Of a stretch of 64,000 nucleotides of DNA, positions 1 through 64,000 are shown one piece after another (within the stretch, counting starts at the first letter, position 1; each line of letters begins with the position of its first letter). This DNA is from Minisyncoccota bacterium (GTDB lineage Bacteria > Patescibacteriota > Minisyncoccia > Phycocordibacterales > Zambryskibacteraceae). The stretch spans positions 27,821 through 91,820 of the forward strand of contig JAGVCW010000021.1 in assembly GCA_020059045.1 (NCBI GenBank). The letters are read 5' to 3'. The notes under the pieces were generated by a model. The model worked only from the letters and a program-made list of their open reading frames with translations. It was not told where the DNA came from and searched no databases. Made by a program: the position numbers and the translations under genes.

Positions 1-1
1 C

Positions 2-2101
2 ATTGATGCTGGTAAGACCACCACATCTGAGCGGGTTTTGTATTACACAGGTTCTCAGCACAAGATTGGAGAAGTGCACGAAGGAGACACTACTACAGAC
101 TGGATGGAACAAGAGCGTGAAAGAGGGATCACCATCACCGCAGCCGCTATTACATGCTTTTGGGCACCCACATATCTTTCTGCCGATGAACGCAAAAAGA
201 CAGAAAACAAATATCGTTTCAATGTCATAGACACACCCGGTCACATCGACTTCACAGTAGAGGTCAAGCGTTCGCTTCGAGTTCTCGATGGTGCGGTTGT
301 AGTGTTTGACGGAGTTGCAGGTGTAGAGCCTCAGTCAGAGACCAACTGGCGTTATGCAGAAGAAGCTCAAGTTCCTAGAATTTGCTTTATAAACAAGTTA
401 GACAGAACTGGTGCAAGTTTTGAGCGTTCATACAAATCGATTCTCGATAGACTTTCGAAGAAAGCAGTGCGAATGCAGATCCCACTTGGTGAAGAAGACG
501 CACACGAAGGTGTGATCGATCTTCTCAAGATGAAGATGTACAAGTTTGAAGGTGAGCTTGGCCGTGATGTAGTTGAACACGATATCCCAGCTGAACTCAA
601 GGCTGATGCGGATAAGTATCGTCATGAGCTTGTAGAGAGAATCGTAGAAAACGATGACGGCCTAATGAGCGCGTATCTAGAAGGTCGTGAAGTAGCACTC
701 GAAGATTTAAAGAAGACATTGCGTAAAGCTGTTATCGAAAACAAAATTTTTCCTGTTTTTACAGGCTCTGCTCTCAAGAACAAAGGTGTACAACTAGTGC
801 TTGACTCAGTTGTAGACTATCTTCCATCTCCACTCGATATCCCACCAATCAAAGGAGTGGATCCTCGCAATGGTGAAGAAGTAATACGCCATGCATCAGA
901 CACGGATCCCTTCGCGGCCCTTGCTTTCAAACTTCAAGCAGATCCATTTGTCGGTCAACTCACATTTTTCCGAGTATACTCGGGAACAATCGAGGCTGGA
1001 ACATATTTATATAATTCAACCACAGGTGAGAAGGAGCGCCTTGGCCGCATAGTGCGTCTCCAGGCAAATGATCGTGAAGAGGTGAAGAAAGTTTACGCTG
1101 GAGAGATTGCAGCCGCAGTAGGACTCAAAAATGCTAAAACATCTCACACTTTTTGCGATGAAGACCATCCTATAATCCTCGATCAGATTACATTTCCAGA
1201 ACCCGTTATCTCACTGCGTATTGAACCTAAGACCAAAGCTGATCAGGAGAAGATGGGACTTGCGCTCAAACGTCTTTCAGACGAGGACCCAACATTTAGA
1301 ATCAAGTCAGACCAAGAGACTGGTGAAACAGTGATCATGGGAATGGGAGAGCTACATCTTGAGATCATTGTTGACCGAATGAAGCGGGAGTTCAGCGTTG
1401 AAGCAAATGTTGGTAAGCCACAAGTGGCCTACAAGGAAACAATCATGGGTGAGGCAGAGGTTGAGAACAAGTACATCAAGCAGTCAGGAGGTAAGGGTCA
1501 GTATGGTCACGTTAGAATAACTATCAAGCCTCTTGAGAAAAGAGATCCAGAAGCGAAAGTTCCTAAGAATGTCAAAATTTCTGAAGGCTTTGAGTTTATA
1601 GACTCGATTAAAGGAGGTGTTATCCCACAAGAGTTCATCCCAGCTGTTGAGAAGGGAGTTAAGGAAGCGATGGAGCGTGGGGTTACTGCTGGATACAAAA
1701 TGACAGATATTTCATGTGAGCTAACGTTTGGAAGTTATCACGATGTTGACTCCTCAGAAATCGCTTACAAGATAGCAGCATCACAAGCTTTCCAGGAAGC
1801 TGCAAGAAAAGCAAAGCCAGTTATTCTTGAACCAATTATGAAAGTAGAAGTGGTGGTACCAGACAAGTTCATGGGTGACATCACAGGAAACCTATCGTCA
1901 CGTCGTGGCCAAGTGGAAGGTATGGAAGAGCGTGGAGAGCTAAAAGTCATTCGTGCCAAGGTTCCTCTGGCAGAAATGTTTGGCTATGTAACAAGTCTCC
2001 GATCAATGACCGAAGGTCGTGGATCTTCTACCATGGAATTCGATCACTACGAGGTGGTACCGGCTAACGTGGCGTTATCTATTATTGAATCTAGGAAATA
2101 A
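2..2101 (+). CDS. fusA: Elongation factor G, 5'-truncated by the window edge
   Basis: Frame opens at nt 2 with the G1 motif [22 protein letters not shown] and DTPGHIDF motifs are present and the C-terminal domains are full length. Stop at 2101. Confidence 0.95.
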
Positions 2102-2171
2102 AATAAGTTACTACTCGTAGTATTACCACTTCTCGCCCCGTACGAAATCCGCCGCTTATCTGTGGTAGTTA

Positions 2172-2200
2172 TTGACTTATGGAGTATTAGTCTGTATAAT
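2172..2200 (+). promoter_or_regulatory. Sigma70-like promoter, TTGACT-17-TATAAT
   Basis: TTGACT at 2172-2177, a 17 nt spacer, and TATAAT at 2195-2200, immediately downstream of fusA. Confidence 0.5.
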
Positions 2201-2234
2201 TTACAAAGATTTAGAACCTCTAATGGGAGGCAAC

Positions 2235-2549
2235 ATGTTTTATTGGTGGGAGCGAACTTGGGAAGAAACAGATATAAGAATTTTCTTAGGAATGTTTGTC
2301 TTTCTCGGCTGGGTTTATTCCTTCTTCGCTTTTATTCACCGGGGGAGTGATATTCATAATGATTTTTATGGTTTGGTGCTTGTTTTTGGTTTTGCATTAT
2401 TCTGGGGCCTACTTTCTTTTTCAGCTTCTTGGAGTGTCTATCCGCGCAAGATGGCTCCGTTCCTCCTAGCTGCTCCATTTGTTGGGCTCATCATGGGTCT
2501 TGTTCCTTACCTGCTTACATACATAATTATACAAATTGCAGGGACGTAG
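2235..2549 (+). CDS. Small hydrophobic membrane protein (hypothetical)
   Basis: The ORF-track start at 2172 falls inside the promoter. The ATG at 2235 is preceded by GGGAGG. About 105 aa with 3-4 predicted TM helices. Confidence 0.45.
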   Translation: MFYWWERTWEETDIRIFLGMFVFLGWVYSFFAFIHRGSDIHNDFYGLVLVFGFALFWGLLSFSASWSVYPRKMAPFLLAAPFVGLIMGLVPYLLTYIIIQIAGT

Positions 2550-2579
2550 AAAATTTGCAGCAGTAACTTCAAGTACACT

Positions 2580-2602
2580 CCACGATGATATCGTGGTTTT
2601 TT
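2580..2602 (+). terminator. Rho-independent terminator
   Basis: Hairpin CCACGAT-gat-ATCGTGG followed by TTTTTT. Confidence 0.6.
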
Positions 2603-2669
2603 CATATAAAAAATTACTAAATAAAAATCTCCCGCTTCTCGAGTAGAGAATGGGAGATGCGGATTGAGG

Positions 2670-3170
2670 TTAATCTTTGATAGGAACTTCATCAGTGCTA
2701 CTCGCTCCGAAGATTCGTACGGGGTCTGCATTTTCCTGTCTTGAAAGATTTATCTCGTACTGATACAACAATGTGGGCAAAAGATATTTTTGAAGAAACT
2801 TTGCAAGGAGAGCAAGTTTCTCCTCTGGCGATTTGCCGAATGAATATATTGGCCCCCACAAATCTTCTTCGAAGAAAAGAGTTGCTTCGAAATATTCACT
2901 AGACACTATTGTCTCATGTGCCTTGCCACCTTTCTCATGACCTTCGTGTGTTTTACCATTGAGTTTAAGATGGTTTAGGATAATACCAGTAAGTGCAAAA
3001 AGATAGTCACTCCACTTAAGCTCGCTATGTTCAGTTCCAATCAAAAGCATTTCTCTACTTGCTTTTTCGAGCAGATGCTGCCTCTGCATTTCGCGTCTTT
3101 GCCATGCTGGCATTGTATTCGGCATTCGCCTCTCCTTTGGATGTAGGTACTTCTTGATCGAGCCTATCAC
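2670..3170 (-). CDS. Hypothetical protein
   Basis: 166 aa ORF with its own hairpin plus T-run terminator downstream (2627-2658, minus strand). No family recognised. Confidence 0.5.
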   Translation of the reverse strand: MIGSIKKYLHPKERRMPNTMPAWQRREMQRQHLLEKASREMLLIGTEHSELKWSDYLFALTGIILNHLKLNGKTHEGHEKGGKAHETIVSSEYFEATLFFEEDLWGPIYSFGKSPEEKLALLAKFLQKYLLPTLLYQYEINLSRQENADPVRIFGASSTDEVPIKD

Positions 3171-3254
3171 TCAAGTTTAAAAAAATCAATAAAAAGTTGA
3201 CAAGTATAGAACTTTATTTTACTCTTTCTCATAGAATGAATCCTTGGAGGAAGA

Positions 3255-3722
3255 GTGAAAGGAACGAGGGCAAGCCAGATAGAAGCCAAAGCAAGAAGCT
3301 TGGCAGGTTCAATACACCACCTTCTTGAGCGTGGCGAAGGACTAGTTGTAAATGTCCATATATCGAAACGTGTTAGTTCTCGAATTCAAGTAAGGGACGG
3401 CAGAATGAAATCTACTCGCCGTACGGAAGGACAGTTAGCCAATAGTGAGTGGAAACGTTTATTGAAACTTAGCCACAAGTTGTCTACTCAACTCTGGAAA
3501 GAGAAGGGAATAAATCCTATGTGTGACCTTGTAGCTATGCTTGCCAGAAACGGAAATAAACCTGTTCTGATTGGGAATATATGGACGAATTGGCCCGCTA
3601 GTCTTGGGTTTTGGTCTTTTCGAGATAGATTGAACGCTCTAATTCGTGACGAAGGAATGATGGTTCGTTTGCAGTACCTCAATCGTGACGACAGGCGAGT
3701 TAAATTTTTTAGGGTCAAGTAA
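3255..3722 (+). CDS. Hypothetical basic protein (GTG start)
   Basis: Candidate promoter TTGACA(3198)-17-TACTCT upstream. GGAGG lies 4 nt before the GTG start. Confidence 0.45.
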   Translation: MKGTRASQIEAKARSLAGSIHHLLERGEGLVVNVHISKRVSSRIQVRDGRMKSTRRTEGQLANSEWKRLLKLSHKLSTQLWKEKGINPMCDLVAMLARNGNKPVLIGNIWTNWPASLGFWSFRDRLNALIRDEGMMVRLQYLNRDDRRVKFFRVK

Positions 3723-3831
3723 CTGCACGGTATTTTATATGATGGCCGTGTTTTTTATACCTAGACTTTTCTTGATTTACCTGTAATCTCAAAAAAAGAA
3801 GCTCACTTACAATCTGCCACCAAGGTTCTTC

Positions 3832-4422
3832 ATGACTTATATTTCGGAGGGAGATCGTCGGTTCTGGCAAAGGAAGTACCCAGAGTTGACTGACCCGAAG
3901 AGATGGGATGATAAAGTCTGGAAAAGTGTAAAAATTGGAATGCACGCATCTCCAAATGCTTTGATAGCAGAAGTACGAGAAAAAGGTTTTGAAGTGGGAG
4001 AAGAAACTGTGCACATCTTACATAGTGTTACTTCAGAACCACGAACAGTTGAGCTCGTTCGTATGGAGAAGTGGAATATCACTCGCTGCATCACGCCAGG
4101 CATTGATGAGGATTGGTTGGCGAGACATCTCCCGATCTTTGGTCTAGAACCTGCAAACCCAGAAATTGCACTTGCACTACGCATGGACTACAGCGATCAG
4201 CCAGAAGGTGAAGAATTGGGAGTAGTTGTGGAAGATGCAAGAATTTGGCAGTTCGATCCTTCAGAGCTAGTCCATACAGGTGAGGCTCGTCCAGGTATAA
4301 TTTCACTAAAAAATCTGAAGGGAAGTAAGCAAGTGAGAATCTGGACGGGGGATTACACTTCTGCTCCATGGAATTTTGCCCCAGTGTATGATTGGGTCTT
4401 TGCTCGAGTAACTCCAAGATGA
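3832..4422 (+). CDS. Hypothetical protein
   Basis: 196 aa ORF. No recognisable motif. Confidence 0.45.
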   Translation: MTYISEGDRRFWQRKYPELTDPKRWDDKVWKSVKIGMHASPNALIAEVREKGFEVGEETVHILHSVTSEPRTVELVRMEKWNITRCITPGIDEDWLARHLPIFGLEPANPEIALALRMDYSDQPEGEELGVVVEDARIWQFDPSELVHTGEARPGIISLKNLKGSKQVRIWTGDYTSAPWNFAPVYDWVFARVTPR

Positions 4423-4506
4423 CCATATATTGTCTTGGTTTTTTGTTTTCGTAGTGATCTTTTCCTCAACATAGAGTATTCTGGAGCGAGAGGCTTTCAT
4501 CCCAAA

Positions 4507-4923
4507 ATGGAGGCAGATATGTCAAAGAAACTTCGTAAGCAAGTATTGGGCGAGGCTACAACAGTTGTGCGTCGCGTAACATCCGTGCCACAGCGTGAGC
4601 TAGCAGAGTCAATAGGGATTGATATAAGCAATTGCACAATTGAAAATGCAAAACCAGTTATTGCTAATCGGCTTAGAGACGAGGCTTGGGAACTTGTAGA
4701 AAGGAACAGAATAGTTCCAGGATTAAAGTGTCTTTGTGATGGCGTACCATGCATTGTACAAAAGATTGGTAGTACAGCCCGCGGGTGGGGTAACCCTGGT
4801 GCGATAGTTGTAGTTCGTAAGCTTACTGAGCGTCCATGGACCGGCCATGTACGTCCATCGAGACTTACTGAATTCGATTACTCTCACCCAGTTTCCGTCG
4901 AGCCTAGAACCGCTGCCCCATAA
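4507..4923 (+). CDS. Hypothetical protein with a possible helix-turn-helix
   Basis: Probable start is MEADMSKK at 4507 (the ORF track opens at 4435). The segment PQRELAESIGIDISNCTI resembles an HTH. Confidence 0.4.
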   Translation: MEADMSKKLRKQVLGEATTVVRRVTSVPQRELAESIGIDISNCTIENAKPVIANRLRDEAWELVERNRIVPGLKCLCDGVPCIVQKIGSTARGWGNPGAIVVVRKLTERPWTGHVRPSRLTEFDYSHPVSVEPRTAAP

Positions 4924-5045
4924 TTTAGGAGCAGCTTTTTTCTTACCTGTTTTTGATTGAACAACTGCAATTCTCCAAGGATCTTTGGATAATTTTCGTT
5001 ATCCCGTTTTCATCCCCAGGATATTCACGATTTTTTAACCTTAAG

Positions 5046-5073
5046 TTTGACTATTCTACGCTCTCTGTTATGA
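5046..5073 (+). promoter_or_regulatory. Sigma70-like promoter upstream of tuf
   Basis: TTGACT at 5046-5051, a 16 nt spacer, and TATGAT at 5068-5073. Confidence 0.45.
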
Positions 5074-5305
5074 TGTTTCTCACGCTTTTCTCGATAGTAG
5101 TTTTTGGCTTTCCACGCTAGTTGCGGGACGAAACTTGGCCAAAATTTGCAATCAGTTGAGGCGATACTGTCCTTGCTTTGACAGGGAATTTTTTGTTTAT
5201 AAAAAGCATTATTAAAAGAAATTATTATTAGTAGCTCATTTGTATTAGTTGCTTCGGTCCGCTCGTTCTCGCGCAGCGAACCAAAGTAGTTATTACCACA
5301 TTATT

Positions 5306-6514
5306 ATGGCAGATTCACAAGCGTTTGATCGTTCCAAGCCTCACGTAAACGTGGGAACAATTGGTCATGTCGACCACGGCAAGACGACTCTCACAGCAAG
5401 TATTCTTCACATCCTTGATATGAACAAGGATAAGGGATATGGAGCTCGTGTAGAAGCTATAGACAAGATTGATAGTGCCCCAGAAGAGAAGGCCCGCGGT
5501 ATTACTATCGCTCTTCACCACTCAGAGTACTGGACCCCAAATCGTCACTACGCGCACATTGATGCTCCAGGTCACGCCGACTATATAAAGAACATGATTA
5601 CAGGTGCTGCCCAGATGGACGGCGCAGTACTCGTGGTTGCCGCAACTGACGGTGTTATGCCTCAGACTCGTGAGCACGTTCTACTTGCTCGCCAGGTTGG
5701 AGTGCCCAAGATCATAGTGTTTCTTAACAAGTGCGACATGGTTCCTGATAAAGAGCTTATAGATCTCGTGGAAGAAGAGGTTCGTGAACTTCTCACAAAG
5801 CAAGGTTTTGATGGTGCTAATACTCCGATTATCCGTGGTTCAGGTCTCAAGGCACTTGAAGCTAAAGCAGCGGATGACGAGTGGGCAATGAAAGTAATGG
5901 AACTTGTAAACACGCTCGATACTTTCATTCCAATGCCAGTTCGAGAAATCGACAAAGCATTCCTTATGCCAGTTGAAGACATCTTCTCTATTGAAGGTCG
6001 AGGCACGGTGGTAACAGGAAGAATTGAGAGAGGTCAAGTGAAGGTGAACGAAGAGATTGAGGTTATCGGTCTCAAGGACACTGCAAAGACTGTAGTCACA
6101 GGTATCGAAATGTTCAATAAGCAGCTCGATTCAGGTATGGCTGGAGACAATGCTGGTATTCTTCTCCGAGGATTGAAAAAGGAGGACATTACACGTGGTC
6201 AGGTTCTTGCAAAGCCAGGTTCAGTTACACCTCATACGGAGTTTGAATCAGAGGTCTACATCTTGAAGAAGGAAGAAGGCGGACGCCACACGCCATTCTT
6301 TACTGGTTACAAACCACAATTCTATGTTAGAACTACAGACGTTACAGGTGAAGTAACTTTGCCTGAGAAAGTAGAAATGGTTATGCCAGGAGACACAGTT
6401 ACATTCAAGGTCAAACTTGTAGCTCCAGTTGCGCTTGAAGCTCAACAGAGATTTGCTATCCGAGAGGGTGGTAAGACTGTTGGAGCAGGGGTGGTTACGA
6501 AGATAACGGCTTAA
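5306..6514 (+). CDS. tuf: Elongation factor Tu
   Basis: [15 protein letters not shown] and NKCD motifs. Start chosen at [22 protein letters not shown], which aligns with the canonical EF-Tu N-terminus. The ORF track extends 19 codons further upstream. Confidence 0.95.
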
Positions 6515-6639
6515 CAAGTTGAGAAGTTTAATAAGTTGTATAAATTTAATAAGTTTGAATTCAAAACTTATTAAACTTATAAGCACTAGCCAAGTCAGGC
6601 AGATGCGGAACTTATGTAACTTAATAACTAGTTCATTAC

Positions 6640-7026
6640 ATGCCCAAAGCAAAAATAAAAAAAGAAGCTCCTAAGAAAAAGAAAAGTGACTCCAAGGTGA
6701 GTAAGGCTAAAGAAGAGACTGTCTCAAAGCTACGTATTCGAGTCCGAGCCTATGAGTACAAAATTCTTGATGTATCTGTAAAGCAGATCATAGACACAGC
6801 ACTAAGGTTTGACGCCCAAGTGCTTGGTCCTATACCGCTTCCAACAGAAATCAAGAAATATACTGTCAATCGTTCCTCATTTGTGTACAAAAATGCGCGA
6901 GAGCAGTTTGAAATGAGGATTCATAAGCGATTGATAGATATAGTAAACCCTACTCCGAAGTTGATTGAGTCACTTACCAACTTGTCCCTTCCATCAGGAG
7001 TGAACATAGATGTGAAATTGATGTGA
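6640..7026 (+). CDS. rpsJ: Ribosomal protein S10 with a Lys-rich N-terminal extension
   Basis: [13 protein letters not shown]...[22 protein letters not shown] matches the S10 core. Confidence 0.9.
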
Positions 7027-7208
7027 TAGAGAAATAACGAACGAAGTGAGTATATTTCTCATCATCCCTCCCCACTTTCACTGTTGATATTAAAAGAATT
7101 ACTTAACACTGAATGGCCGATTTTAGCTAAAGTTATTTATTAATGTCGTTAGTGAAAGTGGGGAGGGATCACGATTGTTTCTAACTCGCTTCGCTCATAA
7201 GAAAAAAC
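7027..7208 (+). repeat. Intergenic palindromic element, family B, copy 1
   Basis: Starts AACGAACGAAGTGAGTA after the rpsJ stop. Contains an internal 20 bp perfect inverted repeat (CATCCCTCCCCACTTTCACT / AGTGAAAGTGGGGAGGGATC). Ends CTAACTCGCTTCGCTCATAAGAAAAAAC directly before the rplC GTG. Confidence 0.7.
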
Positions 7209-7817
7209 GTGAAATTTATCCTCGCAAAAAAGAATAGAATGTCAGAAGTCTTTACTGAGAGTGGTTTGGTAATTCCTGTTACTATTCTTTCTGCTACTCC
7301 TATGGTGGTAACTCAGATGAAAGATGAGTCGACCGACGGGTACAAAGCTGTACAAGTAGGATTTGGTACACGCAGAGAAAAGAGAATAAACAAGGCGGTA
7401 AAAGGGCATACCAAGGAGCTTGGCAATTTTCTAAAGCTAAAAGAATTTCGCCTCAAGGATGATACATTTGTCCGCGGTGACAAGATAGATGTTTCTGTCT
7501 TTACTGCAGGAGATGTGGTTGAAGTCTCAGCCATTTCTAAGGGTAAAGGTTTCCAAGGTGTCGTGAAGCGCCACGGATTTGCCGGTGGTCCACGAAGTCA
7601 TGGGCAGAAACACTCAGAGCGTGAGCCAGGATCTATCGGCGGAGGATTGCGTACACATGTTCCGAAAGGTATGCGCATGGCAGGGCGAATGGGTGGCGAT
7701 CGTATAACCGTAAGGAATCTTAAAGTTGTCGAGGTTAATCCTACAGAGAATATTATTTTAGTTTCTGGCGCGGTGCCGGGGAGAAGAGGAACGATTGTCG
7801 AAATCAGAGGTAAATAA
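7209..7817 (+). CDS. rplC: Ribosomal protein L3 (GTG start)
   Basis: MKFILAKKNRMSEVF follows the MKGLIGKKVGMTQIF pattern. GKGFQGVVKRHGF and GGDRITVRNLKVV motifs present. Confidence 0.9.
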   Translation: MKFILAKKNRMSEVFTESGLVIPVTILSATPMVVTQMKDESTDGYKAVQVGFGTRREKRINKAVKGHTKELGNFLKLKEFRLKDDTFVRGDKIDVSVFTAGDVVEVSAISKGKGFQGVVKRHGFAGGPRSHGQKHSEREPGSIGGGLRTHVPKGMRMAGRMGGDRITVRNLKVVEVNPTENIILVSGAVPGRRGTIVEIRGK

Positions 7818-7888
7818 GTTGTAGATGTTCTAAATGTTATATATGTCTGACAATTACAACAACTAGAACAATTACAACAATTAGAACC
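7818..7888 (+). repeat. Intergenic hairpin element, family A, copy 1
   Basis: GTTGTAGATGTTCTAAATGTT...TGTCTGACAAT...ACAACAACTAGAACAATTACAACA. The arms around a TGTCWGACA core are reverse complements. Confidence 0.65.
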
Positions 7889-8659
7889 ATGGACACAACA
7901 GTTTATAACCAAAAAGGTGATTCAGTAGGGAAGATTAAGATTCCTGAATCAGTTTTCGGCGTGAAGTGGAATTCTGACATGGTTCACCAAGTTGTGACGT
8001 CCATGACATCTAGTGCGCGCAGAAACACGGCTCATACAAAGACTCGTGGGGAAGTACGGGGAGGAGGCAAGAAGCCTTGGAAGCAGAAGGGTACAGGACA
8101 GGCTCGTCACGGCTCGACTCGTTCACCAATATGGGTAGGAGGAGGTGTGGCACACGGTCCAAGAAACGATAAGAATTATGATCGCAAGGTGAATCGCAAA
8201 ATGAAGACCAAGGCTCTGTTTGCTATACTTTCTAGAAAGCTAAGTGATGGAGAAATAATTTTTATAGATGCGATTACAATGGGAGAAGCGAAGACAAAGA
8301 ATGCAATCAATATTATTTCAAATTTGAGAAAAATTGAGGGTTTCGATAAGATCTTTAATAAAAAGAAAAACAGTGCTCTCATTACTCTTGGCGAGAAAGA
8401 CGATTCTATAACAAGAAGTTTTAAAAACATAGGGAACGTGAGTGTCGATGAAATTCGTAATATAAACCCAGTTACACTTTTAAATTACAAAGCTCTCATC
8501 ATTTTAAATCCAGAAGCGTCTCTTCGATTACTTGAATCAAGGCTTAAGCAGAAAGCTACAGGTGATGCAGAAGGAGTGATAAAGAAAAAGTTTACAGCTA
8601 AAAAGAAAGGAGCTACAACAAAGAAAAAAGTAGTAGCTGCAAAGCCAAAGTCTTTATAA
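7889..8659 (+). CDS. rplD: Ribosomal protein L4 with a Lys-rich C-terminal tail
   Basis: RGGGKKPWKQKGTGQARHGSTRSPIWVGGGVAHGP motif. Confidence 0.9.
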   Translation: MDTTVYNQKGDSVGKIKIPESVFGVKWNSDMVHQVVTSMTSSARRNTAHTKTRGEVRGGGKKPWKQKGTGQARHGSTRSPIWVGGGVAHGPRNDKNYDRKVNRKMKTKALFAILSRKLSDGEIIFIDAITMGEAKTKNAINIISNLRKIEGFDKIFNKKKNSALITLGEKDDSITRSFKNIGNVSVDEIRNINPVTLLNYKALIILNPEASLRLLESRLKQKATGDAEGVIKKKFTAKKKGATTKKKVVAAKPKSL

Positions 8660-8669
8660 CAACTCATTT

Positions 8670-9050
8670 ATGGCCCTATTTTCAAAAAAACCCAAAGAAA
8701 AAGTTAAGAAAGACTCTCCAAAGAGTGTTTCACCAGAAGGACCTGTCGCATCAATCGAAACGATGGGTGGTACATCTTTTGCCCATATTCTCTTGCAGCC
8801 ACGTATTACGGAGAAAGCATCTCTCAAGGCAGAGAGCAATAATGTTTATGTCTTTGAAGTAAGCCCTCGTGCGTCAAAAAGTGACATAAGGCAGGCAGTG
8901 AAAGAAATTTATAAAGTGTCTCCAGAAAAAGTTTCTGTCGCACGAATCCCAAGTAAAAGTATTGTGGTTCGTGGTAAGCAAGGTGTGCGATCAGGTGGCA
9001 AGAAAGCCTATGTGTACCTGAAGAAGGGAGAGAAGATAGAGGTAATTTAG
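8670..9050 (+). CDS. rplW: Ribosomal protein L23
   Basis: ILLQPRITEKAS...YVFEVSPRASKSDIRQAVKEIYKV. Confidence 0.85.
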   Translation: MALFSKKPKEKVKKDSPKSVSPEGPVASIETMGGTSFAHILLQPRITEKASLKAESNNVYVFEVSPRASKSDIRQAVKEIYKVSPEKVSVARIPSKSIVVRGKQGVRSGGKKAYVYLKKGEKIEVI

Positions 9051-9225
9051 AAATTCAACGAACGAAGTGAGTATGAATTACTTAACCCCAACAAATTTTA
9101 TAGATACACAATTACCCAATTATTCTTGTGTATTTAATAACCACGAGTTATTATCCTTGGGCAATTTCTCAACGATAAAATTTGAGGGGGTCATGATTTT
9201 CTAATCGCTCTGCTCAAGAAAATCT
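9051..9225 (+). repeat. Intergenic palindromic element, family B, copy 2
   Basis: Starts AACGAACGAAGTGAGTATG. Internal inverted repeat CCCCAACAAATTTT / AAAATTTGAGGGGG. Ends CTAATCGCTCTGCTCAAGAAAATCT directly before the rplB ATG. Confidence 0.65.
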
Positions 9226-10065
9226 ATGAAACATTACAAACCAACAACCAAATCGCGAAGACAGATGACCGGTATAGACTACGGGAAAGTTTTGACCGCG
9301 AAAGATCCTTTGAAAAGTCTTACTCATGGAACTAAGCGTGATGTAGGCCGCAACCACCATGGTCGTGTTACAACACGTCACAAGGGAGGTGGGCACAAGC
9401 GTCTTTTCAGAGACATTGATTTTACATACAACAAATTTGATATTCCATTCAAAGTTTTAACAGTAGAATACGATCCAAACAGAACTGGTTTCATTGGCAT
9501 TGTAGTCTACAAGGATGGAGAAAAGAGATATGTCTTACTCCACAAAGGAGCGCGTGTTGGTGATACCTATATAGTTTCAGCTAAGGCTCCAGAGACAGTG
9601 GGCAACCGCCTGCCACTTGGCAAAATCACAGTGGGTACTTTCGTGTACAACGTAGAAGTTAAACCTCGTGGAGGTGCAAGGCTTGCAAGAAGCGCAGGTA
9701 ACTACATAGAAGTTGTTGCAAAGGATGCAGGCTACGTGGATCTTAAAATGCCATCTACAGAAGTAAGAAAAGTTTTAGAGACTTGCTGGGCGACAATCGG
9801 TGAAGTATCAAACGATGAGAACAGACTAGTAAATATCGGAAAAGCTGGAAGAAGTCGCTGGCTTGGTATAAGGCCTACTGTTCGTGGTTCTGCTATGAAC
9901 CCAGTAGATCATCCACACGGTGGAGGAGAGGGTCGTTCAGGACGCGGACGACGTCGAGCAGTGAGTGCATTTGGCAAACCAACAGGCAAGGGGCAGAAGT
10001 CTCGTACTCCAAAGAAATATTCAAACAAATTTATTGTTCGTCGCAGAAAAGTAGGAAAGAAGTAG
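9226..10065 (+). CDS. rplB: Ribosomal protein L2
   Basis: GRNHHGRVTTRHKGGGHKR...MNPVDHPHGGGEGR. Confidence 0.95.
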   Translation: MKHYKPTTKSRRQMTGIDYGKVLTAKDPLKSLTHGTKRDVGRNHHGRVTTRHKGGGHKRLFRDIDFTYNKFDIPFKVLTVEYDPNRTGFIGIVVYKDGEKRYVLLHKGARVGDTYIVSAKAPETVGNRLPLGKITVGTFVYNVEVKPRGGARLARSAGNYIEVVAKDAGYVDLKMPSTEVRKVLETCWATIGEVSNDENRLVNIGKAGRSRWLGIRPTVRGSAMNPVDHPHGGGEGRSGRGRRRAVSAFGKPTGKGQKSRTPKKYSNKFIVRRRKVGKK

Positions 10066-10095
10066 GATGATAAAGAGTAACCTACGACCGACAAC

Positions 10096-10114
10096 ACTAC
10101 TGAGTGGAAGCCGA
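10096..10114. repeat. GTGGAAGCCGAGCTTCCA(C) hairpin, copy 1 (second copy at 19098)
   Basis: 18-nt exact palindromic hairpin. It sits after the rplB stop and again after the rplE stop, in both cases at an operon interruption point. Confidence 0.55.
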
Positions 10115-10146
10115 GCTTCCAAAAATGTCTGTATTTCTTGCATAGC

Positions 10147-10175
10147 AGTGTAAATAAAAAAGCCCCGCATGTTTA
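10147..10175 (-). terminator. Rho-independent terminator for the minus-strand MYG1-like gene
   Basis: AGCCCCATAAACATGCGGGGCT followed by TTTTTT when read on the minus strand. Confidence 0.55.
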
Positions 10176-10186
10176 TGGGGCTACGG

Positions 10187-11155
10187 TTATACTGTATCAA
10201 GCACAGCTTGTATCTCTGCGGCCAGTGCATTGGCTTCAGCCGCGTCTCTACTCTCATTTTCCTCAAGTTGAGCAGAGTCAACTGGTACTTCTCCAGGCAG
10301 AAGTGCAAGTTCAGCAAGTCGCAAAGCACCCTCTCTACTCTCGGCTACGATTAGGTATCGGTTTTGGTGGCAAAACACGGCATCTCCTACCCCGGTGATT
10401 TCCTGAAGTTCAAGACCTCTCATACCTGCCCACTCTCTTGGTAACAAGCGAGGCGAAGTTGTATCAGTAGCTCTGTGCCAGCGTTTCACTGTCTGTACGA
10501 GCCAGCCGACCCTTTTGGGGTACACGACGAGGACTATTTCTGGGAAGTTTCTACTTACGTAGTGATCCCAACGGCATGAGTCATCAAGGAGTAAAACCTG
10601 TGGGCTTAAGTGCTTCTCTACAGCTCTCTTGACCACCTCTTCTCCTCGAATCTCTTCTTTTGCGCGGAAGATTGCACCACTTATGTTTGCTCGTGCAAAC
10701 GCAAGAGCAATATCCCAGTCACTTGGCTTAAATGTAGCTACTGCACTTGAAATGCTGTATGGCCGGATTTCACCAGCTTTGTATCTTACCAGAGTATACC
10801 TGTTGTCTGCCGCATCTATGGGTATAACCATGTGCCTCTCAATTTCTTCAGCTATCCGAGTGTCTTGAGCAATTCGCAGTCCGAAATGTTTCCATACAAG
10901 ACCGAAGGCAGCGTATGGAACACCATTTGCTCGTCTACCAGCACCTCCTTGCATATGGTGATCGAAGTCTAGAGTTTCTGGGTTGTACACTCCTCCTACA
11001 TCAATACGTACATTGCTTTCAGCTATTACTCTTGGATCGCGGCTACGCACCACAAGAGCTTCCATGTATTCCGGAAGCAATTGTAAGGCCGCGATCGCGT
11101 ACACCTCGTCTGCATGGATGGGTCCGTCGTGGGTCACAATTTGCACAGACAACAC
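10187..11155 (-). CDS. MYG1/UPF0160-family metal-dependent hydrolase-like protein
   Basis: N-terminal VTHDGPIHADEV matches the GTHxGxFHxDE signature. IDVGGVYNPETLDFDHHMQ matches the DVGG...FDHHQ signature. Length 322 aa. Intermediate GC, antisense to the ribosomal operon. Confidence 0.7.
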   Translation of the reverse strand: MLSVQIVTHDGPIHADEVYAIAALQLLPEYMEALVVRSRDPRVIAESNVRIDVGGVYNPETLDFDHHMQGGAGRRANGVPYAAFGLVWKHFGLRIAQDTRIAEEIERHMVIPIDAADNRYTLVRYKAGEIRPYSISSAVATFKPSDWDIALAFARANISGAIFRAKEEIRGEEVVKRAVEKHLSPQVLLLDDSCRWDHYVSRNFPEIVLVVYPKRVGWLVQTVKRWHRATDTTSPRLLPREWAGMRGLELQEITGVGDAVFCHQNRYLIVAESREGALRLAELALLPGEVPVDSAQLEENESRDAAEANALAAEIQAVLDTV

Positions 11156-11368
11156 CTCAAAATGGGAGTGAAATGCTTCTATAACAAAGGGCAGTACAAA
11201 ATACAGAGTACATATTTTTAGAAAATAGTCAAGATTTGCTAGATTTGCAATAAGTCTATGAGTTTATGGGTATTAGTTATTTTCTCACAATATAAGTGCT
11301 TATTTACTCCCAAAATATGGCCTAAGATAGCCCTTTTTGGGGATTTATGTAATTTAAATCAAAAAGTT

Positions 11369-11397
11369 CTTGACAAATAAATTGTATATGTTATACT
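11369..11397 (+). promoter_or_regulatory. Sigma70-like promoter, TTGACA-16-TATACT
   Basis: CTTGACAAATAAATTGTATATGTTATACTA upstream of the high-GC ORF. Confidence 0.45.
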
Positions 11398-11479
11398 ATA
11401 GGTAGTAGTAAGTAGTACATTTCAGTTGCAGTTCCCCGTTCAAGGTAGTCCACTCAGCACACCTTATGGAGGTATTACC

Positions 11480-12199
11480 ATGGCTAGCAAGAAGAAGCAG
11501 CAGGTAGCAACGAGCCCGGTTCCCAGCATGCAGGCCGCGGTTGCCACGATGGCGGAAGAGGCTCCCGCCGAGAGCAGGCAGTTCTCTTCGAGCCAGCCGA
11601 AGTGGTCCCCGACTCAGTTCATTGAGACCCTGGGGAAGATCAAGGAAGAACTCCCGGCCGCCGTGTCGAACTTCAAGATCGTGAAGAAGATCGTGGGTCT
11701 CGAGATGGACGGCAAGGATGAGATGGCCTTTCGGCAGATGATTCAGCTCGCCGGGGCCGTTGCTACCAAAGCATCCCAGAAGGCGGACGCGGAAGACCCA
11801 TCAAAGGTGTATCTGGATGCCAGGAAGGTCCAGGCTGCGCTCACCGCATGTGAGCGTGCCAATTCCAATCTGGCACGCACCTTCGACAGGTACATCGGGA
11901 ACTGGCGGAAGCGGGCTGACACCATGATGTCGAACGCAAGGCGCAAGGACCCGGACGTGATCGAGCGCGAGAGTGACACAATCGCGGACAACATGGAGGC
12001 ACTGGATGAGGCACTTGAAGGAAAGAAGCCTCGTCAAGAGGTCCTCGAGATCTACAACAGGACCTTCACCCATCTTCGCGAGCTCTCAAAGGAAGCAACG
12101 GCGCTTGCTACTGAAGCTTCGAGGAGAGAGCAGATCGAAACGATCGGCTCACTCGGGGACGACATCCTCGACTCTCTCGCGGAACTCGACAGCATCTAA
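11480..12199 (+). CDS. High-GC hypothetical alpha-helical protein
   Basis: Probable start MASKKKQQ at 11480. About 60% GC with strong GC3 bias, very different from the flanking r-protein genes. No recognised domain. Confidence 0.55.
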   Translation: MASKKKQQVATSPVPSMQAAVATMAEEAPAESRQFSSSQPKWSPTQFIETLGKIKEELPAAVSNFKIVKKIVGLEMDGKDEMAFRQMIQLAGAVATKASQKADAEDPSKVYLDARKVQAALTACERANSNLARTFDRYIGNWRKRADTMMSNARRKDPDVIERESDTIADNMEALDEALEGKKPRQEVLEIYNRTFTHLRELSKEATALATEASRREQIETIGSLGDDILDSLAELDSI

Positions 12200-12217
12200 G
12201 TGCTGCGAGCAGTAGTA

Positions 12218-12258
12218 CCCCACGAAAAACCCCCAAGGTATCGTGGGGTTTTTCTTTT
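12218..12258 (+). terminator. Rho-independent terminator
   Basis: CCCCACGA-loop-TCGTGGGG followed by TTTTTCTTTT. Confidence 0.6.
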
Positions 12259-12472
12259 ATTGCAATTGCGGAGAATACCATGACAGCTAGGCTGCATGGG
12301 ATGAATCCGCAAATACATACTATATGTCGGCGGAGCCGACTCCTCTTGCAACAAAGTTTGCCCTGATGCCTCGTCCTGCTACTCGCCGAGGCTTTGCGAG
12401 GGAATAGCTTACTGCGATTATAGGACGAGGCCAATTTTATTAAGATAATAATCTTTCCTGTATAATTTATAT

Positions 12473-13441
12473 ATGGAATACAAAACTATTATTTTGCCTA
12501 CTAGGCCTCAGGTGGATACTGTTATTTCTATATTCGTATTAAAGCACTTTGGTGAAAGTTTCTTCCCTGGTATTAAGACTGCTAGCTATGAGTTCATGTC
12601 CAACTTACCAGCTGGTGCGAGCGAAGAGAGCTTGGCAGAGGAAGGAAGGCTCCCAATAGATATTGGTGGTGGACGATTTGATCATCACAACAAAGAGGAG
12701 AAAACCACTGTTCTAAATCTTTTGACTAGCTTTCTTGCTCAAGGGAATAATCCTGCTTTAATAAAACTCAAGAAGTTTGTAGAAAGAGATGATTTTTATG
12801 GTAAAGGAATAATATCCTCTGACCCCCTTGATCGTGCTTTCGGTTTGCCCGGGCTTATTGCTTGTCTTAATAAAAAGTATTCAAGTAACCCAGCGAAAGT
12901 GCTGGATATAATTCTTCCAGTTGTTGATGCGTACTACGAAGAAGAAGAGAAGAGGGCAATAGGAATGCCTCTTGAACTTAAGGAGAAAATAGCAAATGGT
13001 AAAGCTAGAGTATTTAATACAGAGCAGAGAGGCAGAAAACTTAAATGCATTTTCATAGAAAGCGATAACATAAGTCTACCGGGTTTTCTTCGATCTAAGA
13101 TTGGAGGGGAGCACGATGTGATTGCAATAAGGCTATCGTCTGGACACACAAATATTCTTACGAGTCTCAAAAATACAGTTGATTTGCGTTCACTCGCAGT
13201 GCTTATTCGCTTACAAGAAGCCGAGGCGCGAGGTGTGAAGCTAGATGGAGTGCCGGAAGATTTAGCAGTACCGGGTAAAATCGATGAAGTACTTAATTGG
13301 TACTACGATACAGCTACTAACTCTTTACTAAATGGTGGTCCTAATCCAAGTGAGACCGACCCAACGGGAATAGCATCTTTCGAATTTGAAAAAATAATGG
13401 AAATAGGGCTCTCTGAGAAACTCTGGTCTCCATCACGATAA
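12473..13441 (+). CDS. Degenerate MYG1-like paralog, or DHH-motif protein
   Basis: 322 aa, the same length as the minus-strand MYG1-like protein. Retains IDIGGGRFDHHNKEE, comparable to IDVGGVY..FDHH. The N-terminal His/Asp signature is replaced by TRPQVDTVIS. Low GC. Confidence 0.5.
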   Translation: MEYKTIILPTRPQVDTVISIFVLKHFGESFFPGIKTASYEFMSNLPAGASEESLAEEGRLPIDIGGGRFDHHNKEEKTTVLNLLTSFLAQGNNPALIKLKKFVERDDFYGKGIISSDPLDRAFGLPGLIACLNKKYSSNPAKVLDIILPVVDAYYEEEEKRAIGMPLELKEKIANGKARVFNTEQRGRKLKCIFIESDNISLPGFLRSKIGGEHDVIAIRLSSGHTNILTSLKNTVDLRSLAVLIRLQEAEARGVKLDGVPEDLAVPGKIDEVLNWYYDTATNSLLNGGPNPSETDPTGIASFEFEKIMEIGLSEKLWSPSR

Positions 13442-13469
13442 GCCAAATACCCTTTATATTAGCCACGTA

Positions 13470-13520
13470 ATGGTCTATAAAAATCCTTGACTTTTATAGA
13501 CCATTATGCTATTATTATAC
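13470..13520 (+). promoter_or_regulatory. Promoter with an embedded perfect palindrome (operator-like)
   Basis: TGGTCTATAAAAATCCTTGACTTTTATAGACCA, then TTGACT-17-TATTAT. The palindrome arms flank the -35 box. Confidence 0.4.
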
Positions 13521-13564
13521 AAGAACAGCAGTTTCACACACCGACCCTTTCACAAGGAGTTTGC

Positions 13565-14155
13565 ATGGTAAAAAGCAAGGAAGTCGTCGACCCCGCATTT
13601 GTCGGAGAAGTGGAAGCGGCGCTCGTGTACCTCACGGTGCCCGGCAATCTGAAGTATCTTATACCCGGGTGGGTAAAAGAGGCGGACTTCTCGAATACTC
13701 CAAAGTCCGAGCGCCAGATGGCCCCACGATCCGATAAGTTGTTCCAAGTTGCACAAGCGAGGATGGATGGGGTGCTCGGGGATCTTGCCGGCGCTGGTTT
13801 CCTCCCCTCTGAAGTGTTTTATCTGAATCGGGATGGTGGCGCGCGGCGGGTTCGTATCACATGCAAGCGCTTTGGCGCACCGCTGACACTCGATCAGGTG
13901 CAGTCTCTCATTCCCCTCACTACCGAGCGGATATGGGATGTGATGGCTCATCGGACGGCTGCTACCAGGAACATTCCATGGGAGCACATTTCGATCAATG
14001 CCGGACGCCCCGATCATGCTCCAGAAGGGGGATTCGAAGCGGTTCGCGTGGTCGAAGGTCGAGTCTCGGTAGTTTCCCTTCTCAACACGGACGAGCTGCG
14101 GAAGGCGTCTGAGTCCATCATCGGCCTCCTCGAATCGCTGCAGATAACACGCTAA
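13565..14155 (+). CDS. High-GC hypothetical protein
   Basis: Start MVKSKEV. GC3-rich. The plus frame is more protein-like than the overlapping minus-frame ORF. Confidence 0.5.
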   Translation: MVKSKEVVDPAFVGEVEAALVYLTVPGNLKYLIPGWVKEADFSNTPKSERQMAPRSDKLFQVAQARMDGVLGDLAGAGFLPSEVFYLNRDGGARRVRITCKRFGAPLTLDQVQSLIPLTTERIWDVMAHRTAATRNIPWEHISINAGRPDHAPEGGFEAVRVVEGRVSVVSLLNTDELRKASESIIGLLESLQITR

Positions 14156-14184
14156 TCCTCCTTGCGATAACAGGGGGGTCAACG

Positions 14185-14215
14185 AGCCAGACAGAAATGT
14201 CTGGCTCTTTTCTAT
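14185..14215 (+). terminator. Rho-independent terminator
   Basis: GCCAGACA-gaaa-TGTCTGGC followed by TCTTTTCT. Confidence 0.6.
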
Positions 14216-14219
14216 TTAA

Positions 14220-14246
14220 TTGACAACAAGTGTCTATTTCTATAAT
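14220..14246 (+). promoter_or_regulatory. Sigma70-like promoter that restarts the operon before rpsS
   Basis: TTGACA at 14220-14225, a 15 nt spacer, and TATAAT at 14241-14246. Confidence 0.45.
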
Positions 14247-14349
14247 ATCTTGAGAAGCTCATCCGAGCTTTTTGTATTCTAATTTTAGTTTTAGTAGCTG
14301 GGCAGGAGTAACCCTTCGACGAGCTCAGGGTAAAAATCTAAAGATTTTT

Positions 14350-14709
14350 GTGACACGATCATCAAAAAAAGGCCCCTATGTATATGAGCGCCTTCTGAAG
14401 AAAATTGAAGGCAAAAAGCCCGAGCAAGCTGGGGTTATTAAGACATGGGCAAGGGACAGCCAGATCGCTCCCGAGATGGTTGGCTACACATTTGGAGTAC
14501 ATAATGGTAAGGATCATATTGAAGTTTTTGTAACTGAAGACATGGTGGGTCATAGACTCGGCGAATTCTCACCTACACGTAAGTTCGTTAAACATGGCGG
14601 TAAGATGCAGAAAGAACTTGAGCAGAAGAAGAAAGAATCAGAAATAGCATCTGCTCAAGCGGCCAAAGCCTCTGTAAGTGCAGGAGCAAATACAGTACCG
14701 GCGAAGTAG
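14350..14709 (+). CDS. rpsS: Ribosomal protein S19 (probable GTG start)
   Basis: [13 protein letters not shown]...[31 protein letters not shown]. The ORF track opens at 14272, but the S19 N-terminus aligns from the GTG at 14350. Confidence 0.85.
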
Positions 14710-14813
14710 CTTAAATGTTCTAAGTGTTGTATGTGTTATACATGTCATACAACTTCAACAATTCAAACAAATAAAACAACTAGAACATCTATAACAATTA
14801 AAACCGCGAATTT
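14710..14813 (+). repeat. Intergenic hairpin element, family A, copy 2
   Basis: AAATGTTCTAAGTGTTGTATG...CATACAACTTCAACAATT...AACAACTAGAACATCTATAACA. Confidence 0.6.
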
Positions 14814-15212
14814 ATGAGCGAAATAACTGCACAACTAAATGATTACAGACAGGCACCTCGTAAGGTGCGAGTTGTTGCAGGTCTTGTAAGAGGCAAGTCG
14901 GTCAAAGATGCTTTGGTGTCACTTGAATTTTTGCCTAAGCGTGCAGCAGATCCAATCTCAAAGCTTATAAGATCAGCGGTTGCAAACGCTCGATCTCAGA
15001 ACATTGAAACCGAGAATCTTATTCTAAAGGAACTACGTGTAGACGGAGGAAAAATATTATATCGAAGACGCAGCGCATCCCGCGGCCGAGCACCAGCTAT
15101 ACGAAAGAGGACAAGCCACATTCTCGTTGTCTTATCGGAAGACACCAAGAAGAAGTTGAAAAAGCAAAATGCAAAAAGTAAAAGTAATTCAGACGTAAGC
15201 GCTAAAAAATAA
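14814..15212 (+). CDS. rplV: Ribosomal protein L22
   Basis: RQAPRKVRVVAGLVRGKSVKDALVSLEFLPKRAA. Confidence 0.9.
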   Translation: MSEITAQLNDYRQAPRKVRVVAGLVRGKSVKDALVSLEFLPKRAADPISKLIRSAVANARSQNIETENLILKELRVDGGKILYRRRSASRGRAPAIRKRTSHILVVLSEDTKKKLKKQNAKSKSNSDVSAKK

Positions 15213-15248
15213 TTTTAAATTTTGATTTTTAAATTTTAATTTATATTC

Positions 15249-15929
15249 ATGAGTCATACAGTTCACCCATTTTCACACAGACTAGGTATCATAAGAGATT
15301 GGAGATCTCGATGGTTTGGTACAAAGAAGAATTACAAAGAATTTCTTCGCGGTGATCTTTTGATACGAGCATTTCTAGAAGGAAAGCTTCGTGGTATGTA
15401 CGTAAGTACTATTGAAATCGAGCGTAATGAAAAAGTTCTGCGCATTATAGTTGAGACTTCTCGACCCGGTATGATCATTGGTCGTAGTGGCGATGGAGCA
15501 GTCCGGCTCAAAGACCAGATCGTAGCCATGCTTCGCCGAGAGAAGGTGGGTCGTGCTAACGAAGAGGTTCGTCTCGATATTAAGGAGGTTAGATCTCCAG
15601 AATCAAATGCTCACATTGTTTCTCAGATGATAGGAGAGGGACTTGAGAAAAGACTTCCATACAGAAGAGTTGTGAAGCAAATGGTAGAAAAGGTTATGGC
15701 CAATCGTGATGTGAAAGGGGTAAAGGTAACTGTTGCAGGAAGACTCGGGGGCGCAAGTATTGCACGATCAGAGACAAGAAAGCTTGGTAGAATTCCTCTT
15801 CAGACATTTCGTGCTGATGTAGAGTTCGCACGGCACGAAGCTCGTCTCCCATATGGCAATCTGGGTATAAAAGTTTGGATTTACAAAGGTGACATTTTCT
15901 CCACCAAGGTTGGTGGAGAAAAGTCATAA
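15249..15929 (+). CDS. rpsC: Ribosomal protein S3
   Basis: HPFSHRLGIIRDWRSRWF...IIGRSGDG (KH domain). Confidence 0.9.
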   Translation: MSHTVHPFSHRLGIIRDWRSRWFGTKKNYKEFLRGDLLIRAFLEGKLRGMYVSTIEIERNEKVLRIIVETSRPGMIIGRSGDGAVRLKDQIVAMLRREKVGRANEEVRLDIKEVRSPESNAHIVSQMIGEGLEKRLPYRRVVKQMVEKVMANRDVKGVKVTVAGRLGGASIARSETRKLGRIPLQTFRADVEFARHEARLPYGNLGIKVWIYKGDIFSTKVGGEKS

Positions 15930-15947
15930 TTGTTCTACTTGTTATAG

Positions 15948-16325
15948 TTGTTCTATATGTCAGAGAGATTTCAAGGATATAGGTTTGAAAAATTGGAAGT
16001 TTGGCAGGTGGGAATGCGTATAGTAAGTAAGGTATATTCAATTACGAAAAGGTTTCCTAAAGACGAGACCTACGCCCTGTCTGACCAGTTAAAAAGAGCA
16101 GCCACTTCGATAGTTTTAAACTTGGCAGAAGGCTCAGGACAGCCAACAAAAAAGTTATTCTCTCTTTATATTGAACGTGCCAAGTCCTCAACACTTGAAT
16201 GTGTGGCTTGTACAAAAATTGCTGTTCAGGAAAAACTTGTAGAACCTGATGAGGTTAAATCTTTGGAAGAGCTACTTGCGGAAGAGTATTTTAAACTTAT
16301 TGCGCTAGCAAAATCTATGAGGTAA
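15948..16325 (+). CDS. Four-helix-bundle protein (23S rRNA intervening-sequence protein / Avd-like family)
   Basis: FPKDETYALSDQLKRAATSIVLNLAEGSG is the hallmark of this family. About 120 aa. Inserted between rpsC and rplP. Confidence 0.7.
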   Translation: MFYMSERFQGYRFEKLEVWQVGMRIVSKVYSITKRFPKDETYALSDQLKRAATSIVLNLAEGSGQPTKKLFSLYIERAKSSTLECVACTKIAVQEKLVEPDEVKSLEELLAEEYFKLIALAKSMR

Positions 16326-16396
16326 GATCTTCCTACTCTAGCTTGTAACCTATCTAACACCTATAACAACTAGAACATATATAACACTTACAACCA
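16326..16396 (+). repeat. Intergenic hairpin element, family A, copy 3
   Basis: ...ACCTATAACAACTAGAACATATATAACACTTACAACC before the rplP ATG. Confidence 0.55.
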
Positions 16397-16813
16397 ATGC
16401 TTTTCCCAAAAAAAGTAAAATATCGAAAATGGCACACTATGCGCAAGAACCCCAAGAAGGTGGGTTCTGCTACTCGTGGTATAGAAGTTAACTTCGGATC
16501 CTATGGTCTGAAAGCTCTTGAGTATGGCCGTATTAAGTCGAACCAGATTGAGTCAGCAAGAAAGGTTATGTCTCGCTCACTCGGAAAGACTGGCAAGATT
16601 TGGATCAGGATTTTCCCAGACATGCCATACACAGCGAAACCTGCCGAAGTTAAGCTCGGTAAAGGAAAAGGTGATCTCCAAGGTTACGTCGCTCCAGTTC
16701 ACGCAGGCAGAGTACTTTTTGAAGTAGATGGAGTAACGGAGGCTGTGGCAAGAGAGTCGCTCCGTAAAGCAGGAACAAAGCTACCAGTGAAAACAAGGAT
16801 AGTGGCTAGGTAA
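16397..16813 (+). CDS. rplP: Ribosomal protein L16
   Basis: KKVKYRKWHTMRKNPKKVGSATRG...RIFPDMPYTAKPAEVKLGKGKG. Confidence 0.9.
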   Translation: MLFPKKVKYRKWHTMRKNPKKVGSATRGIEVNFGSYGLKALEYGRIKSNQIESARKVMSRSLGKTGKIWIRIFPDMPYTAKPAEVKLGKGKGDLQGYVAPVHAGRVLFEVDGVTEAVARESLRKAGTKLPVKTRIVAR

Positions 16814-16903
16814 ATAGCGCTTGTTGTAAATGATGTATATGTTCTAAGTGTCTGACAAATACAACATCTACAACATTTAAAAACATTTACAACAAAATAT
16901 AGT
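16814..16903 (+). repeat. Intergenic hairpin element, family A, copy 4
   Basis: TTGTTGTAAATGATGTATATGTTCTAAGTGTCTGACAAATACAACATCTACAACATTTAAAAACA. Confidence 0.6.
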
Positions 16904-17095
16904 ATGTCTAAGGAACTCAAAGAAAAAAACGAAAAGGAATTAAGTAAAATGCTTGCGGATAATCAAGAGAATTTACGCTCTTTTCGATTTGGTATCGCAG
17001 GTTCGAAGAATCGCAATGTGAAAGAGGGACGGGCAATTCGCAAAGACATTGCAAGGATCCAAACTGAGATGAGTGCTCGCAAGAAGGCTAAATAG
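16904..17095 (+). CDS. rpmC: Ribosomal protein L29
   Basis: 63 aa. KELKEKNEKELSKMLADNQENLRSFRF. Confidence 0.85.
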   Translation: MSKELKEKNEKELSKMLADNQENLRSFRFGIAGSKNRNVKEGRAIRKDIARIQTEMSARKKAK

Positions 17096-17142
17096 ACAAG
17101 AGTCTGAAAATATGTAGTATAAACACACTAACTTATAGAGAG

Positions 17143-17382
17143 ATGAGTGCAATATCCACAAAAAATAAAGAATTTACAGGTACAGTAGTGTCAGACAAAA
17201 TGAAAGACACGATTGTTGTTAGTGTGGAGAGGTTTACGAAGCACCCTCGTTACGGCAAGTACATCCGAAGCCGTCGTAAGTTCAAGGTTCACGATGTAGG
17301 AAATACGAAAAAGATTGGAGAAAAAGTAGTATTCATTGCTTGTCGCCCAATTTCAAAAGATAAGAGATTCAGAGTTATTTAA
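17143..17382 (+). CDS. rpsQ: Ribosomal protein S17
   Basis: FTGTVVSDKMKDTIVVSVERFTKHPRYGKYIRSRRKFKVHD. Confidence 0.9.
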   Translation: MSAISTKNKEFTGTVVSDKMKDTIVVSVERFTKHPRYGKYIRSRRKFKVHDVGNTKKIGEKVVFIACRPISKDKRFRVI

Positions 17383-17558
17383 GGAGCTTGGCGACTATAA
17401 ATAACCTGACCCCCCATCATTTTTAACAATGAAACCTGAAACATTAAAAAAAGATATTGAAAAACATTTCTATTATAGTATCCGATGAAACATATTTTAA
17501 AAATGATGAGGGATGGTGATTTTCAAAAACTCACTATCGCTCGTTAAGAAAATCAACC
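17383..17558 (+). repeat. Intergenic palindromic element, family B, copy 3
   Basis: Internal inverted repeat CCCCCCATCATTTTTAA / TTAAAAATGATGAGGGATGG. Ends CTCACTATCGCTCGTTAAGAAAATCAACC directly before the rplN ATG. Confidence 0.65.
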
Positions 17559-17930
17559 ATGATCCAACCCCGCTCAATAGTAAAAATAGCAGACAACTCA
17601 GGCGCCAAAATCGGTAGAGTTTTCAAGGTGCTTGGTGGGTCTAAGAAGAGATACGCACGTATTGGTGATGTGGTGGTATTGTCGGTTCAGGTAGCACAAC
17701 CTAGAAAGTCAGTGAAAAAGAAAGACATTTTGTACGCGGTGGTAGCACGTCAGAGAACACCATTTCGCAGACAAGATGGTTCCTACATTCGTTTCGATGA
17801 GAATGCAGTGATAATTGTTGATAAAGCAAAGCACGAGCCTATCGCAGGACGTGTTTTCGGACCGATCCCAAGAGAGCTTGGCGAGATGGGATTCCAGCAG
17901 GTAATATCATTAGCACAAGAGGTAGTTTAG
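17559..17930 (+). CDS. rplN: Ribosomal protein L14
   Basis: MIQPRSIVKIADNSGAKIGRVFKVLGGSKKRYARIGDVVV. Confidence 0.95.
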   Translation: MIQPRSIVKIADNSGAKIGRVFKVLGGSKKRYARIGDVVVLSVQVAQPRKSVKKKDILYAVVARQRTPFRRQDGSYIRFDENAVIIVDKAKHEPIAGRVFGPIPRELGEMGFQQVISLAQEVV

Positions 17931-18149
17931 AAAATCAAGGAGTGAAACGACTATGATTTACTTAACCCCACCTAAATTTTGCATCGAAGACAGAAGCGCA
18001 GTGCGCGGCCGAGTAGGCCAAGCGGTCATGGGCGAAGCGCTGCGCCTCGAAAGGTTTGTGACTATTCGTCACTCGCACTTCTTGTGGTAATGTAAAAGCA
18101 AAATTTAGGCGGGGTCATGATTTTCCAATCGCTCCGCTCAAAAAAATCA
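17931..18149 (+). repeat. Intergenic palindromic element, family B, copy 4
   Basis: Near-perfect 29 bp inverted repeat (ATGATTTACTTAACCCCACCTAAATTTTGC / GCAAAATTTAGGCGGGGTCATGATTTTCC) around a GC-rich hairpin. Ends CAATCGCTCCGCTCAAAAAAATCA directly before the rplX ATG. Confidence 0.7.
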
Positions 18150-18455
18150 ATGAAAATAAAAAGGGATGACAACGTAATAGTGATAGGAGGCAAGGACAGA
18201 GGCAAAACTGGTAAAGTTTTGCGTGCTTTTCCTCGTGAATCGAAAGTTGTCATCTCGGGCGTAAACTTGAAAAAACTTCATAAGCGTCCCACAAAATCCG
18301 GGCAGAAGGGACAAGTCGTTGAGCAAGCTGCACCCATACATGTATCAAATGTTATGATTGTGGATCCAAAATCTGGGAAGAGAACAAGAGTTCTACGCAA
18401 GATGGAAGGAGACAAGAAAGTCAGAGTAGCAAAAAGTAGCGGCACCACGCTGTAA
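18150..18455 (+). CDS. rplX: Ribosomal protein L24
   Basis: MKIKRDDNVIVIGGKDRGKTGKV (KOW motif). Start set at the conserved leader/ATG junction. The ORF track begins at 18117. Confidence 0.85.
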   Translation: MKIKRDDNVIVIGGKDRGKTGKVLRAFPRESKVVISGVNLKKLHKRPTKSGQKGQVVEQAAPIHVSNVMIVDPKSGKRTRVLRKMEGDKKVRVAKSSGTTL

Positions 18456-18532
18456 AGTTATAAATGTTGTAATTGTTGTAGTGTCAGACATTTATAACAT
18501 CTACAACATTTAGAACAATTTCAACATACAAA
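18456..18532 (+). repeat. Intergenic hairpin element, family A, copy 5
   Basis: ATAAATGTTGTAATTGTTGTAGTGTCAGACATTTATAACATCTACAACATTTAGAACA. Confidence 0.6.
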
Positions 18533-19081
18533 ATGCAAAGCATAAAAGAAAAAACTCAAAAAACGTTTTCATCACTTAAGGCCACTCGTGGTTATAAAAA
18601 TCCCATGCAATCTCCACGTATTGTCAAAGTTGTTGTGAGTGTAGGAACGGGCTCATTTAAGGATGCGAAGAAAAAGGAACTTGCCCTGGATCGTCTTACG
18701 AAGATTACCGGCCAGCGCCCATCAGTACGCGGTGCAAAGCAGTCAATTGCCGCATTTAAAGTCCGACAGGGAGACCCGGTAGGACTTGCAGTCACACTTC
18801 GTGGCAAGAGAATGTACGATTTTCTAGATAAGTTAATCCATGTGGCCCTACCTCGTACCAAGGACTTCAGAGGAGTATCTTCTAAAGCTATTGATAAGAT
18901 GGGCAATTACACTCTAGGTATTAAGGAGCACACTATTTTCCCAGAGACAGCAGACGAGGAACTTAAAGACGTTTTTGGGCTAGCAATAACAATAGTTACG
19001 ACCGCAAGAACGAAGGAGGAGACCAAAGAATTTCTAGATTATCTAAGTTTCCCTTTCAAAAAAACAGAAGAGAAGAAGTAA
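18533..19081 (+). CDS. rplE: Ribosomal protein L5
   Basis: NPMQSPRIVKVVVSVGTG...AFKVRQGDPVGLAVTLRGKRMYDFLDKLI. Confidence 0.9.
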   Translation: MQSIKEKTQKTFSSLKATRGYKNPMQSPRIVKVVVSVGTGSFKDAKKKELALDRLTKITGQRPSVRGAKQSIAAFKVRQGDPVGLAVTLRGKRMYDFLDKLIHVALPRTKDFRGVSSKAIDKMGNYTLGIKEHTIFPETADEELKDVFGLAITIVTTARTKEETKEFLDYLSFPFKKTEEKK

Positions 19082-19094
19082 ATCCGTGGAAGCG

Positions 19095-19116
19095 AAGCGT
19101 GGAAGCCGAGCTTCCA
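19095..19116. repeat. GTGGAAGCCGAGCTTCCAC hairpin, copy 2
   Basis: CGTGGAAGCCGAGCTTCCACGG directly after the rplE stop. Same 18-mer as at 10096. Confidence 0.55.
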
Positions 19117-19184
19117 CGGAACATACTGTGTTCAGAATCTTTAAATGCTTGTAAACTTCATATAAATTTGTTTCTATAATAGAT

Positions 19185-19391
19185 ATGACAGAAGAATCAC
19201 TAAACTTAAACGAGACAAAGGAGAAGAGCGCGTTTTCCATGGGCGATCATTCAGATTTTATTGCAAGAGAGCTTGACCAAGTGAATAGGGAGTTACTCGA
19301 TGTAAGTTTAGACATACCAGATGGGGAGGTATCAGGTTTGGAAGAAGTGTATGATGCGATGATAAGGGATCTAAAAATCGAAAATAAATAA
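19185..19391 (+). CDS. Small acidic hypothetical protein
   Basis: 68 aa ORF with TATAAT located 10 nt upstream. Lies inside the rplE-rpsN insertion. Confidence 0.35.
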   Translation: MTEESLNLNETKEKSAFSMGDHSDFIARELDQVNRELLDVSLDIPDGEVSGLEEVYDAMIRDLKIENK

Positions 19392-19410
19392 TTCAAGTTC
19401 TCACTTTCGT

Positions 19411-19752
19411 ATGAACAAATTTTTATCTTTAGTAACGCGTATTCTGGGTGAGCTAGAATTTTCGCAAGAAAACAAAGAAAAAGTTGCATATGATCTCAAT
19501 CGCCTAATTATGACAAAGGTTGTCATAGCACTTCTTGATGAGGCCCCAGAGAATGTTCAAACTGAAGTTGAAAAACTTTTAAGTGCTGGTGAAACACTTG
19601 AAGTTGCAAATATCCTCAAGTCTACATTTACGACTGAAAGATTCGAAGAAGTAAGCCTTCATATTACTCGAGATGTGGTTCACAAATACTTAAGCGAATT
19701 GTTTGCAAAAACTCACAAGGAAAACAAAGAGAAACTTGTCGCTTCACTCTAA
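19411..19752 (+). CDS. Hypothetical protein
   Basis: 113 aa helical ORF in the same insertion. Confidence 0.4.
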   Translation: MNKFLSLVTRILGELEFSQENKEKVAYDLNRLIMTKVVIALLDEAPENVQTEVEKLLSAGETLEVANILKSTFTTERFEEVSLHITRDVVHKYLSELFAKTHKENKEKLVASL

Positions 19753-19759
19753 TATTTGT

Positions 19760-20340
19760 GCTGGGCTCTAATAGCACAGTACTTTTGTATAAAAACAAAC
19801 CCGCTCCTTGGTGAGGGCGGGCGATAGTGGGAAGAAAACTTCCAATGGTTTGGAAACTGCATGAAACCGGGTACTTCCTCCCTTTGTCTAGTCAATGGCG
19901 ATTGGGCGCCTATGACATCCTCTTGGCTGTAAACCTCGTAACTCACCATGAGTTACGGCAGGCTAACGCCAACTAAGCTGAGGACTTCGACTGGGCTGTC
20001 TCTGCACGTGGTCCCGAATGAGACGCCTAGTGAGCGAATGACCCGAACGCAGACTACCCGGTTTCACACTTTGTAATGAACTTATATCTTGCACTCTCTT
20101 TCGAGAGATGATTTCGTACCCTGGGGCGGCGAGCGGGCCGAAGCGCCGTCACGACCCCAGGGACTTCCTCGATATTTAACCTCTGATGCCGAGTACCGCA
20201 TCGGAGGCGATCCCCGTTAGGACGTAAGCGAATGCACCGGTTTAGGGCACATCACTGTATCCGAGCCCGCATGGGGGAGCTTGTGAGCTTATGTATATTA
20301 TAGCATGTACACGTTATTTGTCAAGGAGTTTCTCATTATC
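19760..20340 (+). ncRNA. Large GC-rich structured non-coding RNA. The core (about 19800-20070) is a possible reduced RNase P RNA.
   Basis: No ORF, and GC is well above the surroundings. A 10-11 bp long-range pairing joins GAAACCGGGUA (about 19862) to UACCCGGUUUC (about 20053), like the RNase P P4 helix. The segments GGCAGGCUAACGCC and GAAUGACCCGAACGCAGACUACCCGGUUU resemble the bacterial RNase P regions GGCAGG..UAACGCC and GAAUGAC..ACAGAAxCCGGCUUA. Additional strong hairpins are present, including CCCTGGGGCGGCG...CGCCGTCACGACCCCAGGG. Confidence 0.4.
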
Positions 20341-20592
20341 TTTTCTGTGACACATGAAATATGGCTAAAACTAAGGCTTATTTGAATATCACTTTAAAGT
20401 AGAGGGAAATTTGTTGGCAAGTTCTTGAAATTATCCGCTTAACCCTTATTTTATTGACTTTATACGGCTCAATTGCTAAGCTGTTGCAAAGCTTTTGGAA
20501 GCTTTTTTCTTTACTTAATCGCTTCATTCGTCAATATTCTTCCTTTTGAGGGCTTTCGCTCATGCGAGGTCGCTAGAGGATAAACAATATTT

Positions 20593-20778
20593 GTGGCCAA
20601 GAAATCAGTTATAGCAAGATCAGTTAAAAAGCCTAAATTCTCGACTCGCATCGTGAGGCGTTGTTTCCGTTGTGGTCGAAAGCGTGGCTATATGCAAGAT
20701 TTTGATCTATGTAGAATATGTTTTCGCGAATTTGCAAATGAAGGCAAAATCCCGGGCGTTAAGAAATCAAGTTGGTAA
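20593..20778 (+). CDS. rpsN: Ribosomal protein S14, type Z zinc-ribbon (GTG start)
   Basis: 61 aa. [25 protein letters not shown] with two C-x2-C pairs. Confidence 0.9.
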
Positions 20779-20881
20779 TAAAAGATTGTTCTAGATGTTG
20801 TAATTGATATACATGTTATAAATGTCTGACAAATACAACAACTAAAACATTTTGAAACAAATATAACATCTCAAACATTAC
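20779..20881 (+). repeat. Intergenic hairpin element, family A, copy 6
   Basis: TGTTCTAGATGTTGTAATTGATATACATGTTATAAATGTCTGACAAATACAACAACTAAAACA. Confidence 0.6.
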
Positions 20882-21265
20882 ATGGATCCCATCGCTGACA
20901 TGATAATAAGAATCAAGAATGCAGGAGAATCCCGCAAGGATACAGTGGCTTTTCCATATTCAAATTTGAAAGCAAGCATCTGCAAAACTCTTCTAGATAG
21001 TGGATACATAAAATCTCTTGTTATAAAAGGGAAGATTGCCAAATCAATAGAAGTCGGACTTATTTACAACGGCAAGTTCCCAAAGATCCAAGGTGTGAAG
21101 AGACTTTCGAAGCCTTCTCGTCGTCTATACAAGGCCTCAAGTGATCTACGGCCGGTTAAGAGAGGGTATGGATCTCTCATCATGTCTACTCCGAAGGGAA
21201 TAATGGTAGGAGAGCATGCCCGTAAGTCTAAAGTCGGTGGTGAGGCATTATTTGAAATATGGTAA
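20882..21265 (+). CDS. rpsH: Ribosomal protein S8
   Basis: MDPIADMIIRIKNAG...GEALFEIW. Confidence 0.9.
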   Translation: MDPIADMIIRIKNAGESRKDTVAFPYSNLKASICKTLLDSGYIKSLVIKGKIAKSIEVGLIYNGKFPKIQGVKRLSKPSRRLYKASSDLRPVKRGYGSLIMSTPKGIMVGEHARKSKVGGEALFEIW

Positions 21266-21353
21266 TGGCTTTGTCTAAATTTTACGAACGAAGTGAAATA
21301 AAATTTAGTAACAAAACATTAACTCACTATCGTTCGTTAAGAAAATCAACCAC
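21266..21353 (+). repeat. Intergenic palindromic element, family B, copy 5
   Basis: 88 bp, about 97% identical to copy 6. TTACGAACGAAGTGAAATAAAATTTAGT...CTCACTATCGTTCGTTAAGAAAATCAACCAC-ATG. Confidence 0.75.
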
Positions 21354-21887
21354 ATGAGCAGAATCGGAAAAGGAAAAATAGATATCCCAGAGAAAACTGA
21401 AGTTATTCTTCTTGCAGACACTGTCGTGGTAAAGGGGCCATTAGGTGAATTGTCTCACAAAGTTCACTCAGATATAGGTATTGAGATTGCTTCCGGAAGC
21501 GTAACATTTGTTCCCAAAGTTAATACTCTTGAAGCAAATGCTCTCTGGGGCACGACGTCTTCTCACTTGTCCAATATGATAGATGGAGTGAACAAACCTT
21601 TTGAAAAGAAATTAGTTTTAGAAGGCATTGGATATAAGGTAGAGGTAAAGGGAGATAAGATTCATCTTGCACTAGGCTTTTCTCATCCTGTAGAAGTTTT
21701 AATACCAAAAGGCTTGAATGTAAAAGTTGAGAAAAATGCCGTAACGATATCTGGCATTAGCAAGGACGATGTCGGGAGTTTCACAGCACGTCTGCGTGAC
21801 TTGAAGAAGCCGGAACCTTACAAAGGCAAAGGATTCAAATATTTTGGCGAAGTGATCAAGATTAAGCAGGGTAAAAAGTCAGTATAA
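21354..21887 (+). CDS. rplF: Ribosomal protein L6
   Basis: MSRIGKGKIDIPEKTEV...KPEPYKGKGFKY. Confidence 0.9.
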   Translation: MSRIGKGKIDIPEKTEVILLADTVVVKGPLGELSHKVHSDIGIEIASGSVTFVPKVNTLEANALWGTTSSHLSNMIDGVNKPFEKKLVLEGIGYKVEVKGDKIHLALGFSHPVEVLIPKGLNVKVEKNAVTISGISKDDVGSFTARLRDLKKPEPYKGKGFKYFGEVIKIKQGKKSV

Positions 21888-21975
21888 TGGCTTTGTCTAA
21901 ATTTTATGAACGAAGTGAAATAAAATTTAGTAACAAAACATTAACTCACTATCGCTCGTTAAGAAAATCAACCAC
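21888..21975 (+). repeat. Intergenic palindromic element, family B, copy 6
   Basis: Near-identical to the copy at 21266-21353. Ends CTCACTATCGCTCGTTAAGAAAATCAACCAC-ATG (rplR). Confidence 0.75.
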
Positions 21976-22329
21976 ATGAAGACAACTAATCATAAAAGCT
22001 CAAAAAGAAATCGTAGACATACAAAAATCAGGACGAAAGTTTCTGGTACTTCTAGCCGCCCACGTCTTTCTGTATTTCGCTCCAATATGTATCTCTATGC
22101 TCAAGTCATAGATGATGAGAGTGGTAAAACACTTTTCTCCATTTCATCTAAAGGTATGAAGAAGGGAGGTGTCGGGTTTGAATCAGCTCGTGAACTGGGT
22201 AAGACGCTTGCCAAGTCTGTTATCGCAGGCAACATCAAGAAGGTTGTGTTTGATCGGGGTGGATATATGTATACTGGTAAGGTTCGTGCTCTTGCAGACG
22301 GAGCTCGCGAAGGAGGTCTAGAATTCTAA
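21976..22329 (+). CDS. rplR: Ribosomal protein L18
   Basis: RPRLSVFRSNMYLYAQVIDD...VVFDRGGYMYTGKVRALADGAREGGLEF. Confidence 0.9.
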   Translation: MKTTNHKSSKRNRRHTKIRTKVSGTSSRPRLSVFRSNMYLYAQVIDDESGKTLFSISSKGMKKGGVGFESARELGKTLAKSVIAGNIKKVVFDRGGYMYTGKVRALADGAREGGLEF

Positions 22330-22351
22330 TCAAATATTAATAATCAAATCA

Positions 22352-23005
22352 ATGCCGAACGAAGAAGAAAAAATTTCAACAACTGAACCAACGACACCAG
22401 CAGATGTAAATGTAGATGTTCCTATTGCTGCATCTGTCGCCACATCTCCCGACCCTCAAGCTGATGGTAAGAGAGGTTTTGTAAGGAGAGACCATGGTGA
22501 GAGGAAGAAAAATCCTCGCAAGGCACCAAGACGAGAGGCTAGAGTTAAACCAGAATTCGACAATAAAATGGTTTCAATTAGACGTGTAACTCGTGTGGTA
22601 GCTGGAGGACGCAGGTTTAGCTTCTCTGTGACTCTTGTTGCAGGTAATCGCAAAGGGACTGTTGGAGTGGGTCAAGGTAAAGCATCAGACACTCCTATTG
22701 CGATCGATAAGGCCATGAGAGATGCGAAGAAAAACATGATCCAAATTCACACCACGAAGGACATGTCGATACCTCACGAGGTTGCAGCTAAATATGGAAG
22801 TTCAAGAGTGCTCATCATGCCAGCTCCTGGCCGCGGGATGCTCGCAGGTAGCTCAATAAGAACAGTTCTGGAGCTTGCAGGTCTTACTGGAATAAATGCC
22901 AAGCTTCTTTCCGGGAGTAAAAACAGAGCAAACAATGCAAAAGCTGCTGTAGAAGCGCTTCGCAAACTAGCAAGAACACAAGTAAGAACAGCAGTGAAGA
23001 AATAA
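22352..23005 (+). CDS. rpsE: Ribosomal protein S5 with an N-terminal extension
   Basis: RVTRVVAGGRRFSFSVTLVAGNRKGTVGVGQGKA. Confidence 0.9.
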   Translation: MPNEEEKISTTEPTTPADVNVDVPIAASVATSPDPQADGKRGFVRRDHGERKKNPRKAPRREARVKPEFDNKMVSIRRVTRVVAGGRRFSFSVTLVAGNRKGTVGVGQGKASDTPIAIDKAMRDAKKNMIQIHTTKDMSIPHEVAAKYGSSRVLIMPAPGRGMLAGSSIRTVLELAGLTGINAKLLSGSKNRANNAKAAVEALRKLARTQVRTAVKK

Positions 23006-23032
23006 TTTACATCATCCAAACCATTTCCGCCC

Positions 23033-23476
23033 ATGCAAATGAATACCATAAAAAGAAGAATAAAGAACAAGAAATCACGTCAAGTGGCGCGTGGTGGCAC
23101 ACGTGGTAAAACTGCAGGGCGCGGAACCAAAGGGCAGAATGCCCGCTCAGGAAGAAAGAAACGTCCAGAAATAAGAGACATGATCAAGCGTATACCGAAG
23201 CTTCGTGGGCGTGGTGTTTCTTCACTTAAAAGTATTCAAAGAGATGCGATCGCAGTTAACCTTACAGTGCTTAACAAGTCTTTCAATTCAGGCGACACTG
23301 TGTCTAAAGAGACTCTTCTTGAGAAGGGAATTGTGAAGAAAGTATCAGGTAAATATCCAAATGTGAAGATCCTTTCAGGTGGAACTCTCGATAAGAAATT
23401 GGATTTTGTTTCTTGCCAGGTGTCAGCGGGGGCAAGGGCGAAGATTGAATCTTTGGGTGGAAGTATAAAAGTGTAA
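23033..23476 (+). CDS. rplO: Ribosomal protein L15 (no L30 gene upstream)
   Basis: RGGTRGKTAGRGTKGQNARSGRKKRPEIRDMI. Confidence 0.9.
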   Translation: MQMNTIKRRIKNKKSRQVARGGTRGKTAGRGTKGQNARSGRKKRPEIRDMIKRIPKLRGRGVSSLKSIQRDAIAVNLTVLNKSFNSGDTVSKETLLEKGIVKKVSGKYPNVKILSGGTLDKKLDFVSCQVSAGARAKIESLGGSIKV

Positions 23477-23496
23477 TAGAATATAAGAACTTGTCC

Positions 23497-23613
23497 CGTT
23501 AGGTGTGATCGGGATATAAGATAATGATAAATTTGTATATGTCAGATAATCGAAATAATGTTTTATTTACTAACCTAACCAAGACAGGAGTCTAAGGACT
23601 CCTTACATCTAAC
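23497..23613 (+). promoter_or_regulatory. secY leader structure
   Basis: CCCGTTAGG (23497) pairs with CCTAACGGG (23605). This encloses about 100 nt containing a family-A-like TATATGTCAGATAAT motif and an AGGAGTCTAAGGACTCCT hairpin. Confidence 0.35.
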
Positions 23614-23616
23614 GGG

Positions 23617-24888
23617 ATGAACTCATTTTTTGATAAGGCACGTCTTGTTTTCACCGACAAAGTACTGCGCAAGCGTATATTCTTTGTGCTTGGCGCACTT
23701 ATTGTTTTTCGATTTCTTTCTACTATACCTGTCCCGGGTGTAGACGCAGATAAACTTGCAAGTTTCTTTTCTTCAAGTGAACTCCTTGGCCTCATAAACC
23801 TTTTTTCTGGAGGAGGATTTTCTAATCTTTCTATAATAATGCTTGGTGTTGGTCCTTACATTACGGCCTCGATCATAATGCAGCTTTTGACTATCATATT
23901 CCCAAAGTTAAAAGCAATGTATCAAGAAGAAGGTGATCTTGGAAGAAAGAAGTTTTCTCAGTACAGTCGTATGCTTTCTGTTCCTCTCGCTGTTATACAA
24001 GGTTTTGCCTTTCTGACACTTCTATCAAGGCAGGGCATCATGGCGCCTCTTAGCGGCTTTGAAATGGCTGTAAACATAGTTGTAATCACAGCAGGTTCAG
24101 TGCTTCTAATGTGGCTAGGTGAGCTTATGACAGAATTCGGAATCGGTAATGGTACGTCACTTATCATCTTTGCCGGTATAGTAAGCCAGCTTCCTCAGAT
24201 ACTTGGCCAGCTTGTGTTTACATTTGATGCGTCTCAGATTCCTCTATATTTATCATTTGTTGTAGCGGCCGTTATTATTATTTTTGCTGTTGTTATTATT
24301 ACAGAGGCAGAGCGTCCGATCCCAATAACATATGCGAAGCGTGTGAGAGGCGCGAGAGTTTATGGGGGGCTTTCTACGTACCTTCCAATCAGAGTTAACC
24401 AGGCTGGTGTTATACCTATAATATTTGCGTTATCTATCCTCCTATTTCCTCAACTAATATTTAGCTTCCTTGCAAATGTAGATAACAACATTATTAAAAC
24501 GGTTTCCACTTTCCTTCTTGGCCTTGTTGGCAACCCATGGTTCTATGCCGTTGCCTACTTTTTCCTAGTTTTTATTTTCACATATTTTTACACAGCTGTT
24601 ACGTTCGATCCTCATATGATTTCGACCAATCTACAGAAAAATGGAGCGTTTATCCCAGGAGTTAGACCAGGGGAGTCTACTGCAGACTATATTGCAAAGA
24701 TTTTGACACGTCTTACTCTTGTTGGCGCAATATTCCTCGGTCTCATTGCAGTCTTGCCTCTTATTATGAGAGGTGTTACGGGAATCCAATCTCTAGCTAT
24801 CGGTGGTACAGCACTTCTAATTGTGGTTTCTGTGGTTATTGATCTTATTAAAAAGATTGAGGCTCAGGTTTCGGTTAGGGAATATTAA
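23617..24888 (+). CDS. secY: Preprotein translocase SecY
   Basis: 423 aa, 10 TM helices. FSGGGFSNLSIIMLGVGPYITASIIMQLL motif. Confidence 0.95.
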   Translation: MNSFFDKARLVFTDKVLRKRIFFVLGALIVFRFLSTIPVPGVDADKLASFFSSSELLGLINLFSGGGFSNLSIIMLGVGPYITASIIMQLLTIIFPKLKAMYQEEGDLGRKKFSQYSRMLSVPLAVIQGFAFLTLLSRQGIMAPLSGFEMAVNIVVITAGSVLLMWLGELMTEFGIGNGTSLIIFAGIVSQLPQILGQLVFTFDASQIPLYLSFVVAAVIIIFAVVIITEAERPIPITYAKRVRGARVYGGLSTYLPIRVNQAGVIPIIFALSILLFPQLIFSFLANVDNNIIKTVSTFLLGLVGNPWFYAVAYFFLVFIFTYFYTAVTFDPHMISTNLQKNGAFIPGVRPGESTADYIAKILTRLTLVGAIFLGLIAVLPLIMRGVTGIQSLAIGGTALLIVVSVVIDLIKKIEAQVSVREY

Positions 24889-25009
24889 AATTAGTAAAGA
24901 GTAATTGGTAGGCAGAAAATTATTGGTTATTGTTTTTTATCTACTGTCTACTTATTACTGATTACCAATAACTATTAAAAAACCATCCTTTAGGGATGGT
25001 GGTTTGTTG

Positions 25010-25486
25010 CTAGAGACCAGCAGCTACCCGCTCAGCTGGAACAAGGCAAATTGTACTATCGTTTTTGTTCTCACTAATTTCGTGGTATGACACAAACCAC
25101 TTTCTCCCATTCCAGTCTATCGTTTGGAATGGTCGGCACTGTTCTGCAATTTCTTCAGGAAGCTCGATATCAACGTCTGTTGCCCAAATGGGGGGAAGGT
25201 TTTTCCCCCGCCACCAAAAAGTTAATTGTGGAATAGAATATTTCTTAAAAACATCATTATCCATAATGCCATTTTCAAATACTTCCCCCGCACACATTTC
25301 TCTGTCTTCTCGTCGAAGTAAAGATAGTGGAACAGGTCCGTGCACCTCGTTTTCTGATTGAAGTCGGGAAAATGCTTGGAAAAACAATTTGCCGAGAGTA
25401 CTCTGAGGGTCAAGAGTAAGTGCGGCCGTCATTAGGGCCGGGTTTTCTTTTCCCATTTCACAAACTGCCGGCCAATTCATGTACAT
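25010..25486 (-). CDS. Hypothetical protein
   Basis: 158 aa ORF convergent with secY. A hairpin at 24981-25000 lies between them. Confidence 0.45.
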   Translation of the reverse strand: MYMNWPAVCEMGKENPALMTAALTLDPQSTLGKLFFQAFSRLQSENEVHGPVPLSLLRREDREMCAGEVFENGIMDNDVFKKYSIPQLTFWWRGKNLPPIWATDVDIELPEEIAEQCRPFQTIDWNGRKWFVSYHEISENKNDSTICLVPAERVAAGL

Positions 25487-25660
25487 GAGTACTCCTTGTG
25501 GGTAAGGGAGGTATATTCCTCATATGTATTACCATTTAGGTGGCGCTTTAGTCAAACTGAATTTTTCTAAGTAAACCCATGGTATAGCATCACAAAACTA
25601 GCAATTTGTGTTATTATAATCAGACACTGCACCGTATTTCTAATGTCTTGTCGCCTGGTT

Positions 25661-25709
25661 TCATTCCTCATTCCTCATTCCTCATTCCTCATTCCTCATT
25701 CCTCATTAC
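25661..25709 (+). repeat. Heptanucleotide tandem repeat (TCATTCC) x6, plus one TCATTAC
   Basis: Perfect 7-nt tandem copies occupy 25661-25702, 28 nt upstream of the adk start. Slipped-strand phase variation is possible. Confidence 0.8.
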
Positions 25710-25729
25710 TTATTCATAATTCTTCCTTC

Positions 25730-26320
25730 ATGTTCTCCTTTATTTTCATAGGTCGCTCTGGTTGTGGTAAAGGTACTCAAGCCGATTTGCTACAAGCCTA
25801 TATTAAATCCAAGGATGAAAGTCCAATTCTCTACATTGAGACTGGCGCTAATTTCAGAGAATTCATTAAAGGTGCAAATTATACAAACACTCTTTCAAAG
25901 CAAGTTTACGAAAGTGACCATGTCCAGCCCGCCTTTCTCGCAGCTTATATGTGGAGTTTCGAAATGGTAGCAAAGTATACGGGTAAGGAGCACCTGATTT
26001 TTGACGGGACTCCGCGGTCTCTTGAGGAAGCTCAGATTTTAGCTGGTGCACTAGACTTTTATTCAATTGCAAGTACTGTGGTGATTCATCTCGAAGTTTC
26101 ACGTGCTTGGTCGGAGCGTCATCTCTTGAGTCGCGGAAGGTCAGATGATGCTAATATCTCACGCATAGATAAGAGGCTTGATTGGTTTGATGCCAATGTG
26201 ATTCCAGCTATAAATTATTTTAAAAGTAACAGCAAGTATCACTTTGTAGAAGTAAATGGCGAGCAAACTATAGCTGAGGTCCAAAATGAAATTATTGAGA
26301 AACTTAAACCCGTTTTATAA
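25730..26320 (+). CDS. adk: Adenylate kinase-like P-loop kinase (divergent)
   Basis: FIFIGRSGCGKGTQA is a P-loop in the adk position after secY. It has the LID-like segment RGRSDDANI and the overall length of adenylate kinase. Start MFSFIFIG at 25730; the ORF track opens upstream, inside the repeat. Confidence 0.65.
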   Translation: MFSFIFIGRSGCGKGTQADLLQAYIKSKDESPILYIETGANFREFIKGANYTNTLSKQVYESDHVQPAFLAAYMWSFEMVAKYTGKEHLIFDGTPRSLEEAQILAGALDFYSIASTVVIHLEVSRAWSERHLLSRGRSDDANISRIDKRLDWFDANVIPAINYFKSNSKYHFVEVNGEQTIAEVQNEIIEKLKPVL

Positions 26321-26341
26321 CATCATATTTTATTTACGGTA

Positions 26342-27109
26342 ATGATTACGTACAAAAGTGCTAAAGAAATACAAATTTTAATCGAAGGTGGTAAGAGGCA
26401 CAGTGCAATTCTAAGAAAGCTTCGAGAAATGATTGTTCCCACCCTTTCCGCAAGAGTTCTAAATGATTTTGCTTTGAGTGAAATAAATAAGTATGGAGAT
26501 ACACCTGCATTTCTCGGTTACACTCCAGATGGTGCCAAGCGCCCATATCCTGCAGCACTCTGTGTATCACTAAACGATGAGATTGTGCACGGTATTCCAA
26601 ATGAGAAAGAAAAAATCTTGAAAGAAGGCGACATTGTAAGTATAGACTTAGGTCTTGTACACCAAGGACTAATTACCGACGGAGCTTTCACTTGTGGAGT
26701 GGGTAAAATATCAAAAGAGGATCAAAATCTTATTAAGATGACAGAAAAAGCTCTGTGGTTTGGGATCGAAGAGGCCAAAGCTGGTAATACAACTGGTGAT
26801 ATCGGTTTTGCAATCGAATCGGTTGCGCGAAGTGCGGGGCTAAATATTACTGAAGGTCTTGCGGGTCATGGAGTAGGTTACCATGTCCACGAGGATCCAT
26901 ACGTTCCAAATTATGGAGAAAAAGGAATGGGAGACATACTGAAGACAGGAATGGTAATAGCCATAGAGCCCATGCTTACAAGCGGCAGTGGAGCTATTAT
27001 ACTTGCGAAAGACGGTTATACATACAAAACAAAAGATGGCAGGAATTGCGCACATTTTGAACACACGGTGGTTATTACAGAAGGCGACCCGATTGTTGTA
27101 ACTGCATAA
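26342..27109 (+). CDS. map: Methionine aminopeptidase, type I
   Basis: Metal-ligand context DLGLVHQGLITDGAFT, HGVGYHVHEDP, IAIEPML, FEHTVVIT. Confidence 0.9.
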   Translation: MITYKSAKEIQILIEGGKRHSAILRKLREMIVPTLSARVLNDFALSEINKYGDTPAFLGYTPDGAKRPYPAALCVSLNDEIVHGIPNEKEKILKEGDIVSIDLGLVHQGLITDGAFTCGVGKISKEDQNLIKMTEKALWFGIEEAKAGNTTGDIGFAIESVARSAGLNITEGLAGHGVGYHVHEDPYVPNYGEKGMGDILKTGMVIAIEPMLTSGSGAIILAKDGYTYKTKDGRNCAHFEHTVVITEGDPIVVTA

Positions 27110-27526
27110 TTGTGTAATATTAACTTTATGACAGAAGGATTATCACTAGAACACTTTGAAGAATCTCGACGACAAATAGACCCGCGTCCAACTATAGTTA
27201 ATGCCGAATTTGGAGACGAGTCTTCAGAGCCTGATTTCGAATCTCCATATGTTCCAGTGACTCTCCCAGAGGAAGATCTAAAGGTGGATGCAGCAACAAA
27301 GGAAAAGGAAGAGACGAGTTTCGAGCGAGAAATTCGTGAGAGACAAATTTCACAGCATGCAAATTATGAAATAGAAAGAAGTGGTTTCCAGGCAAGACTC
27401 GATGTACTTAGAGAAAGAGCAGATAATTACAAGAAAGCTGGGATGAGCCCCCACGAACTCGAAGAATCGAATCGAGAATTGAAAGACACAGAACATTTTG
27501 CAAAGTATATTACGCAAATGATCTAA
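27110..27526 (+). CDS. Acidic hypothetical protein
   Basis: 138 aa, Glu/Asp-rich and helical. Occupies the position where infA/rpmJ normally sit. Confidence 0.4.
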   Translation: MCNINFMTEGLSLEHFEESRRQIDPRPTIVNAEFGDESSEPDFESPYVPVTLPEEDLKVDAATKEKEETSFEREIRERQISQHANYEIERSGFQARLDVLRERADNYKKAGMSPHELEESNRELKDTEHFAKYITQMI

Positions 27527-27845
27527 AGGAGTATGTAAGAAAGGTAGGAAAATTTTCTTATGATATTTATTCCTCAAAATCATTTGAAGATTTGGTGGTT
27601 ACAATAGAGCTGTGGGGCGGTTTGCCTACAAGTGAGGCTAAGGGTGGCTTCATGCCGCAAGAAGTTTTTAAACAAAACCTGGAAAAAATAATTTTCCCAA
27701 ATCCAGAGGATAGGGAAAATCTTTTGAATTCAATTTTTGAGGATGGAGAAATTAAACGAAAGATAAGGGTACTTCTTAATAAACCTAAATAGTTTTGCAT
27801 TTGTCTCACATATTCTGTATTATCTGTGTCTAATATTTTTTTGTC

Positions 27846-28457
27846 ATGAATACACCTCAAAAAGAAAGAACATTTGTTTTTGTTAAGCATGATGGAATAC
27901 AGCGCTCTCTTGTGGGAGAAATAATAAAGAGAATAGAGAGAACTGGGCTCAAAATTGTTGCTATGAAGATGTTTGTGCCAGATCGCAAACGTGCGGAGAT
28001 TCATTATGGCAAAAACGACACTTGGTGCGCGGAGAAAGGTCAAATCCAGGTAGAAAATCTAAAAAAGATGGGGATTGAGCCGACTAAGCCTGCAATAGAA
28101 TACGGACGTGACAAAGTAGAAGCAATAATAAATTACATAACAGTTGGACCTGTGATAGCCATGGTGATAGAAGGGAATCAGGCTGTAGGAATAGTGAAAA
28201 AGATTGTTGGGGGAACGGAACCCCTTACATCTGATGTTGGGACCATTCGAGGCGACCTTACACTAGACTCTTATGCTGCAGCAGATAGTGGTGGGGCGGT
28301 TACTAGGGCAGTTAGAAACCTAATGCATTGCACAGGCAAACCAGAGGAAGCAGAAGGGGAGATTAACCTGTGGTTTAAAGAAGATGAGATAATCAATTAT
28401 CGTCTTGTTCAGGAAGCGATTCTTTACGACGTAAATCTAGACGGCATCCTCGAATAA
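27846..28457 (+). CDS. ndk: Nucleoside diphosphate kinase with an internal insertion
   Basis: ERTFVFVKHDGIQRSLVGEIIKRIERTGLKIVAMK matches the [25 protein letters not shown] consensus. C-terminal NLMHCTGKPEEAEGEINLWF matches N.IHGSDS.E.A..EI.LWF. Confidence 0.75.
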   Translation: MNTPQKERTFVFVKHDGIQRSLVGEIIKRIERTGLKIVAMKMFVPDRKRAEIHYGKNDTWCAEKGQIQVENLKKMGIEPTKPAIEYGRDKVEAIINYITVGPVIAMVIEGNQAVGIVKKIVGGTEPLTSDVGTIRGDLTLDSYAAADSGGAVTRAVRNLMHCTGKPEEAEGEINLWFKEDEIINYRLVQEAILYDVNLDGILE

Positions 28458-28480
28458 ATGTTAAACACTCGGTGTTGTAC
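28458..28480. repeat. Left palindromic inverted repeat of a single-gene cassette
   Basis: ATGTTAAACACTCGGTGTTGTAC. Its reverse-complement partner is TGTTAAACACCGAGTGTTTAACA at 29189-29212. Confidence 0.6.
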
Positions 28481-28496
28481 ATTAACCAACGGTCTA

Positions 28497-28524
28497 CAAA
28501 AAAGCCTTATTTCAAGGCTTTTTT
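28497..28524 (+). terminator. Rho-independent terminator after ndk
   Basis: AAAAAAGCCTTATTTCAAGGCTTTTTT. Confidence 0.65.
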
Positions 28525-28540
28525 GGTAAGTAAAAACTTC

Positions 28541-28569
28541 TTGACTTTTCTACTCAGTCTATGGTATAA
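28541..28569 (+). promoter_or_regulatory. Sigma70-like promoter, TTGACT-18-TATAAT
   Basis: CTTGACTTTTCTACTCAGTCTATGGTATAAT. GGAGG lies 8 nt before the 28667 ATG. Confidence 0.5.
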
Positions 28570-28666
28570 TATTGGTATATCTAGCTCCATTTAGGGTCTG
28601 GGTATGTATTAAAGGAATTGGCACTTAGGCCTCTTCCTCAACCGTTCTTTCCAGTTTGGAGGTCGT

Positions 28667-29110
28667 ATGGAACCCTATTCCAGGCTCCAGTATGTCGTAC
28701 TCGTTCTCTGCAGTGTTATTACTCTCGGGACGATCCTCTTCATGCTCAATCGGCAGTACAAGATAAGAAAGGCGGGTGCATTTCAGGAGATCTTTGGTTT
28801 CAATCCCATGCAAACGTGGGTCGAGACTCCTATGACAAGGCACGAGCGTCAAGATAAAGTCAATCTTGCTCTAGAGCACCTGGCTATGATGCTCTCAGTG
28901 CAGACCCATCTCGCAGGACGTGAGTTTGGGCATCCTCCGACCGCAAAAGGCGTAAAGAAAATGTTCTGGCAGGCGCACAAGATTGCCCGCTCATGGGGAT
29001 ACCAAGTGAGAGGCAGTTGGACTGAGTATCTTGATGTGAATCCTCTGCAATGGTTAGTTCTCGGTCAATCGATCCATGCAGCGACAGTGGCAGCAGCAAA
29101 GAAACCATAA
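28667..29110 (+). CDS. Hypothetical membrane-anchored protein (cassette cargo)
   Basis: 147 aa with an N-terminal TM helix. Higher GC. Has its own promoter, SD and terminator, all bracketed by inverted repeats. Confidence 0.5.
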   Translation: MEPYSRLQYVVLVLCSVITLGTILFMLNRQYKIRKAGAFQEIFGFNPMQTWVETPMTRHERQDKVNLALEHLAMMLSVQTHLAGREFGHPPTAKGVKKMFWQAHKIARSWGYQVRGSWTEYLDVNPLQWLVLGQSIHAATVAAAKKP

Positions 29111-29124
29111 CCCCATCAGGAGGA

Positions 29125-29152
29125 GTAAACCCCACCTGTTGGGGTTTTTTTA
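29125..29152 (+). terminator. Rho-independent terminator
   Basis: AAACCCCACCTGTTGGGGTTTTTTTATTTT. Confidence 0.65.
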
Positions 29153-29188
29153 TTTTAGAGACGTACAACTTAAGCGATAAGACCATTA

Positions 29189-29212
29189 AATGTTAAACAC
29201 CGAGTGTTTAAC
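29189..29212. repeat. Right palindromic inverted repeat of the cassette
   Basis: TGTTAAACACCGAGTGTTTAACA is itself a perfect hairpin and the reverse complement of the core of the left repeat. Confidence 0.6.
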
Positions 29213-29379
29213 ATACTACATAAGCTGCATGGTCGGTAAAGCTTTTCATAATGAGGTTTTTGTTTCCTACTGTGCTCTTCACACTTTCCTTATATTGTGT
29301 GAGTAATATAATGTATGAGGGTTATTTGGCATATTATCTAGATTAAAGTAATTTTAAAGGGAGTCCTATATTTCCTCAC

Positions 29380-29496
29380 TTTAATGAAGCCTTCGGGCAT
29401 CTGACAAGTGAGGTTGCGGACACCCACCTGGCAAATAGCTAGGGCAATATGTCCAAGTAACCCACACAAAGAACCCCGTATACGGGATTTTTTGTT
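29380..29496 (+). ncRNA. Candidate small structured RNA
   Basis: CCTCACTT...AAGTGAGG stem enclosing a GCC-UUCG-GGC tetraloop hairpin. Followed by AACCCCGTATACGGGATTTTTTG, which looks like an intrinsic terminator. Confidence 0.3.
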
Positions 29497-29542
29497 TACA
29501 TGACTAAATTTTAAAACAAACAGGTTATAATATTCGTAATAA

Positions 29543-29932
29543 ATGAAGCGACCACTTGTAACTACTGTAGTCATACTAGTTCTTGTTCTAGTTTTTCATC
29601 TTAGTGCACTTTCCAACTTTTGGTACTGGAAATATTGGTGGTTTGATATTTTAATGCATATTGCTGGTGGCTATGTCATTTTGCTTCTAATAATTATAGG
29701 TTGGGAAAGGTATCTGCGTGCCCACAGTGGTAGTTTAAAAAGAGCAATCATTACAGCCCTGTTTGGTGTACTTCTCGTTGCTGTAGGTTGGGAAGTTTTT
29801 GAGTACAAAGCTGGTGTAACATTTTTGGATGACAATTATTACGTGGACACAGCCCTCGATATTTTTATGGGAGTTCTAGGAGCAATTCTTGGAGCAAGGC
29901 AGATGTTTACTTACTTTAAAAAAAATGAATAA
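29543..29932 (+). CDS. Hydrophobic membrane protein (hypothetical)
   Basis: 129 aa with 4 predicted TM helices. Overlaps the next gene by 8 nt. Confidence 0.5.
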   Translation: MKRPLVTTVVILVLVLVFHLSALSNFWYWKYWWFDILMHIAGGYVILLLIIIGWERYLRAHSGSLKRAIITALFGVLLVAVGWEVFEYKAGVTFLDDNYYVDTALDIFMGVLGAILGARQMFTYFKKNE

Positions 29933-31307
29933 AGATTTTTCTGTTACATTTTATGGAGGAGTAGGTACAGTCACTGGGTCCAACTTTCTTTTCGCGGGTC
30001 CAGAGTTTAGAGCACTTGTGGATTGTGGAATGTTTCAAGGTGATGCCGGTGTGGGTGGAAGGAATAGTGATCCGTTTCCATATGATCCTGCGTCAATTGA
30101 TTTTCTTTTTGTTACCCATGCACACATTGATCATATAGGGAGAATTCCTCATTTAGTCAAAGCAGGATTCAATGGCAAAATTTATTCCACACCTGAAACG
30201 AAAAGTATCGCGGAGCTTATGCTTCTTGACGCACTTCACATTGAGGAGATGTCTTCAAGAGAGAAAGGTATTCTTGCATTGTATGACGAAGTGGATGTCA
30301 GAAAAAGTTTTACACTTTGGCAGACACTTCCATATCGTATGGATCATGAAATCACAAATATTCTATCTGTAAATTTAAAAGATGCGGGGCATATACTCGG
30401 ATCTGCGATGTACCTTTTCACATATACGCAAGAAACTGGGGGCAAGCAGACAATTCTTTTTACCGGAGACTTGGGCAACTCGCCATCTGTGCTTCTTCCC
30501 GACACTGAGTATGTAGATGAGGCGGATTATGTTGTTATGGATAGTGTGTATGGCGATAGGAATCACGAAGATAGGTATACAAGTCTAAACAAATTTAAAA
30601 CTGCACTTCTCGAGGCTATATCAAGACAGGGCGCAGTTCTAATACCTGCTTTTTCACTTGAGCGTACACAAACAATTCTATATGAATTGAATAACCTAAT
30701 TGAAAACAAGGAGATTCCATCAATCCCAGTATTTTTAGACTCGCCGCTTGCCATCAAGCTTACGACAATATATGAAAGAATTTCTTCTTTATACAACAGT
30801 GATGTGCAAAAGGACATAAAAGGGGGAGACAAGATTTTCGAGTTTCCTCGACTGAAAGAAACGGCAAGGGTAGAGGAGTCAAAGAGAATCACAAATACTC
30901 CAAACCCGAAAGTTATTATTGCAGGCTCAGGTATGTCTACGGCAGGTAGGATTCTCCATCATGAAGAGCACTACCTTCCAGATCCGAAGACAACACTCAT
31001 TCTTATGGGATATCAAGCTCCAGGTACAATAGGGCGCAATCTAGAGGAGGGCATTAAAAAGATCAATTTTAAAGAGAAAGAAGTCATAGTTAGAGCCAAA
31101 GTTGTTAAAATTGATGGTTTTTCTGGCCATAAAGACTCAGACAATTTAGTAGATTTTGTTGCTCATTTTGACACACAGAAACTTAAAAAAGTCTTTATTT
31201 TACTGGGTGAACCGAAATCATCACTTTTTCTTGCACAGAGGCTTCACGACTATTTGGGGGTTAAAACTGTAATTCCAGAGGGGGGAAAGACCTATTCATT
31301 AGACTAA
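29925..31307 (+). CDS. MBL-fold beta-CASP hydrolase (RNase J / CPSF-like nuclease family)
   Basis: FVTHAHIDHIGRIP (HxHxDH), DAGHILGSA, TGDLGNS, GFSGHKDSD. About 460 aa. Confidence 0.75.
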   Translation: MNKDFSVTFYGGVGTVTGSNFLFAGPEFRALVDCGMFQGDAGVGGRNSDPFPYDPASIDFLFVTHAHIDHIGRIPHLVKAGFNGKIYSTPETKSIAELMLLDALHIEEMSSREKGILALYDEVDVRKSFTLWQTLPYRMDHEITNILSVNLKDAGHILGSAMYLFTYTQETGGKQTILFTGDLGNSPSVLLPDTEYVDEADYVVMDSVYGDRNHEDRYTSLNKFKTALLEAISRQGAVLIPAFSLERTQTILYELNNLIENKEIPSIPVFLDSPLAIKLTTIYERISSLYNSDVQKDIKGGDKIFEFPRLKETARVEESKRITNTPNPKVIIAGSGMSTAGRILHHEEHYLPDPKTTLILMGYQAPGTIGRNLEEGIKKINFKEKEVIVRAKVVKIDGFSGHKDSDNLVDFVAHFDTQKLKKVFILLGEPKSSLFLAQRLHDYLGVKTVIPEGGKTYSLD

Positions 31308-31360
31308 TGACAAATTTTTTGGTGTATACTTATAGCAATTAATTATAAAGTGAAATTCAT

Positions 31361-34300
31361 ATGAAAAAGATTGTCATAGCAGTTATTTTGCTCGCAGTGT
31401 TGCTGTTGTCTGGTCCGATTTCGGCTCAAACCCTAGAAGCACAAACCATAAACGACATGTATGCGGTAGTGTTGTCGCTTCAAAACTTGATTCGTCAGTT
31501 AGTTGCGCTTGTTTCTCAGGGAGGAAATCTTGCGCAAGTTACGAACATAGTCACAGTAACTGGGTCAGTCTCTCCTGTACCAGTAACTCTTGGTGACCAG
31601 GCCAATCTTACATGGGACTCAACTAATACAACATCCTGTCTGCTTGATATAGGTACAGCAAACATAACAGGCCAGGCAGTGTCTGGCACATACACTGTGA
31701 CACCAACAAAGTCGATGGATTATATAGTCAAATGTACTGGATCGACTGGCTCAAAATTCGTAAAAGTCCCAGTAGTCGTGGTGGCAGCCTCAACTCCTTC
31801 CACCCCGTCCACTCCAGCAACTCCTTCCACCCCGTCCACACCATCTACTCCATCTACTCCATCTACACCATCTACACCATCTACACCATCAACACCAGCA
31901 ATTCCAAGTGGTCCAATAGTTTTACCAGATTTACCACAAACCTTTTCCGTGTCGGTTCCAGCTCAAACTGGAACAGTCATCTCAGTTCCGGCCGGGAACG
32001 CTGCAGCTTTTCAAGCGGCACTCAACAGTGCAGTCCTGGGTGATGTGATCGAGCTCCAAGCAGGCTCCACCTACACCGGAACATTTACGTTTCCCAATAA
32101 AACTTCTGGCAGCGGCTGGATTACAGTACGCTCCAGTGCCCACAACAGTCTCCCTCAAGGAATTCGAGTAGACCCCGGGGATGTTTCTAAAATGGCTAAA
32201 ATTATCACTAATGCCGTTGGATCAGGGGGGGCAGCATCAGGTTCTGCTATAATTTTTGCTAATAGTGCTCATCATTATTATCTACTAGGCTTAGAAGTGA
32301 CTGCGGCCACTGCAGCCAAGATTGCCACAGGTCCTACTATCCAGATGGACTTTACTACTCCTCTTTCTAATCAGCCCACGAACATTACACTCGATCGCAT
32401 GTATGTTCACGGTCATTCTAATTTAGACATGACCAGATGTATTCTAGCCAACGGTGCCTACATCGCTGTTATCAATAGTTATGTTTCTGAATGTCACTCT
32501 GGAGCGGATGCTCAAGCCATCGAAGTATGGACTGGATCTGGACCATTTAAATTTGTAAATAACCACCTGGAAGCGTCCGGCGAAAATATCATGTTCGGGG
32601 GTGCAGATCCCAAAGTGCAAGGACTCATTCCGTCGGACGCCGAAATTCGTGGAAATTATATTTATACTCCCATTGCCTGGGGGCCCTCGACTCCGTGGAC
32701 TAGAAAAAACTTATTTGAGACTAAAAATGCGCAAAGAGTACTTCTCGAAGGTAATATTCTAGATGGATCTTGGGCAGATGGGCAAGTGGGGTATGCTATT
32801 GTGCTCAAATCTTCAGATCAAGGAGGTGTTGGCACCGGGTGTACTTGGTGTGCATCAAAAGATATTACCGTAAGGTACAACATTATTCGCAATGCAGCCG
32901 GTACAGTGGATATAAGTGGAAAGCAAAACGCTATCGGTACTGCTCCGGCCCTTACCGAACGAATCCTAATTGAACACAACATTTTTGAAAATATTAATGT
33001 TGCCCCATACACCGGGGCTGCCCGACTGCTTAGTTTTAGCCTCGATGTGCGTGATCTTATATATAGGAATAACACTGTTAATACCACGGGCTATCTTCAG
33101 GGTATGATATTAGTGGGTGGAACTCCATCGAACTCTCTGAGTTTCCCGGGTGTCACAAACTTTGAATACAAGGACAATATCACTCCTTTTGGAGAATTCG
33201 GTATATTTGCCACTAACCTAATCGGGGAAGCCCTTTTTGCTGGCTCGCCAAACATTGCTGGTATCTCTAATTATTCGGGTAACGTGACTTACAACAATAC
33301 GTCAGCAAATAAGTACAATGCAACTACTCATCCCACGACTAAACTTTATTCAAGTTACAGCGCAGCAGTGGCCAGTGGTAAAGGCGCAAATACAGCGGCT
33401 GTGCTTGCGGCTACTAAGAATGCGCAAAACGGCGGAGGCGCTGGGACCCAGCCACCTCCTCCACCTCCTCCACCCCCGCCTAACACAACTGTTCCTACCC
33501 CTCCTTCTCCCGTTGCCATTACAACCTATGTTACACCTCCGGCAAACGGAGAGTCGACGCCTCCTTCTGCGGTAAAAAATTTACGTACTTGGGGAGTGTG
33601 CGACAACATGATCGGAGTTACTTGGGATCACGCTACAGATAATTACGGAGTGGCGGGTTATATTATTTCTCGAGACGGACAACCCTATACTATGACGGTG
33701 AGAAGTAGACCTCTCGGCACAACCGGAGGTGTTCCCAACAATACTGCCACCACCATAAGAAATTGGGTCACTGACTCCGGCCGGCAACCCAACACCTCGC
33801 ATTCTTACTCCGTGCAAGCGTTCGATACCTCCAACAACAAAGGCCCCGTGGCTACTTTCTCTGCCAAGACATCAACGGGCGGTTGTTTTGACCCGACCCC
33901 CCCAGTGCCGATGAATCTTAGACTTACAGGTTCGACATTAAATAGCGCGGGGTTAACTTGGGATCCCGTTACAGATTCCCGTTATAACGTAGTTCAATAT
34001 AGAATATATCTGGATTTTCCGCTCTTTACGCCTTTTCCTTTTCCCGCAGCACCTACATTTATGAATCCTGCTACTCCTCCTTTTGTCTATGGGAATCTTC
34101 CCTCAGCTCCTAGTCACAATTTCTTTGTTTCCTCTCGTAGCAACCTTGGTAAAGAGGGTGACTGGACTATGCCTCTTATTATGACTCCCGGTCAAACCAC
34201 GCCTGCTCCTACCGTGATGCTATCCGCTTCACCAAGCTCTGTGATTCCAGGTGGACAAACAATTCTCACCTGGTCTTCTACTAATGCAACAAGCTGTACC

Positions 34301-35746
34301 GCAAGCGGCGGGTGGTCTGGTTCGCAAGCTTTAGTCGGGACTCTTACAATCACACCCATAACAAGTTCACCATACACACTTTCATGTAGTGGAGCAGGTG
34401 GATCATCAATTAAATCAGTAACGGTTACTGTTGGTGGAATCATACCTCCACCACCAAACCCATTGTTTAGTATAGGAGATAGAGCAGAAACCACAGCTAA
34501 CCTAAATGTTCGATCTGGCCCAAGTGTCGATGCAACAGTTTTTGGTATCCAATCTCTTGGATCACTTGGCACCATTATTGAAGGACCAAGTATAGGTTCA
34601 ATTTACACTTGGTGGAATATTAACTTCGATGCGGGTGTAGATGGATGGAGTGCAGAAAGTTTCCTAAAGAAATCTACCATCTCGACACCACCTCCAGCTA
34701 GTCAACCCGTTGTTACTCTTTCTGTTTCACCTTCCACAATCACTTCTGGTTCGCCAGCAACTCTCACCTGGTCTTCTACTAATGCAACAAGCTGTACTGC
34801 AAGCAGTGGGTGGTCTGGTTCTAAGTCCACGTCTGGTGTGCATGGTATTGCTCCTGCTACAAACACTACGTATACACTCTCATGTAGTGGGGGAGGTGGA
34901 TCGTCAAGTAAATCTGTAACAGTCACAGTAATATCTACTACTCCAACTCCAACACCTAGTGATCCTACGCCTACTGACCCAACCCCGACTCCAACTCCAA
35001 CTCCTACACCTAATCCCGTTCCTACCCCAGGAGATGGCCAGGTATGTGCTCAAGTTGCAACATGGGCTAAAAGTCCATCAGGACAAATTAGGCAGTTCCC
35101 AAGTGCATGTATTCCAAGTGGTTGGGTCGTAATAGCATCTCCACTTATAGAAATTCCTAAAATTCCTACGACTCCAATTCCACCTGTTGGAGAGGTTCCT
35201 ACTATCCCAACAACTGAATCTCCAAGAACAGTTATTACTAAACAGCTTTACTTTGGAGTATCTGATCCCCAAGTTACAGCTCTTCAGATTTTCTTGAGGT
35301 CAAAAGGACTGTATTCAGATGACATTACTGGATTCTTCGGTACAAAAACTCTTCAATCTGTGCGTCTATACCAGACATCAAAGGGGATAGATGCGACAGG
35401 TGCTGTGGGCCCACAAACAAGAGCATCAATATCGGCTGAGACGACAGGTATCACTACGCCATCTACACCAACGACGCAAGCCCCAAGCGCACCTACGACC
35501 GGTTCGCTACCAAGAACACTGTATCGAGGTATATCAGGTAGTGATGTTTCATCTCTACAGACCATACTTATGAACCTGGGATATTACAATGACGAGATTA
35601 CAGGATACTTCGGTGTGAAAACGGAAGCGGCAGTTCAGGCATTCCAGAGAGCAAATGGAATAGTATCTTCAGGTAGTCCTGGTACTACTGGGTATGGGCT
35701 CGCAGGGCAACTAACAAGAGCAAAACTTATTGAACTAAGCCAATAA
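31361..35746 (+). CDS. Giant secreted multidomain surface protein. Contains a signal peptide, a PT-repeat linker and a parallel beta-helix. A poly-Pro tract is followed by an FN3-like module. Two Ig-like Cys-pair repeats, one SH3b module and two C-terminal PG_binding_1 domains complete it.
   Basis: Signal peptide MKKIVIAVILLAVLLLSGPISAQT. (STP)n linker. Beta-helix repeats (NNHLEASGENIMFGG, GNYIYTP, LEGNILDG). QPPPPPPPPPPN tract. Duplicated LTWSSTNATSCTASGGWSG...YTLSCSG modules. SH3b-like segment NVRSGPS...WWNINFDAGVDGWSAESFL. Two LYxGxSGxDVxxLQ...GYFG..T..AV..FQ modules. Confidence 0.85.
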   Translation: MKKIVIAVILLAVLLLSGPISAQTLEAQTINDMYAVVLSLQNLIRQLVALVSQGGNLAQVTNIVTVTGSVSPVPVTLGDQANLTWDSTNTTSCLLDIGTANITGQAVSGTYTVTPTKSMDYIVKCTGSTGSKFVKVPVVVVAASTPSTPSTPATPSTPSTPSTPSTPSTPSTPSTPSTPAIPSGPIVLPDLPQTFSVSVPAQTGTVISVPAGNAAAFQAALNSAVLGDVIELQAGSTYTGTFTFPNKTSGSGWITVRSSAHNSLPQGIRVDPGDVSKMAKIITNAVGSGGAASGSAIIFANSAHHYYLLGLEVTAATAAKIATGPTIQMDFTTPLSNQPTNITLDRMYVHGHSNLDMTRCILANGAYIAVINSYVSECHSGADAQAIEVWTGSGPFKFVNNHLEASGENIMFGGADPKVQGLIPSDAEIRGNYIYTPIAWGPSTPWTRKNLFETKNAQRVLLEGNILDGSWADGQVGYAIVLKSSDQGGVGTGCTWCASKDITVRYNIIRNAAGTVDISGKQNAIGTAPALTERILIEHNIFENINVAPYTGAARLLSFSLDVRDLIYRNNTVNTTGYLQGMILVGGTPSNSLSFPGVTNFEYKDNITPFGEFGIFATNLIGEALFAGSPNIAGISNYSGNVTYNNTSANKYNATTHPTTKLYSSYSAAVASGKGANTAAVLAATKNAQNGGGAGTQPPPPPPPPPPNTTVPTPPSPVAITTYVTPPANGESTPPSAVKNLRTWGVCDNMIGVTWDHATDNYGVAGYIISRDGQPYTMTVRSRPLGTTGGVPNNTATTIRNWVTDSGRQPNTSHSYSVQAFDTSNNKGPVATFSAKTSTGGCFDPTPPVPMNLRLTGSTLNSAGLTWDPVTDSRYNVVQYRIYLDFPLFTPFPFPAAPTFMNPATPPFVYGNLPSAPSHNFFVSSRSNLGKEGDWTMPLIMTPGQTTPAPTVMLSASPSSVIPGGQTILTWSSTNATSCTASGGWSGSQALVGTLTITPITSSPYTLSCSGAGGSSIKSVTVTVGGIIPPPPNPLFSIGDRAETTANLNVRSGPSVDATVFGIQSLGSLGTIIEGPSIGSIYTWWNINFDAGVDGWSAESFLKKSTISTPPPASQPVVTLSVSPSTITSGSPATLTWSSTNATSCTASSGWSGSKSTSGVHGIAPATNTTYTLSCSGGGGSSSKSVTVTVISTTPTPTPSDPTPTDPTPTPTPTPTPNPVPTPGDGQVCAQVATWAKSPSGQIRQFPSACIPSGWVVIASPLIEIPKIPTTPIPPVGEVPTIPTTESPRTVITKQLYFGVSDPQVTALQIFLRSKGLYSDDITGFFGTKTLQSVRLYQTSKGIDATGAVGPQTRASISAETTGITTPSTPTTQAPSAPTTGSLPRTLYRGISGSDVSSLQTILMNLGYYNDEITGYFGVKTEAAVQAFQRANGIVSSGSPGTTGYGLAGQLTRAKLIELSQ
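31795..31910 (+). repeat. Tandem 9-nt (Ser/Thr-Pro) coding repeat
   Basis: TCCACCCCGTCCACTCCA... encodes (STP)n x about 12. Confidence 0.8.
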
Positions 35747-35760
35747 GAAAAGATAACAAA

Positions 35761-35789
35761 AAATCTTGTCTACTTAGACAAGATTTTTT
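35761..35789. terminator. Bidirectional intrinsic terminator
   Basis: AAATCTTGTCTA-ctt-AGACAAGATTTT with T-runs on both sides, between the giant gene (+) and rplT (-). Confidence 0.65.
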
Positions 35790-35809
35790 GTTATAAAGAT
35801 TTTAGAGAC

Positions 35810-36154
35810 TTATTTCACCTGTTCAAATATTCTTTTGAAAGTTTCTGGGTTACTTCCTGCTAATGTCGAAAGTATTTTTCTATCTATCAAAATATTTTTC
35901 TTCTTCATATTACCCATAAATTTACTGTAAGTACCTCCAAGTTCGCGAAGTGCGGCATTAATACGTACATTCCATAGGCGACGGAAATCACCCTTTTTGT
36001 CTCTTCGGTGAGCAAAGGCATAGCTTCCAGCATGAACAATCGCCTCGTTTGCCGCTCTCTCCTTCTTACTACGAGAAAAGCGATAGCCCTTTACTTGTTT
36101 AAGGATATTACGGCGTGTCTTTAATGCATTTACTCCCTTCTTTACTCTTGTCAT
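35810..36154 (-). CDS. rplT: Ribosomal protein L20
   Basis: MTRVKKGVNALKTRRNILKQVKGYRFSRSKKERAANEA. Confidence 0.9.
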   Translation of the reverse strand: MTRVKKGVNALKTRRNILKQVKGYRFSRSKKERAANEAIVHAGSYAFAHRRDKKGDFRRLWNVRINAALRELGGTYSKFMGNMKKKNILIDRKILSTLAGSNPETFKRIFEQVK

Positions 36155-36193
36155 TTGATTGATTTCTACTCGCTACTTATTACTTTCTACTAT

Positions 36194-36385
36194 TTATATA
36201 TTAACTAAATACCTGCTTCTTTCTTTGTTTGCCATTACGATTGAACCCTGGCGTTTCTTGCCAAGCTGACTGCGGCGACTTTCCTTGGCGTTGAAGTGAT
36301 TCTGGCCAGCCTTACGTGCTAAAACTTTGCCGCCCTTTGTGAGCTTCAATCTTTTCGAGTACGACTTATTGGTTTTCATTGCCAT
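36194..36385 (-). CDS. rpmI: Ribosomal protein L35
   Basis: MKTNKSYSKRLKLTKGGKVLARKAG. Confidence 0.85.
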   Translation of the reverse strand: MAMKTNKSYSKRLKLTKGGKVLARKAGQNHFNAKESRRSQLGKKRQGSIVMANKERSRYLVNI

Positions 36386-36429
36386 AGGAAGCTAATCTTA
36401 ACTATTTTTGGAATATTGTCCAGCACGTA

Positions 36430-36472
36430 CCCCACACTTACTTGGCAGTGAAACTGCCAAGTAAGTGTGGGG
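36430..36472 (-). promoter_or_regulatory. 19-bp perfect hairpin between infC and rpmI (candidate attenuator or L20-binding structure)
   Basis: CCCCACACTTACTTGGCAG-tgaaa-CTGCCAAGTAAGTGTGGGG. Confidence 0.45.
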
Positions 36473-36644
36473 TAACTTAACATAATAATTATTTATATAA
36501 ATCTTTGGCCCTTTTGCAGATTTAAATATTTAGTACAGTTCCTGGTCTTATTAGTACGAATGTGCGAATAGCATTGAATTACCTATACTGATAAATCTTC
36601 ATCTAAAATTCAAAAAATAAAGACCACTTGGTTGTTTGCAGGTG

Positions 36645-37184
36645 CTAATTGCTTGTATTCTGCTTTCCTCCTTCGTTTGATTTCTCAACGAGGAGGGTAA
36701 GACCTTTAGGACTTTTCTGGGGAGGTTCAGCAATTTTATACTCTTCAGAAATGAGCTTAAGGATTCGCTCAAGTCGAGTGTTTAGAAAATTTCTATCTAG
36801 GTACTTCGCACGCCCGGGTAGGAATAGATCTATCTTAACTCTGTGACCTTCTCGGAGCCACTCTGATATCTTCTTAGCTTTGAGAGCAAGGTCATGTTCT
36901 CCAGTACCGAGCTTCACTTGGGCGCTCTTCACTTCCACACTATGACTCTTTGCTTTGCTTGCTTTAGCTTTTTTGTTTTCTAGATATTGGAATTTTCCAA
37001 AATCCATTATCTTTGCTACTGGAGGGGTAGCATTGGGAGAGATTTCTATTAGATCAAGTCCGTACTCCTTGGCTTTTACAAGGGCAGATGATAGTTCCAA
37101 TACACCTATATTTTCACCTTCTGGGCCTATTACTCGTACTTCTTTCGCTTTTATTTGATGATTAATTCGTGTTTGTGTACTCAA
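36645..37184 (-). CDS. infC: Translation initiation factor IF-3
   Basis: INHQIKAKEVRVIGPEGENIGVL...LDLIEISPNATPPVAKIMDFGKFQY. Confidence 0.9.
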   Translation of the reverse strand: MSTQTRINHQIKAKEVRVIGPEGENIGVLELSSALVKAKEYGLDLIEISPNATPPVAKIMDFGKFQYLENKKAKASKAKSHSVEVKSAQVKLGTGEHDLALKAKKISEWLREGHRVKIDLFLPGRAKYLDRNFLNTRLERILKLISEEYKIAEPPQKSPKGLTLLVEKSNEGGKQNTSN

Positions 37185-37243
37185 CAGGGTGTATGTTTAA
37201 TGTCGGTTAATACTAAATGATTATTCAATGCAGCTATAATATA

Positions 37244-37828
37244 CTAATTATTCTTTAATTCAAATGATCTCATAATGATGTCGAAATCGCGAACAATTTG
37301 ATCATTTGGGCCGAGGTAAGTGACACTCGACATAATAATATTCCCCTTGTGTGAGAAGACAATGGAGTTTCCCTCATATAGCCCAGACCACCTGTAGGCA
37401 TAACCGTCACGACTGCCAACTTTTGCTGTGAGTAGTATCCCGTCAGGTGATAATTTAAAGTTTGAGTTGCCATTGCCGCGTATCCAGCTCTCTCCAGTTT
37501 CGTTCTCTAAGTTTTGGAACACGTCGATAGTGATAGCGGTGGGCCCCTCACGTGCAGTTGTACTAGCCGTGCCTTCTCGTAGAGTCCGATTTTCTTCCGA
37601 ATCTTCTGTTAATACTAGTACAGTGTGCATTCGTTCAGAATTTCCTAAGTCCTTCTCTTCCAGAAAATAATTTTCGGGGTAATCAAATGAAAATCCAAAC
37701 AAAGATGAGTTGTACGTTTTAGTATTTACGTCTCCCGTGTTAGTCCCAAGGTTCTTTATTTGAAGTGTCCAAACAATAAGTCCAAGCACGACAATTATTA
37801 TCCCAGTTATTATAATTTTTTTAGTCAT
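37244..37828 (-). CDS. Membrane-anchored hypothetical protein
   Basis: N-terminal TM helix MTKKIIITGIIIVVLGLIVW followed by a soluble domain. Confidence 0.5.
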   Translation of the reverse strand: MTKKIIITGIIIVVLGLIVWTLQIKNLGTNTGDVNTKTYNSSLFGFSFDYPENYFLEEKDLGNSERMHTVLVLTEDSEENRTLREGTASTTAREGPTAITIDVFQNLENETGESWIRGNGNSNFKLSPDGILLTAKVGSRDGYAYRWSGLYEGNSIVFSHKGNIIMSSVTYLGPNDQIVRDFDIIMRSFELKNN

Positions 37829-37940
37829 ATAGGTATTATAGCAAAGAGGTGTTTTCTATGAGAAATATGCCTTATTTTTCAAAAAAAAAGACAAGAAACG
37901 TTAACCCACAGAAGAGAATCGGTTGTAATATAATTTATAT

Positions 37941-38204
37941 ATGGACGAATCATTCAAAAAGTTGCCGCCTGAAGATTGGGTTTCAGAAAAAACTCTTGCT
38001 CGAGAACTAAGACTTACCCCGGAAGTCATCAATCATGAGATAGGGTGGCAGATAGAGAAGATTTTAGAGGAAAGTAATGGAGAGGGGATAGAGTGGATAA
38101 ATAACCAGGAACGCTATTGGTCACCTGAAGCTGCCGAAAAAGTGAAAGCAGGTATTATTGTCCGCGTGCAGGCAATAAGTGCAACAGTAAACAAAAAACA
38201 CTAA
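37941..38204 (+). CDS. Hypothetical small protein
   Basis: 87 aa ORF. Confidence 0.35.
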   Translation: MDESFKKLPPEDWVSEKTLARELRLTPEVINHEIGWQIEKILEESNGEGIEWINNQERYWSPEAAEKVKAGIIVRVQAISATVNKKH

Positions 38205-38239
38205 GTAAAACTAGTAGGGTATAAGTTTTCTAGCTAAAT

Positions 38240-38653
38240 TTAAAGCATAGAAACTATTATAATCCCAGAGATCATGAGAGTAACGATAGAGTAGAGTGCG
38301 TTTATCATAAAGAGTTTCATTGATTTCATGTCCCAGAGAACTGAACCGATGTGTATTGGTACCTGGAAGCCAAGCCATGCCCATAATGCAAGACTTAGTG
38401 CTCCCGCAATAGATGTCACTTCTTGGATAGCGATAAAGTGAGCAAGTATATAAGTAGAAATAAGTGCGAATATAAACATAAAGATGTAAGACTTCGCTAC
38501 ACCTTTAGTCTTCGCACCCGCCATCATCTCGTCTGTAATGCCAGATTCTCTTTGCCAAATTTTGCCAAACAGCGGTCCATACCAGAGGCCACCCACAATC
38601 ATGGAAGCTATTCCTCCCATAAGTACTGCCCAATAATTTATTGCAATTTCCAT
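38240..38653 (-). CDS. DUF1761-like small membrane protein
   Basis: MEIAINYWAVLMGGIASMIVGGLWYGPLFGK pattern. 4 TM helices. Confidence 0.5.
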   Translation of the reverse strand: MEIAINYWAVLMGGIASMIVGGLWYGPLFGKIWQRESGITDEMMAGAKTKGVAKSYIFMFIFALISTYILAHFIAIQEVTSIAGALSLALWAWLGFQVPIHIGSVLWDMKSMKLFMINALYSIVTLMISGIIIVSML

Positions 38654-38764
38654 AATAAATATTATTACTTTTTAATGTGTGTATTCTACCACTCTAAATG
38701 TTTTGGGGTATAACAAAAAACCGACCACGACTGATAGAAGTGGGAGGCTTTTTGTAAGGAGTAA

Positions 38765-39019
38765 TTATTCTTCTTCTGTAAACGATCCATCAAGTAGATC
38801 CTGGACATTCTTCAAAGCATCTGCACATGTATCCCTTCCTGCTTCAGTTGTCATATCACTACATGCTGGCCCCACTTTGGCTCGAAGGTCTGCAAGCTCA
38901 GTATTGAAGTCAGATACACTATCTGGCTTATTCAACTCCATAATGTAGAGAGCACCTACAATCACTAGCGCAATTGCTAGAACGTAGATCCATATGGTTT
39001 TTGTATCTTGTTGTGCCAT
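38765..39019 (-). CDS. Small membrane-anchored protein
   Basis: 84 aa. TM helix followed by an acidic tail. Confidence 0.4.
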   Translation of the reverse strand: MAQQDTKTIWIYVLAIALVIVGALYIMELNKPDSVSDFNTELADLRAKVGPACSDMTTEAGRDTCADALKNVQDLLDGSFTEEE

Positions 39020-39239
39020 ATTTGTTAGTTAATGTTATTACGACCTCATGGTTATTACTACACTATGGTGGTGAAGGCTTCATGAAGAGAGTACTACAAA
39101 AATAACAATTCTTCTCATATACAAAACTGCGAGTTTTGTCCGTTAGATTGATAAAGGTGGCAATAAAAACAAGTTTGTTATAGACTCGCTATGCAAGGCC
39201 TCGATCTTGCATAGAGCTCTTTAACCACAGGAATGGGCC

Positions 39240-39992
39240 ATGACCTCGGACAAGGCCGGAAGTTCGCGAACACGCAATCAGCTGGACTACGCTTTGGGCA
39301 AGAAGAGAATAAGCCTTAGAGGGCTTAAACCGAAAGAATTTGATGATTTTCTGGAAGCGGAACTATCGAAGATCAATCTTCGGGAGCTTCAAGGGTTTGA
39401 GCCTCTTGAGGAGTTGATTTCTCGAAGGCCGGGTAGTGTAATTTATGGTTCTCATGTTAGGCAGGATCCTTCAGAGACAGTAAGTGTAGCACCGGCAACT
39501 AAGTTCGAAGTAGCTAGTTCCGTTCCTCCACCGTTCAACTTGAAAACCCATGTAGTATGGGTTTCACAAGGAGTACTTAGTCAACTGGTTACCTGGCGCA
39601 GGTTTGAATCTCAGGAGGAGACTACTGATTGGAAGGTGGCTGACAACTGGAAAGGAGGTAGATATATTCAGAAAATGGAAGAGGAGATCCTTGTGCTTCG
39701 TTGTCCTGCAGATCACAGTGGGGCAGATGAAAACATTTTTATTGTCTGGTACGTTGCGGAGAAAGTTCCGCATGAGGATGAGATGGTTGTTAAAGTAGTA
39801 AGAGTGAAACTAGTGCCAATATCAAAGTTCCGAAAACAGTTCGGGAAAAAGTACCCATCTGTTGCTATAGAACTCATCTCAAGGATTGCGATGTTGTCTA
39901 GTATTACACTTGATGCACTTAAGAACAACGTTACTGTTTTTCAAAGGAGTGTGGTTGATATTCAAAGACTTTCTGATGCGCTCCTTCCGTAA
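39240..39992 (+). CDS. Hypothetical protein
   Basis: 250 aa ORF. Start uncertain. Confidence 0.4.
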   Translation: MTSDKAGSSRTRNQLDYALGKKRISLRGLKPKEFDDFLEAELSKINLRELQGFEPLEELISRRPGSVIYGSHVRQDPSETVSVAPATKFEVASSVPPPFNLKTHVVWVSQGVLSQLVTWRRFESQEETTDWKVADNWKGGRYIQKMEEEILVLRCPADHSGADENIFIVWYVAEKVPHEDEMVVKVVRVKLVPISKFRKQFGKKYPSVAIELISRIAMLSSITLDALKNNVTVFQRSVVDIQRLSDALLP

Positions 39993-40180
39993 AGCATGAG
40001 CATCGCTTACCTTTAAAAGGTGAGCTTTTTATTTGTCATATCTAATTTACTCTATTATTTTATTAACAATCATAATTCCTGCCAATCGGAGGCAATTATA
40101 ATGAGATAAATTTTCGTATCAAGGAAAATTTTGATCTTGTGTAAATGAAAAATCACACCAAGTTTTGTGTGATTATATGA

Positions 40181-40435
40181 TCAGTGTGGTCGGAAGTGGG
40201 AAATGTATAGAACACTACGATCCTTGAGTGCTTGGAGCTCTTTTTTCGTAAGTTTTCTTACAGTACCAGCACCAATTGCTGGGGTATGGCGTTGACCCTT
40301 TGACCTTTCTTCGCAATAAATGCCACTCACATTTCTATGTCGACGCAGTTTTCCATCTGCTCGTAATAGAATCATCCGCCAGCATTTTCGACATTCTCCG
40401 GCGTATGTAGACTGTGGTTTCTTTTTCTTCCCCAC
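40181..40435 (-). CDS. Small basic Cys-containing protein
   Basis: 84 aa. CRKC...C motif. Confidence 0.35.
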   Translation of the reverse strand: MGKKKKPQSTYAGECRKCWRMILLRADGKLRRHRNVSGIYCEERSKGQRHTPAIGAGTVRKLTKKELQALKDRSVLYISHFRPH

Positions 40436-40696
40436 GTGGGTCTCCTTGTACAGTAAATTTCTGTACGAAGCTTAGTACATAGAATAAAAAAACACAACTT
40501 CAGTAAGTAAAACATAAAAAACAAAAGCGCCCGAAGGCGGTTAGATTTATTTGTGGCGCCACAGAGTACTGCGGCATCCTACAAAAATATAGTCACTATG
40601 TTTCTTTTTTTGTGGACTTAGTAAGCCGAAATTGGAACCAGCTCCACATGTATGGGCTTTCGAGGCGTCTGAGGCGATTTTAGGGAAGCAATGGCC

Positions 40697-41155
40697 TTAT
40701 AACCGTATCTGATACATTAGCATATTGTCTTCATCTGTATATACATATGAAAAACCAGCTTTTTCTAGAAGTTTTTTAGATATTTCGTTTTCCTTTTCAA
40801 TTCCGGCTTCCACAACTTTTACTTGTTTTACTTCGGGAAGTTTTAGGCCTTCTGTTAAGAGCTCATAACCGAAACCCTTACCTCTCAATTCTGGTGCGAT
40901 AAAGAACGCGACGTATCCTATTTCAGGAGTGTCTATTTCAAAGTCTAGAAAACCAATTGGGTTCTCATCGTTTGAGACTATGAATAAATATCTCTTTTTA
41001 AAATCTATAAGATGTTTATAATCGTCCGTAGATCTATAGGTGGGTAAAAATCTCATCCCAATAGAATCATTTTCAAACCACTTCTTGATGAGTTCTCGGT
41101 CTTTTTCCTTAAATTTTCTGAAATTGATCATGTCTCTATCATAGAGCAAAAGCAC
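40697..41155 (-). CDS. GNAT family N-acetyltransferase
   Basis: IGYVAFFIAPELRGKGFGYELL (acetyl-CoA binding motif A). Confidence 0.7.
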   Translation of the reverse strand: MLLLYDRDMINFRKFKEKDRELIKKWFENDSIGMRFLPTYRSTDDYKHLIDFKKRYLFIVSNDENPIGFLDFEIDTPEIGYVAFFIAPELRGKGFGYELLTEGLKLPEVKQVKVVEAGIEKENEISKKLLEKAGFSYVYTDEDNMLMYQIRL

Positions 41156-41243
41156 CCTGAGGGTGTTTTTGCTATTTCGCTCCCAGGTGGTTTACCACGA
41201 GCGAGCCTTCGACCTGGCTCAGGCCAGGGCGAAGCGAGTCGAG

Positions 41244-41678
41244 TGGAGATGGGCGGAATCGAACCGCCGTGCAATAGAAGAGATGAAAGATTTCTACAAG
41301 AGGTAGTTTGTTTCAATCTGCCTGTTGGCAGATATTTAGACTCTGTAAGTATGGAACAAACAAAATCTTACAAAGTCGAGCTTCTACATTTCGGAAACAA
41401 GCAAAGCAATTTGTTTCCAGAGTCTCAAGTTATTACGCGAGCAACTTGTTATGAGACATCACAAGTGCTAACGTCGCTTAGGCCGACCCAGACACCGAAG
41501 TGTCGGGTTAAGAGGCGTAAACGAAAGCGAAATCCTTAGCTCCAAAATATGGAGAAACTAGAGACCCAGCTTTTGCGACAATGCTGTTTGCAATTATCGG
41601 TTGTGGCGGATTTAAGAGTCACCACAGCTCTCCCTTGCATCTATCAAATGAATTCTACTGTCTAGGCCGATCATCCCC
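41244..41678 (-). ncRNA. ssrA: tmRNA (transfer-messenger RNA)
   Basis: Minus strand. The 3' end reads GGCGGUUCGAUUCCGCC-CAUCUCC-A (T-arm plus acceptor strand). The 5' end GGGGAUG pairs with it and includes a G3:U wobble, the AlaRS identity element. An internal frame AUAAUU-GCA-AAC... resembles the E. coli resume-codon context and encodes ANSIVAKAGSLVSPYFGAKDFAFVYAS*. The smpB gene lies 350 bp upstream on the same strand. Confidence 0.65.
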
Positions 41679-41746
41679 TAAATCATCTTGACTACAAGAT
41701 GATCGGGCGAACAATTTGCGGAGCAAAATTGTTTTAGCCCCACAAA

Positions 41747-42019
41747 CTAATTGTTACGCCCTATTTTGTCTAAATATTTCTTTAGTATTTTCTTTTTTTC
41801 TCTTGCTGACCACAATGTCTTAAGAAAACGCTCCCTTTGGAATGCATCTGACTTGTCTAAGTATTTTTCTTGGTGAATAACAACAAGAGGTCTGCGCGAT
41901 CTAGTAGAAAGTACTTTTCCACTATTGTGCGCTTGAATTCTTTTTTGTATATTCTTCGTGCATCCAACATAGAGCCCACTGTCTTTGGTACTAAGCAATA
42001 TGTATACAAAATAGTGCAT
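41747..42019 (-). CDS. GIY-YIG domain protein (UPF0213-like)
   Basis: HYFVYILLSTKDSGLYVGCTKNIQKRIQAHNSG. Confidence 0.75.
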   Translation of the reverse strand: MHYFVYILLSTKDSGLYVGCTKNIQKRIQAHNSGKVLSTRSRRPLVVIHQEKYLDKSDAFQRERFLKTLWSAREKKKILKKYLDKIGRNN

Positions 42020-42023
42020 AAGC

Positions 42024-42467
42024 CTATTTATATTTCAAAGTTCTTCTCATCTCTCTCTCGGTCTCTCTTTTCTTTATACTCTGACGTTTGTCCCGTGTTT
42101 TCTTACCACGGGCTATGCCGATTGCTACCTTGATTTTTCTTCCTTTATTATACACCGAAAGTGGTACTACTGTCAAACCTCTTTGCCTCTCAGAATCCAT
42201 AATAGTTTTAATCTCAGCTTTGGTTAGCAGGAGCTTGCGGTTTCTTCTCGAATCATAACCTTTTGGGGTGTTCGCAGCCTGATAGGGAGGAATATCTGAG
42301 CCCACGAGGAATGCTTCATTACCTCGTGCGATTACGTGCGATCCGTCGAGTGACCCACGTTTCATGCGCAAAGCTTTAACTTCAAATCCAAGCAGCTCTA
42401 TACCCGCCTCGATTTTCTCGAGTATTTCGTAGTTAAACCCTACCTTTTTGTTCTCAACTAGTGACAT
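42024..42467 (-). CDS. smpB: SsrA-binding protein SmpB
   Basis: RKLLLTKAEI...GLTVVPLSVYNKGRKIKVAIGIARGKKTRDKRQSIKKRETEREM. Confidence 0.85.
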   Translation of the reverse strand: MSLVENKKVGFNYEILEKIEAGIELLGFEVKALRMKRGSLDGSHVIARGNEAFLVGSDIPPYQAANTPKGYDSRRNRKLLLTKAEIKTIMDSERQRGLTVVPLSVYNKGRKIKVAIGIARGKKTRDKRQSIKKRETEREMRRTLKYK

Positions 42468-42546
42468 ATGTGAATAATATCAGATTTATTCTACTCTATT
42501 GGTCTAACACTCTAAGCTCCACACTTTGCGCTCTGTGTCATTTTAA

Positions 42547-42873
42547 TTGACACTTCATCATAAATACAATATTGTTTGGGTAGAACTCACAACAGGAGAC
42601 GAGTATAAGATGTTACGTCGTCAGTGTCATGCCGCACCAAAGAGAAGTATGGTGCCGCTCTGTCGGAAGGAAACAGTTGAGCAGACACAGATCCAAATTG
42701 GTGAGTTATGGGCAGAACCTCATGAAAAAGATTTGGTTGATTGTCCCGAGTGTGTAGCACTTATCGATAAGTATCTTCTGGGGCAAAAGGAGATACGTAT
42801 GAGAAAAGAAGTTAATACAAAGAATGATCGCAGGTCCAAGTACTTGCTCAACGATCTTTCAAACGTAGCGTGA
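42547..42873 (+). CDS. Hypothetical small protein
   Basis: 108 aa ORF. Confidence 0.35.
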   Translation: MTLHHKYNIVWVELTTGDEYKMLRRQCHAAPKRSMVPLCRKETVEQTQIQIGELWAEPHEKDLVDCPECVALIDKYLLGQKEIRMRKEVNTKNDRRSKYLLNDLSNVA

Positions 42874-42939
42874 TCCCGGGGAATCGGGGTCATTTTTTAT
42901 TTATAATTTTCATAGCAAAATAAGTATATTTGTGTATAA

Positions 42940-44892
42940 TTGCTCTCTAATATTAGCCATATGGCAACACAGAATCCTAAAAACAAAAAGCAGTTCAAGG
43001 TGGTAATGAAGAAGGACTGGAAGAGCCCGGGAAGCAGTTCTATGTGGAAGAACTTTCTGTCAGTCGTTCTCATTTTTTTAATTATTTCTACAATTTATTC
43101 AGCGTTAACTGAAGGCAGTCAAGAGGCACTTCAGATTCCCATTTCAGAATTAGCTCGCGATGTGAACCAAGAGCTTGTTCTAAAAGTAGTGGTTGAAGGT
43201 GATGAGGTGAAAGCAGAATACAAGTCAGGAGAGATAAAGGATACTAAGAAGGAAGAGGGTATCGCACTCACTGAGACACTCGTAAGATATGGTGTAACGC
43301 CAGAGAAGCTTCTGGGTCTCAATATTGAAATAGTAAAGGAGAGTGGTTTCATGTTTTGGCTTTTGAATCTTTTGCCGATAATTCTGCCAATTCTCTTCAT
43401 TGTTTTTTTCATTTGGTATTTATCTCGCCAGGTCAAGGGTGCTGGGATGCAAGCATTTACATTCGGCCAATCCAAGGCTCGTCTCATACCGCCAAACGAC
43501 AAGAAACAGAAAGTAACTTTCAAGGATGTTGCCGGGGTCAAGGAAGCAAAGCAAGAGCTCACCGAGATCGTAGATTTTCTTCGAAATCCTAAAAAGTTTT
43601 TAGACATTGGAGCACAGATTCCAAAAGGAGTACTGCTCATGGGTGCCCCAGGAACAGGTAAAACTTTGCTTGCTCGAGCTGTAGCGGGAGAAGCAAACGT
43701 GGCTTTCTTTTCTATATCTGGTTCTGAGTTCGTAGAAATGTTTGTAGGAGTTGGAGCTTCGCGTGTACGTGACCTTTTTCAGCTTGCCAAGCGTGCAGCA
43801 CCCGCGATTATTTTCGTTGATGAGATAGATGCTGTAGGACGAGTGCGAGGAGTGGGTGCGGGTGGTGGTAATGATGAAAGGGAACAGACTTTGAACCAGA
43901 TTCTAGTTGAGATGGACGGTTTCGAGCCAAATGAGAAAGTTATTGTGATGGCAGCGACCAATAGACCGGACGTTCTAGACCCTGCACTCCTGCGTCCTGG
44001 CCGATTCGACAGGCGCGTTGTTATAGATCTGCCAGACCGAGCAGAAAGAGAAGAGATTCTCCATATTCACTCACGGCAAAAACCTTTTGGTGAAGACGTA
44101 AAATTGAATGTAATAGCTGAGAGAACACCAGGATTTTCTGGTGCAGACCTCTATTCACTTATGAATGAGGGTGCGATACTTGCTGCACGTGAAGATAGAA
44201 CGAAGATTTCTCAGTTTGATCTGATTCGCTCTATTGAGAAGGTGATCCTTGGCCCGGAGCGAAAGAGCCATATCTTGTCTCTCAAAGAGAAAGAGATCAC
44301 CGCGTATCACGAAGCCGGTCATGCACTTGTCTCATCAGTTCTTGATTATGCCGACCCAGTGCACAAAATTTCAATAATTTCTCGTGGCAGAGCTGCTGGC
44401 TACACTCTCAACTTGCCAATAGAAGATCGCAAGCTTCAGTCTAAGAAAGAGTTTCTAGATGATATAGCTATGGCTCTCGGTGGCTATGTTGCTGAGCGTA
44501 CTGTCTTTGGTGATCTTACTACTGGTCCATCCAATGATCTCCAGGTTTCCACGGGCCTTGCACGTGATATGGTGACCAAGTATGGAATGTCTGAAAAGAT
44601 TGGCCCCATAGCTCTAGAGGAGCCAACAGGCAGGGTGCTCTTTGGTAAAGGTCTTGAAGATAGGGAATACTCCGAGAAGGTAGGTGCAGAGATTGACGGA
44701 GAAGTCTCAAAAATTATGAAGGAAGCCCTAGAGCGCGCAGAGAAGGTGATTGGTGAGTACAGAAAAGCACTCGATGCTATTGCCAAGCGACTGATAGAAG
44801 TAGAAACTATAGAGAGGGACGAGTTCGAGCTTATTTTAATCGCTCATGGCATTACTCCCAAGAAGAAAAAAGATATAGAACATCAAGTTTAA
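42940..44892 (+). CDS. ftsH: ATP-dependent zinc metalloprotease FtsH
   Basis: Two N-terminal TM helices. [18 protein letters not shown] Walker A. SRH motif. HEAGHAL zinc-binding site. Confidence 0.95.
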
Positions 44893-44898
44893 ATTTTT

Positions 44899-45756
44899 AT
44901 GAGATCATTTGAAGCGGAAAGCTTACATAATGCAGATATAGATAGGTTTTACCAGAAAGCTACAGAAAGGTTAGCAGCGGGAGGTTTTAAAGAAGAAGAA
45001 TTTATCGATCCGTATGGGGAGCAAACAGTGGGGGCAGACTTAATTGAAGTTAAGAAAAGAGAAGCGGTACATAATCGCACAAGAGACGAACAGACAGAAG
45101 AGCAGAAAAAAGTCGCAGATATATTTGAAGCAATTGTACTTGAGGTTGGAGAACTCAACGAATGGTGGGGCAGCAATGCCTTCATTTTGCAAACCTCTAA
45201 GTATGATGATTATGTTAATGGAGTTGATGCGGTAATTGAATTTAGAGTTGAAGATCCTAAATCTGCCTCGTACTTAGGTCTTGCAACTGACGTCACGTTT
45301 TCTGGAGATACAGGAGACAAATTTTTAAGAATTTTCAGCCAGATTGACAGTGGAAATCTTACAAAAGTTAAATATTTCCACTCTAAGCATATGGGCATAC
45401 ACGGGCCGCTAAGTGACTTGCCCAAGGTGATAATTGGTGCGCATAGAGAAACTGTTCTTGAGGTTGCAGAAAAATGGATTGCAGGGAAATACAATGCTCT
45501 AGCAAGACACAAACTCCAAATAATGATTCTTCTGCAAACAGTTGAGCAGCTAAGAGTATTTCGAAATTATGCAAAAAAAATAGGCAAAGAAGATCTTGTA
45601 CGGATTTATTCAGAACGAATTACTGTAGTGGAGAGAATTCTGGAAGAAAAGAAAGATATTTATAATCAAGTAAAAAGTGATTTAAATGATGATAATGTTC
45701 ATTACTCAATTATGGATTTCCTGAAAAGGAAACAAAGGGAGATAGACCAAATGTAA
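44899..45756 (+). CDS. Hypothetical protein
   Basis: 285 aa ORF directly after ftsH. Confidence 0.45.
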   Translation: MRSFEAESLHNADIDRFYQKATERLAAGGFKEEEFIDPYGEQTVGADLIEVKKREAVHNRTRDEQTEEQKKVADIFEAIVLEVGELNEWWGSNAFILQTSKYDDYVNGVDAVIEFRVEDPKSASYLGLATDVTFSGDTGDKFLRIFSQIDSGNLTKVKYFHSKHMGIHGPLSDLPKVIIGAHRETVLEVAEKWIAGKYNALARHKLQIMILLQTVEQLRVFRNYAKKIGKEDLVRIYSERITVVERILEEKKDIYNQVKSDLNDDNVHYSIMDFLKRKQREIDQM

Positions 45757-46174
45757 TAATTTTGGCAGCTTGGGCTAGGTGCTTGTCATTCGCATCAATG
45801 TTGCTATTCTGTACTTAGAATCGAGCCCTCGAGGTGCAAATGGACGTAACTCTCTTGCTCGAGTATTGGAAGCTTATGGAAAGAGAGAAAGAGCTTGCCG
45901 ATATGGGGCAAGCAGAGTCAAAAATAAATGTTCGTAAAGAGCAAATACAAAAAGCTCTTGTGTCTACTCATGAAGAGATTGTAGAGAAAATTGAAGAACT
46001 GCATGTATCCTAGCTACGTACTCGCACAACCCAAGGTGTGAGTTTTTGTTTCAATTTTTATACATCTTAACCCACCCCGCATAATTTATTACCCTATTCG
46101 TACGAATAAGACCAGTAGATTTTGTTTTATATATAGAAGGAATTAGCAAGGAATCATTGCTTTAATTTTCCGTT

Positions 46175-46693
46175 TTAGTGTTCACTACTTTCAAGTAATG
46201 AAGACTCTCTATCTTGAATTCTTATAAACGGAGTGAATATGACACCTGCTAGGAGTATACCGAGAGAGTTGCTTATAAGATCAAGCCAAGTGTCGTTTAT
46301 TGTTGTCGCCATTACGAGATTAGTATAGTTTTGAAGGAAAAATTCGAAAATCTCGTTTCCTACTCCGAGTGCAGTTACGACAAGTGCAGTAAATACTAAA
46401 AATTGGAATCTACTTACTTTTGCTCCTGAATCTTTTACAGCAAGAAAGCAAATGAGAAATGCGGCGAATCCTCCTGCAAAGCCATGCTGAATCCTGTTGG
46501 CTATTTCGCGATCCGGAGTTAGATACACGATTGCGAAAGCTACAACACAGAACAAAACTATAATTCCAAGTGATCGAGAAGTGTTGCCATCTCTCATGTT
46601 CATTTCGTTATCGTTTGCAAAAAACTTAGAGAAGAGATATCTAAGAGGGAAGTAGGCAATACAGTATGTAATTGTAGTTAAAATTGAAAACAT
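46175..46693 (-). CDS. VanZ-like membrane protein
   Basis: Start MFSILTT at 46693. GNEIFEFFL motif. 4-5 TM helices. Confidence 0.5.
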   Translation of the reverse strand: MFSILTTITYCIAYFPLRYLFSKFFANDNEMNMRDGNTSRSLGIIVLFCVVAFAIVYLTPDREIANRIQHGFAGGFAAFLICFLAVKDSGAKVSRFQFLVFTALVVTALGVGNEIFEFFLQNYTNLVMATTINDTWLDLISNSLGILLAGVIFTPFIRIQDRESSLLESSEH

Positions 46694-46694
46694 A

Positions 46695-48476
46695 TTATTC
46701 TTCTCGTACCGCACTCTGCTGTCTCCACAAGGCCGAGTAGAGACCGTTTTTTGAAAGCAGCTCCACGTGACTACCAGCTTCGGACAAGCTGCCCTTTTCG
46801 AGAACATATATTGTATCAGCGTGTGCGATTGTTGACAGCCTATGAGCAACCATCACTATTACAAGATCAGGTTTGGTCTTTGCAATGTCTTGTATTGTTT
46901 TTGTAATCTCTTTTTCTGTAATCGAGTCTAGACTAGATGTCGCCTCGTCAAATATTATTAAGTCAGGATTTCGTAGTAGCGCTCGTGCAATGGCAAGTCT
47001 TTGGCGTTCCCCACCAGAGACCTTTATGCCACCTTCACCAATCTTTGTATCAAGTCCCTCTGTACTCCGCTCAATAATAGAAAGCACTGCCGCACCACGT
47101 AGAGCCTCCAAGCACTCTTCATCACGAGCTTTCGGATTTACGAAGAGCAAGTTTTCGCGAATGGTGCCTGCGAAGAGCTGAGTTTCTTGTGATACGTATC
47201 CTATGCGACGACGGAGAAGGTCGTAATCAATATTTTCTCCAGAAATATTATTAACTAACACTGTGCCTTCTGTGGGTTTATACAAGCCTACAAGTAGTTT
47301 AATCGTTGTAGATTTTCCAGATCCTGATGGTCCGACGAAAGCAGCTACTTCTCCCTTCTTAATTTTGAAAGTTAAATCTTTAACCGCAGGGCTATTGCCT
47401 GTTGCATGAGTGAACCCAACCCGCTCGAACCGAATACTATCGAGTGCCCCAAGCGTTGTTGGATTTTCTGGTTTTACCTCTGGCTTTTGTTTCAGTATGT
47501 CATCGAGCTTCTCCATACTTGCACGAGCTTCCTGGAAAATGTTTGCAACGGTTCCAAGCTCGCCAAGCGGTCCAAATACGAAGAAAAGATATATGTATAG
47601 ACTGAAGAATTCTCCAAACGTAATGAGCTTCTCATAAATGAGGTACATCATTATAAGAAGTAAGACTGACCGGATAGCGTTTATGAGTGTGCCCTGTACG
47701 AAGCTAAGAAGACGAATGACTTTGATCTTTCGTAGCTCAAGAGATAATATTTTTTTATTTACTATATTGAGTCGATCTGTTTCTTGGTTTTCAAGCCCTA
47801 GAGATTTTACAAGTTCTACATTGCGCAATGTTTCTGTTGTCGATCCTGAGAGAGCGGCCGTTTCTGTCACGATCTCTTTCTGCATTGCCTTTATGCGTCG
47901 CGTAAGGAAAAAGGTTACAGTTCCAACAGTAGGAATGATAAGAATATACATGAGCCCCACAAGCCAGTGAACATAGAAACCGTATCCTACTACGAAGATA
48001 ATAGAAACAAGTGGTAGAAAAATAATTCCGACAGCGGCACCTATGAGCTGTTCAGAATCCTTACGAGCCTTCTGAAGCTTTTGTAATAGCTCACCAGATC
48101 TTTCATCTTCGAATGCGGCATAGGGGAGAGAGAATGAATGCGCAACACTTTTTTCATACATTGTTGCACCCACTCGCTGAGTTACCGTGCTTAAGTAGTA
48201 GTCTTGAAAGTTTTTCGCGACTCTTGAGACAAAAGCTACACCGACGGATGCAAGAAGCAGGAGTATTATTCCCTGGAAGAATTCTTCCCGGGGTATCTCA
48301 AAGGCTCGAGACGCATAGTTGTCTACAATAAGTCTGAAAATCTGAGGGTCAAGAAGTGAGAAGACTTGGTTAATGGTTGCAAGAACAAGCGCGAAAGTAA
48401 GCATCACTTTCTGCTCCTTTAGGTATACAAGAAGTTGTCGCATGGCACCCATAATACAGCAATACCAAGTACCCAC
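46695..48476 (-). CDS. ABC exporter, fused permease/ATPase (MsbA-like)
   Basis: 6 TM helices. GPSGSGKST, VSGGERQRLAIARAL, LIIFDEATSSLD. Confidence 0.9.
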   Translation of the reverse strand: MGTWYCCIMGAMRQLLVYLKEQKVMLTFALVLATINQVFSLLDPQIFRLIVDNYASRAFEIPREEFFQGIILLLLASVGVAFVSRVAKNFQDYYLSTVTQRVGATMYEKSVAHSFSLPYAAFEDERSGELLQKLQKARKDSEQLIGAAVGIIFLPLVSIIFVVGYGFYVHWLVGLMYILIIPTVGTVTFFLTRRIKAMQKEIVTETAALSGSTTETLRNVELVKSLGLENQETDRLNIVNKKILSLELRKIKVIRLLSFVQGTLINAIRSVLLLIMMYLIYEKLITFGEFFSLYIYLFFVFGPLGELGTVANIFQEARASMEKLDDILKQKPEVKPENPTTLGALDSIRFERVGFTHATGNSPAVKDLTFKIKKGEVAAFVGPSGSGKSTTIKLLVGLYKPTEGTVLVNNISGENIDYDLLRRRIGYVSQETQLFAGTIRENLLFVNPKARDEECLEALRGAAVLSIIERSTEGLDTKIGEGGIKVSGGERQRLAIARALLRNPDLIIFDEATSSLDSITEKEITKTIQDIAKTKPDLVIVMVAHRLSTIAHADTIYVLEKGSLSEAGSHVELLSKNGLYSALWRQQSAVREE

Positions 48477-48497
48477 AAAATATTTATGATAACAAAA

Positions 48498-48528
48498 CTA
48501 CTCCGTCACGCCGTGACGGAGTAGTTTT
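48498..48528 (-). terminator. Intrinsic terminator (perfect palindrome)
   Basis: CTACTCCGTCACG|CCGTGACGGAGTAG with flanking T/A runs. Confidence 0.55.
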
Positions 48529-48538
48529 GTTATAGAGC

Positions 48539-48739
48539 CTACATTGATGGCCGAGAATCGCAATCTCTGCAATTCTTTTTGTGTGTGAAGATTTCGTAAA
48601 TAGCGGCAAGACCTACAAGGACGTATATGATTTTTACAATCATAGCCGGGATTCCCCAAGATCCTAGTCCATAGCTAAATGCTTCGAGAAGCCAGTTTAA
48701 GCCCCCAATAATAAGTAAAACGAAAGCAACTTTATGCAT
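48539..48739 (-). CDS. DUF378-like small membrane protein
   Basis: VAFVLLIIGGLNWLL pattern. 66 aa. Confidence 0.55.
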   Translation of the reverse strand: MHKVAFVLLIIGGLNWLLEAFSYGLGSWGIPAMIVKIIYVLVGLAAIYEIFTHKKNCRDCDSRPSM

Positions 48740-48792
48740 AATTTCTTTCTAATTAATAATTTGAAACTACGTTTAGTATATCAAGTTATGCA

Positions 48793-48866
48793 AGAATATT
48801 TGTCCACCCTCCACGATTTGAACGTGGGACCCTCGAGGTATAAGCTCGATGCTCTAACCAACTGAG
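48793..48866 (-). tRNA. tRNA-Ile with anticodon UAU (reads AUA)
   Basis: Minus strand: CCACCCU-UA-GCUC-AGUUGGUUA-GAGC-A-UCGAG-CUUAUAC-CUCGA-GGGUC-CCACG-UUCAAAU-CGUGG-AGGGUGG-A. Perfect cloverleaf. The anticodon-loop middle triplet is UAU. The D-arm is typical of Ile/Met. Confidence 0.7.
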
Positions 48867-49017
48867 CTAAGGGTGGTATAGCGCTCAAATACTATATCAA
48901 ATATGGAAATCCTTCAATTATTACAGTCGTGCGGTTAAGTGTCCCAGCTATCCACAACGTGAGTATTCACATTGTTATAACCTAAGGGTATACTTCTAAT
49001 CAAGTTGCGGTCCTGTC

Positions 49018-52000
49018 TTGAAACCTTATTTATTCTTAACTTCTCTTAATAATATGTTCTCTAAAAAATTGCCATTAGTAATTGGTTTTGTTTTTGCTTT
49101 TCTTTTTATTGGACTATCTGTAGATGCACAAACTACTTCTCTAAGTTTGACGAGAAACCTAAGTTTTGGTTCTAGCGGCACAGACGTCAGCTCTCTCCAA
49201 CAATTTTTAATATCACAAGGACATTTGTCTTCTGGGAACGCCACAGGTTACTTTGGCCCCTTGACTCAAGCTGCCGTGCAAAGCTTTCAGCGAGCGCAAG
49301 GGATCGTTACTACAGGAACTGTTCAGACAACTGGGTACGGTTTAGTGGGCATACGAACACGTGCAGCCTTGGCTACATTTACGGGAGCTCAAGGCACCTT
49401 TACGCAGAATGCTACTATTGGTACTACTTTTAATACCGCAGTTTCTACGACTCTACCCCCGACCGTGGATCTAAAAGTTAATGGTTCGGATGGGCCTGTC
49501 TTGTTGCCTCCGTCTATTTCGATACAAGCCCACCAACAAGCAAACTTATCCTGGTCCTCGACTAACGCTACCAGTTGTACTGCATCGGGGGGTTGGAGTG
49601 GTACCCAAAAAACTTCAGGCAGTCAGTCATTTAAACCAACAGTAAATACTCTATATATAATTACATGTACAGGATCGGGTGGAAGTGCTAGCGATGAAGT
49701 AACTGTAAATAAAATTGGGGCCCCAAGCTCAAGCATGTTTAATCTCGGGGAAGACGTTGAAACTATTTATAGTAGCGGAAATATTTTTAATTATCCCGCT
49801 CCTGACCCCAGGGGAGGTCAAAGTATGTTTGGCGGTGTAAAAGGTAGAGTTGTTGGGGGTCCAGCGGCAGGCACATGTTGTGGCCATATTTTTTGGCATG
49901 TGGATTATGTAAACGGAATGAAGGGGTGGACCGAAAAAGATAATCTTAAAAAAGCTATCATTAATTCTACCTATACTCTTTCAAATATGGGAGATGTGAT
50001 TGTAACGAAAACCAACTTCACCCAGGCTAAGATAGTTACTTTTACAATGACTGCGATTTCTGGTAAACCCGTAGTATCAGCCGTAATAAGCTCTTCCCTG
50101 CCATCTGGCGTAACAGTCAGTCCTGATCATTATAACTCTGGTAGTCATAACGCTTGTGGCGCAGACCCAAGTGCCGCAGACCCAACTTGTTCGCATAAAC
50201 CTGTTTTTTCCATAGCTAGTAACGCGGCTACCGGAGTCTTCCCAGTTACTCTGACTACTTATGGTCCCAGCGCTCCTACAGAAACCAGCACATTTAATCT
50301 GCATATTCTTCCCGCTGGAACGGCTGTTCCCACCGTATCTCTAAAAGCTAACAACACACCTGGCACACTTTCTATCACTAACGGTACCCAGATCTCTCTC
50401 ACTTGGGACTCAACCAATGTTACGAGTTGTGACCTTAGTGGAGACGGCTGGAGTGGCACAAAATATGCGGCCAAAATGCCAAGTCCAGGATTCTCTGCTA
50501 TACCGCTATCCAATAAAACCACCACATACATTATTATTTGTTCTGATGTTGCCGGCCAAAAGAGCGCGCCGAGCACGGTGGTGGTCACGACCACGGCCGG
50601 TTCTCAAACTAACAAATTTAACCAAAATGATAAGGTTGAAACCAATGCTGATGCTGTAAACGTTCGATCTACGCCGAATGGTAATCCTCCTATAGATTCT
50701 AAAAGCAAAGGAGCTAAGGGCGTGATTATGTGGGATGCTACGACAAGCGCAGGGGGTCATAATTGGTGGGAGATCAACTACGATACAGGAAAAGACGGCT
50801 GGACTGCGGAGCAGTATCTTAATCTTATATTGTCTACAGCTACTCCGCCTCCGCCACCAGGTACCCCAACAGTCGAACTTAAAGCTAATAACACTCTTGG
50901 CTCACTTTCTGTCACTAACGGTACCCAGATTTCTCTCACTTGGGTCTCCACGGATGCTACCGGTTGCGCCCTTAGTGCCAACAGCTGGAGCAGTACGAAC
51001 TTTTCGGCCCAGATGGGAAGTCCAGGATTCACTACTACTCCGTTGTCTAATACCACTACCACTTATACTATCACTTGCTATGATGCAAATGGCGTGAAAA
51101 GTGCACCAAGTACTGTAGTGGTGACAACAACTGGCTCAAGTAATACATTTAAAGACGGAGATACGGTGGAGGTGACAAACACGACCACTTCAGTCAATGT
51201 CCGCTCTTCTGCAAACGGAACAGTAATTGGCACTCAGCCACTTGGGGCTCTAGGATTAATTAAAGGTACAAGTATTAACTCTGGAGGATACGACTGGTGG
51301 AATGTGGATTACGTTCACGCCCCTGACGGCTGGACCGCAGAGCAGTTTCTTCAAAAGAATGCCGGAGGAATCCCAAGTTCCAGCAGAGTGAGTCTTCAAG
51401 CCACTCCAAATTCAGTGGCAGTCAATACCCCTGTTCTCCTTATCTGGGCACTTAGCAACTGGCCCACCAGCAGTCCCACTACTACATGTAATGCGACCGG
51501 TGGCACGGCGGGATGGCCCGGTACAAAATACGGTTTTATGACCGGCGGACAAGCTGTAGTTACTCCTACAACTGCTGGTACTCACACTTTCAACATTGAC
51601 TGTAGCGGTTATAAAGACTCGGTGACTGTGACGGTGACTACTGCGGGTTCAACCAACAAACCTCCAGTCGCGAATGCTGGCCAAGACAAAACAATCACTC
51701 TACCCACGAGCTCCGTTTCTGTGGTGAGCCCTCCAGTCGACGCAACCGATCCTGATGGTTCAAGCGACATAAATACCCATACCTGGTCTTTCGTCTCTGG
51801 TCCTGCTGGTGTTACTCCAGGCATCGCCGCTCCCGGCAACAAGAACAGTACTTTTTCTGGTCTTACTGTTGCAGGTACCTACACTTTCCGCTTCACCGTG
51901 GAAGATAAAGGGGGACTCAGGGCAACCGATGACATGAATGTAGTTGTTTTAACAAGTGGCACGCAGTCATCGGGTCCAGTTGTCGATCTAAAAGCAAATG

Positions 52001-53538
52001 GTTCAAACGGACCAGTAACTCTTTCAAAGGGTGATTCGGTTCAGTTTTCTTGGACGGGATCCAACTTAGTAAATTCTTGTTCCATTAAGGACGAAAATAA
52101 TAGCACTATATCTGGGGGGACAGGACTCAATCCTTTGGGGGGTACTCTCACTCTAGTAAATCTTACTTCTACACACACCTATACAATTACTTGTTTTACA
52201 AGTAACAACAGTACTGCAACTGATAGCGTGACGGTAATTATTTCTGGAGTATTCACAACCCCAGTTGTAGATCTCAAAGCAAATGGCTCAGACAATCCTA
52301 TAACGCTTACTGCGAACCAAGATCTTACTTTGAGTTGGACAATACAAGGAGTGTTACCAACTTGCTCATTGCGTGGTTGGGGAGTGTCCGGCTCTAATTC
52401 ATCTGGCTATGTTGAACTCTCTTCTAAAGTATTAATCGGTTCAGCATTCACTATTACCCCAACTACTGCAGGCTATCCGACTGCTGCTGGCAATATGTAC
52501 GAGATCAACTGTACAGTTTCTGGAGCAGTCACAAAGTACGATCGAGTAATAGTGACGGCAGCAGCGGTAACACCTCCAGGAGGAGGGACTACTGCATCTC
52601 CAGTAGTAACTTTATCTGCTAGTTCTGGCTCTGTAGCCGATGGTCAATCTGTTGCTCTGACTCTCACTTCTCAAAACGCTACTTACTGCACAGGAAATGT
52701 TTTTTCTGACAACAGAACTTCTGGCACGGCATATGTTGTTCCTCCCTTTGGCGGAAATACTAGCGTGGGCTACTCTGTAATATGTTACAACGGTCTTGGC
52801 GGCCCATCTAAAACTGCCTCCGTAAACGTCACCAAGTCAACGTCTGGAGGCTCACCCTCTAGCGGGGCACCGACACTTGATTTCAAAGCTGATAACTCTA
52901 AGGGGCCACTTTCTGTAGGAACTTCCGGGTCTGTATATCTCAGCTGGTCAACAACAAATGTATCTAGCTGTACGTTGAGTAATGCTGGAATATCGTACGT
53001 TTCACTTCCTAGTGGTTTCTGGAATGCAACTCCAAGTAGCTACACTTCGAAAGTCATATACACTATGAGCTGTACTGGGACAAACGGCGCTTCTATATCA
53101 GAATCAATCACCGTATATCCTGTCTACACTACAGTAAGCGTCAACAGTAGCTATCCTCTACCAAAAACTACTTATACGCTACACAATTCCCAAGACCTTA
53201 ACTTGGCTTGGAGTGCCCCAAATCTTCCAGCAGATGCACACTGTGATCTCACTTCACCTGTTAGTCTTACAAACCCCGCAGGTCAGAAGACCGGATCATG
53301 GAAGTTTACATCTACATCAACAAACTATCCTCCAAACAATGTGAGCAGCTGGTATTCACCTGGAATTGTCTACACTGTTACATGTAGTAATTCTGGCGGC
53401 ATCGTAGGCATGGCCACGGCCAATATTCTTCTTGACCCAAATACTACGAGTCTCAATAGCTCTAGTTCAAACCAACTAGCTGCTATATTTTCAGCCATAC
53501 AAAACATTTTGGCTGAGCTTAGTCTATCTGCTCGGTAG
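49018..53538 (+). CDS. Giant secreted multidomain surface protein. After a signal peptide comes an N-terminal PG_binding_1 domain. The rest is many Ig-like Cys-pair repeats, three SH3b-like modules and a PKD-like domain.
   Basis: Probable start MFSKKLPLVIGFVF at 49054. PG-binding module LTRNLSFGSSGTDVSSLQQFL...GYFGPLTQAAVQSFQ. LSWSSTNATSCTASGGWSG repeats. SH3b-like modules with the WWEINYDTGKDGWTAEQYL pattern, three times. PKD-like VANAGQDKTITL...GTYTFRFTVEDKGGL. Confidence 0.85.
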   Translation: MKPYLFLTSLNNMFSKKLPLVIGFVFAFLFIGLSVDAQTTSLSLTRNLSFGSSGTDVSSLQQFLISQGHLSSGNATGYFGPLTQAAVQSFQRAQGIVTTGTVQTTGYGLVGIRTRAALATFTGAQGTFTQNATIGTTFNTAVSTTLPPTVDLKVNGSDGPVLLPPSISIQAHQQANLSWSSTNATSCTASGGWSGTQKTSGSQSFKPTVNTLYIITCTGSGGSASDEVTVNKIGAPSSSMFNLGEDVETIYSSGNIFNYPAPDPRGGQSMFGGVKGRVVGGPAAGTCCGHIFWHVDYVNGMKGWTEKDNLKKAIINSTYTLSNMGDVIVTKTNFTQAKIVTFTMTAISGKPVVSAVISSSLPSGVTVSPDHYNSGSHNACGADPSAADPTCSHKPVFSIASNAATGVFPVTLTTYGPSAPTETSTFNLHILPAGTAVPTVSLKANNTPGTLSITNGTQISLTWDSTNVTSCDLSGDGWSGTKYAAKMPSPGFSAIPLSNKTTTYIIICSDVAGQKSAPSTVVVTTTAGSQTNKFNQNDKVETNADAVNVRSTPNGNPPIDSKSKGAKGVIMWDATTSAGGHNWWEINYDTGKDGWTAEQYLNLILSTATPPPPPGTPTVELKANNTLGSLSVTNGTQISLTWVSTDATGCALSANSWSSTNFSAQMGSPGFTTTPLSNTTTTYTITCYDANGVKSAPSTVVVTTTGSSNTFKDGDTVEVTNTTTSVNVRSSANGTVIGTQPLGALGLIKGTSINSGGYDWWNVDYVHAPDGWTAEQFLQKNAGGIPSSSRVSLQATPNSVAVNTPVLLIWALSNWPTSSPTTTCNATGGTAGWPGTKYGFMTGGQAVVTPTTAGTHTFNIDCSGYKDSVTVTVTTAGSTNKPPVANAGQDKTITLPTSSVSVVSPPVDATDPDGSSDINTHTWSFVSGPAGVTPGIAAPGNKNSTFSGLTVAGTYTFRFTVEDKGGLRATDDMNVVVLTSGTQSSGPVVDLKANGSNGPVTLSKGDSVQFSWTGSNLVNSCSIKDENNSTISGGTGLNPLGGTLTLVNLTSTHTYTITCFTSNNSTATDSVTVIISGVFTTPVVDLKANGSDNPITLTANQDLTLSWTIQGVLPTCSLRGWGVSGSNSSGYVELSSKVLIGSAFTITPTTAGYPTAAGNMYEINCTVSGAVTKYDRVIVTAAAVTPPGGGTTASPVVTLSASSGSVADGQSVALTLTSQNATYCTGNVFSDNRTSGTAYVVPPFGGNTSVGYSVICYNGLGGPSKTASVNVTKSTSGGSPSSGAPTLDFKADNSKGPLSVGTSGSVYLSWSTTNVSSCTLSNAGISYVSLPSGFWNATPSSYTSKVIYTMSCTGTNGASISESITVYPVYTTVSVNSSYPLPKTTYTLHNSQDLNLAWSAPNLPADAHCDLTSPVSLTNPAGQKTGSWKFTSTSTNYPPNNVSSWYSPGIVYTVTCSNSGGIVGMATANILLDPNTTSLNSSSSNQLAAIFSAIQNILAELSLSAR

Positions 53539-53568
53539 GCAAAGGTGTTTCCTGTTTTTTTAAAATAA

Positions 53569-53602
53569 AAACCATTCCCGAATTAAATAGGGAATGGTTT
53601 TC
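53569..53602. terminator. Bidirectional terminator
   Basis: AAAACCATTCCC-loop-GGGAATGGTTTT between the giant gene (+) and recG (-). Confidence 0.6.
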
Positions 53603-53622
53603 ATTTCGCTTAATATAATTAA

Positions 53623-55782
53623 CTATTCAAAATGGAATTGTTTGCGCTTCTCATCTATTTGATTTTTCAAAATGGGATATTTTTTAAGCTCTGGGTCTTC
53701 TTCAATAAGTTTTCCTGCTTCAAGTCGAGCAGCTTCAACCATCTTCAGATTTTTTATTGCTTCCATTCCTATATCAGAGAGCCCCCACTGCTTGCGACCG
53801 TAGAGCTCGCCTGCACCTCTCTGCACAAGGTCGAACTCGGCAAGCTCAAAGCCACTTTTTGCAGTGCGAAGTGCTTTGAGACGATCCATACTCTTACCAC
53901 TCTTTGTCTCAGAAAATATATAGCAGTAAGGTTGGTGTGAGCTTCGCATTACTCGCCCGCGAAGCTGGTGAAGCTGAGCAAGACCAAATCTTTCTGCCCC
54001 TTCAATTATGATTATTGTGGCATTTGGAACATTTACTCCAACTTCAACAACAGAAGTTGAAACCAAAATATTTATTTTTCCATCCTTAAAGTCGTTCATG
54101 ACTTCATCCTTCTCCCCAGGTTTCATTTTGCCGTGCATGACCCCAACTTGAAATTCGGTAAAAACATCTTTTTTAAGACGCTTTGCTTCTTCTGTAACAG
54201 ATTTTGCAATCAAAGCCATTTCCCGAGTAGGGTCTGGTTCATCAATACGAGGGCAAATCACGTATGCTTGGCGACCAGACCTTAGCTCTTTACGTATTTT
54301 TTCGTACACTTGGCCTCGAGTATTTGGCAATACAATTTCTGTAATAGGCCATTTACGACCAGGAGGTAGCTCATCAAGTAGTGAAAGATCGAGGTCCCCA
54401 TAGACAGTTAGGGCCAGTGTGCGGGGTATGGGGGTCGCAGTCATGCTCAAAAGGTGGGGGATGACTCCACCTCTCTCTCTAAATTTCTGCCTCTGTGTGG
54501 TTCCAAATTTGTGTTGTTCGTCGATAATTGAAAAAGCAAGATGTTTAAATTTAACGCTTTTCTGGATAAGAGTGTGAGTGCCAATAAGTATTGGTATCTC
54601 GCCACTTGCGACCCACTTGAGGAGCTGGGAACGAGAGATGTTTGTCGCACCAAGCGGATTTATTTTGGACGGAAACTTCCTTGCACCACTTCCGGTGATG
54701 AGGCCCACCTGAACTCCAGTATATGCAAAGTATTTAACAAATGACTCAAAGTGTTGCTCAGCCAAGATTTCTGTTGGAACCATGTATGCAACCTGAAGGT
54801 TCCCAAAGTCCTGATTCTTCGGCTTTGTGGAGATTACAGCGAATGATGCGGTGGCGGCGACAGCAGTTTTCCCACTTCCCACATCTCCTTCGAGAAGCCG
54901 AGCCATAGGCACACCCTTCTTGAAGTCATCTAGAATATGGTTTACAGATTTTTTTTGGGCTTCTGTAAGAGGGAAGGGAAATCTGCTGATAAAGTCCGTT
55001 AGTTCACTAAATTTTTTAGAGATCTCAAATGAATCATGTTGTTGCCAAAGTTTGCGACTCTTGTGTTTCTCAAGTTGAATGAAGAATACTTCTTCAAATG
55101 CAAACCGTTTACGTGCTGAGAGTGCATCGTCTTTGTTCTTCGGAGTGTGGATCCATATGAGAGCAGTTTTAAGTGTAGGAAGATTGTATTTTTTTAAAAT
55201 ACTTTCAGGTATGGGGTCCACCAGCTCATCAAGCAATCCTGATTTGAAAACTTTTTGGATTGCATGGAATATCCAGTTGGATGTTACACCACGGGTTTCA
55301 GGGTAGACAGGGTATAGGTAGTGGTCCTCGTTACCTTCACCAAATAGTGAAGTTGCCCCAGTGTGAAGTGGAAGCTTCGCAATATTTTCTATCTTCGGGT
55401 TAGAAAGATAGAGCTCTCCTTTTCTCTCCGAAACTTTTCCTTCGGCACGGACAAAGCTGCCATCCTGAAGCATTTTTGCCAAGTATGGCTGATTGAACCA
55501 AACAACCTTTATACTTCCAGTCTCATCTTCAAGCATACCTTCAGCCATAGGGATTTTCTTCTTCCATGCTTTCTTCATTTTGAGCCCAGAAATTTTCCCA
55601 AATATTACTGCCGCTTCTCCTCGAGCCAAGCTTTCTATAGATTTAATTTCTGAGGTGTCTCCATACCGGCTGGGGAAGTAGTGGAGAATGTCCTCGACAG
55701 TTAGTATGTCAATCTTCTTAAGAGCCTTTTGTTGAGGAGGAAGAATGCGTAGGTGATCCGTAAGTATAGAATCATTTTTCAT
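53623..55782 (-). CDS. recG: ATP-dependent DNA helicase RecG
   Basis: N-terminal wedge/OB region. LLEGDVGSGKT Walker A. DEQH box. VSTSVVEVGVNVPNATIIII and QLRGRVMR (helicase motif VI). Confidence 0.9.
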   Translation of the reverse strand: MKNDSILTDHLRILPPQQKALKKIDILTVEDILHYFPSRYGDTSEIKSIESLARGEAAVIFGKISGLKMKKAWKKKIPMAEGMLEDETGSIKVVWFNQPYLAKMLQDGSFVRAEGKVSERKGELYLSNPKIENIAKLPLHTGATSLFGEGNEDHYLYPVYPETRGVTSNWIFHAIQKVFKSGLLDELVDPIPESILKKYNLPTLKTALIWIHTPKNKDDALSARKRFAFEEVFFIQLEKHKSRKLWQQHDSFEISKKFSELTDFISRFPFPLTEAQKKSVNHILDDFKKGVPMARLLEGDVGSGKTAVAATASFAVISTKPKNQDFGNLQVAYMVPTEILAEQHFESFVKYFAYTGVQVGLITGSGARKFPSKINPLGATNISRSQLLKWVASGEIPILIGTHTLIQKSVKFKHLAFSIIDEQHKFGTTQRQKFRERGGVIPHLLSMTATPIPRTLALTVYGDLDLSLLDELPPGRKWPITEIVLPNTRGQVYEKIRKELRSGRQAYVICPRIDEPDPTREMALIAKSVTEEAKRLKKDVFTEFQVGVMHGKMKPGEKDEVMNDFKDGKINILVSTSVVEVGVNVPNATIIIIEGAERFGLAQLHQLRGRVMRSSHQPYCYIFSETKSGKSMDRLKALRTAKSGFELAEFDLVQRGAGELYGRKQWGLSDIGMEAIKNLKMVEAARLEAGKLIEEDPELKKYPILKNQIDEKRKQFHFE

Positions 55783-55835
55783 ATAGTCTCCAAATCATAG
55801 CCGATTTGGTCTTTATGACAAATGTTAGTTCCTGT

Positions 55836-55884
55836 GCTCACACTAACTAAAGCACCAAGTCGTACGACTTGGTGCTTTAGTTAG
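55836..55884. repeat. 49-bp perfect palindrome
   Basis: CACACTAACTAAAGCACCAAGTCGTAC|GACTTGGTGCTTTAGTTAGTGT between recG and the SWIB gene. Confidence 0.8.
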
Positions 55885-55909
55885 TGTTTAATACCCCTAC
55901 AGCTTACTA

Positions 55910-56164
55910 CTATGTAAGATGCTTTGAAACAAGCTTTGTCATCTCAAACATGTTCACAGTTTCCTTGCCTCCGAAGACTTTCTTCAAGTTTTCGTCTGCG
56001 TTGATGTTGCGCTTGTTAGTAGGGTCCTGGAGATTCTTCCCTTTAATGTAAACCCAGAGCTTCTTAACAACTTCTGATCTAGGCATAGGTCCATTGCCCA
56101 CAACAGCCGCTAGTTCATCACTAACGTTCAAAGGCTTCATAAATGCTGAATTTGCTTTTGGCAT
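55910..56164 (-). CDS. SWIB/MDM2 domain protein
   Basis: LAAVVGNGPMPRSEVVKKLWVYIKGKNLQDPTNKRNINADENLKKVFG. Confidence 0.7.
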   Translation of the reverse strand: MPKANSAFMKPLNVSDELAAVVGNGPMPRSEVVKKLWVYIKGKNLQDPTNKRNINADENLKKVFGGKETVNMFEMTKLVSKHLT

Positions 56165-56284
56165 GTATTTTTTATTTATATTTAACCCTACTATCCTACC
56201 ATATTTGCTGTTTTAGGGAAGGGGATGATTGGGGGTTGAAAAAACCTCCACAAAAGATGCGGAGGCTAAAGGGTTCAAATAGAG

Positions 56285-57073
56285 TCAAAAACTTAAGAAC
56301 TCAGGTTTCTGTCTAAATGCAGCTGACAAACCGACGGATTTACCGCGGTAGTCGTCGCTATAGCTGGTGATAGCGAGACCTCGATGATCAAAGTCGCCAA
56401 CAGCGACACGGGCACCGAATGAGTCGACATTGATGCAACGAACGTAGATCCCTTCAAACAAGCGCTCATCGGTGGCAAGAAAGTGACCGATTATGGTGTA
56501 AACCATGATCTGAGCAGTCGGGAGTTCCTCGTTTTTTGAAAGGAGTGCCAACTGGCCTTCCAAGGTTTCCCAGACTGAGTTGGGAATTGGTTCCTTGCGG
56601 ACCAACTGCCATGTGGGTATACCTTTGTCTGCCGCGAACGGCAGCTTTTTATACCAGTTCATGCTGTAAAGCAGGGTTTGGTCGGGCAGGTTCTTATCAA
56701 CGCCATGGATGTCGAGAATAGACAGTGGGAAAACTGCAACGAGAATGTGCGTATCCTTACAGGATTCGAGCACACTCTTTTTGAACGGAATTTCGCCGAG
56801 ATCGGAAAGCTGTTGCTTCGTGGCTTTAACCCCGAAGTACTTGATCGCCTCCTCGATACCGAAGAAGTTCCTTCCCATGATCACTCGTGCAAGTATCTGT
56901 GATTCGGAAGGTTCATAACCACCGCTGATCATGAATCGTGCAACTTTTCCCACGAATTCAGGGTCCGTATTGAGGCGGTCGGCGACTTCGTCAGCGTTGT
57001 TCCTGAAAGCCCTCCATAAGCGTTGATTGGCGGCATTGATGTCACCATGGGGGACTTGAGTCCATACTTTCAT
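56285..57073 (-). CDS. Hypothetical protein
   Basis: Start MKVWTQVPHGD at 57073. The longer ORF-track version would run through a 12-bp-stem hairpin at 57150-57212. Confidence 0.45.
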   Translation of the reverse strand: MKVWTQVPHGDINAANQRLWRAFRNNADEVADRLNTDPEFVGKVARFMISGGYEPSESQILARVIMGRNFFGIEEAIKYFGVKATKQQLSDLGEIPFKKSVLESCKDTHILVAVFPLSILDIHGVDKNLPDQTLLYSMNWYKKLPFAADKGIPTWQLVRKEPIPNSVWETLEGQLALLSKNEELPTAQIMVYTIIGHFLATDERLFEGIYVRCINVDSFGARVAVGDFDHRGLAITSYSDDYRGKSVGLSAAFRQKPEFLSF

Positions 57074-57335
57074 GTTTTTCACCTTTTCTGTTAGCCTTTT
57101 TGAAGTTATCTTGAAGGCGACTAGAAAGTGGGAATACGATCCCGGTTTACGTCTTGCCTCGGATGAGACAAGCTTTTTAAGTCCTAATATTTTAAGGCCC
57201 AGAAAGCTTGTCTCACTTGAGTTTTGTATGAAGAGCAGTTGTTTATGTTCTTTTTGTATTATACTATATATGAGCTTAAAAAGCAAGGGCTATTTCCGGC
57301 CTATAAATATGCCGTTTTTTGGTTGTAATATGTCT

Positions 57336-57370
57336 TGACATGTATGTTATAATATGCTATGTTGCAAGTG
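57336..57370 (+). promoter_or_regulatory. Sigma70-like promoter plus an AAGGAG Shine-Dalgarno
   Basis: TTGACA-tgtatgttataatatgc-TATGTT. AAGGAG at 57424-57429, 10 nt before the ATG at 57440. Confidence 0.5.
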
Positions 57371-57439
57371 GATTCAGCGGTATGTCCTTGGGCAATTTCG
57401 CTTCAGGGGTGAGTCGCTGACCAAAACAAGGAGCTAGGC

Positions 57440-58015
57440 ATGTCATTTGGAAAAGATTACCGTCTCGTTGGTGAAGCTACAGTGACCGGAGAGAAGTTTG
57501 GTGCTGGAACAACCTTCTGGTCATCTCTTGTACATACCGACATTATCGGTCGGATCAGGCTGATGGTTGAACACTACGCCATTGTTGGGAAGTACATTGG
57601 TCAGCCACTGGTCTATGATCGGGAAGAGCTCATTGCATGGCTCACTGATCGATCTAGCAACTGTCTCAAGTGTTACCCGTATTACGTGGATGATGAGAAA
57701 ATGTTAATAACGGACCAACCCCGTTTCATTTCCGAGTTTTTTTCCAAAATGAAGGAAATCGGGCTCGGGTGGATGGAGTTCCGGCTGTATTACGGTAGGC
57801 TAATCGACAAGTATTTTCAAAGAAATACCAAGTCCCTCGAATCCGATTGGGATGAGAAGGAAATCTTTCGCTCAGAACCGCGTCCTGGGGCACTCTTCGA
57901 TGATTGCATAACTCCCCAACGCTTCGTTGATGTTCTGGATGAGATCGTAGCGAACCGGCGACGGATACACGAGCTTCCTGTTGCACGGGCTGTGCCCACG
58001 TATAGCTATAAGTAA
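57440..58015 (+). CDS. Hypothetical protein
   Basis: 191 aa ORF with a consensus SD. Confidence 0.55.
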   Translation: MSFGKDYRLVGEATVTGEKFGAGTTFWSSLVHTDIIGRIRLMVEHYAIVGKYIGQPLVYDREELIAWLTDRSSNCLKCYPYYVDDEKMLITDQPRFISEFFSKMKEIGLGWMEFRLYYGRLIDKYFQRNTKSLESDWDEKEIFRSEPRPGALFDDCITPQRFVDVLDEIVANRRRIHELPVARAVPTYSYK

Positions 58016-58094
58016 AATCGTACTCGGCGAAATCGAGTAGAGAAATCATATCGGTCGGTAGGCCAAAAACCTACCGACTTTTTCATGTAAATTT

Positions 58095-58125
58095 ATTTTG
58101 AGAGAGAGTGGGAATTTCTCCCTCG
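58095..58125. repeat. Degenerate copy of the tRNA-Ser 3' end
   Basis: GAGAGAGAGTGGGAATTTCTCCCTC, compared with the tRNA gene GGCGGAGAGAGTGGGATTCGAACCCAC. Confidence 0.4.
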
Positions 58126-58157
58126 ACTCAAAATTGTTTCATTTTACTTAAAATAGA

Positions 58158-58560
58158 TTGAAAAGGGATTCGGTCACAGATAATTTTCTGTTGAAAAAGT
58201 TCACCCCACAAGTTTTTGCATACTTGCAAAACTTGCAGGCCCACCTCAGCTCGACAGCTTCCGGTCTTGCGAAAGCTTCAACTATTCGCTTTCTCACCCC
58301 GCCTCGCGCCGTCGCGCTCCGGCTTTCGAATCCCACCTCTCACGCGCCGACGTCCGACTCGAACAGCACATTTGGCTGTTCTTTCCGGTCGTTGCGGAGA
58401 CGATGCCCGGAACTTTGAACCAAAAATACGGCTCAAATTCGAGGATCTTGATAAAAGTATACAGAAACTAAGAGCTATCTACAAAGTCCACCCTGAATGG
58501 TTTGAAGTACCAAAACCCAAATCAACCAAAGGTAAGAACGAGGTAGACTATTCGATTTAG
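58158..58560 (+). repeat. About 400-bp repeat, copy A (partner at 62683-63060), carrying a small ORF
   Basis: Begins GATTCGGTCAC...TTTCTGTTGAAAAAGTTC. The 3' 170 bp is about 85% identical to copy B. ORF 58216-58560 (114 aa) has a C-terminal half ARNFEPKIRLKFEDLDKSIQKLRAIYKVHPEWFEVPKPKS. Confidence 0.7.
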
Positions 58561-58570
58561 CACTGGTTAT

Positions 58571-59497
58571 TTAGTAACTTTGTGCAAGAGTATTATCAAA
58601 TACATGCTCGTATCTTTCGGGCGAACCAAATCCATGCTCATCAAAATCATCAAGTAAATCTTTTAGCGGAAATGACCTGGCGCCATCTTTTCTCCTGACT
58701 ATGCAGCGACCACCTTGTTTAGTACCAAAAGGATGCCTTTGAGGACTGACCACATCTTCTTGGATATAAGGCTTAGAAAAGACCTCTTTATTAAAGTAAG
58801 CAATGACTTTCTTGTGAACCGTATCTAAATAATTCTTTCCTGAATCATCCCCGTTGAAATATTCCCCATGCACCAATCGATTTCTTAACCCATTTTCATC
58901 TGCAAATATTTCTGTTGCTAAATCCTCACCTAAAATCTTTGTATATAAATTTATTGACTTTTTGAATACAGATTTATTCCTTTTCCGAGCCATTGCTTCC
59001 ATTGCAGAAAACATCAAAAGAAGTTTTGCAGAATAACCTGAAGCGTTTACAGCGTCATTCCAGTAATGATAGAAGGGTTCTGGAATTTCCTCATGTTTTA
59101 GGAGTTCTACTAGACCGTCTCGTTCTTTCTCCATAAACATCAACCCTCCTGATTTCACATCTTGACTGTACTCAAAAAACGCAATGTCTCTACTGAGATC
59201 ATGAACTATAAAAGGTTCTCTTGTGAATTCTATGTACGACTGACAAATTAATGATATGCGTGGAATGAGTTTGTTCAACCTTGCTCTAAAAACATTTATT
59301 GCGTCTATAAAGTTTTCAGCTTCAATTTCACAGGTTGCAATCCAAGCATCTGAATCTTTCCAGCCATCTCTAAAATTAAAGTCACAATGGGAAAATTCCA
59401 AACCTTCAATTTCAAACGAAGCAGGTTTTTCTTTCACCTCCATTACTGCGCAATGAGCAAGTGTGAGAATTTTATGTTCTATTCTGTATTTTTTCAT
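58571..59497 (-). CDS. Hypothetical protein with a HEPN-like Rx4H motif (possible abortive-infection / RNase-type defence protein)
   Basis: C-terminal region ...LATEIFADENGLRNRLVHGEY contains R-x4-H. 308 aa. No housekeeping homolog recognised. Confidence 0.4.
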   Translation of the reverse strand: MKKYRIEHKILTLAHCAVMEVKEKPASFEIEGLEFSHCDFNFRDGWKDSDAWIATCEIEAENFIDAINVFRARLNKLIPRISLICQSYIEFTREPFIVHDLSRDIAFFEYSQDVKSGGLMFMEKERDGLVELLKHEEIPEPFYHYWNDAVNASGYSAKLLLMFSAMEAMARKRNKSVFKKSINLYTKILGEDLATEIFADENGLRNRLVHGEYFNGDDSGKNYLDTVHKKVIAYFNKEVFSKPYIQEDVVSPQRHPFGTKQGGRCIVRRKDGARSFPLKDLLDDFDEHGFGSPERYEHVFDNTLAQSY

Positions 59498-61045
59498 TTA
59501 TTCGTACTCAATTGTAGCTGGAGGCTTTTGAGTAATATCGTAAAGAACGCGATTTACCCCTCGCACCTTGCCGATAATCGCGCTGGATATTTTTTCCAGC
59601 AGCTCATTTGGGATTTTGTGCCAGTCAGCACTCATACCATCTATCGAATCAACTGCGCGAAGCGCGATCACGTATTCATACGTACGACCATCGCCCATAA
59701 CACCTACCACTTTAACTGGCAGTAGTGCGGCAAAGGCCTGCCAGATCTTTTCGTACTCTCCTGCTTTGCGTAGCTCCTCAATAAATACCGAATCAGCTTC
59801 GCGGAGGATTTGAAGCCGCTCTTCGGTGATTTCTCCGACAATACGTACTGCAAGTCCTGGACCTGGGAATGGATGCCTCCAGAGAAGTTCTCTTGGAAGT
59901 CCTAGAGTTAAACCTACGCGACGCACTTCATCTTTGTACAAATCCTTTATGGGCTCAAGTATTTTGAAGCCCATCTTTTCGGGAAGCGTGAGGTTGTGAT
60001 GGCTCTTGATTTTCGCTACCGTTTTAGATGTTGAAGCAGACTCAATACGGTCGGGATAAATAGTACCTTGAGCTAAATATGCGATTGTATGTTTTTTGAG
60101 TTCATTTTTAATTGCTTTCTCAAACACTTCAATAAAGCTGTGGCCGATGATTTTACGTTTCTGCTCTGGGTCGGAAATGCCCTTTAAGCGTTTTAAGAAG
60201 AGAGGGCTTGCATCTATGACATGTAGTTGTCTGAAGCCATTTTTGCGTAGGTATGAAGCTACTTGTTCAACCTCCCCCTTACGAAGAAGCCCTGTATCGA
60301 CAAAGACTGCATGTAGGCGATTGCCAATGGTCCTATGGATAAGTGTAGCTGCTACCAGTGAATCGACGCCGCCTGAAATACCCACAACTACGTGCCTGTC
60401 TCCAACCTCATTTTTAACCTCCGCGACGATATTTTCTGTCACTGAGTTAATCCTCCAGTTCTTTTTGGCTTTACATATTGAGAATAGGAAGTTCTTAAGT
60501 AATTTTTCTCCATGCTGAGTATGGGTGACCTCTGGATGGAACTGGATGCCGTAGAAGTTGTTTTGTAAATCAGCAAAAGCAGCATATTTGCAGCCAATAG
60601 TAGATGCTGTCTGTTTAAACCCCTTAGGCAAAGCTGATACTTGGTCACCATGCGAGAACCACACAACTTCTTTTGAGGAGAGCGTCTGGAAAATTCCGCT
60701 CTTGTTTTTGATTGCAAGATTTTCTTTGCCGAACTCTCGATGTTTCCCTTTGGCAACCTTGCCACCAAGCATTTGCGCCATGACTTGATGCCCGTAGCAG
60801 ATGCCAAGAACTGGAATACCGATTTTGAATATTGGTTTGTCGGGTCTAGGACTACCTTTTTCTAGGACTGATGCAGGGCCACCTGAAAGGATGATACCAA
60901 CAGGATTATGTTTCTGTATTTCAGAAGCAGGAGTATCAAAAGGCAAAATCTCGGCTTTTACACCGAGATCCCGCACGCGTCTTGCAATGAGATGGGCAAA
61001 CTGGCTTCCGAAATTGAGGATTATGACCATAGTAAATAATATCAC
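59498..61045 (-). CDS. guaA: GMP synthase (glutamine-hydrolysing)
   Basis: Class I GATase with catalytic Cys (GICYGHQ). ATP-PPase motif SGGVDSLVAA. C-terminal dimerisation domain. Confidence 0.95.
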   Translation of the reverse strand: MILFTMVIILNFGSQFAHLIARRVRDLGVKAEILPFDTPASEIQKHNPVGIILSGGPASVLEKGSPRPDKPIFKIGIPVLGICYGHQVMAQMLGGKVAKGKHREFGKENLAIKNKSGIFQTLSSKEVVWFSHGDQVSALPKGFKQTASTIGCKYAAFADLQNNFYGIQFHPEVTHTQHGEKLLKNFLFSICKAKKNWRINSVTENIVAEVKNEVGDRHVVVGISGGVDSLVAATLIHRTIGNRLHAVFVDTGLLRKGEVEQVASYLRKNGFRQLHVIDASPLFLKRLKGISDPEQKRKIIGHSFIEVFEKAIKNELKKHTIAYLAQGTIYPDRIESASTSKTVAKIKSHHNLTLPEKMGFKILEPIKDLYKDEVRRVGLTLGLPRELLWRHPFPGPGLAVRIVGEITEERLQILREADSVFIEELRKAGEYEKIWQAFAALLPVKVVGVMGDGRTYEYVIALRAVDSIDGMSADWHKIPNELLEKISSAIIGKVRGVNRVLYDITQKPPATIEYE

Positions 61046-61080
61046 TAATTATTGGCCAAACGAACCTTATTTTACCTTGG

Positions 61081-61106
61081 TTCAAAGTTGCCAATCTGGC
61101 GGAGAG
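61081..61106. repeat. 26-bp direct repeat spanning the tRNA-Ser 3' end plus 16 bp of flank (copy 1)
   Basis: TTCAAAGTTGCCAATCTGGCGGAGAG. Identical copy at 62655-62680. Confidence 0.85.
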
Positions 61107-61186
61107 AGTGGGATTCGAACCCACGGTTCCGGTAAAGGAACGACGGTTTAGTAAACCGTTGATTTAAACCACTCATCCATCTCTCC
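61097..61186 (-). tRNA. tRNA-Ser (type II, long variable arm) with an apparent ACU anticodon
   Basis: GGAGAGA-UG-GAU-GAGUGGUUUAA-AUC-A-ACGGU-UUACUAA-ACCGU-[CGUUCCUUUACCGGAACC]-GUGGG-UUCGAAU-CCCAC-UCUCUCC-G-CCA. Discriminator G73, a 3-bp D-stem and a long V-arm indicate Ser identity. The loop UUACUAA gives anticodon ACU rather than the usual GCU. CCA is encoded. Confidence 0.7.
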
Positions 61187-61189
61187 ATA

Positions 61190-61300
61190 TATTTACTTCG
61201 CTCAAATGGAGGCGCATACGCGCATCGGTGGACTCGTGGTCAGCTTTAAGGCCGGCTTGGATAGAAGCAGTTCTATCCTTCGCCCATCTCATCCGTCTCT
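61190..61300 (-). other. Degenerate tRNA-like sequence adjacent to tRNA-Ser
   Basis: The minus strand begins GGAGAGACGGATGAGATGGG, the same acceptor/D-arm start as tRNA-Ser, but has no canonical anticodon or T-arm. Contains GGATAGAA-CUGC-TTCTATCC and GCGCGTATGCGC hairpins. Confidence 0.35.
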
Positions 61301-61358
61301 CCATTGTTCAGGTAAGAAGTATACCTTGTGAATGAAAAGTGTTAAATATAGTTTATAT

Positions 61359-61634
61359 CTAGTCGGAAAAGAGAATACTTCTTAATTTATTGTATTCCTC
61401 TTCATTAAGTTTGTACTCTTGAACAACAAAGTGGGCAAAGGCATCTCCTGCCCAATTATCTATGCCTGGGCGGATTTCTCCTTTTTGAAAAGCTTCTACA
61501 AACTGAGGGAAGTTCTCAGAAGGTGACGTGGGGTAACTCTCAAGTAACCTGCGAGCAATTTTCTCTCTAATTTCAGCTAAAAATGCTCTGCTCTCTACAT
61601 CGGGACGTTCTTTTTTAGGTTGTTCTGGAGTCAT
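61359..61634 (-). CDS. Hypothetical small protein
   Basis: 91 aa ORF. Confidence 0.4.
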   Translation of the reverse strand: MTPEQPKKERPDVESRAFLAEIREKIARRLLESYPTSPSENFPQFVEAFQKGEIRPGIDNWAGDAFAHFVVQEYKLNEEEYNKLRSILFSD

Positions 61635-61712
61635 GATGAAAATTATATATGAATTGGTCGTAATTTGTAATTAATCTTCAAGACTTTTGAACTTAAATTA
61701 AAGTTTAGAACC

Positions 61713-62261
61713 TTATTCTAAAGTATATTCCCATCCCGGCTTCCAAGATTTTGTTTTTCGCCAATCTTCAGCAAGTGCCTGCTTCCAAGTCTTTCCTTTA
61801 AGCAAAACATCGAGTGAAAGCTGTGGGGCTTTATGGCCAACAATCGCAATATTTTTCCCATCATAATTTTGCTTTAGAAATTCGAGAAAATCAGCAATGC
61901 GAGCTTTTACGTCTTCATAACTTTCACCTTCGGGAAAGGATTTTTCGATACACTCTTCCTCCTGCATTGGCTCAACAATATCTGAAGAAGCGCCGTTCAA
62001 TTTTCCGTAGTTACATTCACGCAATCTCGCGTCGGGGATGATTTGGTATATGTCTTCCCATGCAAGCTTTGCAGAATCATAAGCACGTTTTAGGTCAGAG
62101 CAGAAAACCACATCAAATTTCTGATCTTTGGTTTGGTCTTTGAGTGCGATTGATTGCTGTACGCCAAGTTCTGAAAGTTCAACATCCTTCCAGCCGGAAG
62201 AAATATGCTGCTCGTTGTCAGTTGTGGTGCCGTGTACGAAATAAGTAATTTTGATTGCCAT
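61713..62261 (-). CDS. Histidine-phosphatase (PGAM-like) superfamily protein, divergent
   Basis: ITYFVHGTTTDNEQ at the N-terminus resembles the RHGE motif with R replaced. A later IVGHKAPQLSL segment is present. Start MAIKITYF. Confidence 0.45.
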   Translation of the reverse strand: MAIKITYFVHGTTTDNEQHISSGWKDVELSELGVQQSIALKDQTKDQKFDVVFCSDLKRAYDSAKLAWEDIYQIIPDARLRECNYGKLNGASSDIVEPMQEEECIEKSFPEGESYEDVKARIADFLEFLKQNYDGKNIAIVGHKAPQLSLDVLLKGKTWKQALAEDWRKTKSWKPGWEYTLE

Positions 62262-62265
62262 AAGA

Positions 62266-62622
62266 TTAGGATAATTTACTTCCAAGTATTACCGAGTCGC
62301 TTTTAGGCTCAATGAGTACCCATCCATCACCTGCACTATTTTTAAAACCAAGAGTGAGAACTTCTGACCTAAATGGACCAACTTGCTTGGGTGGAAAATT
62401 AACAACACAACACACAAGCGAATTCAGAAGCTCTTCCTTGGTATGTGCTCCTACTGCCTGAACGCTCGATTGTTTTATTCCAATTTCAGTACCGAAATCG
62501 ATCTTGAGCTTATATGCAGGCTTTCGGGCTTCTGGAAAATCGGAAACCTCGACAATTTTACCAACTCGAATATCGACTTTTTCAAAATCGTCAAATGTTA
62601 TGGTTTTAGGTTTGTTGTCCAT
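62266..62622 (-). CDS. tRNA-binding domain protein (CsaA / Trbp111 / EMAP-like OB fold)
   Basis: FEKVDIRVGKIVEVSDFPEARKPAYKLKIDFG...EELLNSLVCCVVNFPPKQVGPFRSEVLTLG. Confidence 0.7.
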   Translation of the reverse strand: MDNKPKTITFDDFEKVDIRVGKIVEVSDFPEARKPAYKLKIDFGTEIGIKQSSVQAVGAHTKEELLNSLVCCVVNFPPKQVGPFRSEVLTLGFKNSAGDGWVLIEPKSDSVILGSKLS

Positions 62623-62654
62623 AATTTGTTCAAAATGGCCTTACTTTGCTTAAG

Positions 62655-62680
62655 TTCAAAGTTGCCAATCTGGCGGAGAG
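62655..62680. repeat. 26-bp direct repeat (copy 2) of the tRNA-Ser 3' end plus flank
   Basis: Identical to 61081-61106. Similarity extends about 20 bp further upstream at lower identity. Confidence 0.85.
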
Positions 62681-62682
62681 GG

Positions 62683-63060
62683 AAGAATGATTCGGTCACG
62701 AATCTTTTTCTGTTGAAAAAGTTCTCGACCTGGATTTCGAATCTGTTTCGAGTCTTACAGACTCTGTACACCTTTCGTATCGTGCTCGTAAACTGCGCGC
62801 GATGTACTCAAGGTTTTCGAATCTCCCACGTCCCGCTGTGGTGGGACTCCTCTCTCGCAAAATCACATCCCTTAAGAAGGGATAGATTTTGGCGGGGATG
62901 ATGCTCGGAACTTTGAACCTAAAACACGGCTCACGTTCGAGAATCTTGATAAAAGTATACAGAAACTAAGGGCTATCTACAAAGTCCACCCTGAATGGTT
63001 TGAAGTTCCTAAGCCGAAATCAGATAAAGGCAGGAATGAGGTTGATTACACTGAGCTTAA
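62683..63060 (+). repeat. About 400-bp repeat, copy B, with a start-less ORF remnant
   Basis: Begins GATTCGGTCACGAATCTTTTTCTGTTGAAAAAGTTC. The 3' region encodes ARNFEPKTRLTFENLDKSIQKLRAIYKVHPEWFEVPKPKSDKGRNEVDY in the same frame as copy A. An in-frame TAA lies upstream and there is no start codon. Confidence 0.65.
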
Positions 63061-63990
63061 CCAACCTTCATGAGCAGAATCGGCTGCTTTCGTATTGTCG
63101 AAAATAGAGTCAATGCGACGGATTATCGGAGCGTCGAGTGCAGAACCAACGTGCAAGAGAAATTCTTTTGTCGTTTCTAATATTAACTGTGCAATTGGCA
63201 GTATTTGTTGAGGTCTTGGGCGCCCCCATTCAAATTTTGGACTGAATCCTTGATCGCTGTATTCAAGATGATGGTCTAAAATGTCCGTCCAGTTACCATG
63301 AATGCTACGAGAACTACCGCCGTAAAGAGCAAGATACGTAGACTCAAGTCCTACGTCCCTAGTTCTCTCATAGAAGTTTTTATTTCCCCATTCTTTCGGT
63401 TGGTTTGGTAATACATCATCAATTTTTATTCCTGACTTCCTCGCGACTTTTTCAATAGATGAGAGCATTCGGTGCTCAATGTGTAAACTTATTCCTTTTC
63501 TATTTTCAATGTTTTTTGAAATTAAATCTCGTAATTTTCTCTCATTGCGTAATGCGTATTTTACGTATGAGTCGAACAGTTCTGTTGAATCATTTTTAAT
63601 TAAAAACTTTATGTTTACTACGTTTTCAAATAGAAGACGCGAAATAATAAAAACGACTTCTTGCCGTTTTTGACAAATTTGATCTAAATGAGCAGATAAG
63701 AGTTTGGAAAGACGTACAAAGTTGCCACCAATGATAGCTTGATCTCGAGTCCACTTCTTTGAGTCCGGGGGCAATACACCAGCAGCGAGCGCTACTATTG
63801 AAGCTGTTTCTTTCATCAGCTCTACTGACAGATGCATAAAATCGTCTTCGTTCTTTAGAGAATCAAGCTGTTCAGGAGTTATTTCGATGTGATTGATGGT
63901 CTCGAGTATCTCACCAATATCCGCTAATTCAGTTTCTTTACTTTCATTCATGAATGTCGTGCTTACCGTCGTTATAAAGTTTACGACCAT
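63046..63990 (-). CDS. Hypothetical protein
   Basis: 314 aa ORF abutting repeat copy B. No family recognised. Confidence 0.45.
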   Translation of the reverse strand: MVVNFITTVSTTFMNESKETELADIGEILETINHIEITPEQLDSLKNEDDFMHLSVELMKETASIVALAAGVLPPDSKKWTRDQAIIGGNFVRLSKLLSAHLDQICQKRQEVVFIISRLLFENVVNIKFLIKNDSTELFDSYVKYALRNERKLRDLISKNIENRKGISLHIEHRMLSSIEKVARKSGIKIDDVLPNQPKEWGNKNFYERTRDVGLESTYLALYGGSSRSIHGNWTDILDHHLEYSDQGFSPKFEWGRPRPQQILPIAQLILETTKEFLLHVGSALDAPIIRRIDSIFDNTKAADSAHEGWLSSV

Positions 63991-64000
63991 ACATGACTGG

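Follow-up and report, generated by a model that had tools for sequence, protein, structure and literature searches.

A probable composite palindromic insertion element in the stop–start junctions of ribosomal protein genes in Parcubacteria

Six spacers between ribosomal protein genes in a 64-kb stretch of DNA (the window, here meaning all of the sequence analysed) resemble one another closely where they meet the downstream start codon, which raises the question of whether they hold a conserved regulatory leader or copies of an inserted sequence. One architecture is common to all six, as the original prediction had it: S10–L3 (7027-7208), L23–L2 (9051-9225), S17–L14 (17383-17558), L14–L24 (17931-18150), S8–L6 (21266-21353) and L6–L18 (21888-21975). 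We call these Family B; no Rfam family matches them. Profile searches detected the 3′ module in all six spacers and the 5′ module in four, and match counts for both motifs lie far beyond chance expectation. The motifs first quoted for the two ends do mark the family, but in their exact form they fit only two or three copies each. The 29-nt 3′ motif occurs with at most 3 mismatches only at 17530-17558, 21323-21351 and 21945-21973 (chance expectation 0), and the 15-nt 5′ motif is exact only at 7036 and 9057, with 2 mismatches at 21283; the remaining window copies carry variants, AAGGAGnnnnGCGAC on the 5′ side and AATCGCTCnGCTCAAGAAAATC on the 3′ side. Direct fusion of the 3′ motif to the start codon holds only at 17559, extra bases intervening elsewhere (2 in two copies, and 1–3 other bases in the variant copies).

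A full element reads, in order, as a native left flank (a), an apical mini-hairpin (e), an inverted copy of the flank (b), a central palindrome (P3), a segment c, an inverted copy of the apical hairpin (e′), a leader (d) and the start codon. It is an inverted doublet of a single hairpin unit of ~40 nt, present as HP1 and HP2 around P3. Three local hairpins result, namely HP1, in or next to which lies the upstream stop codon, the long and variable P3, and HP2, which abuts or includes the start codon, with linkers of 0–1 nt between adjacent helices. The complementarity of the 5′ and 3′ motifs follows from HP2 repeating the HP1 unit in inverted orientation.

All six window copies lie on the plus strand. 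At S10–L3, HP1 (7023..7064; 48.9 bits with the HP1 covariance model) folds with its outer arm overlapping the S10 stop TGA (7024-7026), and its apex, AC-GA-AC-GAA-GU-GA-GU, has tandem G-A pairs and a C-GAA-G loop; P3 (7065..7168), with arms TCCCTCCCCAC...GTGGGGAGGGA that we class as 'beta' type, forms a stem of ~29 bp including 20 perfect pairs; and HP2 (7169..7212) folds with CACG pairing to CGUG, the L3 start GUG (7209-7211) lying within the stem and the apical motif being that of HP1 inverted. The L23–L2 copy has the L23 stop TAG in the 5′ arm of HP1 (9041..9085; 53.8 bits), a P3 (9086..9190; CCCCAACAAATTTTAT...ATAAAATTTGAGGGGG) that folds with two inner hairpins, and an HP2 (9191..9229) in which UCAUGAUUUUC pairs with GAAAAUC(U)AUGA and the L2 start AUG (9226-9228) is paired. 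At S17–L14, HP1 (17369..17409; 41.8 bits) has an outer arm, GUUAUUUA, made up of the last S17 codons and the stop TAA, and an inner arm, UAAAUAAC, that is its complement; P3 (17410..17516; CCCCCCATCATTTTTAA...TTAAAAATGATGAGGGATGG) follows, and HP2 (17515..17558), formed by pairing of GGUGAUUUUC to GAAAAUCA(A)CC, stops one base short of the L14 AUG at 17559. The L14–L24 copy holds the L14 stop TAG in the 5′ arm of HP1 (17925..17965; 52.5 bits), its P3 (17966..18114) has a G+C-rich inner module in common with copies from other genomes (L082, L119, L007 and L078), and in its HP2 (18115..18153) UCAUGAUUUU pairs with AAAAAUC(A)AUGA, including the L24 AUG, which we read at 18151; an in-frame ATG also occurs at 18117, within the 5′ arm. 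The internal inverted repeats proposed earlier are thus present, as central stems of ~15–29 bp, and fold z-scores of the four long copies range from -2.4 to -7.9. The rest of the window yields only one match of this type, a possible solo HP1-type hairpin on the minus strand (40578..40617) that is weak both in the profile search (E=0.036) and with the covariance model (24.4 bits, E=0.21), and that lies outside the operon, with a minus-strand ORF on its 5′ side and a terminator-like hairpin on its 3′ side.

The S8–L6 (21266..21353; 43.2 bits) and L6–L18 (21888..21975; 43.7 bits) copies are short forms, with neither P3 nor the 5′ arm of HP2. The first comprises HP1 (21273-21309), a linker and the inverted apical motif with leader (21321-21353), and the second has HP1 at 21895-21931 and the inverted motif with leader at 21943-21975. 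Their near-identity, already remarked on, amounts to 98% across the 95 nt that begin at the stop codon and end with ATGA. The repeat does bring its own A-rich leader to the start codon: the 32 nt leading up to the start codon are the same at L14 as at L18, with a single-base difference at L6, and the native leaders of relatives differ among themselves.

A long-range stem joining stop to start, as was originally envisaged for each spacer, is not borne out. The two motifs are complementary at the family level (duplex energy -11.4 kcal/mol versus -5.7 for shuffled sequence), but the pairing is not copy-specific, a copy's own motif pair doing no better than pairs drawn across copies (permutation p=0.47), with no sign of co-evolution within own pairs in this test. 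The two differences between the short twins are non-compensatory, which also counts against the long-range stem. The minimum-energy fold consists of HP1, P3 and HP2 as local hairpins in 12 of 21 full-length elements, including 3 of the 4 long window copies, and five of the 21 fold via long-range e:e′ pairing. Covariation gives strong support to HP1; HP2 matches the HP1 model on the minus strand, and its invariance is partly imposed by the search pattern used to collect the copies.

Searching beyond the window recovered ~20 further distinct copies (given L numbers here) in other Patescibacteria/Parcubacteria genomes and metagenomes. Judging from the N-terminal sequences read downstream, these precede nusG, nusA, ftsZ, obg, L16, L14, L24, L6, S4, L34 and a type II secretion F/PilC-like gene, and the c-e′-d module is kept across distinct genera, always adjoining start codons of housekeeping genes. 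On two contigs of one metagenome (L114 and L081a) P3 and HP2 are common and the downstream genes differ. The corresponding junctions of relatives (S17–L14, L14–L24, L23–L2, S8–L6 and L6–L18) are mostly 1–11 nt long or hold unrelated hairpin repeats. For instance, S17–L14 is TGACCATG and S3–L16 is TAAAAATCAACCATG in L004, and the nearest relative, L001, with an identical L14 protein, has a different hairpin family at both S17–L14 and L14–L24. The suggestion of a MITE-like module is well matched by copies that are repeated, palindromic, missing at relatives' junctions and nearly identical within a genome. No filled and empty pair of junctions was found in near-identical genomes; the comparison genomes with readable operons are all ~70-74% identical in DNA, a distance at which gain and loss look alike and dating is precluded.

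We lean towards reading Family B as an insertion element that is composite, palindromic and non-coding, comparable to MITEs, REPINs and BIMEs and lodged in very short A-rich stop–start junctions between co-directional, mostly translation-related genes of Parcubacteria (candidate phyla radiation). The inner arm of HP1 copies native coding sequence: in L081b and L120 arm b is complementary to native S3 codons, which L004 also has beside its empty junction, and in L138 arm c is complementary to the native start codon. The apex has the form C-GNA-G, reading GCGAAGC in L105 and L131, a known stable DNA mini-hairpin (PMC13037366, PMC3201870). One short form (L139) is flanked by an exact 9-bp direct repeat, TAAAAACAA; across the family a direct repeat (a resembling d) is found in most copies and missing in about 6 of 24, an inconsistent target duplication.

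The central palindrome has a history of its own. At two loci (L083 and L146) P3 contains an intact GIY-YIG endonuclease ORF (PF01541) within inverted repeats ACCCTGTYAAAT...ATTTRACAGGGT, the 3′ repeat supplying the final codons of the ORF (YLTG-stop). These repeats also flank a GIY-YIG ORF in L147 and L143, and they recur as the arms of P3 without an ORF in L118, L101, L105, L103, L125 and L083-2, the 'alpha' type, which shares its terminal inverted repeats with the cassette. The 'beta' arms of the window copies may be tied to such a cassette by analogy; neither transposase nor endonuclease was found in or beside these copies. A short inverted-repeat element like the S8–L6 and L6–L18 forms would first insert into a junction, and its mini-hairpins would then lengthen inward with the flanks copied as template, by quasi-palindrome template switching or fold-back synthesis. 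Endonuclease cassettes may have homed into the middle and later lost their gene, leaving P3, and transposition or gene conversion would have spread copies among junctions of one genome. Since native gaps span just a few bases and the leader d comes with the unit itself, the element appears fused to the start codon.

Among the points that count against insertion are the c-e′-d module kept beside start codons across genera, the strong covariation of HP1 and the stop codon in its outer arm in most copies, the last two of which a selected RNA function would likewise give. Family B might be a cis-acting RNA device selected for translation across long spacers, though we consider this unlikely. HP1 would lock the stop region and HP2 the start codon, and with any insert looped out by P3 the two codons would stand at the base of adjacent helices; a terminating ribosome would melt HP1, upon which HP2 would open or re-initiation would follow, giving translational coupling or insulation in a lineage without Shine-Dalgarno pairing. 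Besides the covariation, such a device would accord with a stop codon within HP1 or at most 12 nt from it in 22 of 26 elements, a start codon paired or abutted by HP2 in the copies folded, HP2 pairing kept despite altered sequences (L131, L138, L146, L004b and the S10–L3 copy), the abutting helices, the predominance of translation and transcription genes downstream, and no Shine-Dalgarno sequence visible upstream of genes in the window, the anti-Shine-Dalgarno motif being missing in about half of Parcubacteria (PMC9297842). However, the sequence statistics give no hint that the mRNA strand is under selection: G-U pairs are not in excess over A-C (9:12 in HP1, 4:13 in HP2), and no strand asymmetry was found in fold energy or wobble pairs. 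Relatives manage without the element or with unrelated hairpins, the short forms lack HP2, four copies lack an upstream ORF and two (L022 and L122) a downstream one, and inner arms that are near-perfect copies of the flanks fit templated synthesis better than stepwise compensatory evolution.

Less probable still is a domesticated module for mRNA processing or stabilisation, in which RNase III would cut the P3 duplex, leaving the upstream message with HP1 as a protective 3′ hairpin and the downstream one with HP2 as a hairpin at its 5′ end. The 23S rRNA intervening sequences are RNase III substrates of this kind, and the hairpin arms of the sister Family A in this window are common to a cassette encoding the 23S rRNA intervening-sequence protein. 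P3 stems of ~15–29 bp, with up to 20 perfect pairs (S10–L3), a tolerance of any insert, ORF included, and the position of HP1 directly 3′ of the stop codon would suit it; against it, P3 is missing from the short forms, the processed mRNA would have its start codon blocked by HP2, and relatives do not conserve the element at these junctions. We give very little credence to an internal promoter in the 5′ module (TAGAAA, ~18 nt, TATAAT-like) with the rest as 5′ UTR. In its favour, arm b begins with a TAT(A/G)AT-like hexamer in most copies, hairpins resembling terminators come directly before the nusA copies, and the obg copy sits between divergent genes. Against it, real window promoters are near-consensus TTGACA-16/17-TATAAT (11370, 13487, 14220; 20324 on the minus strand), HP1 sites score only 9/12, promoter-like matches are at noise level (32 observed, 29.9 expected from shuffled sequence), both 'boxes' covary as the two sides of a hairpin and differ widely in sequence among copies, and the region is coding in L119, L120 and L081b.

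As an insertion element, Family B is close to the REPINs and BIMEs of Proteobacteria (PMC3116915 for REPINs), which are likewise inverted doublets of a palindromic unit with a spacer between, foldable as one long hairpin or two local ones, extragenic within transcription units, present in several copies per genome and modular mosaics in build. It differs in having no RAYT gene in the operon, a unit whose foot bears no GTAG/CGTC tag, a confinement to stop–start junctions with native coding sequence as the outer arm of HP1, a centre probably derived from a homing-endonuclease cassette, and a host in the candidate phyla radiation. With classical MITEs it shares mutually inverted terminal motifs (e/e′), flanking direct repeats in most copies, absence from relatives' junctions, and ORF-bearing and ORF-less versions with the same ends (in P3); in Family B, however, the flank is also duplicated inverted inside the element and the direct repeat is not constant. 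We know of no transposase partner for the e/e′ ends.

Free-standing GIY-YIG homing-endonuclease cassettes, such as the seg genes of phage T4, resemble the P3 cassette as small ORFs between conserved co-directional genes, oriented as their neighbours and variably present between genomes. The P3 cassette, for which cleavage and homing are putative, differs in its 11-12 bp terminal inverted repeats, one of them its own last codons, in leaving ORF-less palindromic derivatives and in sitting inside another repeat. The 23S rRNA intervening sequences are also long hairpins, with or without a small loop ORF, inserted in a highly expressed transcript, a build that Family A has exactly, around an IVP gene; their ORF is the S23p/IVP four-helix bundle, whereas Family B lies in mRNA spacers without an IVP gene. 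In Streptococcus pneumoniae the BOX elements (boxA-boxB(n)-boxC), and in Neisseria the Correia elements, combine modular ends with a variable middle; both are co-transcribed, form stable folds and can provide signals for expression. Family B too has 5′ and 3′ modules around a variable middle, but is unrelated to them in sequence, and they are neither tied to stop–start junctions nor built on an endonuclease-derived core.

On the mRNA, three abutting hairpins would loop the insertion out, and any effect of the element on processing, stability or coupling would be secondary. Family B looks like selfish DNA, derived in part from homing-endonuclease cassettes, rather than a conserved regulatory leader.

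The ribosomal protein (r-protein) gene cluster of the window runs from S10 (6640-7026) to SecY (23617-24888). No L30 gene was found in it and no Shine-Dalgarno (SD)-like sequence is visible upstream of genes in the window, which together fit the Parcubacteria/Patescibacteria (candidate phyla radiation, CPR); the anti-SD motif has been reported missing in about half of Parcubacteria (PMC9297842). The motif GAAAAUC was considered as a lineage-specific Shine-Dalgarno sequence, and by eye it does not precede other genes in the window. Almost all junctions in the cluster are expanded, six of them with the repeats that we call Family B and at least seven with a second kind, Family A. That the six Family B spacers (S10-L3, L23-L2, S17-L14 and L14-L24, the long copies W1 to W4; S8-L6 and L6-L18, the short copies W5 and W6) form one family, as the original prediction held, is borne out by profile searches, which find the 3' module in all six and the 5' module at 7026, 9046, 17373 and 17926; elsewhere in the 64-kb window they find a single weak solo hairpin (40578-40617, minus strand). 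The two end motifs described as common to all six are less uniform: the 29-nt 3' motif occurs in three copies at up to three mismatches, where none is expected by chance, and the 15-nt 5' motif is exact in two copies and has two mismatches in a third, but the other copies carry variants of each. The two short copies are, as had been noticed, nearly identical (98% from stop codon to start codon). Family B was not found to belong to any curated RNA family: Rfam 15 gave no relevant match at gathering scores or at E up to 5, and its permissive output was generic miRNA-hairpin noise only.

The build of Family B became clear from further copies in other genomes and metagenomes (loci with L-numbers). 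An element reads a, e, b, P3, c, e', d, start codon, where a is an outer arm mostly containing the upstream stop codon, b the inner arm complementary to a, e an apical mini-hairpin, A(G/C)-GA-NN-loop-NN-GA-(C/G)U, with tandem G-A pairs, P3 a long and variable central palindrome, e' the e motif in reverse complement, and d the leader, GAAAAUCA(A)CC or a variant, before the start codon. When the spacers were folded, the four long copies proved far more stable than shuffled sequence. The minimum-energy fold of 12 of 21 full-length elements, including three of the four long window copies, is three abutting hairpins, namely HP1 at the stop codon (a:b, capped by e), P3, and HP2 at the start codon (c:d, capped by e'); long-range e:e' pairing is the fold of five others among the 21. 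For HP1 a covariation check finds 84% of cells paired compared to 65% in shuffles, a value reached by none of 500 shuffles, and 14 of 16 pairs are changed on both sides. For HP2 93% of cells are paired with a core fixed by the search pattern used, so that only its outer pairs are informative; HP2 is also kept with other sequences in copies found independently of that pattern (L131, L138, L146, L004b and W1).

The complementarity of the 5' and 3' motifs, from which a stem pairing stop region with start region had been predicted, is true family-wide (-11.4 kcal/mol compared to -5.7 for shuffled sequence) but is not maintained within each copy. Pairing of e with its own e' or with the e' of other copies gives -11.4 kcal/mol in both cases (permutation p=0.47), on which ground the long-range stem is rejected as a co-evolving helix, and the two differences between the twin short copies are non-compensatory. 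The family-level complementarity follows from the make-up of HP2, which repeats the HP1 unit in inverted orientation; in L146 and L131 the HP1 covariance model accordingly matches HP2, on the minus strand.

The elements reach into the neighbouring genes. In 22 of 26, an upstream ORF has its end in HP1 or no more than 12 nt away, with the stop codon provided by the element itself in several of the 22, and in variant copies the start codon itself is paired. S17, S3 and other upstream genes run into the element in L119, L120, L081 (the S3-L16 junction, 1633-1753, minus strand), L083, L079 and L082; such read-through into element-supplied stops, for instance GGA GCG TAG within the apical loop, yields short element-encoded C-terminal extensions. 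A smaller structure was seen within P3 copies of the type found in the window (beta), whose interiors (17985-18095 in the window; L082, L119, L007, L078) share a G+C-rich module of two small hairpins with mutually complementary loops, GAAUA and UAUUC, and with stems that vary compensatorily between loci. This module is the same inverted doublet design on a smaller scale.

We scanned species-representative genomes, which returned single-match loci only, and metagenome contigs with degenerate 3' motifs, so the metagenome copies are a sample selected by that motif. The search of other genomes for the motif, as had been suggested, gave about 20 further distinct copies, all of them, where the organism is named, from Patescibacteria or Parcubacteria (Taylorbacteria, Paceibacterota, Minisyncoccia, GW2011_GWA2_49_9). 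The downstream genes, assigned by reading N-terminal sequences, are nusG, nusA (three copies), ftsZ, obg, L3, L2, L14, L16 (two copies), L24, L6, S4, L34, a type II secretion F/PilC-like gene and several unknown genes, and copies in L022 and L122 have no downstream gene. The element is thus not specific to r-protein operons. Literature searches returned no description of such elements in Patescibacteria.

The same junctions were compared in relatives whose L14 protein is at least 90% identical, yet whose DNA is only about 70-74% identical. In most of them, in keeping with insertion, 1-11 nt separate genes that lie 88-220 nt apart in the window: S17-L14, L23-L2, L14-L24, S8-L6 and L6-L18 are of this short kind in L131, L133-L139 and L004, the S17-L14 junction reading TAAACCATG in L131 and TGACCATG in L004, and the L23-L2 junction TAGAAAATAAAATG in L131. 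Filled and empty sites are thus both seen, at a DNA identity (about 70-74%) that gives neither polarity nor timing of the change; no relative with a readable operon exceeds about 74%, and the nearest, L001 (L14 protein identical, DNA about 85% identical), is a contig of just 521 nt. Its S17-L14 (1-97) and L14-L24 (470-521) junctions hold a third, 9-nt periodic hairpin family with CTAGGCGTT units. Conservation of Family B at orthologous positions was not found across the related genomes. Because native gaps are tiny, the element appears fused to the start codon, and the repeat carries its own leader: the 32 nt before the start codon are identical for the L14 and L18 copies and differ by one base for L6, and the native leaders of relatives differ among themselves.

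Arm a resembles d over 6-9 bp in about 18 of 24 copies (exactly over 9 bp in L139), and this direct repeat is absent in W3, L119, L078 and L120; since it is nearly the same in all copies, it may reflect a target preference or be part of the unit. The arms also match host sequence. Arm a is made of the last S3 codons in L081b (SKKQG) and L120 (DKKG), with b complementing them, and the same S3 codons are present at the empty junction of L004; in L138, c is complementary to the native start codon region. The inner arms thus copy native flanks.

Relatives carry other repeats at these junctions as well. A separate palindromic MITE with ends TCCCGTTAGAA...TTCTAACGGGA lies three out of three times at a start codon, those of L3, L2 and L24 (L138 4547-4858, in the 3' half of the spacer; L139 6438-6528 and 10373-10496), with a clean ATGAA duplication at each insertion that restores the start codon. 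Another periodic repeat, with units ACGAATA / ATTCGTA, is found in L131 at S10-L3, L3-L4 and L6-L18 (1725-1848, 2467-2517 and 13208-13246).

The central palindrome leads to an endonuclease gene. An intact GIY-YIG gene of about 87 aa (PF01541), co-oriented with its neighbours, lies inside P3 in two independent cases, L083 (identical in sequence to L033) and L146. The cassette has the ends ACCCTGTYAAAT...ATTTRACAGGGT, and its 3' repeat is the last codons of the GIY-YIG gene itself, YLTG-stop. The same ends surround the gene in L147 (yidD-yidC) and in L143, within an interrupted intervening-sequence protein (IVP) gene, and they form the arms of ORF-less P3 copies in L118, L101, L105, L103, L125 and L083-2. 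These P3 copies (alpha-type) are therefore ORF-less derivatives of the GIY-YIG cassette. For the beta-type arms of the four long window copies no ORF-bearing version was found, and a GIY-YIG origin of these would follow by analogy with the alpha type. The only GIY-YIG gene found in the window itself (41771-42013, minus strand), free-standing between smpB and the tmRNA gene (41241-41678), is a paralogue 44% identical to the P3-borne one; its surroundings hold neither Family B modules nor alpha-type inverted repeats.

A similar picture emerges for Family A, hairpin spacers with 9-nt periodic arms (GTTNTANNT / ANNTANAAC) at 7818-7888, 14707-14810, 15923-15961 plus 16344-16395, 16815-16903, 18456-18532 and 20780-20881. 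One Family A hairpin with the same arms has a 23S rRNA-IVP gene (PF05635, four-helix-bundle; 15948-16325, S3-L16) in its loop, and the centres of Family A hairpins retain ATGTCAGA/ATGTCTGA, a match to the start of the IVP gene. With arms in common and matching centres, Family A looks like ORF-less copies of an IVP cassette, the same kind of relation as that of alpha-type P3 to the GIY-YIG cassette. An IVP gene with inverted 9-nt periodic arms GAGACTTAG was also observed in a non-CPR-looking hisH-hisF context (L143 and L142, 1150-2115), where it is split by the GIY-YIG cassette, so that the two kinds of cassette nest in each other.

The window holds several further features. Between L5 and S14 lies a highly structured RNA of about 500 nt (19785-20292, minus strand; z=-5.1), bracketed by a consensus promoter at 20324-20297 (TTGACA-16-TATAAT with TG) and a terminator. 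It has no Rfam match even at E=10. Since it contains GAGGAAGUCC, similar to the conserved core of RNase P RNA, a divergent form of that RNA is one possible identity and a new non-coding RNA another. About 4.2 kb (10066-14270) is inserted between L2 and S19. On the minus strand of the insert is a gene for a MYG1-like exonuclease (10187-11155); of three other ORFs, none of which matches Pfam, two are markedly G+C-richer, and terminator-like hairpins lie at 12231 and 14184. Near-consensus promoters (11370, 13487 and 14220) belong to the ORFs at 11426 and at 13487 and, beyond the insert, to S19. The L2-S19 junction also has inserts in L004, L131 and L139. ARAGORN reports a tRNA-Ile with anticodon TAT (48802-48876) and a tRNA-Ser with anticodon ACT (61097-61186, minus strand), both unusual if correct, and 9-nt periodic direct repeats at 31790-31906 (TCCACNCCN units) are presumably a coding tripeptide repeat.

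In function and architecture Family B is nearest to REPINs/BIMEs and MITEs, its core being, for alpha-type P3, of homing-endonuclease origin. Like a MITE it has terminal inverted repeats, e and e' being inverted copies; a putative autonomous partner with the same ends was seen for alpha-type P3 only (L083, L146, L147, L143), and none was found with e/e' ends. Like a REPIN it consists of two inverted palindromic units forming a larger hairpin. However, the GTAG/CGTC tetranucleotide that tags the foot of each REP (PMC3733652) is not in that place, GTAG occurring only in the apical loop of some copies (L119, L120, L007), and no RAYT or transposase was found among seven non-ribosomal operon ORFs scanned against Pfam. 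IS200/IS605 elements differ in having same-strand subterminal hairpins, without inverted repeats or duplication, whereas the end hairpins of Family B are inverted copies. An attC identity was rejected: core sites RYYYAAC...GTTRRRY gave by eye only chance partial matches (ATTCAAC in W2; GTTAAGA fails at the last position), no integrase was found in the loci read, and the genes there are those of a conserved essential operon.

The best-supported reading of Family B is a composite selfish repeat. A hairpin unit of about 40 nt would insert, as an inverted doublet, into A-rich stop-start junctions; the flanks might then be copied by templated synthesis, probably through template switching, which would extend the element; and endonuclease cassettes, presumably by homing, would later invade the middle and decay. 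The apex of e is mostly C-GAA-G or C-GTA-G (more than half of the copies) and reads GCGAAGC in L105 and L131; C-GNA-G/GCGAAGC is an extraordinarily stable DNA mini-hairpin (PMC13037366, PMC3201870). Together with the arms copied from flanks, the direct repeats around most copies and the lack of a bias toward the mRNA strand, this apex points to an origin at the level of DNA.

The original prediction also offered translational coupling or RNase III processing, and one can add insulation, as a selected role in RNA. A near-perfect duplex of about 20 bp, as for RNase III, is present in W1 (20 perfect bp) and roughly so in the other long copies, and the burial of stop and start codons of essential genes indicates that the hairpins are at least tolerated. 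Such a role is possible, but the sequence data do not speak for selection at the level of the mRNA strand. When both strands were compared in fold energy and in G-U against A-C, no mRNA-strand bias appeared: G-U:A-C on the mRNA strand is 9:12 in HP1 and 4:13 in HP2, so that the excess of G-U typical of RNA was not found on the transcribed strand of either, and the minus strand folds equally well or better in 15 of 21 elements. The same junctions are, moreover, empty or otherwise filled in relatives. A more specific proposal, which we consider improbable, is that HP1-P3-HP2 is a host-adapted "loop-out" device that houses selfish hairpin cassettes (GIY-YIG, IVP) in essential polycistronic mRNAs of Shine-Dalgarno-less Parcubacteria by keeping stop and start at a helical junction, where terminating ribosomes would re-initiate across the 90-230 nt insert. 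Internal promoters are unlikely, matches in the 5' module being at noise level compared to the near-consensus promoters of this genome. A mini-ORF in c (three codons, AUG AUU UUC UAA, with an SD-like G-run) was dismissed as not conserved: some copies begin it with ACG or GUG, type I copies lack its stop, and its frame is not that of L14; the TGATGA in c is accounted for by the stop region of the GIY-YIG cassette.

There are practical consequences too, as spacers of this kind, with their mini-ORFs and extended upstream C-termini, can mislead gene callers and non-coding RNA searches. The elements also raise the question of how SD-less bacteria translate successive cistrons when 90-230 nt of stable structure lie between them and the start codon is buried; the loop-out device, if true, would be a new translational coupling mechanism and an mRNA analogue of rRNA intervening sequences. 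Family B is now defined as a repeat family across Parcubacteria, with a core traced, for the alpha type, to a GIY-YIG cassette that uses its own last codons as one terminal repeat, and with arms copied from the host flank that point to templated palindrome building. In these tiny CPR genomes the most conserved operons are colonised at nearly every junction, by nested hairpin repeats as well as by small cassettes of the endonuclease or four-helix-bundle kind.

What the first reader, a model, noticed from the sequence alone, without database searches (positions are those of the whole stretch)
7818..20881. Family A intergenic hairpin elements (ACAAC / TAGAACA arms around a TGTCWGACA core) fill at least six other r-protein spacers
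The spacers L3-L4, S19-L22, 4HB-L16, L16-L29, L24-L5 and S14-S8 contain 70-100 bp elements. They are built from GTTGTA/ACAAC and TGTTCTA/TAGAACA words arranged as imperfect inverted repeats around TGTCTGACA or TGTCAGACA. A related motif recurs in the secY leader (23540). Two distinct repeat families alternate through one operon. This suggests a genome-wide REP/MITE-like system or a dedicated set of intercistronic regulatory hairpins.
Basis: seen in the sequence. Interest (0 to 1): 0.6.

Follow-up and report, generated by a model that had tools for sequence, protein, structure and literature searches.

The report
IVS-like hairpins between ribosomal-protein genes
Six gaps between ribosomal-protein genes of a tiny uncultured bacterium hold copies of one palindromic element, and one copy still carries the small 'intervening-sequence protein' gene previously known from insertions in ribosomal RNA, so this long-unexplained kind of element also lives between protein genes and leaves gene-less copies.

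Summary
Family A is a 9-nt periodic palindrome: (TGTTNTANN)x3-4, TGTCWGACA, then (NNTANAACA)x4-7. A two-word pattern gives 35 hits against 0.47 expected, and 33 of them lie in the six elements. Two corrections are needed. The '4HB-L16' copy is only the right arm of an element whose left arm lies between S3 and the 4HB gene. The secY-leader motif is not a member. The 4HB gene is a PF05635 '23S rRNA intervening-sequence protein' sitting in the loop of a family A element. Deleting it in silico gives a sequence that aligns column by column with the five gene-less copies. Homologous 4HB genes in 8 other Parcubacteria genomes (four genomic contexts), and in 6 of 7 cyanobacterial plasmids examined, are bracketed by complementary arrays of tandem short words. 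The Coxiella 23S rRNA IVS has the same layout. Family A is absent from the rest of the 64-kb window and from the same operon in 80 related species, whose closest members have 1-16 nt spacers. Best reading: gene-less derivatives of an IVS-type cassette living in operon spacers, not a demonstrated genome-wide REP/MITE system. RNase III processing is inferred, not shown. I rate it a new variant of a known kind, interest about 0.68.

The parts
7818..7888 (+). Gene-less family A copy between L3 stop and L4 start. Hairpin 7818-7878, followed by a 10-nt unpaired AC-rich tail.
   Evidence: z -3.7; 63 bits
14710..14813 (+). Gene-less family A copy between S19 and L22. Degenerate core TGTCATACA, long right arm of 6-7 words, weak fold.
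   Evidence: z -0.9; 63 bits
15930..15956 (+). Left arm (TTGTTCTAC TTGTTATAG TTGTTCTAT) of the gene-bearing copy. It fills the S3|4HB spacer and runs into the ATG of the 4HB gene.
   Evidence: (I1: 15927-15975 pairs with 16342-16390)
15957..16325 (+). 122-aa four-helix-bundle gene (PF05635 23S_rRNA_IVP, TIGR02436) in the loop of the element. Its first 8 nt, ATGTCAGA, are the family A core.
   Evidence: 5.5e-27; PDB 2GSC
16326..16396 (+). Right arm of the gene-bearing copy (words at 16353-16395), ending 1 nt before the L16 ATG.
16814..16903 (+). Gene-less family A copy between L16 and L29.
   Evidence: z -2.5; 58 bits
18456..18532 (+). Gene-less family A copy between L24 and L5.
   Evidence: z -4.2; 60 bits
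20779..20881 (+). Gene-less family A copy between S14 and S8.
   Evidence: z -1.7; 53 bits

Best explanation
Family A elements are gene-less copies of an IVS-type palindromic cassette. [quoted passage not shown] It is bracketed by an array of tandem short words on one side and the reverse-complement array on the other. The cassette sits exactly between the stop codon of one gene and the start codon of the next, in the same orientation, and so rides on the host operon's transcript. In this genome it lies between S3 and L16. Five internally deleted copies (arms joined at ATGTCWGACA, the remnant of the gene's start) occupy neighbouring spacers of the same operon. Shown: the family, its periodic palindromic build, the relation between the gene-bearing and gene-less copies, the conserved link between this gene family and such arms across phyla, and the absence of the elements from close relatives. 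Inferred: in the transcript the arms pair into an imperfect 20-30 bp stem that RNase III cuts, as in rRNA IVSs. Cutting would release the 4HB message or, for gene-less copies, separate neighbouring cistrons. The unpaired AC-rich 3' words would be left as a Shine-Dalgarno-less leader for the next gene. How copies are made is unknown.
For: Periodic palindrome far above chance. The longest inverted repeat in 64 kb flanks the 4HB gene, and the closing stem is kept in the MFE and centroid folds. In-silico deletion of 15964-16356 gives a 74-nt sequence that scores 49 bits on the profile of gene-less copies (true copies score 53-63) and aligns column by column. The 4HB gene is PF05635/TIGR02436. Eight homologues (61-75% identity) in other Parcubacteria are all flanked by the same words, in four contexts: LemA|HtpX, Ser-hydrolase|HSP20, DsbA-like|TrxB and S3|L16. 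The profile built only from gene-less copies hits both flanks of most of these genes and nothing else in those loci (13 of 16 flanks by the regex). A regex for three or more tandem words hits only family A and these flanks in 1.5 Mb. CGTT(left)/AACG(right) covaries with TGTT/AACA between species (rho 0.84, p 0.005). The three CG-type proteins do not cluster. 15 of 16 cassettes, including 6 of 7 cyanobacterial ones with 7-nt words, form 14-43 long-range flank pairs in the MFE; control genes have a mean of 4.7. The Coxiella IVS has an S23p ORF, a 28-bp terminal stem, tandem heptamers before the ATG with strain-variable copy number, and mapped RNase III cuts (PMC4990558). Word copy number also varies here between samples (L094 against L095). 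The orthologous spacers are 1-16 nt in seven close relatives including L001-L003. Start codons lie outside the stems.
Against: There is no direct evidence of RNase III cleavage or of transcription. No rnc gene is in the window. The sense RNA does not fold better than the antisense, for gene-less copies or for cassettes (p 0.19), so the pairing constraint could act on DNA. Two gene-less copies fold weakly (z -0.9 and -1.7). The cassette occupies the same LemA|HtpX site in 6 of 9 lineages, which looks like long vertical residence rather than active mobility. No target-site duplication can be seen. There is no known mobility enzyme. Only 64 kb of the genome could be inspected.
Confidence: 0.6

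Rival explanations
1. The word arrays are binding sites for the 4HB protein itself. On this view the toroidal pentamer binds 3-5 tandem words in RNA or DNA, as TRAP binds GAG repeats. The cassette would be an autoregulated gene, and the gene-less copies would place five ribosomal-protein cistrons under its control, making them true dedicated regulatory hairpins.
For: The gene and the arrays are strictly coupled in 15 of 16 cassettes across two phyla. The arrays abut the 4HB ATG and the next gene's ATG. There are 3-7 words per arm, and the protein family forms homopentameric toroids (PMC4990558 citing Lin 2006; PDB 2GSC has 5 chains). The protein is conserved and basic (pI about 8.9). The only operon among 81 that holds the gene is the only one with gene-less copies.
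Against: No binding data exist for any member. Both complementary arms are kept, which a single-strand binder would not need. Words differ greatly between lineages while the protein core stays conserved. In Coxiella the protein appears not to be made and the ORF is decaying (PMC4990558).
Confidence: 0.2
2. A classical genome-wide REP/BIME or transposase-driven MITE family that happens to be seen in this operon.
For: Palindromic, short, multi-copy and intergenic; absent from close relatives. Other Parcubacteria carry other palindromic families in the same spacers, some shared between distant species.
Against: There are 0 copies in the other 48 junctions of the window and 0 in 80 related operons. 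One chance hit only in the metagenome collection. No RAYT, transposase or integrase in the window. No GTAG-type REP head and no target duplication. The gene-bearing parent encodes a 4HB protein, not a transposase.
Confidence: 0.1
3. Ribosomal-protein autoregulatory leaders or intrinsic terminators/attenuators native to the operon.
For: They lie between ribosomal-protein cistrons and form hairpins.
Against: No Rfam family matches, even at E<=1. No T-run follows the stems, and neither the terminator nor the promoter consensus matches. The elements are absent from the same spacers of the closest relatives. The same element flanks a non-ribosomal gene in unrelated operons.
Confidence: 0.04
4. Meaningless AT-rich low-complexity sequence produced by slippage, with no palindromic design.
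For: The tandem words do vary in number, and the region is AT-rich.
Against: Enrichment is about 75-fold over dinucleotide shuffles with a strict strand split between arms. There are 42 invariant columns. The two arms covary between species.
Confidence: 0.01

Closest known systems
23S rRNA intervening sequences that carry an S23p/IVP ORF (Coxiella burnetii, Leptospira; also reported in CPR 16S/23S insertions)
   Same: Same protein family in the loop (PF05635). Terminal inverted repeats close a long stem around the ORF. Tandem short direct repeats sit just upstream of the ATG, with variable copy number. No own promoter is apparent; the element rides on a highly expressed host transcript (PMC4990558, PMC11270868).
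   Different: It lies between protein-coding cistrons (S3|L16, LemA|HtpX and others), not in helix 9/25/45 of 23S rRNA. The words have a 9-nt period. RNase III excision is untested here. Gene-less copies sit in neighbouring mRNA spacers.
ORF-less 23S rRNA IVSs (Salmonella, Yersinia, Campylobacter; about 100 nt, cut by RNase III)
   Same: About 70-100 nt imperfect hairpins without an ORF, sporadic among relatives, and related by architecture to ORF-bearing IVSs (own knowledge; PMC4990558 introduction).
   Different: Located in mRNA spacers. Here they are demonstrably derived from, or homologous to, a gene-bearing copy in the same operon.
MITEs processed at the RNA level, such as Neisseria Correia/NEMIS elements, and ERIC/IRU elements
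   Same: Small palindromic intergenic inserts that are co-transcribed with flanking genes. For Correia elements, the hairpins are cut by RNase III (own knowledge).
   Different: Those have defined terminal inverted repeats, TA target duplications, hundreds of dispersed copies and a presumed transposase origin. Family A has word-array arms, no visible duplication, clustered copies and a 4HB-gene parent.
REP/BIME elements with RAYT transposases
   Same: Extragenic palindromes inside operons (own knowledge).
   Different: No REP head motif, no RAYT gene in the window, and no dispersed copies.
Cyanobacterial STRR tandem heptanucleotide repeats
   Same: Arrays of tandem 7-nt words in intergenic DNA. 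In the plasmids examined, such arrays in inverted pairs flank 4HB genes or occur without a gene. The name STRR is from my own knowledge.
   Different: STRRs have not, to my knowledge, been tied to 4HB genes. Period is 7 rather than 9 nt, and the words differ.
Avd, the accessory protein of diversity-generating retroelements
   Same: Homologous four-helix-bundle pentamer (PMC10053308). The NCBIfam Avd model gives a weak hit (21 bits).
   Different: The score is far below the Avd cut-off of 80. No reverse transcriptase or template repeat is nearby in any of the nine Parcubacteria loci.

Membership tests
IVS (intervening sequence) elements with S23p/IVP ORF | ORF of the PF05635 / S23p four-helix-bundle family inside the element | tested here: met
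   PF05635 5.5e-27; TIGR02436 79 bits; PDB 2GSC 3.4e-12
IVS (intervening sequence) elements with S23p/IVP ORF | Complementary termini forming a stem that encloses the ORF | tested here: met
   49-nt arms 76% complementary, the longest inverted repeat in the window. Closing stem present in the MFE and centroid. 15 of 16 cassettes have 14-43 flank pairs; control mean is 4.7.
IVS (intervening sequence) elements with S23p/IVP ORF | Tandem short direct repeats immediately upstream of the ORF start, variable in number (described for Coxiella) | tested here: met
   Three 9-nt words lie before the ATG. L094 and L095 carry 4 and 5 copies. Coxiella GACAGAT x2-3 (PMC4990558).
IVS (intervening sequence) elements with S23p/IVP ORF | Inserted in a 23S (or 16S) rRNA helix | tested here: not met
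   It lies between the S3 and L16 genes. Homologues lie between LemA and HtpX, and in other mRNA spacers. For this reason it is filed as a variant, not a member.
IVS (intervening sequence) elements with S23p/IVP ORF | Excised from the transcript by RNase III | not testable with these tools
   Needs RNA mapping or an enzyme assay. No rnc gene is in the window.
MITE | Short, non-coding, with terminal inverted repeats | tested here: met
   71-104 nt with complementary arms
MITE | Internal-deletion derivative of an autonomous element that encodes a transposase | tested here: inconclusive
   The deletion relation to a gene-bearing copy is shown. However, that gene is a 4HB protein with no known transposase activity.
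MITE | Target-site duplication | tested here: inconclusive
   No duplication is visible at six sites, but the empty sites of relatives are too diverged to align.
MITE | Many dispersed copies in the genome | tested here: not met
   All copies lie within 13 kb of one operon, and none elsewhere in 64 kb. The rest of the genome could not be retrieved.
REP/BIME with RAYT | 20-40 nt palindrome with a conserved head, hundreds of extragenic copies, and a cognate RAYT gene | tested here: not met
   Different build; no copies outside the operon; no Y1 transposase among the window proteins. This applies to the window only.
Ribosomal-protein leader / known RNA family (Rfam) | Match to a curated covariance model | tested here: not met
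   No match at gathering score or at E<=1
Intrinsic terminator | GC-rich stem followed by a T-run | tested here: not met
   No family A element is in the terminator scan; the stems are followed by AC-rich words.
DGR accessory protein Avd | Score above the Avd equivalog cut-off, with an adjacent reverse transcriptase and template repeat | tested here: not met
   21 bits against a cut-off of 80. No RT in the window or in the homologues' loci.

The most novel reading that the evidence does not exclude
PF05635 four-helix-bundle proteins (IVS proteins, relatives of Avd) may be sequence-specific partners of the tandem-word arrays that always flank their genes. They could act as a toroidal RNA or DNA binder that controls folding or cleavage of the stem, or as the factor that copies the cassette. 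On this reading rRNA IVSs, the 4HB genes found inside cas operons, cyanobacterial heptamer repeats and these Parcubacteria spacer hairpins would all be one class of element. In this genome, five ribosomal-protein cistrons would have come under the control of that protein.
Probability: 0.2. Interest if true: 0.85.

Novelty: new variant of a known kind. Interest (0 to 1): 0.68.

Why it matters
IVSs in 23S rRNA and their conserved ORF have had no explained function or mode of spread since about 1990. Three things are new here. First, the same gene with the same architecture (tandem words, ORF, complementary words) sits in ordinary operon spacers in at least two phyla. Second, it leaves gene-less hairpin copies. 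Third, the arms co-evolve. Together these turn 'IVS' from an rRNA curiosity into a general cassette, and they give defined sequences (9-nt words and a 122-aa protein) for binding, cleavage and mobility assays. The finding also explains why 4HB genes appear inside cas and other operons without a functional link. It further shows that the normally compact ribosomal-protein operons of reduced CPR genomes can be inflated by such elements. That matters for gene calling, operon models and marker-gene phylogenomics in these organisms.

Tried and rejected
1. A metagenome-wide scan for TGTCWGACAWWTAYAACAWCTA gave one hit, inside a eukaryotic papain-like gene, which is chance.
2. A viral-contig scan for three tandem words gave at least 120 hits, none near an IVP gene, so it is noise from AT-rich genomes.
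3. I tried to extend the view along the 103,936-bp source contig. Exact-protein look-ups for four window proteins, including the 4HB protein itself, found nothing on record, and the cluster look-up gave no accession.
4. The Rfam search found nothing for family A.
5. The promoter and terminator scans found nothing specific to family A.
6. A test for stronger folding of the sense strand was negative, so RNA-level selection is not demonstrated.
7. The target-duplication check was uninformative.
8. I searched for 4HB genes in the 80 related operons and found none.
9. LexA/Cheo-box, CtsR-box, boxA and T7-epsilon resemblances were considered from memory and dropped, because spacing or order does not fit and nothing could be tested.
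10. A coding reading of the 9-nt period was rejected: stop codons occur inside the words.
11. Ralph and McClelland 1993 could not be read.
12. Six literature searches found no description of the cassette outside rRNA.


Full report
WHERE WE ARE. The window comes from a Parcubacteria (Paceibacteria, Zambryskibacteria-like) genome. The 80 best S3 matches in the species-level genome collection are all from this group, at 61-84% identity. The finding lies in the S10-spc ribosomal-protein cluster on the plus strand. Pfam confirms the gene order S10, L3, L4, L23, L2, S19, L22, S3, L16, L29, S17, L14, L24, L5, S14, S8, L6, L18, S5, L15. Foreign genes are inserted between L2 and S19 and between L5 and S14.

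Five spacers contain a complete element: L3|L4, S19|L22, L16|L29, L24|L5 and S14|S8. When aligned, the copies show a strict 9-nt period. There are three or four left words TGTTNTANN, then the 9-nt palindrome TGTCWGACA, then four to seven right words NNTANAACA. A two-word pattern allowing one mismatch occurs 35 times in the window against 0.47 expected from dinucleotide shuffles. Of these, 33 lie in the elements, on the minus strand in left arms and the plus strand in right arms. As RNA, three copies fold clearly better than shuffles (z -3.7, -2.5, -4.2) and two only weakly (-0.9, -1.7). In every copy the stem begins 0-17 nt after the stop codon. The next start codon lies in an unpaired AC-rich tail.

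TWO CORRECTIONS. The motif in the secY leader is not a member. A profile of the family does not find it, and that spacer folds into a different, GC-richer structure. The '4HB-L16' copy is only a right arm.

THE KEY POINT: THE 4HB GENE SITS INSIDE AN ELEMENT.
- The matching left arm fills the 27-nt S3|4HB spacer. The pair 15927-15975 / 16342-16390 is the longest inverted repeat in the whole 64 kb.
- Folding 15927-16399 keeps a 16-bp closing stem in both the minimum-energy and centroid structures.
- The enclosed 122-aa gene is a PF05635 '23S rRNA intervening-sequence protein', also matched by TIGR02436 and closest to PDB 2GSC.
- Its ATG is the ATG of the family A core (TATATGTCAGA).
- Removing 15964-16356 in silico leaves 74 nt that score 49 bits on the profile of gene-less copies. 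Real copies score 53-63 bits. The product aligns column by column with them, with 42 invariant columns.
The five short copies are therefore gene-less versions of a gene-bearing palindromic cassette in the same operon.

THE GENE AND THE ARMS TRAVEL TOGETHER.
- The protein has many homologues in Patescibacteria.
- I could read the surroundings of eight distinct ones (61-75% identity). In every case the gene is preceded by GT-rich words and followed by the complementary AC-rich words. The arms run from the upstream stop codon to the downstream start codon.
- Six lie between lemA and an M48/HtpX protease gene. One lies between a serine-hydrolase gene and hsp20. One lies between a DsbA-like gene and a thioredoxin-reductase gene.
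- The profile built only from the window's gene-less copies hits both flanks of most of these genes and nothing else in those loci; by the regex, 13 of 16 flanks are detected.
- A loose regex for three or more tandem words hits only family A and these flanks in 1.5 Mb of sequence held. That includes 80 related S10-spc operons.
- Species that write the left words CGTT write the right words AACG. Species that write TGTT write AACA (rho 0.84, p 0.005). The three CG-type proteins are not each other's closest relatives, so the two arms co-evolve.
- Word number differs between two samples that carry the identical protein: 4 against 5 copies of TTGAACGAT.

THE ARCHITECTURE REACHES BEYOND THIS PHYLUM.
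- Distant homologues (28-44% identity) on cyanobacterial plasmids show the same layout with 7-nt words. Examples are GGGAACA x3 upstream and TGTTCCC x6 downstream in Nostoc (40-nt arms, 88% complementary). Others are GGGAAAA/TTTTCCC in Geminocystis and AGGGTGT/ACACCCT in Calothrix. In Picosynechococcus, GGAGATA/TATCTCC flank a copy wedged between cas10 and cmr3.
- Over all 16 cassettes, cognate flanks pair at a mean of -37.9 kcal/mol against -23.1 for non-cognate pairs.
- In 15 of 16, the minimum-energy fold of the whole unit contains 14-43 pairs between the two flanks. For 24 control genes of similar size the mean is 4.7. The one high control is L16, which sits between two elements.
- The exception among the cassettes is an Oscillatoria copy with purine-rich arrays on both sides.

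WHAT IS KNOWN.
- The Coxiella 23S rRNA IVS is a 428-nt element with an S23p ORF and a 28-bp terminal stem. It has two or three tandem heptamers (GACAGAT) just before the ATG, varying between strains. RNase III cuts were mapped in the stem. The function of the protein is unknown, and an old proposal holds that it serves mobility (PMC4990558).
- IVP ORFs have been recorded in insertions of CPR 16S and 23S rRNA genes (PMC11270868).
- IVP genes were noticed inside cas operons, for example between cmr2 and cmr3, and read as a functional association (PMC3936711).
- PF05635 resembles the DGR accessory protein Avd (PMC10053308). Here the Avd model scores far below its cut-off, and no reverse transcriptase is nearby.
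- I found no paper that describes the word-array cassette outside rRNA or its gene-less derivatives. The library is incomplete, so this is absence of evidence only.

DISTRIBUTION.
- Within the window, family A occupies 7 of 29 junctions of the S10-spc cluster and 0 of 48 others (p about 7e-4, my calculation). The IF3-L35-L20 operon has none.
- In the seven close relatives examined, including the three closest species (S3 77-84% identical), the same six junctions are 1-16 nt long. The elements are therefore gains in this lineage.
- None of the 80 related operons has family A or an IVP gene. The only operon with the gene is the only one with the gene-less copies.
- Inflated spacers as such are common in the group. 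In the relatives, 152 of 1145 junctions are 60-260 nt long, with median fold z -3.5. Twenty of 80 loci have three or more such spacers. Several other word-palindrome families, including family B of this window, are shared between distant species.

MECHANISM. The following is shown: a palindromic, periodic family; the relation of gene-less to gene-bearing copies; conserved coupling of PF05635 genes with complementary word arrays; and insertion exactly between stop and start in co-oriented operons. The rest is inferred by analogy with rRNA IVSs. On that analogy, the arms pair in the operon transcript and RNase III cuts the stem, which insulates the insert from its hosts. The unpaired AC-rich 3' words would remain as the leader of the next cistron, in a genome whose ribosomal-protein genes show no Shine-Dalgarno motif (by eye).

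Several results count against a purely RNA-level reading. Sense and antisense strands fold equally well. Nothing here shows cleavage. The frequent LemA|HtpX position suggests long vertical residence. How copies arise is unknown: the window has no transposase, RAYT, integrase or RT and no visible target duplication.

The main rival is that the 4HB pentamer binds the words, which would make the gene-less copies real regulatory sites. I rate it at about 0.2. A classical genome-wide REP/MITE system gets about 0.1, pending the full genome.

VERDICT. The evidence ties it to IVS-type cassettes and extends that known kind to mRNA spacers, with gene-less derivatives. I file it as a new variant of a known kind, interest 0.68.

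Noticed in passing
window 7027-7208, 9051-9225, 17383-17558, 17931-18116, 21266-21353, 21888-21975: Family B is a second spacer element. An outer stem (ACGAACGAAGTGA ... TCACTATCGTTCGT) is followed by TAAGAAAATCAACC just before the ATG, and it encloses variable inner hairpins (CCCC.../...GGGG). Related copies occur in 8 loci of other Parcubacteria, including L004, L006 and L031.
   Followed up: partly
window 19790-20324, minus strand: An unannotated, highly structured RNA candidate of about 500 nt (fold z -5.6). It has a perfect TTGACA-16-TATAAT promoter at 20324-20297 and a GC stem plus U-run at its end. No Rfam family matches. Some strings recall RNase P RNA, from memory only, but the RNase P models do not hit.
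   Followed up: partly
window 6515-6639: The tuf|S10 spacer is a strong hairpin (z -5.6) built from yet another word pair (TAATAAGTT / AACTTATTA). It has the same design principle as family A but different words.
   Followed up: no
window 16366-16404 with 16813-16851: The AC-rich right arm before L16 can pair with the GT-rich left arm of the next element after L16 (39 nt, 77% complementary; 36 long-range pairs in the MFE). Adjacent elements could therefore loop out a whole ribosomal-protein cistron.
   Followed up: partly
window 10066-14271 and 19082-20592: Non-ribosomal inserts interrupt the operon. Between L2 and S19 there is a MYG1-like gene on the minus strand plus three unknown ORFs with higher G+C (0.46-0.48). 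Between L5 and S14 there are two small ORFs plus the RNA candidate. The L2|S19 and L5|S14 gaps are also highly variable in relatives, from about 45 to 8500 nt and about 20 to 5700 nt respectively.
   Followed up: no
L052 (all 14 junctions), L029, L031, L033, L037, L050, L006: Other Parcubacteria have nearly every S10-spc spacer filled with 60-200 nt word-palindromes of other families (CCTAATT.., AAAGTTnnT/ACTTTA.., ACGAATA.., AAATGTAAA.., ACTTCCAAATTATGACC..). Some spacers hold only the start-proximal arm.
   Followed up: partly
L105 (Nostoc edaphicum plasmid pNe_5) 14413-14564, 26638-26850, 46111-46278: Inverted pairs of tandem heptamer arrays, with no gene between them, lie in intergenic spacers of a plasmid that also has a 4HB gene flanked by such arrays (23581-24050). 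This is a possible link between cyanobacterial heptamer repeats and 4HB cassettes.
   Followed up: partly
L100 (Picosynechococcus plasmid) 986-1342: A 4HB cassette with GGAGATA/TATCTCC arms is wedged between cas10/cmr2 and cmr3. The reported association of IVP genes with cas loci may therefore reflect insertion of a cassette rather than a CRISPR function (PMC3936711).
   Followed up: no
L093/L094 versus L095, downstream of the 4HB gene: The same 4HB protein in different samples has 4 or 5 tandem copies of TTGAACGAT in the right arm, so the arrays change by unit gain and loss.
   Followed up: no
window 48802-48876 and 61097-61186, minus strand: ARAGORN reports tRNA-Ile with anticodon TAT and tRNA-Ser with anticodon ACT. 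Both are unusual anticodons worth a check.
   Followed up: no
window 41747-42019, minus strand: A free-standing 90-aa GIY-YIG nuclease gene sits between the tmRNA gene (41241-41678) and smpB.
   Followed up: no

What the first reader, a model, noticed from the sequence alone, without database searches (positions are those of the whole stretch)
10187..13441. Divergently arranged pair of 322-aa MYG1-like proteins, one with intact metal-binding signatures and one with the N-terminal His/Asp motif lost
The minus-strand protein retains THDGPIHADE and DVGG..FDHH, the hallmarks of the UPF0160/MYG1 family. The plus-strand protein of identical length retains IDIGGGRFDHH but has TRPQVDTVIS in place of the HxD signature. 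This is an enzyme plus pseudo-enzyme arrangement, bracketing a foreign high-GC gene. It may be a regulator/effector or immunity-like pair.
Basis: partly seen in the sequence, partly recalled or inferred. Interest (0 to 1): 0.6.

Follow-up and report, generated by a model that had tools for sequence, protein, structure and literature searches.

The report
MYG1 nuclease beside a divergent MYG1-like enzyme
A candidate-phyla (Patescibacteria) bacterium carries an ordinary MYG1 RNA exonuclease next to a distant, unannotated relative that is probably a working enzyme rather than a dead copy, because in about 40% of related genomes it is fused to or adjacent to an enzyme that opens cyclic-phosphate RNA ends.

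Summary
Both 322-aa ORFs and the quoted motifs are real. The minus-strand gene (10187-11155) is a clear MYG1/UPF0160 member (PF03690, E 1e-50).

The plus-strand gene (12473-13441, "geneC") matches no Pfam, NCBIfam or PDB sequence. It belongs to a conserved Patescibacteria family of at least 378 proteins. Profile-profile comparison (90%, E 1e-6) and a confident AlphaFold model place it in the DHH/DHHA1 phosphoesterase fold, remotely related to MYG1.

It is probably not a decayed pseudo-enzyme:
- The motif II Asp, the DHH triad and an acidic cluster are invariant.
- The two lost His are replaced by invariant Arg11 and Gln13.
- In 34 of 82 loci it is fused to, or adjacent to, a 2H cyclic phosphodiesterase of three different subfamilies, at either terminus.

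MYG1 lies within 2.5 kb of geneC in 8 of 82 loci in varied arrangements (P about 7e-7). None of 80 sampled MYG1 loci has geneC, so the link is real but facultative.

The most likely function is processing of RNA 3' ends or cyclic-phosphate nucleotides. Nothing supports an immunity role.

The "foreign" high-GC gene is part of a recurrent, unexplained pattern: GC3-rich, fast-evolving orphan genes flank geneC in many genomes.

The parts
9226..10065 (+). rplB (ribosomal protein L2), the upstream border of the break in the S10 operon
   Evidence: ORF. It matches L2 of related loci at 1e-120 to 1e-152, where Pfam Ribosomal_L2_N/C is on record.
10187..11155 (-). geneA: a MYG1/UPF0160 DHH-family protein with intact motifs (THDGPIHADE, DVGG, FDHH). 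It is presumed to be a 3'-5' exoribonuclease and is convergent with rplB.
   Evidence: PF03690 at E 1.2e-50, 173 bits. PDB MYG1 exonuclease 24ah_A at E 1.8e-24. 164 homologs, of which the best non-self hit is 42% identical. GC 0.49 against a window GC of 0.42.
11370..11397 (+). Promoter-like site (TTGACA, 16 nt, TG-n-TATACT) in the AT-rich divergent intergenic region, upstream of geneB
   Evidence: 11 of 12 consensus matches. The total number of sites in the region is no more than the shuffles give, so this is weak evidence. A GGAGG lies 7 nt before the ATG at 11480.
11480..12199 (+). geneB: a 239-aa helical orphan protein with a basic, low-complexity N-terminus. It is GC3-rich (0.72); the mechanical ORF starts at 11426.
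   Evidence: Only 3 homologs among 1.84 billion representatives. Homolog P0245 sits at the same syntenic position and has GC3 0.82. No Pfam, PADLOC or PHROG family. Codon-position GC is 0.58/0.43/0.72.
12231..12248 (.). Bidirectional terminator-like hairpin after geneB
   Evidence: 5-bp stem with 4 GC pairs and T-runs on both strands.
12473..13441 (+). geneC: member of an unannotated Patescibacteria family with a DHH/DHHA1 fold, remotely related to MYG1. Motif I is RPQVDT, motif II is IDIGGG, motif III is FDHH.
   Evidence: 378 homologs. Conserved residues. hhalign against MYG1 gives 90% probability, E 1.4e-6. AF2 pLDDT 90.7. Foldseek hits are NrnA, family II PPase, DhhP, GdpP and RecJ. No Pfam, NCBIfam or PDB sequence hit.
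13455..13519 (.). Imperfect 31-nt inverted repeat in the geneC-geneD spacer
   Evidence: pair I1, 77% complementary, 3 nt between the arms. Its function was not tested.
13565..14155 (+). geneD: a 196-aa GC-rich orphan protein that follows geneC. The mechanical ORF starts at 13487.
   Evidence: Positional homologs follow geneC in L001, L005, L011 and L163, all GC3-rich at 0.68-0.95. Only 2 other database hits. The structure model has low confidence.
14184..14207 (+). Terminator-like hairpin after geneD, followed by a promoter-like site at 14220-14248 ahead of rpsS
   Evidence: 10-bp stem with 6 GC pairs and a T-rich tail, then TTGACA-17-TAATAT.
14272..14709 (+). rpsS (ribosomal protein S19), the downstream border of the break in the S10 operon
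   Evidence: ORF. It matches S19 of related loci at about 1e-50 to 1e-63.

Best explanation
The locus holds two distantly related phosphoesterases of the DHH superfamily, not an enzyme and its dead copy.

GeneA is a standard MYG1, a family shown in eukaryotes to be a 3'-5' RNA exonuclease.

GeneC belongs to a separate, well-conserved Patescibacteria-specific family with a DHH/DHHA1 two-domain fold. It keeps one motif I Asp (D15), the motif II Asp (D63), the DHH triad (D70-H71-H72) and a downstream acidic cluster (D106/D107, D117, D120). The two motif I His of MYG1 are replaced by invariant Arg11 and Gln13.

Inference: geneC is a catalytically active metal-dependent phosphoesterase with a remodelled first metal site. 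It acts in series with a 2H cyclic phosphodiesterase. The 2H domain opens a 2',3'-cyclic phosphate on an RNA 3' end or on an RNA-derived nucleotide. GeneC then removes the resulting 2'/3'-phosphate or the terminal nucleotide. MYG1 can then trim the 3'-OH end.

In this genome geneC is unfused, and no 2H gene is seen in the 64-kb window. MYG1 is a facultative neighbour working on the same class of substrate.

In this lineage the genes lie in a lineage-specific break of the S10 ribosomal-protein operon between rplB and rpsS. They seem to be transcribed from their own signals.

Shown: the homology, the fold, the residue conservation, the fusions and the neighbourhood statistics. Inferred: catalytic activity, the substrate and the order of steps.
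For: - GeneA: PF03690 at E 1.2e-50 and solved MYG1 exonuclease at E 1.8e-24. MYG1 is a 3'-5' RNA exonuclease whose DHH motif is required for function (PMC6582341).
- GeneC family: 378 homologs, all named ones from Patescibacteria. Mean column identity is 62%, with invariant R11, Q13, D15, D63, D70, H71, H72, D107, D117 and D120.
- Relation to MYG1: hhalign gives 90.4% probability, E 1.4e-6.
- Fold: AF2 pLDDT 90.7. The 14 best Foldseek hits are all DHH/DHHA1 proteins, led by NrnA 4ls9 at E 1e-4 and probability 0.97.
- 2H link: 25 of 82 loci have a fused 2H domain from three sequence clusters, at the N- or C-terminus. Another 9 have a separate 2H gene within 2 kb. Pfam confirms LigT_PEase, 2_5_RNA_ligase2 and tRNA_lig_CPD above their cut-offs (precomputed domains).
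- MYG1 link: MYG1 is within 2.5 kb in 8 of 82 loci, in at least 4 different arrangements. The geneC copies in those loci are only 38-52% identical to each other. Binomial P is about 7e-7. Three of those loci also carry 2H (L028, L041, L057).
- Background: 2H enzymes clear 2',3'-cyclic ends and linear phosphatases then act (PMC7824862).
Against: - No biochemical data exist for any member of the geneC family.
- Motif I lacks both His of MYG1 and one Asp of the canonical DxD. The canonical GGGH of DHHA1 is absent (NGG is invariant instead). Activity could therefore be weak, mono-metal, or reduced to binding only.
- No Pfam DHH, DHHA1 or MYG1 model hits geneC at E<=1, and the family profile hits no PDB sequence.
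- Foldseek TM-scores are low, about 0.2.
- This window has no 2H domain. 48 of 82 loci show no 2H within reach.
- 0 of 80 MYG1 loci carry a geneC-type neighbour.
- In 13 related loci that also place geneC next to the S10 ribosomal-protein genes (L001, L002, L005-L012, L018, the P0004 contig) MYG1 is absent. MYG1 here could therefore be a recent, incidental insertion.
Confidence: 0.55

Rival explanations
1. One reading: geneC is a catalytically dead MYG1 derivative that regulates, inhibits or confers immunity to the active MYG1 encoded divergently.
For: - The motif I His residues are lost.
- The two proteins are remote homologs.
- MYG1-geneC adjacency recurs in 8 of 82 loci, including one divergent pair like this one, L074.
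- Paralog pairs with truly degenerate partners exist in this superfamily: cluster 2 has lost DHH.
Against: - All other catalytic-type residues are invariant across the family.
- 34 of 82 loci tie geneC to a 2H enzyme, not to MYG1.
- 74 of 82 geneC loci have no MYG1 nearby, and 0 of 80 MYG1 loci have geneC.
- No PADLOC hit.
- In this window the two genes are separated by geneB and a terminator-like hairpin, and look like separate transcription units.
Confidence: 0.1
2. There is no functional link between geneA and geneC here. MYG1 (with geneB) landed by chance in a rearrangement hot spot between rplB and rpsS that already held geneC.
For: - In 13 related loci that also place geneC next to the S10 ribosomal-protein genes (L001, L002, L005-L012, L018, the P0004 contig) there is never a MYG1. 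Both borders are visible in only some of these loci.
- The gap content is highly variable: L10/L12, a channel protein, Cas1, GIY-YIG and orphans.
- GeneA has a different GC (0.49) and is at most 47% identical to any other MYG1 seen.
- The reciprocal test gave 0 of 80.
Against: MYG1 is within 2.5 kb of geneC in 7 of 76 independent species-level genomes, in different orientations. All 7 fall in the nearest 38% of the sampled DNA. Binomial P is about 7e-7 for a 0.8-Mb genome with one MYG1.
Confidence: 0.25
3. GeneC (with 2H and MYG1) acts on small nucleotides rather than on RNA ends. One option is salvage of 2',3'-cNMP, nanoRNA or pAp in organisms that cannot make nucleotides. The other is turnover of signalling nucleotides such as c-di-AMP, pApA, cyclic oligoadenylate or 2'-5' oligoadenylate.
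For: - The closest folds are NrnA (nanoRNase/pAp phosphatase), DhhP and GdpP (c-di-AMP/pApA phosphodiesterases).
- DHH enzymes hydrolyse 3'-5', 2'-3' and cyclic dinucleotide linkages, and one degrades a type III CRISPR messenger (PMC7824862).
- 2H enzymes also cleave 2'-5' linkages (established knowledge of the 2H superfamily).
Against: - No signalling or CRISPR genes recur in the neighbourhood. Recurrent neighbours are FtsH, ribosomal proteins, RNase Y, an aminoacyl-tRNA synthetase, YraN and RNHCP.
- One of the fused 2H types is the tRNA-ligase CPD type, which acts on RNA ends.
- MYG1 prefers RNA polymers.
Confidence: 0.2

Closest known systems
MYG1 / UPF0160 (PF03690), DHH-superfamily 3'-5' RNA exonuclease
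   Same: GeneA is a full member. GeneC shares with it a remote profile-profile relationship (90%), the DxGG...FDHH core, one motif I Asp, about the same size, and a two-lobed DHH-type fold.
   Different: - GeneC is not hit by PF03690 or by MYG1 PDB sequences.
- Motif I is P-x-R-x-Q-x-D-T instead of T-H-x-G-x-F-H-x-D-E.
- The C-terminal domain has its own invariant signature (W-Y-Y-D-x-A-T-N-S-x-x-N-G-G) and lacks the MYG1 'F-x-H' His.
- GeneC is restricted to Patescibacteria and often fused to 2H domains, which MYG1 is not.
NrnA / DhhP / GdpP-type DHH-DHHA1 phosphoesterases (nanoRNase, pAp phosphatase, c-di-AMP/pApA phosphodiesterase) and RecJ
   Same: These are the best structural matches: 4ls9 at E 1e-4, 9r7o, 5xt3 and 5f55. 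The architecture is bilobal and the motif II Asp and DHH are conserved.
   Different: There is no sequence-level hit. The canonical DxD of motif I is reduced to one Asp, and there is no GGGH motif. Sequence identity in the structural alignments is 10-15%.
RNA 3'-end healing modules that combine a 2H cyclic phosphodiesterase with a second end-modifying enzyme (fungal/plant tRNA ligase CPD plus kinase; bacterial LigT/ThpR)
   Same: Homologs of geneC are fused to LigT-type or tRNA-ligase-CPD-type 2H domains, each with two HxT/Sx motifs. This suggests a two-step treatment of 2',3'-cyclic phosphate ends.
   Different: The partner here is a DHH-type phosphoesterase, not a kinase or ligase. No ligase recurs in the neighbourhood. 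The window's own geneC has no 2H domain.

Membership tests
MYG1 / UPF0160 (PF03690): geneA | Match to the Pfam model above the gathering score | tested here: met
   173.3 bits against a cut-off of 22.1, covering profile positions 1-318 of 318.
MYG1 / UPF0160 (PF03690): geneA | Metal-binding signatures THxGxFHxD(D/E), DVGG and FDHH | tested here: met
   THDGPIHADE, RIDVGG and FDHH are present. H9, H14, D16, D52, D65, H66 and H67 are invariant in alignment A2.
MYG1 / UPF0160 (PF03690): geneA | 3'-5' exoribonuclease activity | not testable with these tools
   Activity is known only for eukaryotic MYG1 (PMC6582341).
MYG1 / UPF0160 (PF03690): geneC | Match to the Pfam model | tested here: not met
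   No Pfam family at E<=1. No PDB MYG1 sequence hit with the single sequence or with the family profile.
MYG1 / UPF0160 (PF03690): geneC | Motif I with two His and one Asp | tested here: not met
   The motif is LPTRPQVDT. In hhalign Q13 pairs with MYG1 H14 and D15 with D16. R11, Q13 and D15 are invariant in the family.
MYG1 / UPF0160 (PF03690): geneC | Detectable common ancestry with MYG1 (profile-profile) | tested here: met
   hhalign A1 against A2 gives 90.4% probability, E 1.4e-6, 174 columns. The bridging C-prime paralogs keep the MYG1-like motif I: they score 100% against geneC and 52% (E 1.4e-4) against MYG1.
DHH/DHHA1 phosphoesterase superfamily: geneC | Two-domain DHH plus DHHA1-like fold | tested here: met
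DHH/DHHA1 phosphoesterase superfamily: geneC | Motifs I (DxD), II (D), III (DHH), IV (D) | tested here: inconclusive
   Motifs II (D63) and III (D70-H71-H72) are invariant. Motif I keeps one Asp (D15). Candidate motif IV acidic residues (D106/D107, D117, D120) are invariant or nearly so, but their alignment to motif IV is uncertain.
DHH/DHHA1 phosphoesterase superfamily: geneC | GGGH substrate-binding motif of DHHA1 | tested here: not met
   There is no GGGH. The family has invariant N287-G288-G289 and a nearly invariant S223-G224-H225 instead.
2H phosphoesterase (LigT / tRNA-ligase CPD): partner domain | Two HxT/Sx motifs and a Pfam match, present in this window | tested here: not met
   Such a domain is present in 34 of 82 homologous loci. 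None was found in the 64-kb window with three cluster HMMs. GeneD shows no significant similarity by hhalign or by fold, though its model has pLDDT 51.
Anti-phage defence or toxin-immunity pair | Match to known defence-system models | tested here: not met
   PADLOC gives no hit for geneA, geneC or geneD, and only noise (E 0.003) for geneB. PHROGs gives none. No flanking repeats typical of a mobile element were found.

The most novel reading that the evidence does not exclude
GeneC is the hub of a Patescibacteria-specific, modular machine for processing RNA 3' ends. In this reading it forms hetero-oligomers with a second MYG1-like paralog and works with a 2H cyclic phosphodiesterase.

The second paralog varies between genomes:
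- MYG1 itself.
- The 'C-prime' class, which keeps motif I but has lost the motif II Asp and has DEH in place of DHH.
- The DHH-less cluster 2 class.

The complementary pattern of motif losses among the paralogs would then reflect composite or asymmetric active sites.

The GC3-rich, fast-evolving orphan genes that flank geneC in many genomes would be functionally tied accessory or substrate-specifying factors, not random insertions.
Probability: 0.15. Interest if true: 0.7.

Novelty: new variant of a known kind. Interest (0 to 1): 0.45.

Why it matters
Patescibacteria have tiny genomes with many unannotated conserved genes, unusual rRNA processing and a dependence on scavenged nucleotides.

This work defines a large family that every source calls "hypothetical". 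It places the family in the DHH/MYG1 superfamily. It also ties the family, through repeated independent gene fusions, to cyclic-phosphate chemistry at RNA ends.

That gives a concrete, testable biochemical hypothesis for several hundred orphan proteins. It also offers a natural series of paralogs with graded active-site loss for studying how DHH enzymes change or lose function.

The composition anomaly around geneC is a separate puzzle about genome evolution in these organisms. There, codon-periodic genes with GC3 up to 0.95 sit next to a gene with GC3 0.33.

Tried and rejected
- **GeneD as a detached 2H phosphoesterase.** The idea came from 'HISI'/'HVSV'-like strings and from its position after unfused geneC. 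hhalign against the three 2H clusters was not significant, but those clusters do not detect each other either, so the test is weak. Only 2 database homologs were found. The AF2 model had pLDDT 51. Foldseek gave no hit at E<=1e-3 and no 2H fold. The idea is unsupported.
- **GeneB identity.** No Pfam, NCBIfam, PADLOC or PHROG match. Only 3 homologs among 1.84 billion representatives. The family HMM finds no further copy in 80-plus loci.
- **Mobile-element signature around the insert.** No meaningful direct or inverted terminal repeats and no tRNA nearby.
- **Structured RNA as the cause of the GC-rich islands.** No Rfam hit in the region. The codon-position GC pattern and the protein-level homologs argue for coding sequence.
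- **Family profile of geneC against PDB sequences.** No hits.
- **Reciprocal linkage from the MYG1 side.** 0 of 80 metagenome loci. The sample includes many non-Patescibacteria contigs (GC up to 0.76), so it only bounds the frequency.
- **GC-rich neighbours in other loci.** 9 of 10 tested have no Pfam family; one has a cold-shock domain.


Full report
**1. What is in the sequence**

The interval lies inside the S10 ribosomal-protein operon of a roughly 42%-GC genome. EF-G, EF-Tu, S10, L3, L4, L23 and L2 precede it, and S19, L22 and S3 follow it. All named relatives are Patescibacteria (Parcubacteria, Paceibacterota or Minisyncoccota).

Four genes sit between rplB (9226-10065) and rpsS (14272-14709):

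| Gene | Coordinates | Strand | Length | GC |
|---|---|---|---|---|
| geneA | 10187-11155 | - | 322 aa | 0.49 |
| geneB | 11480-12199 (ORF from 11426) | + | 239 aa | 0.58 |
| geneC | 12473-13441 | + | 322 aa | 0.40 |
| geneD | 13565-14155 (ORF from 13487) | + | 196 aa | 0.57 |

The equal length of geneA and geneC is incidental. JGI calls geneA as 292 aa from Met31, which removes motif I.

**2. GeneA**

GeneA is a full-length PF03690 match (E 1.2e-50, 173 bits). It matches solved MYG1 exonuclease chains at E 1.8e-24. It has 164 detectable homologs, and the named ones are from Patescibacteria. The closest non-self homolog is only 42% identical. MYG1 is a DHH-family 3'-5' RNA exonuclease that processes pre-rRNA and mitochondrial RNA 3' ends, and mutation of its DHH motif abolishes function (PMC6582341).

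**3. GeneC is a family of its own**

- It matches no Pfam or NCBIfam model at E<=1. It matches no PDB sequence, either alone or as a family profile.
- It has 378 homologs at E<=1e-3. The best 120 score below 1e-94, and all sources call them hypothetical.
- An alignment of 32 members (48-68% identity to the window copy) has 62% mean column identity.
- Invariant residues include P9, R11, Q13, D15, T16, D63, G67, D70, H71, H72, R105, D107, G110-K111-G112, S115, D117, D120, E157, E158, R161, R207, S208, D215, N227, W276, D279, A281-T282-N283-S284 and N287-G288-G289.
- This is purifying selection on a specific site, not decay.

**4. Relation of geneC to MYG1 and the DHH superfamily**

- Pairwise BLASTP between geneA and geneC is marginal (E 0.016).
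- hhalign of the two family alignments gives 90.4% probability and E 1.4e-6 over 174 columns. It pairs Q13/D15 with MYG1 H14/D16 and puts DxGG..FDHH in register.
- An AlphaFold2 model built from the family alignment is confident (pLDDT 90.7, pTM 0.78).
- Its best Foldseek PDB hits are exclusively DHH-superfamily proteins: NrnA 4ls9 (E 1e-4, probability 0.97), family II pyrophosphatases, H. pylori 6mtz, DhhP 9r7o, GdpP 5xt3 and RecJ. The next hit is the DHHA1-like C-terminal domain of AlaRS.
- TM-scores are low, as expected for hinged bilobal proteins.

**5. Evidence that geneC is an enzyme working with a 2H phosphodiesterase**

Eighty-two loci were analysed: 76 from one-genome-per-species contigs, 5 from exact look-ups, and the window.

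- 25 geneC genes carry an extra 136-223-aa domain, 16 at the N-terminus and 9 at the C-terminus.
- These domains fall into three sequence clusters, each with two HxT/Sx motifs.
- Pfam confirms LigT_PEase and 2_5_RNA_ligase2 for one cluster and tRNA_lig_CPD for another, above their cut-offs. The third cluster carries precomputed PF02834 hits.
- Nine further loci have a stand-alone 2H gene within 2 kb, four of them within 4 bp of geneC.
- Repeated independent fusion of different 2H subfamilies at either end is strong evidence of a shared pathway.
- 2H enzymes open 2',3'-cyclic phosphates, after which a linear phosphatase acts (PMC7824862).
- The window's geneC is unfused, and no 2H domain occurs in the 64-kb window.

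**6. Is the MYG1-geneC pair a unit?**

- MYG1 lies within 2.5 kb of geneC in 7 of the 76 independent loci: L028, L037, L041, L047, L057, L058 and L074.
- The arrangements differ. In L028 and L057 MYG1 is downstream on the same strand (88 bp and 4 bp away). In L041 and L058 it is upstream on the same strand. In L074 and L037 it is divergent. In L047 it is convergent.
- The geneC copies in these loci are 38-52% identical to each other, and the MYG1 copies 24-47%.
- All seven fall in the nearest 38% of the sampled DNA (P about 1e-3). Against a 0.8-Mb genome with one MYG1, the binomial P is about 7e-7.
- The link is facultative. Thirteen related loci also place geneC next to the S10 ribosomal-protein genes and none has MYG1 (L001, L002, L005-L012, L018, the P0004 contig). 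Both borders, rplB and rpsS, are visible in only some of these loci.
- None of 80 MYG1 loci from metagenomes has a geneC-type, 2H or geneD neighbour.
- PADLOC and PHROGs give nothing for either protein.
- In the window the two genes look like separate transcription units. There is a promoter-like site and a Shine-Dalgarno sequence before geneB, a terminator-like hairpin after geneB and another after geneD, and a promoter-like site before rpsS. These are consensus matches only.

**7. A series of paralogs**

Two further classes of the same superfamily occur next to geneC in other genomes.

- **C-prime class (5 loci).** It keeps the MYG1-like motif I (HxxPHxDE) but has lost the motif II Asp and has DEH/DDH in place of DHH. 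hhalign gives 100% against geneC and 52% against MYG1.
- **Cluster 2 (15 loci, always just upstream on the same strand).** It keeps one motif I Asp and the motif II Asp but has lost DHH entirely. hhalign gives 99% against geneC and nothing against MYG1.

An enzyme plus pseudo-enzyme arrangement therefore does exist in this superfamily. In it, geneC is the likely enzyme. That pair is not present in this window.

**8. Genomic setting**

- In the clade closest to the window (geneC at least 54% identical), geneC lies in the same break of the S10 operon between rplB and rpsS. It is usually preceded by rplJ-rplL, a 185-aa protein and a small channel-like protein.
- In more distant genomes it lies elsewhere. 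It is most often followed by ftsH (17 loci) or an RNHCP zinc-ribbon gene (8 loci). It is also found near RNase Y, a class I aminoacyl-tRNA synthetase and YraN.
- The ribosomal-operon position is therefore lineage-specific synteny rather than a family-wide association.

**9. The 'foreign' high-GC gene**

- GeneB and geneD are the only two clear GC-rich islands in the 64 kb.
- They are codon-periodic (GC1/GC2/GC3 of 0.58/0.43/0.72 and 0.65/0.44/0.61), so they are coding.
- GeneD has positional homologs after geneC in L001, L005, L011 and L163, at 25-41% identity. Each is GC3-rich (0.83, 0.68, 0.76 and 0.95) next to a geneC with GC3 0.30-0.35.
- GeneB has only three homologs among 1.84 billion representatives. 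One of them sits in the same syntenic block and has GC3 0.82.
- Across 79 loci, the genes at positions -1 and +1 from geneC exceed the locus-median GC by at least 0.10 in 19% and 17% of cases. At positions 4 to 6 genes away the figure is 0-4%, and for geneC itself it is 0%.
- These neighbours are mostly orphans without a Pfam family.
- They are therefore not a one-off foreign insertion. Why fast-evolving GC3-rich genes cluster around geneC is unexplained.

**10. Verdict**

The homology inference is supported. The pseudo-enzyme and immunity interpretation is not.

The best-supported reading is that geneC belongs to a new Patescibacteria-specific branch of the MYG1-like DHH superfamily. It is probably an active phosphoesterase that cooperates with a 2H cyclic phosphodiesterase on RNA 3' ends or RNA-derived nucleotides. 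MYG1 is an occasional neighbour with a related function. Catalysis, substrate and any physical interaction remain untested.

Noticed in passing
window 11426-12199 and 13487-14155; L001 6940-7473; L011 5771-6277; L012 10980-13162; L018 557-4799; L082 2864-4423; L163 515-1755 and 2919-3494: GeneC (GC3 about 0.3) is recurrently flanked by fast-evolving, codon-periodic, GC3-rich orphan genes (GC3 0.6-0.95). Genes at positions +/-1 exceed the locus-median GC by at least 0.10 in 17-19% of 79 loci, against 0-4% at positions +/-4 to 6. No explanation was found.
   Followed up: partly
L013 2045-3202, L014 2444-3544, L023 2157-3209 and 12 further loci: A roughly 350-aa paralog of geneC ('cluster 2') lies directly upstream of geneC on the same strand in 15 genomes. 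It has lost the DHH triad (for example 'IDLGEEKYNR') but keeps the C-terminal LxNGG..PT signature. This is a genuine candidate pseudo-enzyme partner.
   Followed up: partly
L037 58-1140, L058 7667-8791, L060 11632-12648, L051 5528-6571(-), L042 1-384: The 'C-prime' paralogs keep the MYG1-type motif I (HxxPHxDE) but lack the motif II Asp and have FDEH/HDDH instead of DHH. Their motif losses are roughly complementary to those of geneC. In L037 and L058 they co-occur with both MYG1 and geneC.
   Followed up: partly
window 10066-14271; L001, L002, L005, L008, L009, L012: The S10 operon is broken between rplB and rpsS in this lineage. In relatives the gap holds rplJ-rplL (L10, L7/L12), a YbjQ-like gene, a small MS-channel-like gene and, in L005, a Cas1 and a GIY-YIG gene. 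In the window there are unannotated ORFs between EF-G and EF-Tu instead (2172-4923).
   Followed up: partly
window 15948-16325: A gene for a 23S rRNA-intervening-sequence protein (PF05635, E 5.5e-27) is inserted between rpsC (S3) and rplP (L16).
   Followed up: no
window 10187-11155: The public JGI gene call for the MYG1 gene starts at Met31 (292 aa) and so omits the THDGPIHADE metal-binding motif. The GTG at 11155 is the first start codon of the ORF. GeneA also has a C-terminal extension of about 35 aa beyond the Pfam domain that other Patescibacteria MYG1 proteins lack.
   Followed up: partly
window 13455-13519: A 31-nt imperfect inverted repeat (77% complementary, 3-nt loop) fills most of the spacer between geneC and geneD. 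It could be a processing, attenuation or operator site.
   Followed up: no
window 48802-48876 and 61097-61186: ARAGORN calls a tRNA-Ile with anticodon TAT and a tRNA-Ser with anticodon ACT. Both anticodons are unusual for bacteria.
   Followed up: no
window 31361-35746 and 49018-53538: Two very long ORFs (1461 and 1506 aa) have GC2 (0.56) higher than GC1 and GC3. This is an atypical codon-position composition. They were not examined.
   Followed up: no
L026, L037, L040, L042, L052, L058, L061, L076 (gene immediately downstream of geneC): A 115-aa RNHCP-domain zinc-ribbon protein (PF12647, E 1.3e-25) directly follows, or overlaps by a few bases, geneC in 8 genomes. FtsH directly follows geneC in 17 others.
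   Followed up: partly
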